Source: Mustelus asterias (Eukaryota). Taken from it: a stretch of DNA of 64,000 nucleotides. The DNA is taken from contig NW_027590182.1 in assembly GCF_964213995.1 (NCBI RefSeq), positions 310,001-374,000 on the forward strand, read 5' to 3'. The notes beneath the pieces were generated by a model that saw only the letters and a list, made by a program, of their open reading frames with translations, was not told the DNA's origin and did no database searches. Of this stretch, positions 1 to 64,000 are shown in pieces (within the stretch, counting starts at the first letter, position 1; each line of letters starts with the position of its first letter). The translations under genes were made by a program, and so were the position numbers.

Positions 1-259
1 TTGAGTCTGTACTGAACATAATCCCACCCAGGTCATATTCCCATGTCCCCACACATTTACCCTGCTCGTCCCCCTGACACTAGGTTCAATTTAGCATGGC
101 CAATCAACCTAACCTGCACACCTTTGGACTGTGGGAGGAAACAAGAGCACCCGGAGGAAACCGACGCAGACACGGGGAGAAAGTGCAAACTCCACACAGA
201 CAGTGACCCAGGGCCGGAATTGAACCCGGGTCCCTGGCACTGTGAGGCCGACGGTAGCA

Positions 260-508
260 ATGATGTGGGGATGCCAGCGTTGGACTGGGGTAAACACAGT
301 AAGAAGTCTCACAACACCAGGTTTAAGTCCAACAGGTTTATTTGATAGCACAAGCCACTAGCTTTTGGAGTGCTGCCCCTTCATCAGGTGAGTGAAGGGG
401 CTGATGAAGGCTCACCTGATGAAGGTGCAGTGCTCTGAAAGCTTGTGGCCTGTGCTACCAAATAAACCTGTTGGACTTTAACCTGGTGTTGTGAGACTTC
501 TTACTGTG
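260..508. mobile_element. Penelope-like element (family A) 3' end as an inverted fold-back
   Basis: About 98-bp inverted arms (295-391 / 411-508). ACTGTGAGGC duplicated at 239-248 and 503-512. Same sequence as the 3' UTR that follows the GIY-YIG C-terminus at 57340-57725. Confidence 0.8.
413..447 (+). ncRNA. Minimal type-I hammerhead ribozyme motif (PLE family A)
   Basis: CAC-CTGATGA-A-GGTGC-agt-GCTCT-GAA-AGCT-T-GTG. Core intact, one mismatch in stem II, palindromic AGCT in place of helix III. The mirror copy at 356-390 (-) has G12>A. Confidence 0.7.
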
Positions 509-945
509 AGGCAGCAGTGCTAAACACTGTGCCACCGTGCTGCCCCATTTTATAAATGCCTTAGAAGCGGTTCAGAGGAGGTTTACGAGATTGATTTCCA
601 ATCTAGTAATGTGAAACATTAACTCTGTTTCTCTCTCCACAGATGCTGCCAGAACTGCTGCGTTTTTCCAGTACTTTCTGTATTATTTTAGATCGATCTG
701 TAATGGTAGGAAAATCACTATTTACATCCAGCATAAAATAAATGTCCTTCATCAGCTTTTCTGGATCATTTCAGTGGAAATGTGCTCTCCTAGGCTCAAA
801 AAGCCTGGAAGCAAAGTCGTGTGACTGGCCAGTCCAGCAGAAATAAACCCTCTGACCCTCCCACTTGATCAACTGTCAGAATGAACATGGTTCAGTCCTG
901 GATGTGATCAACAGCAGCAATAACAGCAGAATCCAACTCCTGTCA

Positions 946-3002
946 TCACTTGTGAACTCGCTAGTGTCTCAGCAGGCTGGATGACTGAGTGAATCCTTTC
1001 CCACACACAGAGCAGGTGAATGGTTTCTCCCCAGTGTGAACTCGCTGGTGTTCCTGAAGGTTGGATGGCGTTCTAAACCTCTTTGTGCAGTGAGAGCAGC
1101 TGAACAGTCTCACCTCATTATGAATGCGCTGGTGGATAACCAGATCCCGAGAACCTTTGGAACCACTGCCACAGCCAGAGCATTTAAAGGGTCTCTCCTG
1201 GGTGTGAGTGAGATTGTGACTCAGTAGGCTGGATGAATGAGTGAATGCCTTCCCACACACAGAGCAGGTGAATGGTCTCTCATTGGTGTAAATGCGCTGG
1301 TGGATAATCAGTTCCCAAGAGCTTTTGAAACCATTTCCACAGTCAGAGCATTTAAAGGGTTTCTCATTGCTGTGAGTGACTTTGTGTTTCGACAGGTTGG
1401 ATAACTGCATAAATCCTTTCCCACACACCAAGCAGGTGAATGGTCTCTCTCCAGTGTGAGCGCGCTAGTGTCTCTGCAGATCGGGTAAATGAGCGAATCC
1501 GTTCCCACACTCAAAGCAGATGAACGCTCTTTCTCCAGTGTGAACCAACCGATGTCGCTGCAGATGATATAACCGAGTGAATCCCTTCCCACACACACAA
1601 CGGGCCCGATTTTACCGAACCTTTGCACCCGTTTTCGGGCACGAAATGGCGGTAAAGTTGGGCGTCGGGGCTATGCCGCGATCCGCACCCGATTCCGAGC
1701 GGATCGCGCCTTTACCAACGGCCGATTCAGGCGCCGTTCTGGTGCGCGCTCAAATCGGCCGGTGCGATGATTTAAATGCATTTGCATGCATTTAAATCGA
1801 CTTAATGAAGCGCGCGCCCAACTTTACCATCGATTCCCCCTTTACCAGCGTTCGGCCCAATTCGCGTCCACGCCTTTACCAACCTGATAAATAAAAGTCC
1901 AACTTGTACTTTTATTCGGCAGGGGAATCGCCGAGGCCCACCCTTCGTGGACACCCCCTCTAACCACCCCGGCAGAGCACCCCCCCACTCCCCCCCACCT
2001 GGGATCCGACCCCTCTGGGAGGCAGGTCCTCGCAGCAGAGCACACCCCTAACCTACCTCGATTGTGGTCTCCCTCCACCATCCTTCCCACTCACCTTCAG
2101 TCCTTCGACAGCCTGCAGCACATTCCTGGACACTGACTTCGAGCCACGGCTGAAGTGACCGGGCTTCACTCAGGTCCGCTGGCGTCTGCCGGAGAGGGGG
2201 GGAGGGCGGGCCCAGTTGGAACTCTGGTGGGGGGGGGGGTGGGATGAGGAGAGGGGCGGGCCCACATTGCCCTCTTGGTGGTGGGGGGGAGGTGGGAGGG
2301 GAGGGGGTGTGACTTATCCTCTGGGTGGTGGGGGGGGTGGAGGGGGTGTGACGTCTCATCCTCTGGTCGGGGGGTTCCGCTGCGTGTCTGCGGCCAATCC
2401 CTCCTGGCACCATCACTGGTACACTACCAGCCACAGCAATCTCTCCCACTCTCTCGCACCTGCAGGGAAGAGTAATCTGTGGCTGGTAGTGTCCCAGTGA
2501 TGGTACACACACCGTCTCCCCTCCTCCCCCCCCCCCCCCCCCCCCGCCCCCCCCAGGGTATGAGACATCACACACCCTCCCCTCCCAACCCCCAGGGGAT
2601 GATAAGTCACACCCCCTCCCCTCCTCCCCCGCCACCCCCCCCCCCCCCACCCCCCCACCAACCAGAGGATGAACAGCAGAGGGGCTCTCTCCACTCTCTG
2701 CTTTTTTTTTCACGCCCGGGCGCGTTCTGTCAGATTTTTTGTTCGGAGCTCCTATTGTTCCGGCAGCGCTAAGCCCCGCCCACTGGACCAGCACCAGAAA
2801 AAAGCGTATGTGCACGCTGGAGCGCGGCCTCCGGGCTCGGATCTATTTGACGTCCGCACCCGGCACTTAGTCTCTAAATGGTAAAATCGGGCCCAACAGG
2901 TGTACACGGCTTCTCTCCAGTGTGAATACGTTGATGAGTTTGCAGCTCAGAGGGGGTTTTGCAACCCTTCCCACAGTCCCCACATTTCCACGGTTTCTCC
3001 AT
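946..3002 (-). pseudogene. C2H2 zinc-finger pseudogene A, split by a DNA-transposon insertion
   Basis: ATG of [10 protein letters not shown] at 3002-3000. Fingers resume left of 1601 (ORF 961..1431 CGKGFMQLSNLSKHKVTH...). In-frame TAGs near 1465 and 961, a 2-bp frameshift near 2901, and a 1.29-kb insert at 1602-2894. Close paralog of the gene at 44775. Confidence 0.9.
1602..2894. mobile_element. Non-autonomous PIF/Harbinger-like DNA transposon (MITE)
   Basis: Perfect 15-bp TIRs GGGCCCGATTTTACC (1602-1616) / GGTAAAATCGGGCCC (2880-2894). 3-bp TSD AAC (1599-1601, 2895-2897). CpG-rich, no transposase ORF. Superfamily inferred from the GGG termini and 3-bp TSD. Confidence 0.8.
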
Positions 3003-3649
3003 GTTGCAGGTGTCCTTGTGTTGCTCCAGGTTTGACCATCAGTTGAAGATTATGGTGCCCTGCTGTGATGGTGCAATATTGTTTACGGCCGTGTAACTGG
3101 GAAGCTCTTTCCTCAGTCAACAGGAAAATCCCAGTTGATTTTGTGTGCGTGTGTCAGTCCTGTTCCAGTCACACTGATGTTTGGACAAAAAACATTTGTG
3201 TGTGTGGTATACAGACCACCAAATTAATGGTAATGTTGGGAAAAGCATCAGACAGGAAATCAGAGATGCATGTGTAAAAAAAATATCTGTGATTAGAGGT
3301 GACTTTAATCTGCATATAGATTGGGTGATCAAATTAATCACATTACAATAGAGGAGGAATGTTTGGAGTGGTTTTCTGGACCAATACCTTTGAGGGACTA
3401 AGGGAGCATGCCATCTTGAACTGGGTATTGTGCAATGAGAAAGGATTGACAATCTAGTTGTGAGAGAACCCTTGGGGATGAGCGACCATAATATGATAGA
3501 ATTCTTTGTCAAGGTGAATAATGATGTAGTTGATTCTGACACCAGAGTCCTGAATTTCAGTAAAGGTAACTATAATGGATTGAGGCATGGATTGGCTATG
3601 ATGGACTGGGAAACATGACTGAAAGGAAGGACAGTGGACAGACAATGTT

Positions 3650-3910
3650 AAAGTTTATTTATTAGACACAAGCAAGGCTGACATTAACACTGCAATGAAG
3701 TTACTGTGAAATTCCCCTAGTCGCCACACTCCGGCGCCTGTTCGGGTCAATGTATCTAACAACACGTCTTTCAAAATGTGGGAGGAAACCGGAGCACCCG
3801 GAGGAAACCCACGCGGACACGGGGAGAACATGCAAACTCCACAGAGACAGTGACCCAAGCCAGGAATCGAACCCGGCAGCATTGCGAACCACTATGCCAC
3901 CGTGCCACCC
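3650..3910 (-). mobile_element. V-SINE with alternative 3' tail
   Basis: V-domain plus the tail gtaacttcattgcagtgttaatgt..cttgtgtctaataaataaac on the - strand. Confidence 0.8.
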
Positions 3911-5044
3911 ACGGTAGGCATTTAAGGAACAAGTAGGTGAACTCAAAGCTGTTTACTCCTATTTGGCACAAGAGTGGAAAAGGAACTGTAGCCAAACCAT
4001 TGCTTCCAAGGGAAATTAGAGAGAGCATTAGATTCCAAGAAGAAGCATAAAAATTGGCAAGAAAAAGCAAAAGACCTGAGGATTGGGAGCAGTTTAAAAT
4101 ACAGCAAAGGAGGACCAAGGAATTGATTCAGAAGGAGAAATTAGAATATGAAAGTAAGCTAGTGGAGAACATAAAAACTGAGTGTAAAAGGTTCTATAGG
4201 TATGTAAAGAGAAAAAGGTTGACAAAACGAATGTAGGCCCTTTACAGTCAGAAACAGGAGAATTCATAACGGGGAATAAAGAAGTGGCTGAGGAACTAAA
4301 TTCGTACTTTGCTTCTGAATTCACAAAGGAATATCCCATGATTCAAAAAGGGAGGAAGCGAGAAAGTGGGGAACTATAGACTACTGAACCTCATGTAGGT
4401 AGTAGGGAAGTTGCTAGGGTCAGCATAACCAAAGTCTTATACAGCTGCAACATGTTTTTCCAATTCTTATATACTCAGCGTCTCGACCGATTTAAGGCCA
4501 GCATGCGATTCGCCCTCTTGACCACCTTGTCCACCTGAGTTGCCACGTTCAGCGTACTGTGGATCTGCACACTTAGATCCCTCTGTACGCCAACATTTCT
4601 AAGGACTCTAGCATTTACTGTATACTTTCCTTCTGCAGTAGACCTTCCAAATTACATCACCTCACGTTTGTCTGTGTTAAATTCCATCTGCCATCTTTTG
4701 GTTCAGGTCTCCAGGCAATTTATATCCTGCTGTATCCTCTGACAAATGGTATGTTGGCCTTCATAGCAACAGGATTTGAGTACAGGAATAGGGATGTTTT
4801 ACTGAAATTATACAGGGCATTGGTGAGGCCACATCTGGACTATTGTGTGCAGTTTGGTGTCCTTATCTGAGGAAGGATGTCCTTGCTATAGAGGGAGCAC
4901 AGTGAAGGTTTACCCGGCTGATTCCTAGGATGGCAGATCTGTCATAAGAGGAGAGACTAAGTCAGTTAGGATTGTATAAATTGGAATTTAGAAGAGTGAG
5001 AGGGGATCTCATTGAAACTTATAAAATTCTAACTGGATTAAGTT

Positions 5045-5343
5045 TCAAGTTTATTTATTAGTGTCACAAGTCAGCTTACATTAACACTGCAATGAAGTTA
5101 CTGTTAAAATTCTCTAGTCGCCACACTCTGTCGCCTGTTCGGGTACACTGAAGGAGAATATAGCACGGCCAATTCACCTAACCAGCACATCTTTTGGACT
5201 GTGGGAGGAAACCGGAGCACCCGGAGGAAACCCACGCAGACACGGGGAAAATGTGCAAACTCCGCAAAGACAGTGACCCAAGCCAGGAATCAAACCCGGG
5301 TCCCTGGCGCTGTCATGTAGCAGTGCTAACCACTGTGCCACCA
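5045..5343 (-). mobile_element. V-SINE with alternative 3' tail
   Basis: Same head, V-domain and tail as 3650-3910. Inserted into CR1. Confidence 0.85.
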
Positions 5344-5969
5344 GGGTAGATTCAGAAAGAATGTCCCCAATGCTGGGGGAATCCAGAACTAGGGGTCATA
5401 GTTTGAGGATAAGGGGTCAACCATTCAGGACCCAAAGAGTGGTGAATGTGTGGAATTCACTACCACAGAGGCAAAACTGTTAGAGTCATAGAGGTTAACA
5501 GTATGCAAACAGGCCCTTCGGCCCAACTTGTCCATGCCGCCCCCTTTTGTTTAACCACTGATCCAGTCCCAATTGCCTGCGTTTGGCCCACATCCCGCTA
5601 TAGCCATCTAACCCATGTAATTGTCTAAACGCTTTTTAAAAGACAAAATTGCACCCGCCCCTACTACTACCTGTTGTATGATTTCAGGAAGGAAGTAGAT
5701 TTGGCTCTTGGGGCTAAAGGTATCAAGGGATATGGATGAGGAGGGGTGGGGGAGAAGAGGCAGGATCAGGATATTGATTTTGATGATCAGCCATGATAAT
5801 AATGAGTGGTGGAGCAGGCTTGAAGGGCCGAATGGCCTATTCCTGATTCTATTTTCTATGCATGTTTCTATGTAACAGAGCTGGGGTTATTTTTCAATTC
5901 AGCAGAAATAGACTCAAATGAATGTGGTTCAGTCTGAATATGAGAAGCAGCAAAATCCAATCACAATAA

Positions 5970-6554
5970 TTACTTATGAATTCGCTGATGTGTCAGCAGA
6001 GTGGATGACTGACTGAATCCCTTCCCACACACACAGCAGATAAATGGCTTCTCTCCAGTGTGAATTCGTTGGTGTCTCAGCAGATTAGCTGAGTGAGTGA
6101 ATCCCTTCCCACACTGGGAACAGGCGAATGGCCTCTCCCCAGTGTGAACTCGCTGGTGTTTTGCGAGGTTGGATGACTCCTTGAATTTCTTCCCACACAC
6201 AGAGCAGGTGAATGGTCTGGCCTCAGTGTGAATTCGCCGGTGTTTTGCGAGGTTGGCTGACTGACTGAATCTCTTCCCACACTGGAAGCAAGTGAACGGC
6301 CTCTCCCCAGTGTGAACTCGCTTGTGTAATGCTAGGTTGAATGACTGATTGAATCCCTTCCCGCACACACAGCAGCTGAATGGTCTCTCCTCAGTGTGAA
6401 TCCTTTGGTGTATACGCAAGCTGGATGACTGAATGAATCCCCTCCCGCATCGGGAGCAGGTGAATGGCCTCTCCCCAGTGTGACTGCGTCGATGAGTTTC
6501 CAGCTGCGATGGGTATTTGAATCCCTTCCCACAGTCCTCACATTTCCATGCCAT
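5970..6554 (-). CDS. C2H2 zinc-finger protein B, 7 intact fingers
   Basis: [12 protein letters not shown]...HQRIHK* with TGERPF linkers. ATG at 6554-6552. The ORF track extends the frame to 6644 from a GTG through a degenerate finger. Confidence 0.8.
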
Positions 6555-7629
6555 CTCCTTGTTGTGACTGTAATTATGTTCCGAAAGGCTGGATGATTGG
6601 TTGAAGACTTGTCCACACACAACACGTGTACAGTTTCTCTCCACTGCGAATGGCGCTGTTTTCTTCTATATTCAAAACACAATGATATTCAGGTTACAAT
6701 AACTTGGCCAACTCCATCAGGTTCTGATACCACGTTTGGTTTGCGTTTCCCCACTGCAAATCCTCCTCTTCTAAATCAAACTGATTTAAAACAGCAAAAA
6801 GGGAGTGAGAGAGAACCCACAAAAACACAAAGGCAAGTTGTGAAATTGAGCTGAATGAATCTGGTATTTTGTGGGACGGAGTGAGGGAAAGATAAACATA
6901 AAAGCTGCTGAATTGTCATAAAAACCCAACTGAGTCACTAATGTCCTTCAGGGAAGGGTATGTGTCACCTGGGTCTACACAAGAATCTGGGCACTGTGTG
7001 AGGTGACAGAGAGAAGTGGGAGAGGCAGTGGCGAAGAAGAGGGATTTCAAACATCTATAACTCGACGGGAACTTTGACAGAATCTCCCAAACTCTCAATC
7101 TCCATCACCTATAAGGACCAAGGTAGCAGGTAGATGTGAACACCATCACCTCCAAGTTCGCTTCTAACTCACACACCATTCTGGCTTGTCTGACATCCAG
7201 TACTAAAAGAACAGAAATTTCTTCCATATAAATACTGGGAAGACTGAACCCATTGAGTTCAGTTCCCACTACAAATTCCACTCTCTCACCAGCAAATCTA
7301 CCCCTCTTCCTAGCAACTGTCTTGGGGTGAAATATTTCACCCCAAGATGAGCTTCCAGCCACATATCATCATCAAGACTGCCTATTTGTGACATGAAACT
7401 CAGGAGAATGAGGATATAGAGGGAGAATGAAACTGACTGAATTGCTCTACAGAGAGTTGCTATGGATTTGAGTTGCCAAATGGATTCTTTCCATGCTGTA
7501 ATGTTTGCATCACTGAAAATATATATGACTGTAACACTACATACTCTACCTCTCCTTTCCTTTTCTATGTACAGTATGCTTTGCCTGTATAGTACGCAAA
7601 AAACAATACTTTTCATTGTACACTAATCC

Positions 7630-7798
7630 AAGAATAGAATCCCTACAGTGCAGAAGGAGGCCATTCGGCCACCGAGTCTGTATCAACCACAATCCCACCC
7701 AGGCCCTATTCCCGCAACCCCACATATTTACCCTGCTAATCCCCCGACACTATGATCAATTTATTATGGCCAATCAACCTAACCCACACATCTTTGGA
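7630..7798 (-). mobile_element. HE1-like SINE 3' half
   Basis: CR1-type tail agaatccctacagtgcagaaggaggccattcggcc on the + strand. Nested in a Rex1 tail (7520-7625 ... 8380-8400). Confidence 0.75.
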
Positions 7799-8357
7799 AC
7801 CAAAAGAGAAAATGCTGGAAAATCTCGGCAGGTCTGGCAGCATCTGTAAGGAGAGAAAAGAGATGACATTTCGAGTCCAGATGACCTTTTGTCAAAGCTA
7901 AAAAGCATAGAAAGTGGGAGATATTTATACGCAGGGTGAGGGAATGAAAGATGAGTCATAGCCACAGAAACTCCTTTGCTTCCCCTTTCCTTAAATATTA
8001 CCTCTCTCCCACCCATTCTTCACCCCCCCCCCCATCCCCCCACATCTTCATCTGTCACAGCTTACCCTCTGATTTCAGCTTCTCTGCCATTAGGCCATTC
8101 ACACCCTTTATTCTCTCTATGGACTGCCATTAGCAGCCTTTTCCCCTGGTTTCTGTGGCTATGACTCATCTTTCAGTCCCTCACCCTGCAGCATAAATAT
8201 CTCCCACTTTCTCTGCCTTTTAGCTTTGACAAAGGGTCATCTGGACTCGAACCGTCAGCTCTTTTCTCTCCTTACAGATGCTGCCAGACCTGCTGAGATT
8301 TTCCAGCATTTTCTCTTTTGGTTTCAGATTCCAGCATCTGCAGTAATTTGCTTTTAT
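7799..8357. mobile_element. Penelope-like element (family B) 3' end with inverted arm
   Basis: About 173-bp inverted arms (7799-7971 / 8149-8322). Imperfect 15-bp flanking duplication CC(A/G)CACAT(C/T)TTTGGA at 7784-7798 and 8358-8372. Each arm contains a hammerhead-like motif. The PLE call is inferred from architecture, because no ORF is present. Confidence 0.7.
8222..8260 (+). ncRNA. Hammerhead ribozyme-like motif (family B, U3-A8 variant), degenerate
   Basis: AGCT-TTGACAA-A-GGGTC-atctg-GACTC-GAA-CCGT-C-AGCT. The mirror copy at 7861-7899 (-) reads AGCT-TTGACAA-A-AGGTC-atctg-GACTC-GAA-ATGT-C-ATCT. Confidence 0.6.
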
Positions 8358-8699
8358 CCGCACATTTTTGGACAAGGGACAATAATAAATCGAATCAAAT
8401 AGGTAACATTGACAAAGTGCTATATATTCCAAGACAAGAAATAGGGAATCATAAATAACATAGTATATAACATATAACTACGTTAAACATATCTCTGTCC
8501 CATACTAATTTACTGTTCATTTAAATATTAGCCCTCTCCTGGGAAACTCCCCCTTTAATTGTGAACATTGGGTAAGAGCTATCCTATTATCCAGATAAAT
8601 AAATCTGTCAAACTTAGGGAGTTAAAGGTTGTCAATGTCTTTGAGAGAGAAAGAAAAAGATACCTGGGCCTCGTCCTGCTCCTAATTCTGGTGTCCGTC

Positions 8700-9160
8700 T
8701 GTAACCTTTCCAGAGTCTGCAGCCTCCCTGGATTCACTTCCTTTCCCTTCAGTTGCTGCAAGTCCCCAATTTCCCCCAGAATGAGAAAAGAAATGGAAAG
8801 GGGGAAATATTGATTTCCTCCCAGATGTTGGCCCAGAGGTTTCACTCTGAAGCTTGTTGGCCAACTTCCGCGTTGTGACGTCACAATGGAGCCCTGCCTG
8901 AAGCAGCCAATAGGAATCAATCTGCTCCACGGTGACGTCCTGATGTTCCAGTGCGCAGGCTCGGACGCTGTCGCCTCTCCACCCCCTCCCCCCGGATAGA
9001 GATCCATTGATGCCCCTCCTCCGAGGTCTGGCCAATCGGGAGCCCTGGCAGACCGGAAGGACTCTTGTACTCCAGCCAATCAGTGGGTGGGCTTTGTGAC
9101 ATAGGAGGTTGAGCTTCACACAGACTGAACCTTCTTCCTGTGTCCCACATCTGTGAGTAA
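8700..9160. promoter_or_regulatory. Candidate bidirectional promoter P1 (type 1) between ZF B (-) and ZF C (+)
   Basis: CpG-rich. TGACGTCA at 8876-8883; CCAAT at 8907, 9032 and 9076; donor GTGAGT at 9153. Homologous (inverted) to 56480-57340. Confidence 0.65.
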
Positions 9161-9497
9161 AACAGTTTGTTTGTGTTGCAGATAAAGAACAGGCAGGGTG
9201 TGAGAGGTTTTCAGGAGGGAAGGGAAGAGTTCAATGAACAGTGAAGCTGTGAGTGGGAGATGGGGAGGGAGTCTGAGCAGCTGGAAAAAGGAGAACAAAA
9301 AGGCTGATTGGGAGAATCTACCAGTGAGAGATCCAGAGGCTGTGACTCCTGGGGCTGCCTGTGGAAATGGGCTGTAGGGAAAGAGTCCAGTCCAACCTCC
9401 TGTAAAGGGAAAGGAGCTGAACCTATACCTGGGAAATTTAGAGAGTTGTGGGACTCTGTAACTAGAATTAGAGCCAAATATGTGGAGGGGGGAAATG

Positions 9498-10220
9498 TTT
9501 GATTTTATTTGATTTGATTTATTATTGTCACATGTATTAACATACATGTTTTTTGCACGTTATCCAGACAAAGCATACCGTTCATAGAGAAGGAAACAAG
9601 AGAGTGCAGAATGTAGTGTTACAGTTATAGCTAGGGTATAGAGAAAGATCAACTTCATGCAAGGTAGGTCCATTCAAAAGTCTGACAGCAGCAGGGACAA
9701 AGCTGTTCTTGTGTCAGTTGGTACGTGACCTCAGACTTTTGTATATTTTTCCCTATGGAAGAAGGTGGAAGAGAGAATGTCCGGGGTGCGTGGGGTTCTT
9801 AATTATGCTGGCTGCTTTGCCACGGCAGCGAGAAGTGTAATCAGAGTCATAGAAATCATAGAAACCCGACAGCACAGAAAGAGGCCATTCGGCCCATCGA
9901 GTCTGCACCGACCACAATCCCACCCAGGCCCTACCCCCATATCCCTACATATTTTACCCACTAATCCCTCTAATCTACGCATCCCAGGACACTAAGGGGC
10001 AATTTTAGCATGGCCAATCAACCTAACCCGCACATCTTTAGACTGTGGGAGGAAACCAGAGCACCCAGAGGAAACCCACGCAGACACGAGGAGAATGTGC
10101 AAACTCCACACAGACAGTGACCCAAGCCGGGAATCGAACCCAGGTCCCTGGAGCTGTGAAGCAGCAGTGCTAACCACTGTGCTACCGTGAGTCAATGGAT
10201 GGGAGGCTGGTTTGTGATGC
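9498..10220 (-). mobile_element. Rex1/Babar LINE 3' fragment with nested HE1-like SINE (about 9845-10187)
   Basis: (tttga)n tail at 9498-9520. Matches the reverse complement of 18250-18440 and 19275-19468. The nested SINE is nearly identical to 41086-41431. Confidence 0.8.
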
Positions 10221-11439
10221 TTGTAAATATTTGTAAACATTTGTAAATCTTTGTGATTTTGTGGAACCTGTTGTTATTGTCTGAACTATTTAAAGTCAAA
10301 TTTATCCTGTCTGTTCAAGTACCATTGTCTGTGAATGCATGCTTCATTTATGTTGATTTTAGTTTGGTTATTGCAGTAAAAGTATGAAGTTAATGAAACC
10401 TTATTCTTTGGTTTATTCCATTGGGATTGTCTGGGAAATTGTTTATTTGAAGATTATCAGTCTCTATGGAGATCATAACAGAGGTGTTTCTAGTTTTGTT
10501 ATTGTACATGTTAGATGTATTATTTTTGGTGCTGTAGTAAAGTATTTATTTTTTATTTCTATTCTTGGAATATAGTAATATAGTTGTGTTATACATTTCC
10601 AGTCAGTGAGACATTGCAGCACAAAAAGAGTCCATTTGGCAACTCGAGTCCATGTCAACTCTCCATAGAACAACCAGTGGGTCCCATTCCCCCTCTGTAT
10701 CACTGTCCTACAGGTTTATTTCTTTTGAATGACCAACATCATTTGAAATCATGGGTTCTCTCTGCTTCCACCATCCGCATGTGGGGTGAATTCCAGTTTA
10801 TGACCACTTGAAGTCCAAACAAACATTCAACACATATTCCCTACCTCTCTCTAATAAAGTAATATAGCACTTTTACACAAATGATAGTCCAGTTCTATAT
10901 GAATATAAGGGATATATTGGTGAACAGCTTGCCTGAAGATTGTCAGGTCTTTGTGTCCTGGAGCATGAACCAGCAGCTTCAGCAGAATCGGGAGGGTGAA
11001 GATTCGGTGCAGAATGTGTGGGACAGAAATTTACAACTTTTCAGGAATAAAAGAATAGAAAATAGTTTAATTGAATCGAGAATTGTCCATCCTGAATTTT
11101 TTTTCTATGTGTACGGTGTTGACTTTTGTAAACTTCTTTCACAGGATATTAGAAGGGGAGGATTTACAGGACAGAAATATCAAAACAAAACATTACGTTC
11201 AGATCTGACAGTCACTCGATTAATCACAACGTGAATATCATTGGCCTTTGACTCTAGAAGGAGAATTATTTGGGTTTGTTTCTGTCTGTGGGAAAAGATT
11301 GAACATTAGTGTGACTGGAAAAGCACTGAGAAGTACAAACCTGAGTGTGTGTTCAGGTTACACAGCCTGAAAAGCATTGCCCCATTTACATTGAGAGGGA
11401 GTGTACATCTGTTCTCAGTGAGGACGAGGCTTCAACTGA

Positions 11440-12633
11440 TTGTCAAACCTGGAGGGACAGACGGCCTCCCGCATCAGGGAGAAACAGTGGAAATGTGGGG
11501 ACTGCGGAAATAGATTCAAAGCACCGTGTGAGCTGGAGATTCATCGACGCAGTCACACTGGGGAGAAGCCATTCACCTGCCCTGATTGTGGGAAGGGATT
11601 CTCTCAGTTATCCAACCTGCTGACACATCAGAAAATTCACACTGGGGAGAGGCCATTCACCTGCTCTGAATGTGGGAAGGGTTTCGCTGATTCATCTCGT
11701 CTTCTGACACACGGACGCATTCACACGGGGGAGAGGCCTTTCACCTGCATTGAGTGTGGGAAGGGGTTCGGAGATTCATCCAGCCTCCGGAGACACAAGC
11801 GAGTTCACACTGGGGAGAGGTCATTCCCTTGCTCAGTGTGTGGGAAGGGATTCACTCTTTCATCCAACCTGCGGAGACACCAGCGAATACACGCCAGGGA
11901 GAAGCTGTTCAGCTGCTCAGAGTGTGGGAAGGGATTCAGTGATTCCTCTGCTCTGCAGAAGCACCAGAGAGTTCACACTGGGCAGAGGCCGTACACCTGC
12001 TCTGACTGTGGGAAGGGATTCACTCGGTCATCTCACCTGCTGATACATCAGCGAGTCCACACCGGGGAGAGGCCGTTCACCTGCACCGTGTGTGGGAAAG
12101 GATTCAGTGCATCATCTACCCTGCAGAACCACCAGGCAGTTCACACTGGGGAGAGGTCATTCACCTGCTCCGTGTGTGGGAAGGGATTCACTCAGTTATC
12201 AACCTTGCTGCGACACCAGGCAGTTCACACTGGAGAGAGGCCATTCCCCTGCTCTGTGTGTGGGAAGGGATTTACTAGGTCCACTAGTCTGCTGACACAC
12301 CAGCGAATTCACTCTGGAGAGAGACCGTTCAGTTGCACTGAGTGTGGGAAGGGATTCACTGATTCCTCCAGCCTCTGGAAACACCGGCAAGTTCACACCG
12401 GGGAGAGGCCATTCATCTGCTGTGTGTGTGGGAAGGGATTCACTGAGTCGTCCAGTCTGCGGACACACCGTCGAGTTCACACCGGAGAGAAGCCTTTCAC
12501 CTGCTCTGAATGTGGGAAGGGATTTGCTGATCCTTCCAGCCTGCGGAAACACAAGCAAGTTCACACGGAGGAGAGAGGCTGTTCACCTGCTCTGAGTGTA
12601 GGAAAGGATTCACTGAGTCATCCAACCTGCTGA
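11440..12633 (+). CDS. C2H2 zinc-finger ORF C, 13 intact fingers, lacking an in-frame ATG
   Basis: 13 C-x2-C...H-x3-H units. The family start ATG reads AGG (11476-11478). Frameshift after finger 13 (about 12570). Array cut by an LTR near 12687. Coding status uncertain. Confidence 0.65.
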
Positions 12634-12686
12634 GACATTATGGCAGTCACACCGATTAGAGACCTTTTAAATACTCTGCCTGTGGG

Positions 12687-13520
12687 CGTTAATTGTATAA
12701 TTTGGGGTTAAATATATACAAGCAGTGGACATTGATTAGATGTTTACATGAGCACATATAGACACTTACTGACAGAGCATGGAATGGTATTAGGAGTTAT
12801 ATACCAGTAATGTTTCACTCTGTGAATAAATCTATACCAAGTAAAGATTGGAACCAGTTTCCTCCTTCACCATAAGACGGTCAGGATTATAACGTGGTGA
12901 CAGAGAATGTTTAAAAATACATGAAGTTTCCAATCTGAATGTTTTAGAAGGAATAATGATAGCTTTGATAAAAATCAAAGGGAAAGATGCAAATTATCTT
13001 AAAACTACACAGACAATTTGTTCACACTTTTTGCCAAAGATTAAAAGTCTTGCTTCAAGATGCAGGAGCAGTTGATGAAGAGTATCTGAGACTCATACAA
13101 GAGACTAGTGCAAAGTGTACAATGTATAAAAATTATTGGAGGATGTCATCACATCCCAACAGTGAACCTTCCCTTGGCCCTTGGGGCTGGAGCTGTGGCA
13201 CCAGCTCAGTTTCTGAATGATGAGTTTTGAGACGTGTGTGAAAACATGAACATTCTGGTCAGGAACACGGCAGCTGAAAGCCCTTTCAGTGATGGACTCT
13301 GTGAAAGGAATCACACGGTGATCGATGAAATGCTGCAGGAAATCTCAGCTGATCAGCCAAACTGCAAGTTGATAGCTGCACCGGCCTGGACGATTCATGT
13401 AAAGAATTCACTTCAGGTGGTTGGAGAGTATAATCCCTGTTAATTGGTCTGTGGGAAAAATTCCAAATGACCCTCTGTGCTGGGGATAGTCCTCCTGATT
13501 TAGAAGGGATGACAATTAGT
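12687..13520 (+). mobile_element. Copia-type (GalEa-like) LTR retrotransposon remnant
   Basis: About 208-bp LTR-like segment 12687-12894 with aataaa. PBS-like tggtgacagagaatg at 12895 resembles the tRNA-iMet complement TGGTAGCAGAGGATG. Integrase remnants LKLHRQFVH and TAAESPFSDGLCERNHTVIDEML. Clade assignment is from recalled motifs. Confidence 0.65.
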
Positions 13521-14256
13521 ACAATTTTTATTCATTTATTGTCTGATTGTTTCACTGGTGCTCGAGCTAAGAAATTATTGTAGATCCTCGATGAGGGGTG
13601 TCTTATAGTGTAATACTTTGTACAAAATAAAGACCATCATGTTTTTATTTTTCAAATTGTTTTGAAATATTGTGTGTTGTTATAATTCGGGTCGAGAACA
13701 TTAACGTTCAGTGAGAAATCCAAACACCCATCACAAGATTCCAGGTTTTTAAACAAAATCAAACTTTACTGAATATAAACAGAATATTAAAAACCAGCTC
13801 GATGAATCATATTTTGTAAAGATTTATGCTGTAAACTCAGTTCTGACTCAAAACATGAACTCTGTTTTCACTCTCTACAGATGCTGCCAGACCTGCTGAG
13901 ATTTTGCAGCATTTTTCCTTTTTTGTACTTTTTAAACCCTTACTCCTCGACAAGAATGCCCTTATACTTAATATCTTGAATGTACATTCACTTCTGTTCC
14001 TGGGACAAATCCCAAAGGTATGTCAAAGCTCCCAGAATTAACTTTAATTCTCCTCAGTATTCCAGCTATTCTCCAGGCTCCAAGATTTCATGAGGATCCT
14101 TCTATTAGCTTTTGGCTAAACAACTCTCCAACTTTCCTTTGTGATTTCAAAATTGACTCAAAACATGGACTTCTCAATCCAAGCATGGGCTTTACTGCCT
14201 TCTTGCTGAGAGATTGATACAATAGGAACACCCATGGTTCCTAATGACCTCCTCGG

Positions 14257-14376
14257 CTCCCGGTCCCACAGCTGGTTCACAGCTCCCGCTCCCACAGCTG
14301 GTTCACAGCTCCCGCTCCCACAGCTGGTTCACAGCTCCCGCTCCCACAGCTGGTTCACAGCTCCCGGTCCCACAGC
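14257..14376. repeat. 26-bp minisatellite, about 4.6 copies
   Basis: Unit CTCCCG(C/G)TCCCACAGCTGGTTCACAG. Confidence 0.95.
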
Positions 14377-15589
14377 TCCCAAGCTAACTGCAGACTGCCT
14401 GCTTTCTGTGAAAAACATCAAGAAATCCAACCCACACCATCCTGAATCACTTATCCTCATGGTACCAGACCAGGAGGGATGTCCAAAAGATGTTTAAATT
14501 AATTAACTTTTAGTTTCAGAACCAAACCTTTTTTCTTGAGGTCTGCGTGAAGAATTCCCCTCTCGAACAAAGACAGGAAAAACAGTTGTCAGACCCAATG
14601 TCTCCAGCTAAAAGAGCCCAGCTGCCGTGTTACACTTGTTCTTACCCTTCGAGCTTTGACTTCTCAAACCAATATGGGCCACACCTTGTGACTGCAAATT
14701 CCCTCAGGGTGTTTTTATCAGATTCTGAAACCAGGTTTTCCAGTTGTTACATTTTTTTAAAAATCCAAAATTAATATTTCTGAAACACATGAATTATTAA
14801 ACTAGATCTTCACAACATATTCCCAGGAAGAAATGAAAATGTATCACTCTATAATATCCCAATTAGAATATTACAATGTAAAGCATACTGTATATCTTAA
14901 CAACAGTCATGATCTAATCGAATTGTGGAGCCGGCTCAAAGGGCCAAATGGCCAACTCCTGTTCCTAAATCCACTGTTTTCCTCTGTTGATCTATCTTAT
15001 AACCTGCAATAGACATAATAATCCCTCCATTGTCCACTTCACATTCACAAGTCCAGCTTGGTAACAGCACACTGCTGGGTTCCATGTCCAGGAATCTCAC
15101 TCCACTGAAGATGGAAAATATTATTGCTTGTAGTGTTTTCTGAAAGTTTTCTTCTTTCAATAATTATAGTAATTTTTACTAATTATAGTTTCTTCTGCAA
15201 GAGGACAGTCCTCATTGCTGTTCAGTTGTGGATTTCCAATTCTGAAAACAGTCTGTTCAGAGTTCACATTTTGAACTTCACTTTCTTCCATGTTTGTAGC
15301 TCCTCCATTGTTTAAATCCAGAGAGAATATTCCAGTCAATTCCACATTGAAATGTCTTCTTCTTGCTCTGTTGTAGCTGCAGCTTCATTTTTAACTCCAC
15401 TTCCCAGACTCAAACATTCTGGATTCTCTTTTGGAGAGAGCAAGTTCAAAATGGCTTCTTTCTGTTCCTTCATTGGACAAAATCTTCTTTAGCCACTTTA
15501 AGAATGTTGTTAAAATGCTTTTTATGTTAAGCAAAAAGGTCTGATATTCTTGTTTGGAGCATTTTGGATCTTGGACTTCAGAAATCGGG

Positions 15590-15970
15590 GAATTGAGAAC
15601 AGAAGCAGGGAATTTATTCTGATAGTTTCTAAAGCTCTGGTGAGGCCACAACAGAATACTGAGCCCAGTTCTGGTCACCACACTTTAGGAAGGATGTGAG
15701 GGTCCTTGAGAGAATCGAGAGGAGATTTACCCCACAATGGTTCCAGAGATGAGGAAGATGACGCGAATGTGGAACTTGCTACCAGTGAGTGGTTGAGGTG
15801 AACAGCATGAATACATTGAAGGGGAAGCTAGATACATAAATGAGGGAGAAAGGAATAGAAGGATATGCTGAGGGGGGGAGATGAAGAGGGGGGTGGGTGG
15901 AGGCTCATGTGGAGCATAAATACTGACACAGACCAATTGGGCCGACTGGCCTGGCCCTGTGCTGTAGACT
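15590..15970 (+). mobile_element. CR1 LINE 3' fragments
   Basis: ctggtgaggccaca...cagttctggtcaccacactttaggaaggatgtg (LVRPH..QFWSPH..KDV) and a 3' UTR remnant. Confidence 0.7.
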
Positions 15971-16210
15971 CACTGGAACAGAGACAAATGTATTTATTTT
16001 AGATTTACCTCGTGTTTGTGGATCATCTCACTAAAATGTGCACTCCCAAATTCAAACAGCATCGACCCACTGGCAGCAAAGCCATGAGGTTGGTCAGTCC
16101 AGCAGAAAGAAACCCTCCAACCCTCTCACTTCAGCAACTGTCAGAATGAACATGGTTCAGTCCTGGATGTGATCAACAGCAGCAAGAACAGCAGAATCCA
16201 ACTCCTGTAA

Positions 16211-17040
16211 TCACTTGTGAATTCGCTGGTGTCTTAGCAGGTGAGACGACCGTTTAAATCTATTCCCACAGTCAGAGCAGCTGAACGGCCTCTCCCCAGT
16301 GTGAACTCGCTGGTGTGTGAGCAGATTGGAGATCTGAGTAAATCCCTTCCCACAGTCAGAGCAGGTGAAGGGTGTCTCCCCAGTGTGAACTCGCTGGTGT
16401 GCCAGCAGGGTGGAGGAATGACTGAAACCCTTCCCGCACACAGGGTGACTCCCCAGTGTGAACTCGCTGGTGTATTAGCAGTTGGGATGATGTTCTAAAT
16501 CTCTTCACGCAGTAAGAGCAGCTGAACGGTCTGTCCTCAGTGTGAATGCGCTGGTGGCCCATCAGAGTCTGAGAGCTTTTGAAGCTACGCTCACAGTCAG
16601 AGCATTTAAATGGTCTCTCATTCGTGTGGGTGACACGGTGTGTCTGCAGGGTGGATGAATGACTGAATCCCTTCCCACACACACAGCAGGTGAACGGCCT
16701 CTCCCCAGAGTGAACTCGCTGGTGCCTCCACAGGGTGGAACGATCACTGAATCCTTTCCCACAGTCTGAGCAGGCGAAAGGTCTCTCCCCGGTATGAACT
16801 CGCTGGTGCGTCAGCAGGCTGGATAACTGAGTGAATCCTTTCTCACACACAGAGCAGGTGAACGGCCTCTCCCCAGAGTGAACTCGCTGGTGTCTCAGCA
16901 GGGTGGTTGATATACTGAATCCCTTCCTACACACGGAGCAGGTGAACGGCCTCTCCCCAGTATGAATTCGCCAGTGTGTCCAGTGCAGATGGGCACTGGA
17001 ATCCCTTCCCACAGTCCCCACACTTCCATGGTGTCTCCAT
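16211..17040 (-). pseudogene. C2H2 zinc-finger pseudogene D (about 10 fingers, two frameshifts)
   Basis: ATG of [10 protein letters not shown] at 17040. Frameshift near 16975 and a deletion/frameshift near 16445 split it into ORFs 16356..17093 and 16211..16441. Confidence 0.85.
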
Positions 17041-17929
17041 GGTGCCAGTGTCCTTTTGATAATCAGTCGATTCCACATCCAAGTACAGAACACGTGTACA
17101 GTTTCTCCTCGCTGTGAATGGGGTGACGTTTTTCAGGCTGTGTTACTGGTTGAAGCTCTTTCCACAGTCAGTTCACTGGAACACTCTCACTCAGGTGTGT
17201 GGGGTCTCCATTCTTGTCCAGTCACACTGATGTTTGAAATCTTTTCCCACAGACAGAACAAACAAACATTTCTTCTCATACATTCAAACGGCAATTATAT
17301 TCAGGTCCTGATGAATCCAGTGACTTTGTAACATCTTGTTGTGACGTTTGGTGTGAGATTTCAGTCTGTAAATTCTCTCCTTCTAATATCCTGTTTATAG
17401 AAGTTATCAGTGTAAGTACAGGACTGAAATTCAAAACAGACCATTCTAGTTTCCATGGAATATTCTTTGTTTTCTCATTCCCTAAAGTTGTAAATCTCCA
17501 TCCCACACACCCTCCCCCCATTGTCATACTGCTGTACCTCATACACACCCTCCCAATTCTCCTGAAGGTGCTGATTCAGGCTGATTGACAGACCCATGCT
17601 CCTGTCCAGTACAAAGAGACCTGAAAATCTTCATGCAGGCGGCTACCCAATGTCCACATTACTAAACATATCATTGATCAGCAATAGAAAGGAGATGTGA
17701 GGACCAATTTTATTCACGAGTGGTCACGACCTGACCTCACTGCTTCTGTGCATGGTGGAATCAGAAATGATCAATGATTTGAAAAATAAATCAGATAGGT
17801 GTGAAGGAATTAAAAAGGGAACAGAGTTATGGAGGGGAAATGGGACTGAGTGGATTGATGTACAGAGAGTCAGCATGGACTTCTTCCAACTACCACTGGA
17901 ATATATACAAAATTTCAGGCAATGTAGTG

Positions 17930-19468
17930 GAAGACACACCCTGTCTACATCAACGGTGACAAAGTGGAAATGGTTGAGAGCTCAAGTTTCTCGGTGTTCA
18001 GATCACAACAACCTGTCCTGGTCCCTCGAAACTGCTGCTTTAGTTAAGAAAGCCCACCAACGCCTCGACCTTCTCAGGAGGCTAAGGAAATTTGACATGC
18101 CAACATATCAGCTACGACTCTCACCAATTTTTACAGGGACACCACAAAAAGCATCCCATCCAGCTGTATCACAGCTTGGTATTGCTGCTGCTCTGACCAA
18201 GAGCGCAAGAAGCTACAAGGGGTGCGAATGTGGCCCAGTCCATCACGCAAATCAGCCTCTTATCCATTGACACTGTCTACATTTCCTATTGCCTCAGAAA
18301 AGCAGCCAGCATAATCAAGGACCCCACGTATCCTGGACATTCTCTTTTCTCTCTTCTTCCGTCGGGAAAAAGATACAAAAGTCTGAGGTCACACACCAAC
18401 TGACTCAAGAACAGGTTCTTCCCTGCTGCCACCAGACTTTTACAAACAAAGAACAAAGAAAATTACAGCACAGGAACAGGCCCTTCGACCTTTCAAGCCT
18501 GCACCGACCATGCTGCCCAACTGAACTAAAACCCCCTACCCTTCCGGGAACCATATCCCTCCATTCCCATCCTATTCATGTATTTGTCAAGATGCCCCTT
18601 AAAAGTCACTGTCATATCTGCTTCCACTATCTCCCCCGGCAGCAAGTTCCAGGCACCCACCACCCTCTGTGTAAAAAACCTGCCTCATACATCTCCATTA
18701 AACCTTGCCCCTCACACATTAAACTTGTGTCCCCTAGTAAGTGACTCTTCCATCCTGGGAAAAACTTTCTGATATCCACTCTGTCCATGCGGCATGGTAG
18801 CATAGTGGTTAGCACCACTGCTTCACAGCTCCAGGGACCCGGGTTCGATTCCCGGCTTTGGTTACTGTCTGTGTGGAGTTTGCACATTCTCCTCGTGTCT
18901 GCGTGGGTTTCCTCCCACAGTCCAAAGATGTGCAGGTTAGGTTGATTGGCCGTGCTAAAATTGCCCCTTAGTGTCCCAAGATGCGTAGGTTAGAGGGATT
19001 AATGGGTAAATATGTAGGGATGTGGGGGTAGGGCCTGGGTGGGATTGTGGTTGATGCAGACTCGATGGGCCAAATGGCCTCTTTCTGCACTGTTGGGTTT
19101 CTATGATTCTGCGCCCCTCATAATCTTGTAGACTTCTGTCAGGTCGCCCCTCAACCTCCATCGTTCCAGTGAGAACAAACCAAGTTTCTCCAACCTCTCC
19201 TCATAACTAGTGCCCTCCATACCAGGCAACATCCTGGTAAATCTTTTCTGTACCCTCTCCAAAGCCTCCTCCTTTTGAATGGACCTACCTCATATTAAGC
19301 TGATCTTTCTCTTCACCCTTTCTGTAACTGTCACACTATATTCTGCACTCTCTCCTTTCCTACTCCCCTATGTACTCTATGAACAGTATGCTTTGTCTGT
19401 ATACCGCGCAAGAAACAATACTTTTCACTGTATCCCAATACATGTGACAATAATAAATCAAATCAAAC
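17930..19468 (+). mobile_element. Rex1/Babar LINE fragment with nested CR1 (-, about 18443-19270), which itself contains an HE1-like SINE (+, about 18790-19110)
   Basis: NNLSWS...LVKKAHQRLDLLRRLRKF. 3' tail aataaatcaaatcaaa at 19452-19467. The Rex1 sequence resumes at about 19275 after the CR1. Confidence 0.8.
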
Positions 19469-19479
19469 CCATTGCTGCA

Positions 19480-20215
19480 TTTCCTTCCTGAAGCCACATT
19501 TGTCCACTGGGGCCTGGCCCCGGGAGAAAGCGCTGCAGCTGCCGTTGTGTTGGGTGTAGAGGCGGTGCCGCTAGTTCCTTATTGGGGGTGTTGAAGCCTC
19601 CACTGGGTGTGTGGAGCCTCCCCTCCCACCCACCCACTGCCCCTAACGCTGCCTCCGCTTATCCGCCTCCTTCCCGCCTGAAGATCAGACAAACAAGCGC
19701 CTGTTCCTGGACATGAGCCGCACTGCGCATGCCCAACGTCACAATGCCCGGGGACTGATTGACGGCGGCTCCGGGCCAATAGGGAAAGGGGGCGGGGCTG
19801 GAGGACTGAGCGGGAGAGGCTGGTCCTCCAACCAGAGTGAATAGGGGAGGGGTCTGAAGCATGCGCAGTGTGGGTAATGGCGGCGGACGGACGGTTTTAA
19901 CTTGGAGCCGAGATCAGTTCAAGGTAGAGAACGGCGCGCAGGGAGCGATGAATGTGGTGGGTGGGTGGAGAGGCTTCGTAAACATGTTGTTCAAATCCAA
20001 ACTTCGGAAAATAACTTCTCGGGCGTCCTGTTGGTACCAAATTGGAGGCAACTTGTCGTGTTGGGCCTGGGCTGACGGCCGCCAATCTGTCGTTGGCAAT
20101 GTCCATCAGTGCGCATGTGCGGCCGGCATCTTTGTCAGGGGCGAAGTGTCGCAGCGGGCAGGCGCGGAAGCCATATTTGTAGGGGGCAGTAGGGCGCAGG
20201 AGCGGCGACCTTTGT
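19480..20215. promoter_or_regulatory. Candidate bidirectional promoter P2 (type 2) between ZF D (-) and ZF E (+)
   Basis: CpG island-like. NRF1-like TGCGCATGC at about 19724 and 19859, YY1-like AATGGCGGC at about 19876, CCAAT at 19776, GC box at about 19789. Inverted homolog at 61070-61500. Confidence 0.7.
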
Positions 20216-20505
20216 GACCTGAACCCCCTGCAGTACATGTGGTGTAGGTACATCCACACTGCTGGTAGGGAGGGAATTCCAGCATTTTGTCCCAGCGACT
20301 GCGAAGGAATTGCGATGTATTTCCAAGTCAGGATGGTGAGTGACTTGGAGGGGAGTTTGCAGCTGGTGGTGTTCCCATGCCTCTGTTGCCTTTGTCCTTT
20401 TAGATGGAAGTGGTTGTGTGTTTGGAAGGTGCTGTCTAAGGACCTTTGGTGAATTCTTGCAGTGCGTCTTGTAGATAGTACACACGGCTGCCACTGAGCT
20501 TCGGT
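20215..20505 (-). mobile_element. CR1-group LINE ORF2 C-terminal fragment (second family)
   Basis: SFAVAGTKCWNSLP motif in ORF 20135..20494. Related sequence at 50570-50667. Confidence 0.65.
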
Positions 20506-20509
20506 GAGA

Positions 20510-22610
20510 GGAACTTGTTCCCCATTGTTCAGAATGGAGACAACTTGTCCTTCAAACTGCATAAACCCTGTAAGGATGAAGAATAAGTATGGCAAGTTTT
20601 GGGACCCTTGGATAACAAGTGATATTGTGAGCTGAGTCAAAGAGAAAAAGGAAGCATTTGTCAAGGCTAGGAGGCTGGGAACACACAAAGCAAGTGTGGA
20701 ATATAAAGAAATTAGAAAGAAACTTAAGCAAGGAGTGAGGAGGGATAAAAGGGGTCATGAAAAATCATTGGCCAGCAGGATTAAGGAAAATTCCAAGGCT
20801 TTTTATACATATATAAAGAGCAAGAGGGTAGCCAGGGAGAGGGTTGGCCCACTCAAGGACAAGGGAGGGAATCTATGCATGGAGCCAGAGGAAATGGGCG
20901 AGGTATTAAATTAGTACTTTGCGTCAGTATTCACCAAAGAGAAGGACTTGGTGGGTGATGAATCCGGGAAAGGGTGTGTAGATTGTTTGAGTCATGTTGA
21001 GATCAAGAAGGAGGTGGTATTGGGACTCTTGAGTCCCCAGGGCCTGATGGGATATACCCCAAAATACTGAGAGAAGCAAGGGAGGAAATTGCTGGGACCT
21101 TGAGAGAAATCTTTGTATCCTCACTGGCTACAGGGGAGGTCCCAGCGGATTGGAGAATAGCCAATGTTGTTCCTTTGTTTAAGAAGGGTAGCAAGAATAA
21201 TCCAGGTAATTACAGGCCGGTGAGCCTTACATCAGTGGTAGGGAAATTATTGGAGAGGATTCTTCAAGATAGGATTTACTCCCACTTGGAAATAAGTGGA
21301 CTTATTAGCAAGAGGCAACCTGGTTTTGTGAAGGGGAGGTCAGGTCTCTCTAACTTGATCGGGTTTTTCGAGGAAGTGACGAAGATGATTAATGAGGGTA
21401 GGGCAGTGGATGTTGTCTACATGGAGTTCAGAAAGGCCTTTGACAAGGTCCCTCATGGCAGACTGGTGCAGAAAGTGAAGTCACATGGGATCAGAGTGAG
21501 CTGGCAAGGTGGATACAGAACTGGCTTGGTCATAGATGACAGAGGGTAGCAGTGGAAGGGTGCATTTCTGAATGGAGGGCTGTGACAAGTAGCGTTCATC
21601 GGGGATCAGTGCTGGGACCTTTGCTGTTCATATATATATATATATATATATATGATTTAGAAGAAAATGTAACTGGTTTGATTAGTAAGTTTGCGGATGA
21701 CACAAAGTTTGGTGGATTTGTGGATTGCGATGAGGACCATCAGAGGATACAGCAGAATATAGATCGGTCGGAGACTTGGGCGGACAGATGGCAGATGGAG
21801 TTTAATCCGGACAAATGTGAGGTAATGCATTTTGGAAAGTTTAATAAAGATAGGAAATGTACAGTAAATGGCAGAACCCTTAAGAGTATCGATAGGCAGA
21901 GGGATCTGGGTGTACAGGTACACAGGTCACTGAAAGTGGCAACGCATGTGGAGAAGGTAGTCAAGAAGACATGCGGCATGCGTATGTCTTCATCGACCGG
22001 GGCATTGAGTTTTAAAAATTGGCAAGTCATGTTGCAGCTTTATAGAACCTTAGTTAGGCAGCACTTGGAATCTAGTGTTCAATTCTGGTCGCCACACTAC
22101 CCGAAGGGTGTGGAGGTTTTGGAGAGGGTACAGAAAAGATTTACCAGGATGTTGCCTGGTGTGGAGGGCATTAGCTACGAGGAGAGGTTGGAGAAACTTG
22201 GTTTTGTTCTCAATGGAACGACAGAGGTTGAGGAGTGACCTGATAGAAGTCGACAAGATTGAGGGGCATGGACAGAGTGGATAGTCAGAAGCTTTTTCTC
22301 AAGGTGGAAGAGTCAAATACTGGGGGGCACAGGTTTACGGTGTGAGGGGCAAGGTTTAAAGGAGATGTACGATGCAAGGTTTTTACAGAGGGTGGTGGGT
22401 GCCTGGAACTTGCTGCCGGGGGAGGTAATGGAAGCAGATACGATAGTGAGTTTTAAGGGGCATCTGGATAAATACATGAATAGGATGGGAATAGAGGGAT
22501 ATGATCCCCGGAAGGATAAGGGATTTTAGTTCAGTTGGGCAGCATGGTCGGTGCAGGCTTGGAGGGCCAAAGGGCCTGTTCCTGTGCAGTATTTTTCTTT
22601 GTTCTTTGCT
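20510..22610 (+). mobile_element. CR1 LINE, 5'-truncated, frameshifted ORF2
   Basis: WRIANVVPLFKKG..NYRPVSLTS and KFADDTK in ORFs 21100..21549 and 21552..22238. 3' tail near 22600. (TA)n at 21630-21653. Confidence 0.95.
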
Positions 22611-22714
22611 CTCTGAGTCCCACTGTCTTATTGATCAGACAGAGCGGTGGCAGCGCAGGAAAGAAAAGGAAACAAATCCTGCTCTCCGAATCCCACTCCC
22701 TCATGGAATGTCCT

Positions 22715-23960
22715 AGCATCATAGAATTCCTACAGAGCAGAAGGAGGCCATTTGGCCATCGAGGCTGCATCAACTACAATCCCATCAAGGACCTATCCCC
22801 ATAACCCCATACATTTACCCTGGCTAGTCCCCCTGACAGTAAGGGACAATTTAGCATGGCCAATCCACCTAATCCGGACATCTTTTTGGCTAAGTATTTA
22901 TAGATCTGTGGGTTTGTTCAGTCACATGAAGAACCATGGTGAAACTCACGACCCTAAGTAGACGCGAGCATCACGGTGGCACAGTGGTTAGCACTTCTGC
23001 CTCACAGTGCCAGGGATCCAGTTTCCGTTCCTGGCTTGGGTGACTTAAGTTAATTTATTTATTAGTGTCACAAGTAAGCTTACTTTAACACTGCAAATTA
23101 ATTACTGTGAAATTCTGTGGAGTTCATACGTTCTCCTCGCATCTGTGTGGGTTTCCTCCGGGTGCTCCAGTTTCCCCCCCACAGTCCGAAGATGTGCAGG
23201 TTAGGTGGATTGACCATGATAAATTTCCCCTTAGTTTCCCAAGATGTGGAGATAAGGGGACTTGGCTAAGATAAATCTGTGAGGCTACGGGGATAGCTCA
23301 TAGAATCATAGAGGTTTACAGCATGGAAACAGGCCCTTCGGCCCAATTTGTCCATGCCGCCCTTTTTTTAAAAACCCCTAAGCCAGTCCCAATTGCCTGC
23401 ATTTGGCCCATATCCCTCTATACCCATCTTACCCATGGAACTGTCTAAACGCTTTTTAAAAGACAAAATTGTACCCGCCTCTACTACTACCTCTGGCAGC
23501 TAGTTCCAGACACTCACCACCCTCTGCGTGAAAAAATTGCCCCTCTGGACCCTTTTGTATCTCTCCCCTCTCACCTTTAACCTATGCCCTCTCGTTTTAG
23601 ATTCCCCTACCTTTGGGAAAAGATATTATCGATCTAGCTGATCTATGCCCCTCATTATTTTATAGACCTCTATAAGACCACCCTTCTGCTTCCTACGCTC
23701 CAGAGAAAAAAGTCCCAGTCTATCCAGCCTCTCCTTCTAACTCAAACCACCAAGTCCCGTTAGCATCCAAGTAAATCATTCTTCCTAGTTTAATAATATC
23801 CTTTCTATAATAGGGTGACCAGAACTGTACACAGTATTCCAAGTGTGGGCCTTACCAATGTCTTGAGTGGGCAAGAGGGCCTGGGTAAAGTACTCTGTCA
23901 GAGAGTCAGTGTCGACTCAATGGGTCGAATGGCCTCCTCCTGCACTGTAGGGATTCGATG
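22715..23960. mobile_element. SINE/CR1 nest: HE1-like 3' part (-, 22715-22890) and HE1-like SINE (+, about 22968-23960) split by a CR1 3' end (-, about 23298-23865)
   Basis: V-domain at 23115-23190. SINE tail resumes at about 23875. CR1 3' UTR catagaatcatagagg at 23299. Confidence 0.75.
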
Positions 23961-24474
23961 ATGATAAATATCATCCTCAAATTGAGGGACTGTTGACAAT
24001 GACGACAATCAAGGCGCAACAGGGAGTTAGTGTGGATATCCTGGTCTTAGGAGAATCTGTTAAAATCCTGGTTTATTTGTACAAATATAAAATCCCTCTC
24101 CTCTGTTCTGCTCCCAAATCCTCTCTCACTTTCCTCCCCTCAAAGAGGACAGAGTCTTGTGAAGACCCAGACTGTGTGGCAGCTTCCCTTCCCTGAAGAA
24201 CATCAGTGAGTCAGTTGTGTTTTATATGACAATCCAGCAGTTTTTATGGTCACTCTTTCCCAGTGCCGGCCCCACAAATTACTGCATTCATTCAGCTCCA
24301 TTTCACAACCTGTTTTTGTGGGTTCTCTCTCACTCACTCTTTTCTGTTTTAAATCAGTTTTATAGGGTCTTCAAAGGGGAAGGTTTGTATTCGGGAGACG
24401 GGAAACCAAACATCACATCAGGATCTGACAAAGTTGCCCAAGTTATTGTAATTGAATATCATCGAGTATTGAAC

Positions 24475-25230
24475 ATGGAAGGAAAAAGCACCGTTCAGAG
24501 TGGGGAGAAACCATACACCTGTTCTGTGTGTGGACGAGGCTTCAGTCGATCCTCAGGCTTGTCGCAACATAAATGTCTTCACACTTGGAAGGAGTCATTT
24601 TGTTCCCCATCTGAGCTGGAAATCCATCAACGCACTAACGCTGAGAAACCTTTCACTTGCTCCGAGTGTGGGAAGGGATTCAGTGATTTATCCAGCCTGC
24701 TGAGACACCGGCGAGTTCACACTGGGGAGAGGCCATTCAGCTGTACTGTGTGTGGGAAAGGATTCAATGATTTATCCAACCTGTTGAAGCACCAGCGAGT
24801 TCACGCTTTGGAGAAACCATTCACCTGCCCCAAGTGTGGGAAAGGATTCACTGATTCATCCAACATGTTGAGACATCAGCGAGTTCACGCAGACAAGAGA
24901 CCATTTAAATGTCAGGAGTGTGGGAAGGGCTTTAAAGGTTCTGAGGATCTGATGTGCCATCAGCGAGTTCACTCTGACGAGAGACCTTTCCAATGTCTGG
25001 ACTGTGGGAAGTGTTATAAAAGACGCTGGGATCTGATTTGCCATCAGCGAGTTCACTCTGACGAGATACCGTTCAGGTGCTCCAGCTGTGGGGCTGGGTT
25101 CAGGCAGTCATCTGAACTCACTGTACACCAGCGCACTCACACCAAGAAAAGACCATTCACCTGCTCCGAATGTGGAAAGGGATTCACTCGGTCATCCTAC
25201 CTGCTGAGACACCAGCAACTTCATGTGTAA
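24475..25230 (+). CDS. C2H2 zinc-finger protein E, 8 intact fingers plus 1 deleted finger
   Basis: aacATGg at 24475 ([16 protein letters not shown]...), TAA at 25228-25230. The frame is also open upstream through a likely acceptor near 24365. Confidence 0.85.
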
Positions 25231-25599
25231 CTACAGTGACTGGATTTTGCTGTGAATCACATCCAGGACTGAACCGTGTTCATTGGGTCTGTTTCTGCTC
25301 CTATTTCTAAACTCCAGCCCAGTTACAGGGGCTAATATTTTTGCTTTGAAAAAATAGTTTGTGTAAAGTACACTGTGCTGAATCTTTTTAATAGCTGTTA
25401 GAAGTTAGTTCCTTTTAAAATTCTCACCCCCTCCCCTGTCTCCTCCATCCTCACCTCCAACAACAAGTGTGAGGAGCTCAAAGCTTTTTGTCACTAAGAT
25501 TGAGGCAATCTGATCAGCTGCCTCTGCTGCTTCCCTCTCACACTCGGCCAAACTGTCCTCCACTAAGTCTGGAACTCGCATCTTTTTCCAGTTTCCCTC

Positions 25600-27090
25600 C
25601 CATCTCTCCCTTATGTCCTGTCAGACCTCAGCTTGTCCATGACATTCCCCCCCCCTTCCCCCACCCCCCACTATGTTCCATTGACCTTATTCCTACGAAG
25701 CTGTTGACCATTCACCTCCTCCATATTAATCAATACTCTTTACAGTTCTCATTCTCTTCTAGTCCTCGCCTTCTCACCTTTAAATCCATTGTCACCACAC
25801 ACTCTGAAAAAACAATCTTTGACCTCCTCTCCAACCTCCTTTTCCTCTCCAAACCCCCTGAACTAGGTGTCCCCTGAGGATCTACCCTTGGCCCCTCCTA
25901 TTTCCCATCTACAAGCTGCCACTAGGTGACATCATCCAAAAGCACCGTGTTGGTTTTCACCTGTACACTGACAACACCCAGCTTGACCTCACCCCCATCC
26001 CCCTCCATTCCTCCACTGTTACTAAATTAACAAACTGCTTATCCCACGTACACTACTGGATGAGCAGAAATTCCTTCCAGTTAAAAATTGGGAAGATCAG
26101 TCACCACTACAATTCCCTAACTACTGAGTCCATCCCTCTCCCTGGGAACTGTCTGAGGCTGAACCACATTCTTCACAATCTCCGTGCCAGATTTGATGTC
26201 AAGATGAGTTTCTGACCACATTTCCACCCCATCACTGATCCCAGATATTTCAATCTCCATAATGTCGCCTGTCTCCACCCCACCTGCTGCTGAAACCCTC
26301 ATCCATACCCGTGTTACCCTTAAACTGGATGATTCCAATCCATTCCTGACCAGCCTCTCTCACTCACCCCAACCCCCACATTAAACATGTCTTTTTTATT
26401 CATTTGTGGACCGTGGGCATCGCTGGCTGGCCAGCAATAATTGACCATCCCTAATTGGCCCTGGAGGGCAGGTGAGTGTCAACCACATTGCTGTGGGTCT
26501 GGAGTCACATGTAGGCCAGACCAGGTAAGGACAGCAGATTTCCTTCCCTAAAGGACGTTAGTGAACCAGATGGGTTTTTCCGACAATCGACAATAGTTTC
26601 ATGGTCATCAGTAGATTCTTAATTCCAGATATTTTTTATTGAATTAAAATTCCACCACCTGCAGTGGCAGGATTCGAACCGGGGTCCCCAGAACATTGAC
26701 AATAGTCTAGCGACAATACCACCAGCCCATCGCCTCCCCACATTTGTGATTATCCAAAACTCTGCTGCCTGTGTGCTGTTCACCATCACATCCTGTGCTC
26801 ACTGAACTACATCGGGTCCACATCAGGTAATGCATTGATTTTAACATTTGCATCCTTGTTTTCAAATCCCTCCACGGCCTGTCCTTCCCAATCTCTAATC
26901 TCCAATAACACACCCTCTGAGATATCTGTGCTCTTCTCATTCTGGCCACTTGATCATCTCTGATTTTAATTACTCCACCATTCATAGCTGTGTCCTGGTG
27001 TGAAGTTCTGAAATTCCCTCCCTAAACCTCTCCGCCCCTCCATTCCCTCCCTCCTGATTAAAGATTCTCATTAAAATCTCCCACTCCTAT
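25600..27090 (+). mobile_element. L2 LINE remnants
   Basis: [39 protein letters not shown] at about 25866-25985, plus C-terminal remnants (HWVH...IDFNICILVFKSLHGLS). Confidence 0.8.
26390..26738 (-). mobile_element. Deu-domain SINE (SacSINE1-like)
   Basis: Reverse complement contains aaaaacccatctggttcactaacgtcctttagggaaggaaatctgc and a tRNA-like head. Further copies at 34153-34327 (+) and about 6900-6980 (+). Confidence 0.7.
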
Positions 27091-27414
27091 CAAGCTTTGG
27101 ACAGTATGTGGGGTTGTTGAGCTCTCCTGAGCTGAGATTGGAGCTGATTGAGCTGTGGGCCTGTAGTGGACCTCGAAGAACCGCTGTCTGGAATCTTTCC
27201 TCTCAATTCACTGACTCCCAGTGTGACTCAGTATTTTGTTACAAAATTCCTCTGAAGCACCTTGGGACGTTTTATTACATTAAACCTGTTCTATAAATAC
27301 AAGTTGTTGTTGATCCCAGCAGTCAGTTTGTACACAGTAAGATTCCACAAACAGCAATCAGTCCAACTGATCAATCCATGGTGATGTTAGTTAAAACACA
27401 AATGTTGGTCCCAC

Positions 27415-27702
27415 TGCACGGTGGCACAGTGGTTAGCAGCGCCAGGGACCTGGGTTCAATTCCAGCCTCAGGTCACTGTCTATGAGGAGTTTGCACATTC
27501 TCTCCGTGTCTATGTGGGTTTCCTCCGGGTGCTCGGTTTCCTCCCACAGTCCATAGGTTGATTGGCCATGCTAAATTGACCCTTAGTGTCAGGGGATTTG
27601 CAGAGTGGGGTTACGGGGATAGGGTCTGGGTGGGATTGTGGTTGGTGCAGACTCAATAGGCTGAATGGCCTCCTTCTGCACTGTAGGGATTCTACGATTC
27701 TA
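27415..27702 (+). mobile_element. HE1-like V-SINE
   Basis: Head gcacggtggcacagtggttagca, V-domain, tail ctgtagggattctacgattcta. Confidence 0.85.
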
Positions 27703-28019
27703 TACAGCAGGGGAACTCCCCTGTGGACTGTGTGTTGAGTTGTCGAGCGCTCTTGAGCTGAGACTGGAGCTGATTGAACTGTTGGGCCTGTTGTGGATCT
27801 TGAAGATCCGCTGTCTGGAATCTTTCCTCTCGATTCACTGACGCCCAGCTGAAATTGTTCCTGATCAGTCAATTAATTAACTCTGAAATCAATCCCTATT
27901 TAATCTTTGAAGCAAAATCTACAATCTTAAATCAGCTGTGAAAGAGAAATAAATTTCTTGTGTTCATTTAGAACCTTTCAGAACATCCCAAAGTGATTCA
28001 TATTCAATGGTGAATTCTG

Positions 28020-28560
28020 GAAGGACGAATGTGGAGAGGCAGAATAAACTAAATGGGACAACTTTAAACAGAATGCAGGAACACTGTGACCTGGGAGTGG
28101 ATGTACACAAATGCTTGACTGCGACAGGACAAGTTGATCAAGCTGTTTAAATATGAAACTAATGGAGTCCTCGGTTTATTAATGGAGACATGGATTACGA
28201 AAGCAAGGCAGTCATTGTGAATCTTTATAAATCAAGGATTAATCCTCAGCTGAAATAGTGTTAAATTCTGAGTTCTAAATTTCACTTTGGGAAAGATGTC
28301 AACGCTTTGAGAGGGTGCAGGGAAAATTTCCCAGAATAGTATCAGGGATGTGGGATTTCAGTTCTGTGGAGAGACTGAAGAAGCTGGGATTGTTCTCTTT
28401 AGAGCTGAGAAGGTTAAGGAGTGATTTAATAGAGATGTGGACACTTCTGAGGAGTTTTCATCGACACAGGAAGAAACTGTATCCATTGGCAGGATGGTTG
28501 GTAACTGCAGAACACAACTTTAAAATAATCAGCAAAAAATCCAGGATGGAGATATGGAAA
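28020..28560 (+). mobile_element. Old CR1 fragment
   Basis: ERLKKLGLFSLELRRLRSDLIE in ORF 28315..28620. Confidence 0.8.
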
Positions 28561-29169
28561 CGCAGAATGCACTCAGCTGCCATGGCAACAAACACTCCAT
28601 TTGTTGGTTCGGGGGGTTGAGTGGAACTTTCCAGTTTGAAGTGTCATCATTCATTGTTTTGTACATTAGGCCACATCTACAAACCTCACTCACACTTCCA
28701 ATGAAGAGGAACAAATGTGGATGGATGGATCACTTTGAGAAGCTCTCTGCTGTCTGTGATTTTTCCCTCTCAAATGCCCTTTATATAAATCAAATTTCTG
28801 TGAGTTTTTTGTCACTCACTCAATTGTCCATCAGTCAGGGGCAGATATTCAAGGTAATCCCTGCTATTTCCATTGTCCATTAAGTCATTTTGTGGCTCAT
28901 CACTTGCTCGGACATCCTGTTTAATCTTTACTCAGACAGTTGGTTTACATGTGGGTTTTGAGAACTCCTGAACCCCATCAAGTTTGTCTTGTTTCAGGTT
29001 CTGTGCCAGTGACATGTCCTTGGCAGATATAATAGGCCGACACTGTCCTATGTTTGTCGACCCAGGAAGCTTTCCTGATAAGAAAGAGATATTCCTATAA
29101 TATTCAATACATTGCTAAATATTTTATCACACAGTGATTCCTTACAGATCTCCCCACCTTGAGAAGGAA

Positions 29170-29372
29170 ATAAAAGCAAAATACTGCAGACGCTGGAATC
29201 TGAAACAGAAACAGAAAATGCTGGAAAATTCCAACACTTCTGACAGCATCTGTGGAGAGAGAATAGAGCCAATGTTTCGAGTCTGACTGACTCCCTGCCT
29301 CAAAACATTGGCTATATTCTCGCTCCACAGATGCTGTCAGACTTATTGAGATTTTCCCATTTTCTATTTTTG
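29170..29372. mobile_element. Penelope-like family B fold-back
   Basis: Inverted arms at about 29215-29283 and 29299-29360, meeting at the hammerhead stem II remnant. Confidence 0.6.
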
Positions 29373-30474
29373 AAAAGGAATATCTTACTGAATTCTCACT
29401 AATTTCTTACTAACCTCACTATTTCTAAACTATGAGCTTGTTTTCCTCATTTTTTGATGACATCCCATGGATAACATAGTAAACCTACTTGAATGATCAG
29501 AATCAGCAACACAAACCCTTCAGCTGCCATTAAGAATAACTATAAAACCTTTTCCAGTAAATGTGATAACGATCAACTTTGATTCATCCTCCCCACCGTG
29601 CAGGTCATCTCACACAACTTTAAATTATTGACATGTTGTCAATACATCTGGTTCAAACAAAACTTCATGCACGGACTTTAAATATTCTCCAGCTCCCTGT
29701 TCATCTGCATCCACCTTGTGGATATTTTCTAACGGATACTGGACCCTCTTCAACTTAATTTCACCTTTCTGAACTGGTTTAGAAATCCAATTATATAGGA
29801 TTTACTCGTAATCCCCATCACCACCTTCTCCAATCCCCAGGATATCTCTCAGCCCCGGCCTGTCAGACTTTCTCTGTCAGATTATCTATCAGTCATTCCC
29901 TGTAATGAGGCAGTGCCATTGTATAGTCCTGGCTTCACTTAGGAACTTCTCCATTCATGTTTAACGAAGACTGATCCCACTCCGAACTTGTAAGATTTAG
30001 CTCCGCAAATCACAGATTCCCCAAAAAGGGTGTTGAGCTCAGAAGTGATTTGAAGTATTTCATTGAGAAGCAACAGTTTGAATATGATGCAGAAGCCAAA
30101 TAAACAGGAAAAACCCACAAACTGGCAGGTAAAAATGGTTTACCAGTCCCAGAGAGAGTGCTGGTCTCTGTAGCTGGTGGCTGCAGTCTCCTCTGAATGG
30201 TTTACTGGTGTGAACCAGAGTGTGGGTATTGGGCTGAAGGCAGTACGGATCACTTCAAAATCCCTTTGCTCTCAAGAGCCTGTTTTAAACTTCACACAGG
30301 CAGCTGGTTTATGTACGGGTCATGAGATCCGATTGTATCAGGGTTATAAATCTCTTGTTTCAGGGTCTCGCGACATTGTCCTTGGCAGAGATAACAAGCC
30401 TGTCCTGTGTTTCAAAAACAGAAAATGCTGGAAAATTTCAGCTGGTCTGACAGCATCTGGAGGGAGAAAAATAG

Positions 30475-30513
30475 AGCCGATGTTTTGAGTCTGGATGACC
30501 CTTCGTCAGAGCT
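30475..30513 (-). ncRNA. Hammerhead-like motif (family B, C3-G8 form), CpG-decayed
   Basis: Reverse complement reads AGCT-CTGACGA-A-GGGTC-atcca-GACTC-AAA-ACAT-C-GGCT. Lies in a family B fragment at about 30412-30513. Confidence 0.55.
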
Positions 30514-31116
30514 GCGATGGAAGCTTTCTTCATAAGACAGAGAGTGAGCTACTTCTATAATCCAGAATATTCTGAAAATTTTATAAAGTTATTAGATAAC
30601 AATTTCTTACAGTCCGTTACTTGGATTGAACTTGTCTCCACTCCCGGGCTGAGGGGAATTCTGTACCAGACGGGAGGGGTAACATTTGGGATCTCTCGAT
30701 TCTCCACCAATTTCCATTCCCCTTCTTTCTGGTGGATAATGGAGGTGTGACTGTGTGTAATGTGCAGATCAGTAAGAATTGTCAGCAAGGATTAATCAGC
30801 ATTTTAATTGGAGATGTTAATCAGTGGAACCTCTCAGACACTGAATTGTAAAGTTTGTACCGAAGATCAATTTGGGATTGAAGTAAGAAGTTCAGAATCC
30901 TGTTCGTAAATTAATTTCTGATGCGAGTTGCTGAATTATGGGGAAAGGTCGCAGACAGAGGTTCTTAAAGGGACACTGCAGCCCAGAGAACGCAATCAGC
31001 TCTAGATCCAGAATATTAAACTCCAGCCTAGTTACTGAGTATAAACAAACTCCAGCTGTCAGAATGAAAGGGCCTGGTTGTCATTAACAGCAGCAATAAC
31101 AGCAGAATCCAATCCC

Positions 31117-31367
<251 letters not shown>

Positions 31368-31814
31368 GGTGTCGGTGTCATCATGTCACTCCAGGTTGAT
31401 GATCAGTTGAAGCCTCGTCCACACACACAACATGTGTACAGCTTCTCCCCTCTGTGAACAATGTGATGTTTTTTCAGGCTGTGTAACTGTTTAAAGCTCT
31501 TTCCACAGTCAGTTCACTGGAACACTCTCACTCGGGTGTGTGTGTGTCTCGGTGATTTTCCAATCCCATTGATTTATGAAATCTTTTCCCACAGACAGAA
31601 CAGATAAACATTTTTCCTTCCACATTCAAAGACCAATGATATTCAGCTCCTGATGAATCGAGTGACTCTCAGATTTTGACATGATGTTTGTTCTGACTTT
31701 TCTGTCTGGAACTCCTCTCACTCTCACCCCCTGTAAAAGGAGTTTACAGAAGTTATCAGTGTAAATAGAGGACAGAAATTCAGAGCAGACAATTCTAGTT
31801 TCTGTGGAAGCTTT

Positions 31815-33140
31815 CAAGGGAACAGAGGAATTAGGAGCAGAAGTTGGTAAACTCAGCTCTTCGAGCTGCTCCGCCATTCAATCAGATCATGGCTGATCTC
31901 TCCCTGGTCTCAAATCCACCTCCCCACCTGTTTATACTCCAGATTCTTTACAATAAATACCAACATCCCATTTGCCTTTTTTATGACATGCTGCACCTGC
32001 AGACCGACTTTCTGTGATTCATGAACATAGACACCCAGATCCCTCTGCCTGGACACATTTTGAATCTGCTTTCCATTTAGATAATTAGCCTTTCCATTTT
32101 TTTCTGTCAGTGGATAACCTCACACCTATCCACACTAAACTCCATCTGCCAAACTTTTGCCCATTCTCCTAACCTATCTATATCCATCTGTGGAATCTTT
32201 ATATCCTCTTCACTGACTGCTTTCCCACCTATTTTAGTGTCATCCGCAAATTTTGCTGTGTTACACTCTGTCCCTGGTTGCAGATCATTTATATCGATTG
32301 TCGAGTTGAGGTCTGAAGACTGACCCCTGCAGCACCCCATTAGTTACATTTTGCCAGCCAGAGAAGGACCCATTTATCCCGACCCTCTGCTTTCTGTCAG
32401 TGAGCCAATCCTCAATCCAATCTAGTGCAATACCCCCAATCCCCTGCGATCTCAACTTCTGGATCGGTCTTTTATGTGGCACCTTGTCAAACGACTTCTG
32501 GAAGTCTATATATACCACATCCACAGGTTCCCCACTATCCACCTTGCTGGTTATATCCTCAAAGAATTCAAGCAAGTTTGTCAAACATGACTTACCCTGA
32601 ATAAAACCATGCTGACAATGGATTGAGCTTTGACGTTCCAAATGCTCATTCATCTCCTCCTTAACGATTGATTCCAGCAACTTCCTCACTACAGAGGTCA
32701 AGCGAACTGGCCTTTGCTTTCCTACTTTTTTCCCTCTCCCTTTTTGAATAAAGGCATCACATTAGCGTGTTTCCAATCCACCGAGACCTTACCAGAAACC
32801 AAGGAATTTTAAAATATCACAACTAATGCATCCACTATCTCTGCTGCCACCTCCTTTAATACCCGAGGGTGCAGGCCATCAGGCCCCAGAGACTTATCTG
32901 CCTTTAATCCTTTTAGTTTATTCAACACTGTCTCCCTAGTGATGGTTATTGTACCAAGTTCCTCTACATTAACGATAGTTTTTGGAAAATCTTCATGATT
33001 CTCTACCATGAAGACAGAGGCAAAATATTGGTTTGTGTCTCTGCCATCTCTGTGTTCCCCATCATCAGTATTGTCCTCTAAAGGACCAACATTTACTTTA
33101 GCTATTCTCTTCCTCTTTGTATACTTATAGTTCCCCCATA
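31815..33140 (-). mobile_element. CR1 LINE fragments
   Basis: GPDGLHPRVLKEVAAEIVDAL, QHGFIQGKSCLTNLLEFF and KFADDTKIGG in ORFs 32809..33174, 32285..32701 and 32107..32340. Confidence 0.95.
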
Positions 33141-33419
33141 TATACTTCCCCAGATCTGTAACTGTGTCCCACACACTCCTGTCCCTCTCTGCTCATTGCT
33201 CCAGATTCAGTCTGATTCTCTCTCCTCCTGTCCTTAAACTGGTGACTCAGGCTGTTGGTCCATTCCTTCACTCTCATCCCAACAAATTATGCAGCTCACA
33301 ACAACAAATCAACTTTAATGACTTTATTACTGATTTTAAATATCCAGAAATAATCACCTTTTCTCAGTTGGGCCTTTGCTCCAGGTTATGATTCCACAAC
33401 AATGAAGAGAGAGGATTCG

Positions 33420-33545
33420 CTGGTTGGCTGGAGAGCCGAGAGGGAGCAGCTGGAGGACCAAGCGGGAGCGGCTGGTCCTCCAACCAACTAGAGTGAATGA
33501 GGGGCGGGCTGGAGGACCGAGAGGGAGCGGAGTGCCCCCTCCAGT
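33420..33545. promoter_or_regulatory. Partial type-2 promoter module P3, upstream of pseudogene F
   Basis: ctggaggaccaagcgggagcggctggtcctccaacca..agagtgaatgaggggcggg matches 19798-19850 and the reverse complement of 61316-61374. Confidence 0.55.
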
Positions 33546-33589
33546 CCTGCTCCAGAATCTGTGGAATCTTGTGCCTTTATTCACTTGTT

Positions 33590-33904
33590 AGACTCATAGA
33601 ATCCCTAGAGGAGGCCATTCAGCCCATCGAGTCTGCACCGACCACAATCTCACCCAGGCTCTATCCCCATAACCCATGCATTTACCCTAGCTAGTCCCCC
33701 TGACACTAAGGGGCAATTTAGCATGTCCAATCCACCTAACCAGCACACCTTTGGGCTGTGGGACAAAACCGGAGCACCCGGGGGAAACCCACACAGACAC
33801 AGGGAGAATGCGCAAACTCCACACAGACAGTCACCCAAGCCGGGAATCGAACTTGGGGCCCCTGGTGCTGAGGCAGCAGTGCTGACCACTGTGCCACCGT
33901 GCCA
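33590..33904 (-). mobile_element. HE1-like V-SINE
   Basis: Full head, V-domain and tail on the - strand. Confidence 0.9.
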
Positions 33905-34611
33905 CTTGTCAAGTGTCTTGAATCGCAACCATTATTTCAATCAAAGTGTTTATTGTCCCTAACTGGATCTCCCCTCACATCCCGGGGTCTGGTCAAGGAT
34001 CGTAACAATAAATAAGGGGGTGAAAATTTATCGGGGTGGGTGGGTATATGGAGTTGAGGTTACAATCAGATCAGACATTATCTTATTGAATGGTAGGCCA
34101 GACTCAAGGGGCCAAGTAGCTGACTCCTCCTAATTCCTATATCTGCATGTATGTTCACTAATGTCCTTTAGGGAAGGAAATCTGCCGTCCTTACCTGGTC
34201 TGGCCTACATGTGACACCAAAGCCACAGCAATGTGGTTGTTTCTTAAATGCCCACCAAGGGCAACTAGGGATGGGCAATAAATGCTGGCCAGCCAACGAC
34301 GACCATATCCCACAAATGAATAAAAAAATGTTGCAATGATAGCCATGCAGTTGATATCAATGTATTTATATTGTTTTTTTTTCTTATTTAAGGAGGGGGG
34401 GGGGGGTGTTTAAAATTTCAGATTTATTCTGTAGACAGCCAGTGTGACTGGAAAACATTTAGCTTCAGGGTGTAAAAGCAAGTTGGAACAAAAGGTCCAG
34501 TGGTTAGGTCAGAGCTTCCTTCTCCCCAGGTCTGTTCTAACAAACTGTGTCCATCTGAGCTACATTTATACAAACTCACTCACTCAGTAAGTGATCAGAT
34601 TTCACTGAACT

Positions 34612-34845
34612 ACAACAACAACTTATATTAATGTAGTGCTTTTCACATAAAATATCCTAAGCAGTTACACAGGAACAAAAGGACATATTGCGTCAGATGA
34701 TCCAAAGAGATTGGTTATAAGGAGAGTCTTTAGGGAGGAAAGTGAAGTGGAAAGGTGGAGAGGTTGAGGGAGGAAATTCCAGAGCTTAGGGTCCAGGCAG
34801 CTGAAGGCACGGCCACCAATGGTGGAGTGATTTAAATCATGGGTG
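34612..34845 (-). mobile_element. L2 LINE 3' end
   Basis: STIGGRAFSCLDPKLWNFLP...SSLKTLL in ORF 34665..34853. (ttg)n-type tail. Confidence 0.75.
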
Positions 34846-35489
34846 AAGGACAACTGGGAAAGGACATCTGGGAACGGGGCTCCATGTGTGTGGCCCCATA
34901 GCCCAGGCTCAAGGCTCTAATCTGAACTTTGGGACAGAGTTTGACTGTCCCTGGTCTCACAGAAAAACAATTCCCCCGATAAACATCTTGTAAGATCTGT
35001 GTTTATTGATACCATAAAAAGTTGGGGCCAGTCCAGTCCTCCTGTGTACAGGATGGGATTGATTTTAACAGATTTAAACTCCTCTGGATCTCAGTGTTAC
35101 AACTTGAATATCTTTCGGTTAAAAATGAAAATAAATAAATATTGGAAAAGTGAACAGAACAAAAATGGGGAAACAGACACAACCCCCTTCATGTTCACTG
35201 AACATTCCTTCACCCACTCATCCACCCAGTGGCTCCCAGCCGGATCGACAATCAGCACAAAGCCAGAGAGAGGGGGAGCTGGTCCTCGGGATGTAACAAT
35301 GGACAAGGGCTGGAAGTTTACAGTTTATGGTCATGACCTGCTTGGAGGCAAGTCAGAGCCGTGCTTGAAGCTCCATGGAGGCAGCCACTTTCTCCATGAT
35401 AGACAGTCTCTGGAACCTCCACCAGCCCCACAACCTCCGAGCTCCCTGCCCTCCTCCAATTAGGGAAGAAGGTGACTCAGTGGTAACGT

Positions 35490-35812
35490 CTTTGATTTGA
35501 TTTATTATTATCACCTGTATTGGGATACTGTGAAAAGTATTGTTTCTTTCACAACATACAGACAAAAAACATACTGTTCATAGAGTACATCAGGGAGAAG
35601 GAAAGGAGAATGTGCAGTAAATAGTGTTAAAGTCATAGCTAGGGTGAAGAGAAAGATCAGCTTAATGCAAGATAGGTCCATTCAAGAGTCTGATGGCAGC
35701 AGACAAGGTGTTCTTGAGTCGGTTGGTACGTGATCTCAGACTTGAATGCTTTCTATGGTGCATCTGTAAAAGTTGGTGAGAGTCATGGCAGACATGCCGT
35801 ATTTCCTCGGCA
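35490..35812 (-). mobile_element. Rex1/Babar 3' fragment
   Basis: (tttga)n tail and similarity to the reverse complement of 18080-18160 and 19275-19468. Confidence 0.75.
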
Positions 35813-35817
35813 TCATT

Positions 35818-36354
35818 AAGTCTCACAATACCAGGTTAAAGTCCAACAGGTTTATTTGGTAGCACAAGCTTTCAGAGCGCAGCCCCTTCCTCAGGTGAGT
35901 GAAGAATTGGGTTCACAAACAGGGCATATACAGACACAAACTCAATTACAAGATAATGGTTGGAATGTGAGTCTTAACAGGTAATCAAGTCTTTACAGGT
36001 GCAGACAATGCGAGTGGAGAGAGGGTTAAGCACAGGTTAAAGAGGTGTGAATTGTCTCAAGCCAGGACAGTTAGTGAGATTTTGAGACCATGCAGACGCT
36101 ACAACAATGGATGAAAAGACACCGCTCGACAATCACCAGGCAGGAGTGTACTCTTCCTGTCGGGGAACACTCACAGGCATTCAGCCTCTGATCTTCGGGT
36201 AAGCGTTCTCCAAGGCGGCCTTCAAGACACACGATAATGCAGAATCTCCGAGCAGAAACTGATAGCCAAGTTCCGCACACACGAGGACGGCCTCAACTGG
36301 GATCTTGGGTCCATGTCACACTATCTGTAATCCCCACGACTTGCCTGGGCTTGC
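35818..36354. mobile_element. Penelope-like element family A: inverted 3' UTR (-, 35818-36083) joined to a GIY-YIG endonuclease C-terminus (+, 36084-36354)
   Basis: + strand ETMQTLQQWMKRHRSTITRQECTLPVGEH...SEQKLIAKFRTHEDGLNWDLGSMSHYL*. The - arm matches 57415-57690. Confidence 0.85.
35863..35897 (-). ncRNA. Minimal hammerhead ribozyme motif (family A), core intact
   Basis: Reverse complement reads CAC-CTGAGGA-A-GGGGC-tgc-GCTCT-GAA-AGCT-T-GTG. Confidence 0.72.
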
Positions 36355-37640
36355 CGAGTCTGCATTCTCTGGTGTTTCAAAGAATGAAAGGTGATCTCAT
36401 TGAAACTTACAAAATATTTAAAGGGATAGACAGGGGAGGTGCAGATGAGATGTTTTCCCTGGGGAGTCGAGAACCAGGAGACACAATTTCCAAATAAAGG
36501 GGAATCCACTTAGGTCCAGTCTCAGGGGAGATATTTATTTTTTAAAAGTTCATTATTACTGTCACAAGTAGGCCTACATTAACACTGAAATGAAGTTACT
36601 GTGAAAATCTCCTCACTGCCACACTCCGCACCTGTTCGGGTTCACTCAGAGGGTTGTGAATCTTTGAAATTCTCTACCCCAGAGGGCTGTGGAAGTTCAG
36701 TCATTGAGTGTTTTTAAAGCAGAGATTGATAGATTTCTAAATACCAATATCACAAAGGGATATGGGGATAGTGTGGGGGAAAAGGCCTTGAAGTGGATGT
36801 TCAGCCCTGATTGGATTGAATGGTCGAGCAGGCTCGATGGGCTGAATGGCCAGCTCCTGCTCCTATGTTCCAATGATACAAAGATAGGCAGGAGAGTAAG
36901 TCGTGAAGAGGTGGTAAGGAGATACAAAGTGATGCAGAAAAGTGAGTGGGAAAAGATATGGTAAATGGAATATAGTGCGGGAAAATGTGAAATTGTCAAA
37001 TTTGGCTGAGAGAATAAAAGATTTATTATCTAAATGGTGAGAAATTGCAGAGCTCTGAGATTCAGAGGAATCTGGGTGTCCAAGAGTATCCTTTATAATA
37101 GATAGTAGCATTTTCCCTCCTACTGAGGGAAAACAGTTTAAGGCTAACAGGTCTGTGGTTCCCATTTTCTCTCTCTCCCCTTAAACAGTGGGGTTACATT
37201 TTCCATCTTCCAATCTGCAGCAACCATTCCAGAATCTATAGAATTTGGAAAGATGACCACCAGTGTATCCACTATCTCCACAGACACATTGTTTGGTTTC
37301 TCTGCCATTTTCCTATTTCCTATTATAAACTCTCCTGTGTCCGCCTGGAATGGACCCACATTTGTCTTTGTGAATCTTTTCCTTTTCACATACCGATAGG
37401 AGCTTTTTCAATCAGTTTTTATGTTTCGCTCGTTTGCACTCATATTCAATTTTCTCTTTCTTTATCAGTTTCTTGGTCCTTCTTTGTTGAATTCTAAAAC
37501 AAGTTCCCAATCCTTGGCCTTATGAATATTTTGGCCACTTTGAGTCTCTTCCACGGATCTAATTGAATCTTTAACTTTTCTTGTAAGCCATAGTTGCTTC
37601 ACTTTTCCCATTGGATTTTTGTTCCTTAAAGGAATCTATA
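36355..37640. mobile_element. CR1 fragments (+ about 36355-37090; - about 37095-37640)
   Basis: RMKGDLIETYKI and VFKAEIDRFL on the + strand; KTNVGPFQADTGEFIIGN and DWKMENVTPLFK on the - strand. Confidence 0.85.
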
Positions 37641-37656
37641 TTTGTTATATATATGT

Positions 37657-37883
37657 GAAATGAAAGTGGTCAAAGTCCCAGAGGACCACAGACTGATCTC
37701 CGCTTTGAGAGAGAGCTGACCGGTGGTGGTTTAACCTGAGGGTCACCACACATCAAATGAGGGACAAGGTTGAGAAGGTGGGGCATTTGTGTGTAACCTC
37801 AGCCAGTACGGGAGTTGAACCTGCACTGTTGGTACCACTCCACACCACAAACAAGCCATCCAGCCAACTGAGCTAACTGACCC
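37657..37883 (-). mobile_element. tRNA-derived SINE of a third family (possibly MetaSINE-type)
   Basis: Reverse complement has A-box tagctcagttgg, B-box ggttcaactcc and body gtggtgaccctcaggttaaaccaccaccggtc. The family name is tentative. Confidence 0.6.
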
Positions 37884-38850
37884 TCTCATCAACATATAAT
37901 AATCCCTGAAATATTAGCTATTACCTGTCTCCTATTATACCTTTTGATGCAGTTTCCCAATCCATCTCAGATACAGGATCTCATATATTAGTTTTCTTCT
38001 GTGAGAAACATCCCGATAAATTAAACAAAAGAACCATATAAGTACCACAGCCCATCTCCATGGCAATGTCACATACTTCAGTGGGGTTCCAAACAGAATT
38101 ACGAATGAAATATCTTTGAACTGACAAACGTGCTTCACTCTTGTGATCCTTGTGAAATTTGAAGACAAGAAATGTGCTCTCCCAGGCTCAAAGATCATCA
38201 GCCCACTGGAGGCAAAGCCGTGAGTCCGGCCAGTCCAGCAGAAAGAAACCCTCTGACTCTCCCCGTTGACCAACTGAGAGAATGAACAAAATGCAGTCCT
38301 GGACATAAGTGAGAGCAGAAACAATAACAGCAGAATCCAAACCCTGGAATCACTTGTGAACTCGCTGGTGTCTCAGCAGATGGAATGAGTAAGCAATTCC
38401 ATTCCCACGTTGAGAGCAGGTGAACGACCCCTACTCTGTGTGAACTCGCCAGTGTTTCTGCAGGGAGGATGAATCACTGAATATCTTCCCACATTGAGAG
38501 CAGGTGAACGGTTTCTCTCCAGTGTGGATTTGCTGGTGTGTCTGCAGTTTGAAAAGCCAAGAGAAGACCTTCCCACAGTGAGAGCAGGTGAATGGTCTCT
38601 CCCCAGTGTGGATTCGCTGGTGTATCTGCAGGTTGGATAACTGACTGAATCCCTTCCCACATTGAAAGCAGGTGAATGGCCTCTCCCCAGTGTGAATGCG
38701 CTGGTGTATTTGCAGAGCGGATGAATCACTGAATCCCTTCCCACACTGAGAGCAGGTGAATGGCCTCTCCCCAGTGTGAACCCGCTGATGTCTCAATAGA
38801 TTGGCTGACATGGTGAATCCCTTCCCACACACGGAGCAGGTGAATGGCCT

Positions 38851-39864
38851 CTACCCAGTGTGAACTCTCTGGTGTGTCAGCAGCTGGGATGAGAGAGGGA
38901 ATCTCTTCCCACACTGGGAGCAGATAAATGGCTTCTGCCCAGTATGAACTTGCTGGTGTCTCTGCAGGGTTGATGGATCAGTGAATCCCTTCCCACACAC
39001 AGAGCAGGTGAACGGCCTCTCCCCGCTGTGAACTCGTCGGTGTCTCCGCAGATGGGATGAATCACTGAACCGCTTCCCACATTGAGGGCAGGTGAATGGC
39101 CTCTCCCCAGTGTGAACTCGCTGGTGTACCCGCAGGTGGGATGAATAACTGAATCCCTTTCCACACTGAGAGCAGGTGAACGGTTTCTCCCCGGTGTGAA
39201 CTCGCTGGTGTATCAGCAGGGAGGATGACTGAGTGAATCCCTCCCCACACTGAGAGCAGGTGAACGGTTTTTCCCCGGTGTGAACTTGCTGGTGTATCCG
39301 CAGGTGGGATGACTGAGTGAATCCCTCCCCACACTGAGAGCAGGTGAACGGTTTTTCCCCGGTGTGAACTTGCTGGTGTATCCGCAGGTGGGATGACTGA
39401 GTGAATCCCTCCCCACACTGAGAACAGGTGAACGGTTTCTCCCCGGTGTGAACTCGCTTGTGGGACTGTAGGAAGGATAGCCGAGTGAATCCCTCCCCAC
39501 ACTCAGCGCACGTGAATGGCCTCTCTCCAGTGTGAACTCGCTGGTGTGTCTGCAGGTGGGATGACTGAGTGAATCCCTTCCCACACTGAGAGCAGATGAA
39601 TGGTCTCTCTCCAGTGTGAACTCTCTTGTGGCACTGTAGGAAGGATAGCCGAGTGAATCCCTTCCCACACTGAGAGCAGGTGAATGGCCTCTCTCCAGTG
39701 TGAACTCGCTGGTGTGTCAGCAGGTGGGATGACTGAGTGGATCCCTTCCCACACTGAGAGCAGGTGAATGGCTTCTCCCCAGTGTGAATGCGCTGATGGA
39801 TTTCCAGTTGTGACGAAAACCTGAATTCCTTCCCACAGTCCCCACATTTCCATGGTTTCTCCAT
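38851..39864 (-). CDS. C2H2 zinc-finger protein G, 12 fingers before a premature TAG
   Basis: accATGg MEKPWKC...HTG*. The same frame continues past the TAG with 5 intact fingers, a second TAG (38433-38431) and a degenerate finger to a TGA at 38352-38350. Confidence 0.85.
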
Positions 39865-40494
39865 GGTGCTGGTGTCCTTGTGTCTCTCCAGGTTGGACGA
39901 TCAGTTGCAGCTTCATCCACACACAGAACACAGGTACAGTTGCTCTTTTTTGTGAATGGTGTGATATCTCTTCAGGCTGTGTCACTGGTTCAAGCTCTTT
40001 CCACAGTCAGTTCACTGGAACACTCTCACTCAGGTGTGTGTGTGTCTCGGTGCTTTTCCAATCACACTGATGTTTGAAATCTTTTAAAGCCGACAGATCG
40101 TGACTCTGTCAGATCGAGATGTGACATTTGAGATTTCTGTCTGTGATTCCTCCTCTTCTGATATCCTTTAAAAACAATTTACAAAAAACATCACAGTCAG
40201 AACAGACAATTCTCGCTTCTATGGGAACATCCTTTCCTCTGTCATTAATGAAAATCTGTAAATCTCCATCCCACACATTGTCCCTCCATTCTCACGCTGC
40301 CGGATCTAACATTCAGCCACCCAACACTCCTGATGGTGCTGATTCAGGATGAATGACAGATCCATGCTCACTGCTTCCTGTCCTGGACAGCGAGGTCAGA
40401 ACAAATAGAGTTGTCCTGTCTCGAGAGACTAAATAGTCTGGGTCTGTGTTCCTTGGAGTTTAGAAGAGTGAGGATGACTTTATTCAAACATATA

Positions 40495-41008
40495 ATTTGA
40501 TTTGATTCATTATTGTCGCACGTATTAACAAACAGTGAAAAGTATTGTTTCTTGCGCACTATACAGACAAAGCATACCATTCATAGAGAAGGAAGCAAGA
40601 GAGTGCAGAATGTAGTGTTACAGTCATAGCTCGGGTGTAGAGAAAGAGCAACTTAATGCAAGGTAAGTCCATTCAAAAGTCTGACAGCAGCAGGCCCCTT
40701 TCTGCACTGTAGGGTTTCTATGAAATGCCTTTTTATGGTAGATGCCCTCAGACTTTTGTATCTTTTTCCCGACGGAAGAAGGTGGAAGAGAGAATGTCCG
40801 GGGTGTGTGGGGTCCTTGATTATGCTGGCTGCTTCGCCAAGGCAGTGGGAAGTGTAGACAGAGTCAATGGATGGGGGGCCCTGGTTTGCGTGATGGATTG
40901 GGCTACATTCACGACATTTTGTAGTTCCTTGCGGTCTTGGGCAGAGCAGGAGCCACATTAAAACTGTGATACAACCAGAAAGAATGCTTGCTATGGTGCA
41001 TCTGTAAA
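40495..41008 (-). mobile_element. Rex1/Babar 3' fragment
   Basis: AASIIKDPTHPGHSLFHLLPSGKRYKSL in ORF 40653..40958. tttga tail at 40496. Confidence 0.85.
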
Positions 41009-41085
41009 TCTGTATAAGATCCTGAGGGAGCTTGATAGAGTAGATGGTGAGATATTTTCACGAGAGGAAGAGAACACGCTACAAG

Positions 41086-41431
41086 GGGCGGCATGGTAGC
41101 ACAGTGGTTAGCACTGCTGCTTCACAGCTCCAGGGACCTGGGTTCAATTCCCGGCTTGGGTCACTGTCTGTGTGGAGTTTGCACATTCTCCTCGTGTCTG
41201 CGTGGGTTTCCTCCGGGTGCTCCGGTTTCCTCCCACAGTCCAAAGATGTGCAGGTTAGGTTGATTGGCCATGCTAAAATTGCCCCTTAGTGTCCTGGGAT
41301 GCGTAGATTAGAGGGATTAGCGGGTAAATATGTAGGGATATGGGGGTAGGGCCTGGGTGGGATTGTGGTCGGTGCAGACTCGATGGGCCAAATAGCCTCT
41401 TTCTGTACTGTAGGGTTTCTATGTTTCTATG
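41086..41431 (+). mobile_element. HE1-like V-SINE, full length, young, nested in a CR1 3' fragment (about 41010-41702)
   Basis: gggcggcatggtagcacagtggttagc...gggtttctatgtttctatg. Confidence 0.92.
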
Positions 41432-41704
41432 AAGTTAAAGGGCCAGTCATTTAAAACTGAGGTGCGGAGAAATTTCTTCTCGCTGAGGGTGGTGAATCTC
41501 TGGAATTCTCTGCTCCAAAGGATGGTAGAGGCTGAATCATTAGAAATATTTAAAATGGAGGTGGATAAATATTTGATAGATTGAGGAATAGAGGGCGATG
41601 GGGAAATGGCTCACAAAAGGAGGCCGGCATCGATCAGCCAGGATTGTTCTGAATGGCAGGGTCGCTTGAAGGGCCTGGTGGCCTCTCCTGCTTCTATTTC
41701 TTGT

Positions 41705-42530
41705 GATCAGTTGCTGCAAGTCCCCAATTTCCCCCAGAATGAGAAAAGAAATGGAAAGGGGGAGAAAAGAAAGTGTTTTACTCACAGATGTTGGCCTCTT
41801 TTAAGGTCAAACCAAATAAACAAACAGGAGGAAGTTTCAGTCAGTCTGAAGCGCAATCTTCTTTCACACAAAGCCCGTCCTGTGATTGGCTGGAGGACCA
41901 GAGTCCTTCCGGTCCTCCAATTCTTCCCATTGGTCAACACCTCAGCGTGAAGGTCAGGGGGCGGGCTCTCCCCTGCACATGCGCAGTTTCCCCTCTCCCT
42001 CAGGGCCGGGTGCCTGGAAACCTTGGCTCGAGGAGGTGCCGGGGGAGGGGGGTACAAAGGGTGGGGTCGGGGCTCCCATGTCCGGGCGTCCGGGCCTGCG
42101 CACTGGGATCCAAGGATGTTGGCGCGGAGCAGAGTGATTGCTGTTGGATTGAGTCGTCACAATGACTCAGAGGGGCGTTCCCAGCACGCAGTGTCCCATT
42201 GGCAGCAATATCACTGGTTACAGAAGCAGCACACTGCGGATTGGACACCAGCTCAGCGCGGCTGGCGGTCAAAGCCCCGCCCACCCCCACGTGGGCTCGG
42301 GTTCCGCCCCTTATTGTCTACATGCGGCAGATTGACCAATGGCAATGCGTGGAGGACCGGATCAGCCCTGGTCCTCCAGCCAGTCAGAGTCCGGGCCTTG
42401 TGTCAATGGCTGCACGAATGTTCCTCCATTGTTTGTCCAACAAACTGCTGCTCATCCTCCTCCTCTCTCTGAACAAAGATTGAGCTTCAGATAGATTCAA
42501 TCTTCCTCCTGTCTCCAACCTCTGTGAGTG
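41705..42530. promoter_or_regulatory. Candidate bidirectional promoter P4 (type 1) upstream of ZF G (-)
   Basis: Outward-facing donors GTGAGT at 41785-41780 (-) and 42524 (+). Several CCAAT/ATTGG boxes, GCACATGCGCA at 41975, GC boxes. Homologous to 56540-57060. Confidence 0.68.
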
Positions 42531-42534
42531 GGAA

Positions 42535-43780
42535 AGATTGGATTGTCCAGCCAGTCCACCATATTGGCCGTTCGCTTTGCGTGTTGGCCAGTATGGTGTG
42601 CTCCAGGCAGGGGGCGGGCAGAGGATAAGGAGTTCAAGGCGGGCTTAATGCGCGCCTTGCGGTGAGCTTTTGGAAATGTGGCCGCTGGGAGGAACGCCTT
42701 GGTCGGCGTGAAGTTTCTGTTCCAAGTGCTTGGGTTCGTGACTTGTGCAAGAACTTTTTGTTTCGGCTGGGGCTTGTTGAATGCTGCTCTCGCTGGGATT
42801 CCTGTGCCTTGAAAGGCGTGGCCCGGGTGGATGCAGTCTCGGAGGGCCCAAGCCAGGGAGGAGCCATTTGGGAACTATGGTTTCGGAAGGTTCAGCCGCG
42901 GAGGGTGTGACCCCAGACGGTGCAGCCCCAGTGAGTGTGATTTTGGAAGATCTGGCCCGGAGTGGTGGACTTTGGAGGACTGTAGTTGAGCGTTGTCGAC
43001 TTCGGACGGTGGAATGTTGATGGGCGAAGCTCTGGAAGGCGATGCCTCCGAAATGTTTCACAATTGTATGGTTGTTCATGGATTGTTTGTTATTGTAATA
43101 TGTGGTTTTCCTGTTATGATAGTTGGTGGTTTGTTCCGGCCCCCGTCTATTTTCTTGCGTTATTTGTGGCCTGGGGGGCATCCCCCCCCTGGATAAAGTC
43201 ACCCCCGGGGGGTGTGACATCCACTTGGGGAAAGTTCTGGGTGGTGAAGCCCCGGACATAGTAACACCAGAGGGATTTTTATTCTCCGGGAGAAAAATTG
43301 GGAAGGCAGGCCCGAACTGAGTACCCTGGAGAGACTCTCCCACCGCCCCGGCTGAAATTCCGGAAGGGATTCCGGATTGAGTAGGCGGGGTGGTTTCCCC
43401 CATTTCCCCCCTCCGGCTGAACATCCGTAAGGTGTAACCCCCGGATGTGAGTACCACTGGAGGGTTGCATCCCCCGGCAGGTGGACAAACCCAGGGGACG
43501 GTGCCCTTATGCTTCAGTGTTTATTTTTTTTGTTGTGTACAGTTGTAGTGTTGTGTTAATGTTTGTAGATTTGTAGATTATGATTTGTAAATGGAGGTGT
43601 ATTTTGAGGGCAATGCCCTGGAAAACTGTAATTGACGATGAACCCTTCCGAAATGGAAGGTAGTAACTGATAAATGGATGGCGTTTAGCCATTGGTAATG
43701 TATTTTTTTCACATTTGTTCTTTGTGTATTTGTAATTGTTTTGTATTAACGTATTTGTAATAAACAAAAAGAAACCAACA
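42535..43780 (+). other. Unassigned G+T-skewed insert, possibly the 3' end of an L1/Tx1-clade retrotransposon
   Basis: CpG-retaining G/T-rich segment, a short-repeat-rich middle, and a T-rich end with aataaa plus an A-rich run at about 43759-43774. No diagnostic protein motif recognised. Confidence 0.3.
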
Positions 43781-43888
43781 GTGTTGTTGTGTGTGTTAGC
43801 AGCATTGAATTTGCTGCTGCAAATCATCAACATTTCTTTGCATGTGAAAGCACTGGTTGAAAGAACTGAGCAGTTTTCTCTGCCCTGT

Positions 43889-43959
43889 GCATTGGTGGTT
43901 CAGTGGTAGAATTCTTGCCTGTCATGCGGGAGGCCTGGGTTCGATTCCCGAACAAGGCA
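43889..43959 (+). tRNA. tRNA-Gly(GCC)-derived gene with GTC anticodon; probably a pseudogene
   Basis: GCATTGGTGGTTCAGTGGTAGAATTCTTGCCT-GTC-ATGCGGGAGGCCTGGGTTCGATTCCCGAACAAGGCA is collinear with vertebrate tRNA-Gly-GCC. A and B boxes intact, two acceptor-stem mismatches, T4 at 43970-43973. Confidence 0.85.
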
Positions 43960-44774
43960 AAGCCACTTCTTTTACCTTAAAAGAGGCCAACATCTGTGAG
44001 TAAAACACTTTCTTTTCTCCCCCTTTCCATTTATTTTCTCATTCTGGGGAAAATTGGGGACTTGCAGCAACTGAAGGGAAAGGAAGTGAATCCAGTCTGT
44101 ACATTCCACACATTGTTAGTCCAGTCAGATAGACATATATCTGTCTGGCAGCCTGCATGGAGATTTCTAGCTCTCTGTGTCCAGGGCAGGAAGCAGTGAG
44201 CATGGATCTGTCAATCAGCCTCAATCAGCACCTTCAGGAGAATTGGGAGGGTGAATATTAGATACAGCAGAGTGAGAATGGAGGGAGAGTGTGTGGGATG
44301 GAGATTTACAGCTTTTGGGGAATGAGAGAGGAAGAATGTTCCATAGAAACTGGAATTGTCTGTTCTGAATTTCTATCCTGTGCTGACATTGATGAATTTT
44401 TCAAACTCGTTTCAGGATATGAGGAGGTGAGGATTGACAGACCAAAATCTTGAAACAAACATCACATCAGCATCCGACACCCTCACTCAATTCATCCGGA
44501 CCTGAATATTATCGGCCTTTGAATCTAGAAGGAGAAATGTTTCCCTGTTCTGTCTGCGTCAACAGGCCTTTAATATCAATGTGACTGGAAAAGTACCAAG
44601 GCACAGATACACCCGAGTGAGAGTGTTCCAGTGAACTGAGTGTGGAAAGAGCTTTAACCAGTTACACAGCCTGAAAATACATCGCAGCATTCACAGCAGG
44701 GAGAGACTGTACCCACATTCTGTGTGAGATTTAACTGATTGTTTAACCTGGAGAGTCACAAGGACACCCGCATC

Positions 44775-45521
44775 ATGGAGAAACCGTGGAAATGTGGGGA
44801 CTGTGGGAAGAGATACAGAGCCCCCTGTGACCTGGAAATTCATCGACGTATTCACACTGGGGAGAGGCCATTCATCTGCTCTGTGTGTGGGCAGAGATTC
44901 ACTCGGTTATATCATCTGCAGCGACATCGGCTGGTTCACACTGGAGAAAGAGCGTTCATGTGCTTTGAGTGTGGGAACGGATTCGCTCATTTACCCGATC
45001 TGCAGAAACACCAGCGCGTTCACACTGGAGAGAGACCATTCATCTGCTTGGTGTGTGGGAAAGGATTTATGCAGTTATCCAATCTGTCAAAACACAAAGT
45101 CACTCACAGCAATGAGAGACCCTTTAAATGCTCTGACTGTGGGCGTGATTTCAAAAGCTCTCGGGAACTGATGATTCACCAGCGCATTCACACTGGGGAG
45201 AGACCATTCAGCTGCTCTCACTGCTCAAAGAGATTTAGAACATCATCCCACCTGCGGATACACCAGCGAATTCACACTGGGGAGAGACCGTTCACCTGCT
45301 CTGTGTGTGGGAAGGGATTCACTCAGTCATCCAGCCTGCTGAACCACAATCTCACTCACACCAATGAGAGACCCTTTAAATGTTCTGACTGTGGAAGTGG
45401 TTTCAAAAGCTCTCGGGAACTGATGATTCACCAGCGCATTCACACTGAGGAGAGACCGTTCAGCTGCTCTCACTGCACAAAGAGATTTAGAACATCATCC
45501 CACCTGCGGCAACACCAGTGA
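44775..45521 (+). CDS. C2H2 zinc-finger protein H, 8 complete fingers, 9th cut by CGA>TGA
   Basis: atcATGg MEKPWKC... The frame continues after the TGA to an ancestral stop at 45615-45617. Acceptor near 44416, donor at 43996. Confidence 0.82.
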   Translation: MEKPWKCGDCGKRYRAPCDLEIHRRIHTGERPFICSVCGQRFTRLYHLQRHRLVHTGERAFMCFECGNGFAHLPDLQKHQRVHTGERPFICLVCGKGFMQLSNLSKHKVTHSNERPFKCSDCGRDFKSSRELMIHQRIHTGERPFSCSHCSKRFRTSSHLRIHQRIHTGERPFTCSVCGKGFTQSSSLLNHNLTHTNERPFKCSDCGSGFKSSRELMIHQRIHTEERPFSCSHCTKRFRTSSHLRQHQ

Positions 45522-45614
<93 letters not shown>

Positions 45615-46025
45615 TGATGACGGGTTGGATTCTGCTGTTATTCCTGCCATTAATCACATTCAGGACTGAACCATGTTTATTCTTATAGTTGGTGAAGTGG
45701 AAGGGTAGGAGAGATTCTTTCTGCTGGACTGGCCGATCGCTCGACTTTGCTTCCAGTGGGCTGATGCTCTTTGAGCCTGGGAGAGCACATTTCCACTGAA
45801 ATGATCCACAAAAGCTGATGAAGGACATTTATTTTATCCTGGATAGTAAATAGTGTTTTTCCCCCCACTACAGGTAGATCTGAAATAAATACAGAAAGAA
45901 CTGGAAAAACGCAGCAGGTCTGGCAGCATCTGTGGAGAGAGAAACAGAGTTAACATTTCACACTGCTGGATTGGGAATCGATCTAGGAAACCTCCTCTGA
46001 ACTGCTTCCATGGTATTTATAAAAT

Positions 46026-46350
46026 GGGACAGCACGGCAGCACAGTGGTTAGCACTGCTGCATCATAACACCAGGGACCCAGGTTCAATTCCAGCCTGGG
46101 TCACTGTCTGTGTGGAGTTTGCACGTTCTCCCCATGTCTGTGTGGGTTTCATCCGGGTGCTCCGGTTTCCTCCCACAGTCCAAAGATGTGCGGGTTAGGT
46201 GGATTGGCTATGCTAAATTGACCCTTGTGTCAGGGGGATTAGCAGGGTAAATGTGTGGGGTTATGGGAATAGGGCCTGGGTGGGATGCTGTTTGGTACAG
46301 ACTCAATGGACAGAACGGCCTCTGTCTGTACTGCAGGGATCCTACGATCC
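46026..46350 (+). mobile_element. HE1-like V-SINE (same position relative to its gene as 1-545)
   Basis: Full head, V-domain and tail. The flank matches the reverse complement of 546-700. Confidence 0.9.
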
Positions 46351-46927
46351 TTTGTTTAATTGGAGACAAAACTGCACCCGGTGTTCAAGATGCAGTTTCA
46401 GCAACGCCCTGTATAACTGAAGCAGAACATCTTTACTTCAATGTTCAATTTCTCTCGTAATAAAGGATAGCATTCCATTTGTGAGAATGGTGATTTATTT
46501 GAACTAAGACTTATGAGATTCTCTTGTTTACAATAACTCCATAACTGTAAATCACACCAGGTTCCAGTGACTTAACCATGTGGCTCGAAAGAATACTTTA
46601 AATGGTGAATTCAGGAAGTTTATTAACCATTAAAAATGTAACAAGTTAGAAAGATAAAAAAGGAAAGTATCGATTAACAGTAAAAGGAGAAAGCTCAGCT
46701 TTAACAATTGAATGTATGAACTTATGAAATGTTATGGGGAGAAGCAGGAACTAGGGATGAGGAGCATATCAGCCATGATCGAATGATTCGATGGGCCGAA
46801 TGGCCTAATTCTGCTCCAAGATCTTATGAACAGATTTCTCTCTATCCTTTTCAGACCAGGACATGAAGTGATGGCTCCGAAACCATGGATAACTTGTAAA
46901 ATCAACAGCTCCCAACACCTCTCTGTA

Positions 46928-47385
46928 GGGCACAGTGGTTTGCGCTGCTGCCTCACAGCGCCAGGGACCTGGGTTCGACTCCCGGCTTGGGTCACAGTAT
47001 GCACATTCTCCCCGTGTCTGCGTGGGTTTCCTTCGGGTGCTCTGGTTTCCTCCCACAGTCCGAAAGACATGCTGGTTTTCAGAGTAACTTCAATGCAGTG
47101 TTAATGTAAGCCGACTTGTGACACTAATAAATGAAGTTCCGGGGAAAATCCCCGAGTCACCACACTCTGGCATCTGTTTGGGTTACACTGAGGGAGAATT
47201 TAGCATGGTCAATGCACCTAACCAGCACATCTTTTGGACTGTGGGAGGAAACCAGAGCACCCGGAAGAAAACCCGGCAGACACGGGAACAACGTGCAAAG
47301 TCCACAGAGTCACCCAAGCCGGGAATCAAACCCAGGTCCCTGGCGCTGAGGCAGCAGTGCTAACCAGTGTGCCACCGGGCCACCC
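46928..47385. mobile_element. Two V-SINEs tail-to-tail (+ 46928-47131; - 47132-47385), alternative-tail subfamily
   Basis: V-domains at about 47000-47060 (+) and 47235-47300 (-). Confidence 0.8.
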
Positions 47386-47395
47386 TAACAAGTCT

Positions 47396-49080
47396 TGTTA
47401 TGTTTTTTTCCATTCTGTTGGCATCAGAAGGCAATATCTTATAATTCCCACAGCATTTTAACCATTCTTATTATGTTTATAATTCTAAAAGTTAAGAACT
47501 TTTGTGTTCAAATTTACATTTCTAGCCTAACATCTGTATTAATGAATCATTTATTCTTTAATTGTTTTACAGTTCAAGCTGTCCATTTAACTAATCTGGC
47601 TGTTTTACAATTGTGGGAACTTCAGTCCACAAATAAGGTAGTCAAATGCATTGTTAAAAGCAGGATGTTCTTTATATAAATTAAAGACAAAGTTTAAAAA
47701 ACAGTGGTAAACAAAAGGGAACAGGAGCATTGGAACCAGCCTGGACTTGCAGACTGAAACCCCACCCAAAGTCCGCACGTGCACAGAAGGGAGAGAGGTT
47801 GAGAAGATCACTCTGTAACACTTCTCCTCCCCTTAAATTTCAATCCCCCATCAGGACAGAAATACAACAAAGTAATGTCTTTAACAATACGGAAGTCTGT
47901 CAGGAGCTTTGTGGTTGCATTGCGACCTGTACAATACCACTGGTAAATCTTGTAATGGTGTTTCTGGAATGGGAGGTGAAGAGGGAGTTTGAGAATCTGT
48001 ACATGAACATTCCTCTTCCACTCCCACAGCAGAGTCAACTGGCAAAGCTGGACCCATTTCCTGGTGAACATCCACAGCAGCATGACCCTCTGCCATGTTC
48101 TCAGTAATGGTTGCTGACTCTGAAACTGTTCCTGACTCAGGGTCACACCGCAAGCGAATATGGTCTTGGTGTCTGCGAACAACTCTTCCGTTTTACAGTC
48201 TCACCACCCAAGATACTGGACCACTTTGGTTTAAAATTATTCCCGGTAACCACCTTTGGTTACTCCCAAAGTTTCTGATGTAAACCTGATCACCCGGTTT
48301 GAACTGCCTCTCTTTGGCGTGGTAGTCGTGTCCCTCCTTCTGCTTCTCTTGTCTCCTGCTCACTTTTGCTCTGAGATCTGGATGAAGCAGATCCAGATGA
48401 GACTTGAACCTTCTACCTAAAAATTCCGCAGGAGAGAGTCCGGTTGTGGCTTGTGGTGTGATGCGAAACTGGAACAAAAATCTTGAGAGCTTGTTCTTAA
48501 AGTATCGCCTGCCATTCTCTTCAATCCCTCCTTCAGAGTTTGAACAGCTCTTTCTGCTCGCCCATTTGTACAGTAAGAAGTTTAACAACACCAGGTTAAA
48601 GTCCAACAGGTTTATTTGTTAGCAAATGCCACGAGCGAACAAATGCATTTGCGAAGAAATAAACCTGTTGGACTTTAACCTGGTGTTGTTAAAACTCTTA
48701 CTGTGTTTACCCCAGTCCGACGCCGGCATCTCCACATCATGCAGACCATTTGTAGCCAGACGAAACGGTGCAGTACGCACATGGCGTAGACCATTCCTTT
48801 ACAGGAATTCCTGAAACACCTCACTTATTAACAGAGTGTCGTTATCTGAAACAAGCCAATCTGGTAACCCAGGGCTTGTGAAAATTTGACAGAGCTTCTC
48901 TATTGTCACAGGAGCTGGAATATTACTCATGATCTGTGCTTCCAACCATTTTGAATGCACATTTACAACGACCAAACACATGTGATTCATGAAAGGCCCC
49001 CCCAAAGGCCACATTTAGTCTGGACCACGGCCGATCAGGCCACTCCCAAGGATGAAGTGGTAATGTACCCAGTGTGTTGT
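47396..49080 (-). mobile_element. Gypsy/Ty3 LTR retrotransposon remnant: integrase, PPT and 3' LTR
   Basis: HPWEWPDRPWSR, VVVNVHSKWLE, GLPDWLVSDN, LSRFLFQFRITPQATTGLSPAE and FKPGDQVYIRN..WLPG on the - strand. PPT AAGGGGAGGAGAAG at 47834-47821. LTR 47820-47396 bounded by TGTTA...TAACA. Confidence 0.85.
48570..48741. mobile_element. Penelope-like family A fold-back inserted in the Gypsy integrase
   Basis: Inverted arms at about 48570-48630 and 48645-48703. CCATTTGTA duplicated at 48562-48570 and 48746-48754. Confidence 0.8.
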
Positions 49081-50667
49081 GCCTGATTCAATCGACAAAC
49101 AGTTTATTGAGTTACGCCAGCGAGGAGAAGCCACAGGGGCTGACCATGTGCAACTCCACCCAACACAGAATATCATCAATTCTTATCCAGTTACTCAGCC
49201 CATCCCGGCTGGACACGATCCAATCAGAATGGTGATAGATTACATACATTATAGGTTCAATAAAATTAGTATCTGGGCATTATGGGGCTTTGTGATCATC
49301 TCATGGACAGGTGCCCCCATCATGATGCTTTCCAGACCCCCCTTGGGGGGGTCTTTCTTGGGCTTTCTTTGTACATAGACTCCCTTAGTTAGAAATGGGG
49401 TGGATTAAAAGTTCTCAAATGGACGTCAGCACTCTTCCTTTGTTTTAATCTAATGACCACGTGGTCTGGCAACATTTCTATTTAATAATCTCTCTTTTTA
49501 AACTCTTTTCTTCAGTATCCAATTCCAGAATTTTCCTTTTCTTTGTGTTACTTGCGTCAGGAATAAATCTTTGGACCTGACAGGAAGTTTAACCCAAGAT
49601 CAATCCAACACAGGATTGGTCAGAATCATTTCACATGTGTCAAATTTTAAATAATCATTACAAATTAAAACTCTCATTCTCACATGGGTGAATTGTATCT
49701 GGATTAAAATTCCCACATGTTTAGTAAAATATACTGGAATCCTGTCTCTGGCCAGTAAATATGGCTCCAGGTTCATAACTTCTGAACAAAAAAAGGTTTT
49801 ATTGATCACACTTCCTTTTTTAAAAATCTGTTTGATTTAAATCACAGACAGAAAACCTCAAAGCTTGAAGCGTTCATCCCACAAATATCATCCACACACA
49901 GAGAAACTTAACATGTGCTTTACAACAACAATAACCAAAATTAATTACTTAAGCATTCTTGTGATCCTGTTTTTAAACTTCCAAAAATGCCTTTAATTAA
50001 AGACTCACGGTAAGGTTAATTCTCCAGAAAGATAAACCTGAACAAATGTAGCCCAAAACAATGATAAAACACATCTACAAACATCCACATAAAACAAACA
50101 AAACACGCAGATTCTCACAGCTCATAAATTTCAAACAATGAATCCTCAGCATTCTCTCTCGCAGCTGGAGCTTCTTAAAGCGACAGAGCACTACAAGCTC
50201 ACAACTCCTTGATTAAAATAAGATCCAAGATCCTTCATGATAACTTCACCTTTTTTAAGCTAACCTACAATGACTGATTTTAGAGGCAACATCTTGTCTT
50301 TGGTGATTTAAAATCCCAAACACATTACCACCAGCAAAATCTTTGTTCTTTATCTGGGGATAAAACTCTCAGTTATTCCAAATTCCTCCAGGCTATGCTT
50401 AATATTTCCACAATTAACTTATTCCCAGAAATCCTCAATTATAAACTAAAACAGACACATGAATTTCCGGGCAGTCACAGGAATATGGTCAAGATAGTCC
50501 AGTCCCACAATGCCTCACATTCAATCTGCAGTCCTTCAATTATAACAGAATATGTGGCTGTATGTAGCTGCCTTGGCCATGGTCAACCCCAAGGGTGCCT
50601 TCTTGAACTGTTGCAATGCCTAAGGTGTACGTACACCCACAGTGCTGTTAGGAAGGGACTTCCAGTT

Positions 50668-52180
50668 ACTGAGAGAGACAAGAGATGAAATTGCTGGGCC
50701 TCTAACAGAAATCTTTGTTTCTTCATTGGACACAGGTGAGGTCCCAGAGGATTGGAGAATAGCAAATGTGGTCCCGTTATTTAAGAAGGGTAGCAAGGAT
50801 AACCCGGGTAATTATAGGCCAATGAGCTTGACGTCCGTGGTAGGGAAATTGTTGGAGAAGATTCTTAGAGATAGGATCTGTACACATTTAGAACTGAATA
50901 ATCTCATTAGCGATAGACAACATGGTTTTGTGCGAGGGAGGTCATGCCTCACAAATTTGGTTGAGATTTTTGAGGAGGTGACAAAAAGGACTGACGAGGG
51001 AAGGGCCGTGGATGTCGTCTGCATGGATTTTAGTAAAGCATTTGACAAGGTCCCTCATGGCAGGCTGGTGCAAAAGGTTAAATCTCACGGGATCAAAGGC
51101 AAACTAGCGAGATGGGTACAGAACTGGCTTGGCCATAGAAGACAGAGGGTAGCAGTGGAGGGGTCTTTTTCTGATTGGAGGTCTGTGACTAGTGGTGTTC
51201 CACAGGGCTGTGTACTGGGACCTCTGCTGTTTGTGATATATATAAATGATTTGGAAGAAGATGTAGCAGGTCTGATTAGTAAGTTTGCGGACGACACAAA
51301 GATTGCTGGAGTTGCGGATAGTGATGAACATTGTCAGAGAATTCATCAGGATGTAGATAGGCTGGAAAATTGGACGGAGAAATGGCAGATGGAATTTAAT
51401 CGAGATAAATGCGAAGTGATGCATTTTAGTAGATCTAATGCAGGGGGAGCTATACAATAAATGGCAGAACCATCAGGAGTATAGACACGCAGAGGGATCT
51501 CGATGTGCAAGTCCACAGAACCTTAAAGGTGGCAACACAGGTGGAAAGGGGGGTGAAGAAGGCATATGGCATGCTTGCTATTATTGGATGGGGCATAGAG
51601 TATAAAAGTTGGCACATGATGTTGCAGTTATATAGAACATTGGTTCGGCCACATTTGGAATACTGCGTCCAGTTCCAGTCGCCACACGACCAGAAGGACG
51701 TGGAGGCTTTGGAGAGTGTGCAGAAAAGGTTTACCAGGATGTTGCCTGGTATGGAGGGTATTAGCTATGAGGAGAGATTGAGTAAACTAGGGTTGTTCTC
51801 CCTGGAAAGACAGAGGTTGAGGGGCGGTCTAATAGAAGTTTATAAAATTATGAAGGGCATAGATAGGGTGAACAGTTGGAAGCTTTTTCCCAGGTCAGAA
51901 ATGACAAACACAAGGGGTCACAAGTTCAAGGTAAGGGGGGCAAGGTTCAGTACAGATATGCGGGGGACGTATTTTACACAGAGGGTGGTGGGGGCCTGGA
52001 ATGCACTACCAAGCAAGGTGGTTGAGGCAGACATGCTAGGATCATTTAAGACTTATCTCGATAGCCACATGAACAGACTGGGAATAGAGGGATACAAACG
52101 GATGGTCCAGTTAGGAGCGCATGATCAGTGCAGGCTTGGAGGGCCGAAGGGCCTGTTCCTGTGCTGTATTGTTCTTTGTA
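50668..52180 (+). mobile_element. CR1 LINE, 5'-truncated
   Basis: RT motifs NYRPMSLTS, GVPQGCVLGPLLF and KFADDTK (ORFs 50642..51460 and 51505..52224). One frameshift. Confidence 0.95.
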
Positions 52181-52374
52181 CATATTCCAGACTTTCACTA
52201 GACTGTAGGTGGATATCAGATTGATATATTTCATTCAACCACACCCAAGGTGAGTTATTCCAATTCCTTTATTATCCAGGACAATATATTCACAATATCT
52301 TTAAAACAGAAGTTAAACATTCCCATTTGATTTCAGACAGTAACATATTCTGTTAGTTTGTTCTTTATTGTCAA

Positions 52375-52690
52375 TGTCAGGCTGGGGTTGTTCTCCTTGG
52401 AGCAAAGGAGGTTGAGGGGAGATTTGATAGAGGTGGACAAGATTCTGACAGGTTTAGATAAGGTGGACAAAGAAAAGCTGTTCCTATTAGCTGATGGGAC
52501 AAGGACGAGGGGGACACAGATTTCTTGTTTTGGGTCAGAGATGCAAGGGACGGGGCGGGGCGGGGGGGGGGATGTGAGGAAGAATATTCTGATGCAGCGA
52601 ATGGTAATGACCTGAAACTCGCTGCCTACGAGGGTGGAGGAAGTGGAGAAAATAAACAATTAAAAAGGAAATTGGATGGACATCTGGGAT
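52375..52690 (+). mobile_element. Older CR1 C-terminal fragment
   Basis: RLGLFSLEQRRLRGDLIEV. Confidence 0.8.
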
Positions 52691-52695
52691 GTTCC

Positions 52696-53762
52696 AAACA
52701 GAACAAAGAAAATTACAGCACAGAAACAAGCTCTTTGGCCCTCCAAGCCTGTAGCAACCATGCTGCCCGTCTGAACTAAAACCCCCTACCTTTCCGGGGA
52801 CCATATCCCTCTGTTCCTATGCTATTCATATATTTGTCAAGACACATCTTAAAAGTCACTATCGTATCTGCTTCCACTACCTTCCCCGGCAACGAGTTCC
52901 AGGCACCCACCACCCTCTGTGTAAAAAACCTGCCTTGTACATCTCCTTTAAACCTTGCCCCTCGCACCTTAAACCTGTCTCCCTAGTAATTGACTCTTCC
53001 ACCCTGGGAAAAAGCTTCTGATTATCCACTCTGTCCATGACCCTCAGAATCTTGGAGACTTCTATCAGGTCGCCCCTCAACCTCCATTGCTCCAGTGAGA
53101 ACAAACCAAGTTTCTCCAACCTCTCCTCATAGCTAATGCCCTCCACACCAGGCAACATCCTGGTAAATCTTTTCCGTACCCTCTCCAAAGCCCCCACTTC
53201 CTTCTGGTAGTGTGGTGACCAGAATTGAACACGAGGTTCCAAGTGCGGTCTAACTAAGGTTCAATAAAGCTGCAACATGACTTGCCAATTTTTAAACTCA
53301 ATGCCCCGGCCGATGAAGGCAAGCATGCCATATGCCTTCTTGATTATCTTCTCCACCTCATTGCCACTTTCAATAACCTGTGCACCTGTACACCCAGATC
53401 CCTCTACCTATGAATACTCTTAAGGGTTCTGCATTTACTGTATATTTCCCATCTGTATTAGACCTTCCAAAATGCATTACCTCACATTTGTCCGGATTAA
53501 ACTTCATCTGCCATCTCTCCGCCCAAGTCTCCAACTGATCTATATCCTGCTGTATCCTCTGCCGGTCCCCATTGCTATCTGCAATTCCACCAACCTTTGT
53601 GTCGTCCACAAACTTACCAATCAAACCAGTTACATTTTCCTCCAAATCATTTATATATATTACAAACAGCAAAAGTCCCAGCACTGATCCCTGAGGAATG
53701 TCACTTGTCACAGCCCTCCATTCAGAAATGTACCTTTGCACTGCCAACTTCTGTTTTCTTCT
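52696..53762 (-). mobile_element. CR1 LINE, 5'-truncated
   Basis: IPQGSVLGLLLF, KFVDDTK and QFWSPHYQK in ORFs 53370..53747 and 52877..53242. Confidence 0.95.
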
Positions 53763-53998
53763 GACTAAATATCTCTAAACTTCCTGACACCCTGTCACTC
53801 TGTGATCCTTATGACATTTGAAACCAGCTATTCGCAAAAAGACTCAAAGAGCATCAGGCCACTGGAGGCTGAGACCAGCCAGTCCAGCACAAAGAAACCC
53901 TCTGACCCTTCCCATTGACCAACTGTGAGAATGAACAAAATGCAGTCCTGGAGGCAACTGAGAGCAGAAACAATAACAGCAGAATCCAACCCCTGTCA

Positions 53999-56023
53999 TC
54001 ACTCATGAACTTGCTGGTGTCTCAGCAGCTCGGATGAAACTCTGAATCCCTTCCCACATACAGAGCAGGTGAACGGCCTCTCCCCAGTGTGAACTCGCTG
54101 GTGTCTCTGCAGGTCGGCTGACTGAGTGAATTCTTGCCCACACTGAGAGCAGGTGAACGGCGTCTCCCCTGTGTGAACTCGCTTGTGTGTTTGCAGGTTG
54201 GATAGCTGAGTGAATCCCTTCCCACACACACAGCAGGTAAACGGCCTCTCCCCAGTGTGAACTCGCTGGTGTGTCCGCAGGCTGGATAACTGAGTGAATC
54301 CCTGCCCACACTGAGAGCAGATGAATGGCCTCTCTCCAGTGTGAACTCGCTGGTGTGCCCGCAGGTCGGATGACCGAGTGAATCCCTTCCCACACTGACA
54401 GCAGGTGAACGGCCTCTCCCCAGTGTGAACTCGCTGGTGTGACCGCAGGCTGGATAACTGAGTGAATCCGTTTCCACACTGAGAGCAGGTGAATGGCCTC
54501 TCCCCAGTGTGAACTCGCTGGTGTGTCTGCAGATTGGATGACCGAGTGAATCCCTTCCCACACTGAGAGCAGGTGAATGGGGATTTCTCCCCAGTGTGAA
54601 CTCGCTGGTGTGTCTGCAGGTGGGATGACAGAGTGAATCCCTTTCTACACTGAGAGCAGGTGAACGGTCTCTCCCCAGTGTGAACTCGCTGGTGTGTCTG
54701 CAGATTGGATGGCCGAGTGAATCCCTTCCCACACTGAGAGCAGGTGAATGGGGGTGTCTCCCCAGTGTGAACTCGCTGGTGTGCCTGCAGGTCGGATGAC
54801 CGAGTGAATCCCTTCCCACACTGAGAGCAGGTGAACGGCCTCTCCCCAGTGTGAACTCGCTGGTGTGTCTGCAGGTTGGATAACTGAGTAAATCCCTTCC
54901 CACACTGAGAGCAGGTGAATGGCCTCTCCCCAGTGTGAACTCGCTGGTGTGCCCGCAGGTTGGATACCTGAGTGAATCCCTTCCCACACTGAGAGCAGGT
55001 GAATGGCCTCTCCCCAGTGTGAACTCGCTGGTGTCTCTGGAGGCTGGATAACTGAATGAATCCCTTCCCACACTGAGAGCAGGTAAATGGCCTCTCCCCA
55101 GTGTGAACTCGCTGGTGTTTCTGCAGGGTGGATGACTGAGTGAATCCCTCCCCACACTGAGAGCAGGTGAATGGTCTCTCCCCAGTGTGAACTCGCTGGT
55201 GTGTCCGCAGGCTGGATAAATGAGTGAATCCCTTCCCACATTGAGAGCAGGTGAATGGCCTCTCCCCAGTGTGAACTCGCTGGTGTGTCTGCAGGTGGGA
55301 TAACTGAGTAAATCCCTTCCCACATTGAGAGCAGGTGAATGGTCTCTCCCCGGTGTGAACTCGCTGGTGTGTCAGCAGGCTGGATGACTGAGTGAATCCC
55401 TTCCCACACTGCGAGCAGGTGAATGGCCTCTCTCCAGTGTGAACTCGCTGGTGTGTCTGCAGGTGGGATGACTGAGTGAATCCCTTCCCACACTGCGAGC
55501 AGGTGAATGGCCTCTCTCCAGTATGAACTCGCTGGTGCGTCTGCAGGTGGGATGACTGAGTGAATCCCTTCCCACACTGCGAGCAGGTGAATGGCCTCTC
55601 TCCAGTGTGAACTCGCTGGTGTGACTGCAGGCTGGATAAATGAGTGAATTCCTTCCCACACTGAGAGCAGGTGAACGGCCTCTCTCCAGTGTGAACTCGC
55701 TGGTGTATCTGCAGGCTGGATAACCGAGTGAATCCCTTCCCACACTGAGAGCAGGTAAATGGCCTCTCTCCAGTGTGAACTCGCTGGTGTGTCTGCAGGT
55801 GAGATGACTGAGTGAATCCCTCCCCACACTGAGAGCAGGTGAATGGCCTCTCTCCAGTGTGAACTCGCTGGTGTCTCTGCAGGCTGGAAACCTGACTGAA
55901 TCCCTTCCCACACGGAGAGCAGATGAACGGCCTCTCTCCAGTGTGGCTGCGCCGATGAGTTTCCAGCTCTGATGGGGTTCCGTATCCCTTCCAACAGTCC
56001 GCACATTTCCATGGTTTCTCCAT
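53999..56023 (-). CDS. C2H2 zinc-finger protein I, 24 uninterrupted fingers
   Basis: accATGg at 56023 ([10 protein letters not shown]...HQQVHE*). Near-identical 84-bp repeats. Acceptor near 56375. Confidence 0.92.
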
Positions 56024-56479
56024 GGTGCAGGTGTCCTTACCTCTCTCTTGAGTGGACAATTAGTTGAAACTTCATCCACACACAGAACAAGATTACAGTC
56101 TCTACCTGCTGTGAATGGTGTGATATTTATTCAGACTGTGTAACTGGTTAAAGCTCTTTAGTCAGTGCATTGGAACACTCTCACTCGAGTGTGGCAGTGT
56201 GTTGATGCATTTTCACTCACACTGACATTTCAAATCTTTTCAAATCGACAGACTGGACAATCATTTCTCCTTCTGGATTCAAAGTCCGATGATATTGAGG
56301 TCCCAAGGAATATGACTCTGTCAGATCGAGACGTGGCGTTTGAGATTTCAGCCTGTGATTCCTCTTTCAATGTCCTGTAAAATGAGTTTACAAAAGTCAT
56401 CAGTGTCAGTACAGGATAGAAATTCAGAACAGACAATTTCATTGGAACATTCTTTCCTCTCTCATTCCCCAAAAGCTGA

Positions 56480-57338
56480 AAAGAGAGAGAGACCTGGGCC
56501 AACCTTTCCAGAGTCTGCACCTTCCCTGGATTCACTTCCTTTCCCTTCAGTTGCTGCAAGTCCCTAATTTCCCCAGAATGAGAAAAGAAATGGAAAGGGG
56601 GTTGAAAAGAAAGTGTTTCACTCACAAATGTTGGCCTCTTTTAAGGGTAGGAAGTTTGAGTCTGTCTGAAGATCAATCTTCATTCACACAAAGTCCACGC
56701 TCTGATTAGCTGGAAGACCGGAGTCCTTCCGGTCCTCCAACTCTTCCCATTGGTCAACACCTCAGCATGAAGATCAGAGGGTGGGTTCTCCCCCGCACAT
56801 GCGCAGCTTCCCCTCTCCCTCGCACATGCGCAGTCCCGGGCCGGGGGGAGGGGGAGCTCACCGAGCGGCTTCTCGCTCTGGCCAGGGCCGTCAGCCGGTG
56901 CCTGGAAACCTTGGCTCGATGTGGTGTTGGGGGAGGGGAACAATGGGTGGGGGCGGGGCTCCCGGGTCCGCGCGCCCGGGCCTGCGCACTGGAACCCGGA
57001 GACATCACCGCGGAGCAGAGTGATTCCTATTGGCTGATTCAGGGAGGACTCTATCGTGGCGTCACAATGCGCAAGTTGTCCAATGAGCTTCAGAGTGAAA
57101 CTTCCTCCTCTGGGCAACATCTGGGAGGAAATCAATGTTTCCCCCTTTCCATTTCTTTTCTCATTCTGGGGGAAATTGGGGACTTGCAGCAACTGTAGGG
57201 AATGAAGTGAATTTGGTCTGTATATTCCACACATTTTTACTCCAGTAATGTAGACATTTATCTGTCTGGCAGCCTGCATGGAGATTTTCAGCTCTCTGCG
57301 TCCAGGACAGGAAGCAGTGAGCATGGATCTGTCAATCA
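56480..57338. promoter_or_regulatory. Candidate bidirectional promoter P5 (type 1) upstream of ZF I (-)
   Basis: CpG-rich. Two GCACATGCGCA, GC boxes, CCAAT/ATTGG. Donor at 56625-56620 (-). About 100-bp inverted end blocks. Confidence 0.7.
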
Positions 57339-57725
57339 CACATGAGGACGGCCTCAACCAGGATCTTGGGTTCATGTCACACTATCTGTAACCCCCACGA
57401 CTTGCCTGGGCTTGCAAAATCTCACCCACTGTCCTGGCTGGAGACAATACACATCACTTTAACCTGTGCTTAACCCTCTCTCCACTCACATTGTCTGTGC
57501 CTTTAAGACTCGATTACCTGTAAATTCGCATTCGAACCATTATCTTGTAAATTGAGTTTGTGTCTTTATATGCCCTGTTTGTGAACAGAACTCCCACTCA
57601 CCTGATGAAGGGGCAGCGCTCCGAAAGCCTGTGGCTTATGCTACTAAATTAACCTGTTGGATTTTAACCTGGTGTTGTGAGATTACTTACTGTGCTTACC
57701 CCAGTCCAACGCCGGCATCTCCACA
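57337..57725 (+). mobile_element. Penelope-like family A 3' end (GIY-YIG tail plus 3' UTR)
   Basis: THEDGLNQDLGFMSHYL*, then a UTR ending ...ccagtccaacgccggcatctccaca. Confidence 0.85.
57599..57633 (+). ncRNA. Minimal hammerhead ribozyme motif (family A), U16.1>C
   Basis: CAC-CTGATGA-A-GGGGC-agc-GCTCC-GAA-AGCC-T-GTG, in sense orientation to the PLE ORF. Confidence 0.68.
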
Positions 57726-58154
57726 CTCTGAGTGGAAACAGAGACAAGGAGGAGAGGCCGGAGGTGAGGAGAGAGATTTTATACATCTACAACTCAACAG
57801 GAACTTTGACAGAATTTCCAAACCCTGTGAACACCATCAGCTCCAAGTTCCTCTCCAACCCACACACCATCCTGACTTGTCTGACATCCAGTACTGAAAG
57901 AACAGAAATTTATTTCATTTAAATACTGGGAAGACTGAACCCATTGTGTTCAGTCCCCACTACAAACTCCACTCCCTCGCCAACAACTTTATCTCTCCTC
58001 CTGGCAACTGTCTGAGGCTGAACCAGGCTGTTCACAACCAGGATGAAATAGTGCATCCCAACATGAGCTTCCAGCCACATGTCACATCATCATCAAGACC
58101 ACTTTCATTCATAGAAGCATTAATAGTAATTAATTAATAATAATGAATAATAAA

Positions 58155-58452
58155 GTACAGTGTAGAAGGAGGCCATTCAGCCCATCGAGCCTGCACCGAC
58201 AACAATCCCATCCAGGCCCTATCCACATATTTACCTGTTAATCCCCCTGATACCAAGTGGCAATTTATCATGGCCAATCCGTCTAACCGGCACATCTTTG
58301 GACTGTGGAAGGAAACCGGAACACCCGGAGGAAACCCACACAGACACAGAGAGAATGTAGAAACTCTGCACAGACAGCGACCCGAGGCTGGAATTGAACC
58401 CGGGTCCCTGGCGCTGTTAGGCAGCTGCACTAACCACTGTGCCACCGGGCCA
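58155..58452 (-). mobile_element. HE1-like V-SINE within an L2 remnant (about 57915-58625)
   Basis: V-domain and head on the - strand. The flanks resemble the L2 at 26070-26350. Confidence 0.85.
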
Positions 58453-58506
58453 CATGTCAGTGCCATCGCCCGACTCCAGCCCAGTCTCAGCTCATCTGGA
58501 ACCCTC

Positions 58507-58581
58507 ACCCATTCCATTGTGACGTCACACTCTGACCCATTCCATTGTGACGTCACACTCCCACCCATTCCATTGTGACGT
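58507..58581. repeat. 28-bp tandem repeat, about 2.7 copies, containing TGACGTCA
   Basis: Unit ACCCATTCCATTGTGACGTCACACTC(TG/CC). Confidence 0.9.
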
Positions 58582-58621
58582 TATGGCTTCACTCTCCGAT
58601 CACAATCCCTGCCGGCCTCCC

Positions 58622-61062
58622 ACATAAGAACATAAGAAATAGGAGCAGGAGTAGGCCATCTAGCCCCTCGAGCCTGCCCCGCCATTCAATAAGATCATGG
58701 CTGATCTGACGTGGATCAGTACCACTTACCCGCCTGATCCCCATAACCCTTAATTCCCTTACCGATCAGGAATCCATCCATCCGCGCTTTAAACATATTC
58801 AGCGAGGTAGCCTCCACCACCTCAGTGGGCAGAGAATTCCAGAGATTCACCACCCTCTGGGAGAAGAAGTTCCTCCTCAACTCTGTCTTAAACCGACCCC
58901 CCTTTATTTTGAGGCTGTGTCCTCTAGTTTTAACTTCCTTACTAAGTGTAAAGAATCTCTCCGCCTCCACCCTATCCAGCCCCCGCATTATCTTATAAGT
59001 CTCCATAAGATCCCCCCTCATCCTTCTAAACTCCAACGAGTACAAACCCAATCTCCTCAGCCTCTCCTCATAATCCAAACCCCTCATCTCCGGTATCAAC
59101 CTGGTGAACCTTCTCTGCACTCCCTCCAATGCCAATATATCCTTCCTCATATAAGGGGACCAATACTGCACACAGTATTCCAGCTGCGGCCTCACCAATG
59201 CCCTGTACAGGTGCATCAAGACATCCCTGCTTTTATATTCTATCCCCTTCGCAATATAGGCCAACATCCCATTTGCCTTCTTGATCACCTGTTGTACCTG
59301 CAGACTGGGCTTTTGCGTCTCATGCACAAGGACCCCCAGGTCCCTTTGCACGGTAGCATGTTTTAATTTGTTTCCATTAAGATAGTAATCCCATTTGTTA
59401 TTATTTCCTCCAAAGTGTATAACCTCGCATTTCTCAACGTTATACTCCATTTGCCATATCCTCGCCCACTCACTCAGCCTGTCCAAATCTCTCTGCAGAT
59501 CTTCTCCGTCCTCCACACGATTCACTTTTCCACTTATCTTTGTGTCGTCTGCAAACTTCGTTACCCTACACTCCGTCCCCTCCTCCAGATCATCTATATA
59601 AATGGTAAATAGTTGCGGCCCGAGTACCGATCCCTGCGGCACGCCACTAGTTACCTTCCTCCAACCGGAAAAACACCCATTTATTCCGACTCTTTGCTTC
59701 CTGTCGGATAGCCAGTCCCCAATCCACTTTAACACACTACCCCCAACTCCGTGTGCCCTAATCTTCTTCAGTAGCCTTTTATGGGGCACCTTATCAAACG
59801 CCTTTTGGAAATCCAAAAACACCGCATCCACCGGTTCTCCTCCATCAACCGCCCTAGTCACATCTTCATAAAAATCCAACATGTTCGTCAAGCACGACTT
59901 TCCCCTCATGAATCCATGCTGCGTCTGATTGATCGAACCATTTCTATCCAGATGCCCTGCTATCTCCTCTTTAATAATGGATTCCAGCATTTTCCCTACT
60001 ACAGACGTTAAGCTGACCGGCCTATAGTTACCCGCCTTTTGTCTCCTTCCTTTTTTAAACAGCGGCGTAACATTAGCCGTTTTCCAATCAACCGGCACTA
60101 CCCCAGAATGCAACGAGTTTTGATAAATAATCACTAACGCATCCACTATTACCTCTGACATTTCTTTCAATACCCTGGGATGCATTCCATCCGGACCCGG
60201 GGACTTGTCCACCTTCAGTCCCATTAGTCTACCCAGCACTGCCTCTCTGGTTACATTAATTGTATTAAGTATTTCTCCTGCTGCCAACCCTCTATCGTTA
60301 ATATTTGGCAAACTATTTGTGTCCTCCACCGTGAAGACCGACACAAAAAACTTATTTAAAGACTCAGCCATATCCTCATTTCCCACTATTAACTCCCCCT
60401 TCTCGTCCTCCAAGGGTCCAACATTCACTCTAGCCACTCTATTCCTTTTTATATATTTATAAAAACTTTTACTATCATTTTTTATATTAATTGCTAGCCT
60501 AGCTTCATAGTCTATCCTTCCTTTCTTTATCGCTTTCTTAGTCTCTCTTTGTTGTTTCTTAAATTTTTCCCAATCACTTGTTTCTCCACTATTTTTGGCC
60601 ACTCTGTACGCAGCTGTTTTTATTTTAATACTCTCCTTTATTTCCTTCGTTATCCACGGCTGGTTCTCCCTTTTCTTACAATCCTTGTTTTTTGCTGGAA
60701 TATATTTTTGCTGAGAACTGAAAAGGATCTCCTTAAAAATCCTCCACTGTTCCTCAGCTATCCTACCTGCCAGCCTGCTCTCCCAGTCTACCTTAGCCAA
60801 TTCATCCCTCATCCTATCATATTTCCCTCTGTTCAAACAGAGGACACTGGTTTGGGACCAAACTTTCTCCTCTTCCATCTGAATCAGAAATTCGACCATA
60901 TTGTGGTCACTAGACCCAAGAGGGTCCTTCACAATAAGATCCTTAATTCTACCTACCTCGTTACACAATACCAGATCCAAAATAGCTCGTTCCCTCGTCG
61001 GTTCCGTAACATGCTGTTCAAGGAAACTATCCCGACAGCATTCTAAGAACTCTTCCTCCATT
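58622..61062 (-). mobile_element. Young CR1 LINE, 5'-truncated, uninterrupted ORF2 segment (EN C-terminus, RT, C-terminus)
   Basis: ORF 58716..61061 of 781 aa: ILDLVLCN, SSDHNMV, NYRPVSLTS, GVPQGSVLGP, KFADDTK. Tail (TTCTTATG)2. CACAT at both junctions (58621-58625, 61063-61067). Confidence 0.97.
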
Positions 61063-61069
61063 CACATGC

Positions 61070-61500
61070 AGCCTCAATGGCGGCAGTCAGCCCGGGTCTA
61101 ACACTACAAGCTGCCGCTCCATTTGGTACAAAGGGGGGGACCGGGAAGTTCATTTCCGGGGTTTGGGTTTGAACAACATGTTTACAAAGCCTCTCCACCC
61201 ACCCGCCACATTTATCATTCCCCGCGCGCCGCCCTCTACCTCGTATTGATCTCGCTTCCGAGTTAAAACCATCCGTCTGTCCGTCGCCATTACCCGCACT
61301 GCGCATGCTTCAGGTCCCGCCCCTCATTCACTCTGATTGGTTGGAGGACCAGCCGCTCCCGCTCAGTCCTCCAGCCCCGGCCCCTTTTCCTATTGGTCCG
61401 GAGCTGCCGTCAATCAGCCCCTGGGCATTGTGATGTGGAGCATGCGCAGTGTCATTGCTGTCCTTGGCGCTTGTTTGTCCCGGAGAAGCGGAGTCAGCGT
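61070..61500. promoter_or_regulatory. Candidate bidirectional promoter P6 (type 2)
   Basis: Inverted homolog of 19720-20085. CGCCATT, two TGCGCATGC, two ATTGG, GC box. Confidence 0.68.
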
Positions 61501-62307
61501 TAGGCGGTGGCTGGGAGGATTTGGAAACACTTTGTGGATCCGCAAACCCTTCAGAATCATTGTCAGCTCCCTGGTTTGCAGCTGCGGGGCTTCTCCCTCC
61601 CTCCCTCCCGGGAACAGGCCCAGGTTAACGGCCCCATCCTGGCTCAGCCACTGGAGGATGGTTCACATCAGAGGATGGGGGAGGGGGACAATAAATAAGA
61701 GGTTACACTTTGGCCTCAAATCAATGAGGACTCTGATCTCTGGGAAGGAAGGAAACCCTGGGAGGTGGGCGGGGAGGATTCACAAACACCCGCTGGAGGC
61801 CCCAACACCCCCAGTAAAAAGCTGCAGCTCCCTGCAGTGACCAGGAGAGAAAATAATTGATTTTATTTTCACTCTGTACAAAAGAGAACTGAACCCAGCC
61901 AGAATAGAGGGTGGGAGAAAAGATTTGTGAAGATATTTCACACTGGGTTTGCCAGGCTGACCAACTCTCTCAGAGAAAATGAAAGGACATCCTTCATGAG
62001 TCTGTCGGAGCAGGTGAGCAGTATTGTGTGCGGTGCTGCTGGAACTGTGTGGGTGGACAGGGGCTGGTTGGCAGCCAGAACAGTTGGAAGAGGGTGCTGC
62101 ACACATCCATCTTATGGGTGAAACAGCGCCCATACACCATGCAGCCTGGCACAGTGGAGTCAAACACCCGCTGGAGGCCCATTGAAATATGAGCTGGTTG
62201 GTCAGTGTGGGAGTTGGTTGCAGGACAGGGAGGAGGGAAAGTGTTCAGGATGAGGATTTACTGCTGCACAGGAACAAGTGAGGAAACGATGTTCCACAGA
62301 ACATAGT

Positions 62308-62476
62308 TTCAAATTCCAGCATCCGCAGTAATTTGCTTTGATTCCAAATAAACTTATTGGACTTTAACCTGGTGTTCTGAGACTTCTTACTATGCAAACT
62401 CCACAGAGACAGTCACCCACCGCTGGAATCGAACCCAGACTCAGTGAGGCAGCAGTGCTAACCACTGTGCCACAGT
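62308..62476. mobile_element. PLE family B tail plus family A tail (+, 62308-62391) abutting a V-SINE head (-, 62392-62476)
   Basis: attccagcatccgcagtaatttgcttt followed by ccaaataaac..ttggactttaacctggtgtt..gagacttcttact. Confidence 0.65.
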
Positions 62477-62668
62477 GAAGGGAGTTTGCCGCAAATTTCG
62501 GGTGATAACAATGGGCTGGATGTTGCTCAGAATGTGGAGCACTGCAGCAAAGTACAGAGAGACAGAGACGGAGCAGCAAACTGGACTGAGAAATGGAGTC
62601 TGCAGACTGGAACTGGCAGCATGAGGAGAGGTTATTTAGTCTAACACTCACAGCAATCTACAACCCAC

Positions 62669-64000
62669 CCCCATTACCGAGACAGTGAGACAGAGATTAC
62701 AAACACTCACCAACACAGCTCCACTGAAACGTCCGAGGAAAAAGAGGGAACCTGTGGCAGTTCCTGTCCTGAAATAGCCCCAGGACTGTCACTCAAACCC
62801 CCAACCCGGCCCAGTTCACAGCTCAGCCTCTCAGCTTGCAGCTTCCTACACCTTGAGCCAACCCTGTCCAGGTGTGGGAGGGATGTGGAACCACAGAGTG
62901 GGGGGAGGGGTGACCACCTGCTGTGCCCCAAATAGTTTCTCCTTCCCCTCCCCCTTGGCTCTCTAAGGTCTGAATGTGGATGTGTTGATGGACATTGCAG
63001 AGCCTCACTGAGCTTATCCTGGGTCACCCCCTCCCCCTGGGTTCAGTGTGTTCAGTTCGCTGCTTCTTTCCCTGCTGAACCTTCAGTTAATCAAAAACAG
63101 AAAGTGCTGGAAAACCTCAGCAGGTCTGATCGCATCTGTGATCATCCAGACTGGAAGCATTAACTCCATTCTCTCTCCACAGATGCTGTCAGACCTGCTG
63201 AGATTTTCCAGCATTTTCTGTTTCTGTTTCAGATTCCAGCGTCCGCAGTATTTTGCTTTTATCTTCATTTAAACAAGCATTCTTTGACGGCCTTTACCCT
63301 CCGTGCTCCTTTCCAGAGCTTCCCACCTTCTGCTATTGTCCCTGACTCCCACATTAACTGTCATTCCTTCCCTTTATCCCGCTCGAAACTCAGGCTCAGA
63401 GTTTTAGCGCCATCTCCCCCTCCCCCAGCCTCCACATCCCAACACCCGGAATCTCTAACCCAGCGGTTCCAGTTTGTCTGGTTTGAGTTCAGATTTGCCG
63501 CAGCACCGACAGGATTTCACTTCAAACCAGCCGGAACTGACTGCTCACAAATCCCTAAATGTTTCTCCAGCAGCCCGGGCTTGTTAATGTTGTTTAAAGT
63601 CAGCGCCCAAATGCAGTTACTTTCCTCAGTTTAAAAAACTTCTCCGTTTAATCCAAAGTATTATTCGCACCAGACATAAACACAAAATTGTGAACGTTAC
63701 CCCCCCGCCCCCAACTCCCCCGCCCCCCCCCCCCTCCTCTCCCCCCCGCCCCCCCAACGAGACCCGAGCTGGGGTGTCCTGCGTAAGAGACATCTGTTTC
63801 GGGTGTGACAATTCTTCCACATTCTCTGGTTGACATAAAACGGAAAACGCTGGAAATTGCCCCCATTACCGAGACAGTGAGACAGAGATTACAAACACTC
63901 GCCAACACAGCTCCAGTGAAATGTCCCAGGGAAAAGGGGGAATCTGTGGCTGTTCCTGTCCTGATATCGCCCCAGGACTGTCACTCAAAACCTCAACGCC
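62669..64000. repeat. About 140-bp direct repeat (62669-62810 and 63862-64000)
   Basis: ccccattaccgagacagtgagacagagattacaaacactc...ccccaggactgtcactcaaa occurs twice, about 1.19 kb apart. Confidence 0.9.
63092..63268. mobile_element. Penelope-like family B fold-back
   Basis: Inverted arms at 63095-63140 and 63178-63225. The centre retains tcatccagact (stem II remnant). Confidence 0.65.

Follow-up and report, generated by a model that had tools for sequence, protein, structure and literature searches.

An inverted repeat between CCAAT boxes recurs at zinc-finger genes of the shark Mustelus asterias and may hold two half-sites for a protein acting beside NF-Y

The window analysed here, a stretch of 64,000 nucleotides from Mustelus asterias (contig NW_027590182.1), carries C2H2 zinc-finger (ZF) arrays and promoter modules of two types (Table 1); the NRF1-like and YY1-like names of some module sites are factor assignments that we presume. 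A preliminary description of this DNA reported seven copies of one inverted motif in these modules, with 8-bp arms around spacers of 13 nt (type 1) or 16 nt (type 2), and all seven were located as described. Five are exact (19799, 33451, 41891, 42350 and 61342) and two degenerate, 9046 and 56711, the latter through a single change that lies in its CCAAT-adjacent arm; order-2 Markov simulations of the window (n=30) gave no exact copy, against the five observed. The arms are real but extend to 9 bp, TGGAGGACC/GGTCCTCCA, with weaker symmetry reaching about 12. A co-oriented exact CCAAT lies upstream of the repeat in six of the seven copies; an exact CCAAT immediately past the right arm is present in three, and the other four have variants or a deletion. 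The 42350 and 41891 modules stand back to back.

Table 1. Zinc-finger arrays and module features of the window (modules are named by the lowest coordinate of their inverted repeat)
Feature	Position	Strand	Remarks
ZF array without module	952-1518		
C2H2 array, 7 fingers	5976-6542	-	Back side of 9046 module, points away
Type 1 core	9032-9080	+	CCAAT 9032-9036; degenerate inverted repeat 9046-9074 (3 mismatches); CCAAT 9076-9080
Donor-like GTGAGT of 9046 type 1 module	9153-9158	+	
C2H2 array, 14 fingers	11494-12650	+	Downstream of 9046 module
C2H2 array, 8 fingers	16217-16940	-	Back side of 19799 module
Type 2 core	19776-19882	+	CCAAT 19776-19780; GC box 19790-19796; inverted repeat 19799-19830
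19799 type 2 core, 3' part		+	Second CCAAT lost through a short deletion
19799 type 2 core, other sites		+	NRF1-like GCATGCGC 19859-19866; YY1-like AATGGCG 19876-19882
C2H2 array, 8 fingers	24520-25224	+	Downstream of 19799 module
Decayed C2H2 array, 3 fingers called	31119-31602	-	Back side of 33451 module
Truncated type 2 core	33451-33543	+	Inverted repeat 33451-33482; upstream CCAAT absent
Decayed tandem half-copy in 33451 core	33510-33543	+	From a 60-bp tandem duplication
C2H2 array, 17 fingers	38440-39846	-	Downstream of 41891 module
Type 1 core	41780-41933	-	CCAAT 41929-41933; inverted repeat 41891-41919; CCAAT 41885-41889
Leader and donor-like GTGAGT of 41891 type 1 module	41780-41785 (donor)	-	
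Type 1b core	42336-42529	+	CCAAT 42336-42340; inverted repeat 42350-42378; then CCAGT variant
Leader and donor GTGAGT of 42350 type 1b module	42524-42529 (donor)	+	
C2H2 array, 9 fingers	44793-45527	+	Downstream of 42350 module
C2H2 array, 24 fingers	54005-56005	-	Downstream of 56711 module
Type 1 core	56620-56753	-	CCAAT 56749-56753; inverted repeat 56711-56739 (1 mismatch); CTAAT variant; donor-like GTGAGT 56620-56625
Type 2 core	61285-61447	-	CCAAT 61392-61396; inverted repeat 61342-61373; CCAAT 61336-61340
61342 type 2 core, other sites		-	NRF1-like 61440-61447 and 61301-61308; GC box 61316-61322; AATGGCG 61285-61291

Genome-wide, 2,011 exact copies with a spacer of 13-16 nt were counted, against 5 for the reversed control; 1,260 have 16 nt and 70 have 14-15 nt, and therefore 681 have 13 nt. 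A scan of all spacers from 2 to 32 nt gave 2,076 copies against 52 for the control, so lengths outside 13-16 nt are near background, and the two spacers first described do dominate (1,941 of the 2,076). The copies lie on several chromosomes, and the element is thus family-wide instead of specific to one cluster, as had been supposed. In the sampled regions the motif sits mostly at the starts of zinc-finger genes. In the tiled regions a module lies within 6 kb upstream (5') of 54 of 83 C2H2 arrays, compared to 13 of 84 on the 3' side. Arrays on the forward side of a module point away from it in 36 of 39 cases, and a divergent ZF array is found on the back side of 14/16 type 1 modules and 10/19 type 2 modules, that is, with no back-side bias in type 2. 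Still, the motif does not mark every ZF promoter: one array of the window and 29 of the 83 in the tiled regions have no module (within 6 kb upstream in the latter). Copies are also found off ZF arrays, in a satellite (C68) and in a further family (C28-C67), and the 30 kb of C43 examined revealed no gene that this family would drive. The single match in a metagenome scan was taken as chance because its flanks differ and the module is absent.

The core of the modules runs CCAAT, linker, TGGAGGACC, spacer, GGTCCTCCA, RCCAATC. Between the type 1 and type 2 consensus all 18 of 18 arm bases are identical, and spacer and linker differ in both sequence and length. The aligned consensus sequences show that both promoter types descend from one ancestral core with the inverted repeat as its middle, and this shared ancestry accounts for part of the motif's recurrence. 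A model of the flanks alone, in which arms and spacer were masked, found 167 modules; 159 of these had at most two arm mismatches in 16, and in at least eight type 1b modules among those listed (six distinct cores) perfect 8-bp arms enclose spacers of five kinds. Each type has a clear spacer consensus of its own; the claim that the arms stay while the spacer changes is correct from one subfamily to another, but inside a type the variability of the spacer is only about double that of the arms. The distance between the CCAAT boxes is 44 bp in 46/53 type 1 modules and 43 bp in 4/53, and 56-59 bp in 86/89 type 2 modules.

For the conservation counts, identical rows were collapsed, and the satellite, the metagenome locus and loci picked on exact arms (L001-026, L099-108 and L121-126) were excluded; one module with a large deletion was also left out of the parsimony and non-CpG divergence counts, and the C28-C67 family was left out of the close-paralog and non-CpG divergence tests. 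Non-CpG divergence of the arms relative to the spacer was 0.55 in type 1 (bootstrap 0.36-0.86; 67 distinct cores) and 0.53 in type 2 (bootstrap 0.31-0.88; 62 distinct cores), with bootstraps that treat related paralogs as independent. In type 1 even the left arm, which does not touch the CCAAT box, is at 0.42 of spacer divergence (0.22-0.72). In type 2 the arms are unequally constrained (0.016 vs 0.051), the right arm being at 0.26 of the spacer and the left at 0.82 of the non-CpG spacer (interval 0.46-1.38), which is not distinguishable from it. Parsimony changes per non-CpG site were 2.9 and 3.6 in the type 1 arms vs 5.7 in the spacer (p 0.003), and 1.1 in the right arm, 3.4 in the left and 3.3 in the spacer of type 2 (pooled arms p 0.09). 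Of the two arms that had been called conserved, only the CCAAT-adjacent one is clearly constrained in type 2. In the C68 satellite, which is built of the same core unit (78 distinct units), the arms diverge like the spacer (0.13 and 0.10 vs 0.125), so the arms are not intrinsically protected. Close paralogs gave no significant constraint against distal flanks that include coding and recently copied DNA: few pairs were available, with arms at 4/134 vs flanks at 413/7,162 in type 1 (p 0.25, 8 pairs), and at 11/265 vs 292/9,905 in type 2, where the arms were higher (p 0.27, 16 pairs). Since the type 2 spacer (14/153) outpaced the flank in divergence, a fast spacer may lie behind part of the arm/spacer contrast. 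In promoters the arms have about half the divergence of the spacer. With 54 of the 83 arrays preceded by a module and less divergence in arms than in spacer, the proposal of a family-specific, constrained cis element in ZF promoter modules is supported.

The reading that we moderately favour is that one ancestral core gave rise to about 2,000 copies, mostly along with C2H2 genes, and that its arms are likely inverted half-sites for a putative protein acting beside NF-Y. The arms, with the core GGAGGA/TCCTCC, would be bound as double-stranded DNA by this candidate protein, NF-Y would likely occupy the CCAAT boxes, and the CCAAT-adjacent arm may serve as the main site with the other as auxiliary. 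Together they would form a pair of monomer sites that work independently, and not one rigid dimer site, because spacers of 13 and 16 nt set them about 100 degrees apart on the helix and because uncompensated one-arm variants have spread. A rigid homodimer palindrome was rejected in view of the two spacer lengths, 3 nt apart, and the asymmetric arm constraint of type 2. More doubtful is the possibility that a single master factor, perhaps a family member, acts through one dedicated cis element to run some 2,000 KRAB-less shark zinc-finger genes, which would give family-wide feedback over a putative transposon-defence repertoire. A fingerprint scan for readers of GGA GGA or TGG AGG, applying the zinc-finger recognition code to the 161 finger runs (1,229 fingers) of about 1.7 Mb sampled, found no run with two adjacent Q-H-R/K fingers and four with two adjacent R-H fingers, and no convincing self-binding candidate among them.

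A rather unlikely alternative is that the palindrome is an inherited passenger, a relic of the founder promoter spread by duplication and gene conversion, whose symmetry has no function and in which only CCAAT-flanking bases matter (e.g. through extended NF-Y contacts). The origin of both types from one core, the close-paralog result and the spacer-like evolution of the type 2 left arm are consistent with such a passenger, as are the two-base left-arm variant within the C28-C67 family and an uncompensated right-arm change that, by eye, is common to about half of the 100 type 1 modules listed. Against it stand the low divergence of the type 1 left arm, away from the CCAAT box, arms that are identical across types despite diverged spacers and linkers, and the absence of the arm/spacer contrast in the satellite control.

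It is improbable that the selected feature is instead the 9-12 bp stem of an RNA hairpin in the 5' leader or of a DNA cruciform. As RNA, six of the seven repeats of the window have folding energies of -18.5 to -21.4 kcal/mol; the module strand gives the more stable fold, and on it the commonest variants are, by eye, G-U compatible. Some contigs over the motif are guessed to be RNA, so that it cannot be taken as untranscribed; none of the matching sequencing runs is recorded as RNA. The contig alignment spanned 41700-42600, so the join from leader to ZF exon lies outside its view, and such contigs give neither start sites nor strand. Within it, and in favour of the main reading, contigs of two other organisms align at 41883-41946, a piece of the 41891 module kept in both, with many loose ends at 41883; contigs from four runs cease aligning at 42517-42524, in the donor region of the 42350 module, and one 474-nt contig covers 42123-42521 and then departs at the donor. 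Among the differences listed, three contigs of one other organism lack 2 bases at the outer edge of an arm, which counts against the main reading. Against the stem, double compensatory changes were seen in 0/611 and 0/772 pair cells (0/1,383 in total, with low power at this divergence) vs 73 and 56 changes confined to one side, no G-U bias appeared among independent non-CpG transitions on the module strand (22 G-U vs 24 A-C), and 46 non-CpG transversion events break pairs. The arm sequence itself, beyond pairing, is fixed across types, and Rfam at gathering thresholds gave no match at any window copy. The lack of compensatory change and of G-U bias, together with the large subfamily in which the palindrome is broken on the right, leave the earlier suggestion of a hairpin or cruciform unsupported.

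It is very improbable that the motif is a site of recombination, a switch that inverts or the end of a miniature transposon. The unit does start with TG and end with CA, and its 59-60 bp core amplifies in tandem, which GC boxes repeated to either side of the type 2 core probably explain. But no genome-wide copy of either type has its spacer inverted relative to CCAAT (exact degenerate patterns; 0 vs 196 and 593 modules anchored by their flanks). Inspection of 54 aligned copies by eye showed no target-site duplication, and the flanks are constant, with CCAAT and GC boxes that are conserved.

Vertebrate CpG-island and bidirectional housekeeping promoters have NF-Y, SP, NRF1 and YY1 sites. The shark modules resemble them in their GC boxes, GCATGCGC, AATGGCG and nearby donor, and in the back-side array of type 1, but type 2 departs from bidirectional promoters by its lack of such a bias. 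To our knowledge, the palindrome is not among the standard promoter motifs, and ZNF263, whose motif resembles the arms, belongs to the SCAN-KRAB proteins and would not be expected in sharks. The ZNF263 motif as given in PMC7946360 (HOMER, CVGTSCTCCC) matches, by eye, the left arm with its CpG at 9/10 positions and the right arm at 8/10, its final C being replaced here by an A that is well kept in the right arm. From this consensus comparison, the likeness appears to be resemblance only. Double-CCAAT NF-Y modules described in human, in the accessible text of PMC4889920, likewise have two CCAAT boxes at a set distance with other sites between them, in spacing classes of 19, 26/36 and 43 bp, the partner factors of the 43-bp class being unknown; most type 1 modules are one base off the latter, and type 2 falls outside all classes. 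E-boxes and GC boxes lie between the human CCAATs, whereas the shark modules, where NF-Y binding is putative, have the palindrome. The znf/FZNF genes of zebrafish chromosome 4 (10.1101/2021.08.09.455629 and 10.1101/2022.11.29.518450) are also a big, fast-evolving, clustered C2H2 family with few common promoter architectures. Their promoters are classed by TATA box and by the shape of the start site, and the word CCAAT is absent from 10.1101/2021.08.09.455629; unlike them, both shark types carry CCAAT boxes and a common palindrome. In the open-access literature, supplements aside (their motif tables could bear on novelty), nothing relevant, judging by title, was found on the arms together, and no description turned up for shark or elasmobranch ZF promoters or under the theme of NF-Y, KRAB and bidirectional promoters. 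Shark ZF promoters of this kind are not discussed in the accessible text of PMC8455134, and one literature lead was a primer match only.

Little is known of how big, fast-evolving zinc-finger families are turned on jointly, and the few cases on record rest on core-promoter types of a general kind. If the palindrome is only an inherited passenger, it is still a useful marker, yet one of ordinary promoter paralogy. The motif is a sequence tag for annotating the first exons of the family in cartilaginous fish, and a 9-bp half-site present in about 2,000 promoters of two ancient types would provide a precise bait for finding the factor.

The preliminary description had placed seven copies of an inverted repeat, two 8-bp arms around a spacer, in the promoter modules of the zinc-finger (ZF) genes of the window, and all seven were found, five of them exact and the other two carrying 1 and 3 mismatches; no exact copy arose in 30 Markov simulations of the window. 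The 3.68-Gb genome holds 2,011 exact copies with spacers of 13-16 nt, degenerate copies being left out, compared with 5 of a control with reversed sequence, counts that uncollapsed haplotypes may inflate because identical variants were seen on both contig C71 and contigs C87-C107. Spacers of 16 nt account for 1,260 copies, those of 14-15 nt for 70 and, by subtraction, those of 13 nt for 681. Widening the range to 2-32 nt gave 2,076 copies (52 for the control), therefore just ~65 lie outside 13-16 nt. The copies are concentrated on contigs C12, C16, C19, C23, C71 and C75 and on many small contigs.

The window (G000:C150:310001-374000) contains nine C2H2 zinc-finger arrays, three confirmed by Pfam, amid LINE fragments. 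Genome size, LINE type and the bare C2H2 arrays suggest that the animal is a shark. The motif had been said to mark every ZF promoter module; a module lies no more than 5 kb upstream of eight of the nine arrays, but there is none for that at 952-1518. In seven tiled blocks a module was present within 6 kb upstream of 54/83 arrays and downstream of 13/84. Forward-side arrays in these blocks point away from the module in 36/39 cases, and back-side arrays in 14/16 cases for type 1 modules (13-nt spacer) and 10/19 for type 2 (16-nt spacer).

Features of the window and of other loci in the genome
Feature	Position	Observation
C2H2 array	952-1518	Exon interrupted
GC-rich, CpG-rich insertion	1600-2900	Lies between the 5' part (near 2900-3060) and the ZF exon of the 952-1518 array, splitting them
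60-bp tandem duplication in type 2 core	33451-33543	Also at loci L089, L092, L135, L136, L143
Leader piece, ~35 bp	41791-41825	Found in other sequence contexts among aligned contigs
tRNA-like match (Rfam)	43889-43959	Perhaps a SINE head; lies between the ZF array at 44793-45527 and the 42350 module
RVT_1 domain (Pfam; LINE fragment)	58716-61061	781-aa open reverse-transcriptase frame begins ~220 bp downstream of 61342 module, same strand
Partial U2 snRNA match (Rfam)	L011:1601-1697	Starts ~70 bp past type 1 module
Replaced left arm, type 1 module	L081 near 5357	Apparently by short local inversion
Type 2 core satellite (L097-L098)	G000:C68:178000-194500	LINE-interrupted

Oriented alignments showed that the motif belongs to a larger core, CCAAT - linker - TGGAGGACC - spacer - GGTCCTCCA - RCCAATC. 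The CCAAT boxes are 44 bp apart in 46/53 type 1 cores, and 27/73 type 1 modules have a donor-like site 60-79 bp downstream. In type 2 the distance is 56-59 bp in 86/89, and GC boxes flank the core on either side, together with GCATGCGC and AATGGCG, which resemble NRF1 and YY1 motifs, respectively. The 60-bp duplications frequent in type 2 cores probably arose by slippage from one flanking GC box to the other. Since the two consensuses can be aligned across the entire core, with identical arms and differing in a GC-box insertion and the spacer, both types descend from one ancestral promoter, and this common origin accounts for part of the recurrence with no need of a function.

The core is also present apart from ZF arrays. 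On contig C68 a 59-bp type 2 core forms a satellite of >100 units, its unit comprising a GC box, the inverted repeat with a 15-nt spacer and CCAAT. A segmental-duplication family on contigs C28-C67 (L179-L195, L248-L250), with multi-kb copies 94-100% identical, contains a type 2 module with GCCATCT repeats in tandem and then a donor-like site behind it, and part of its members share a two-base left-arm change; no zinc fingers were found in 30 kb of its contig C43.

Arm constraint was assessed on modules found in 1.67 Mb by profile models that had both the arms and the spacer masked out, excluding loci chosen on exact arms. Perfect 8-bp arms occur in 89/167 of these modules and at most 2 mismatches in 159/167, although the profiles were seeded with exact copies and strongly diverged modules can escape them. 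For type 1 the arm/spacer ratio of non-CpG divergence was 0.55 (0.36-0.86), for type 2 it was 0.53 (0.31-0.88), and tree parsimony concurs. Relative to the non-CpG spacer, the type 2 right arm, adjacent to CCAAT, diverges at 0.26 and the left at 0.82 (0.46-1.38). The C68 satellite diverges similarly throughout (arms 0.13 and 0.10, spacer 0.125, CCAAT 0.10). Conserved arms and a changing spacer had been described; the arms diverge about half as much as the spacer, but the spacer keeps a consensus within each type. In close paralog pairs, by contrast, the arms were not significantly more constrained than distal flanks (p 0.25 for type 1, 0.27 for type 2), and the type 2 spacer diverged faster than the flank. 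Arm constraint is thus of moderate degree, most evident between subfamilies and, in type 2, on the CCAAT-adjacent arm.

The best-kept arm core is ~GGAGGA/TCCTCC, and we lean towards reading the motif as two inverted half-sites for a putative DNA-binding protein beside NF-Y. Given two spacer lengths and unequal constraint, the arms would act as independent monomer sites. A less likely alternative is that the motif is a passenger inherited with the promoter, only one of its arms being useful. The hairpin or cruciform suggested earlier is unlikely: 6/7 window copies fold well as RNA, as any such repeat is expected to, but the arms show no compensatory changes in 611 and 772 pair cells (73 and 56 one-sided changes; limited power), independent non-CpG transitions show no G-U excess (22, vs 24 A-C), and about half of 100 listed type 1 modules carry, by eye, one uncompensated right-arm change. 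Inverted spacers were found in neither type. What is conserved appears to be sequence, not pairing. For the putative autoregulation by a ZF protein of the cluster, scanning the fingerprints of 1,229 fingers yielded no convincing self-binding candidate. ZNF263, a factor with a similar consensus, is to our knowledge not expected in sharks.

Contigs from four sequencing runs, none of recorded type RNA, were aligned to 41700-42600 of the window. The interval 41883-41946, CCAAT to CCAAT, is alignable in contigs of two other organisms, often loose-ended at 41883. Of the 40 substitutions listed, none lies within the arms of either copy and three lie in the 42350 spacer, with 65 more beyond those listed; one deletion of 2 bases reaches the end of an arm. 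Alignments from all four runs end at 42517-42524, adjoining a donor at 42524, consistent with splicing. Contigs also extend over the motif (one spans 42123-42521), so that it need not lie upstream of the start site.

Double-CCAAT modules in human have been grouped by box distances of 19, 26/36 and 43 bp, with no partners known for the 43-bp class (PMC4889920); type 1 differs from that class by a single base and type 2 fits none of those described there. In zebrafish, the znf genes have common promoter classes, distinguished by the TATA box and the shape of the start site (10.1101/2021.08.09.455629, 10.1101/2022.11.29.518450), and the half-site resembles the ZNF263 consensus given in PMC7946360. 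Here, the mechanism is probably ordinary and the factor putative, but the promoter element, of which we found no description in the literature searched, is real and family-wide.
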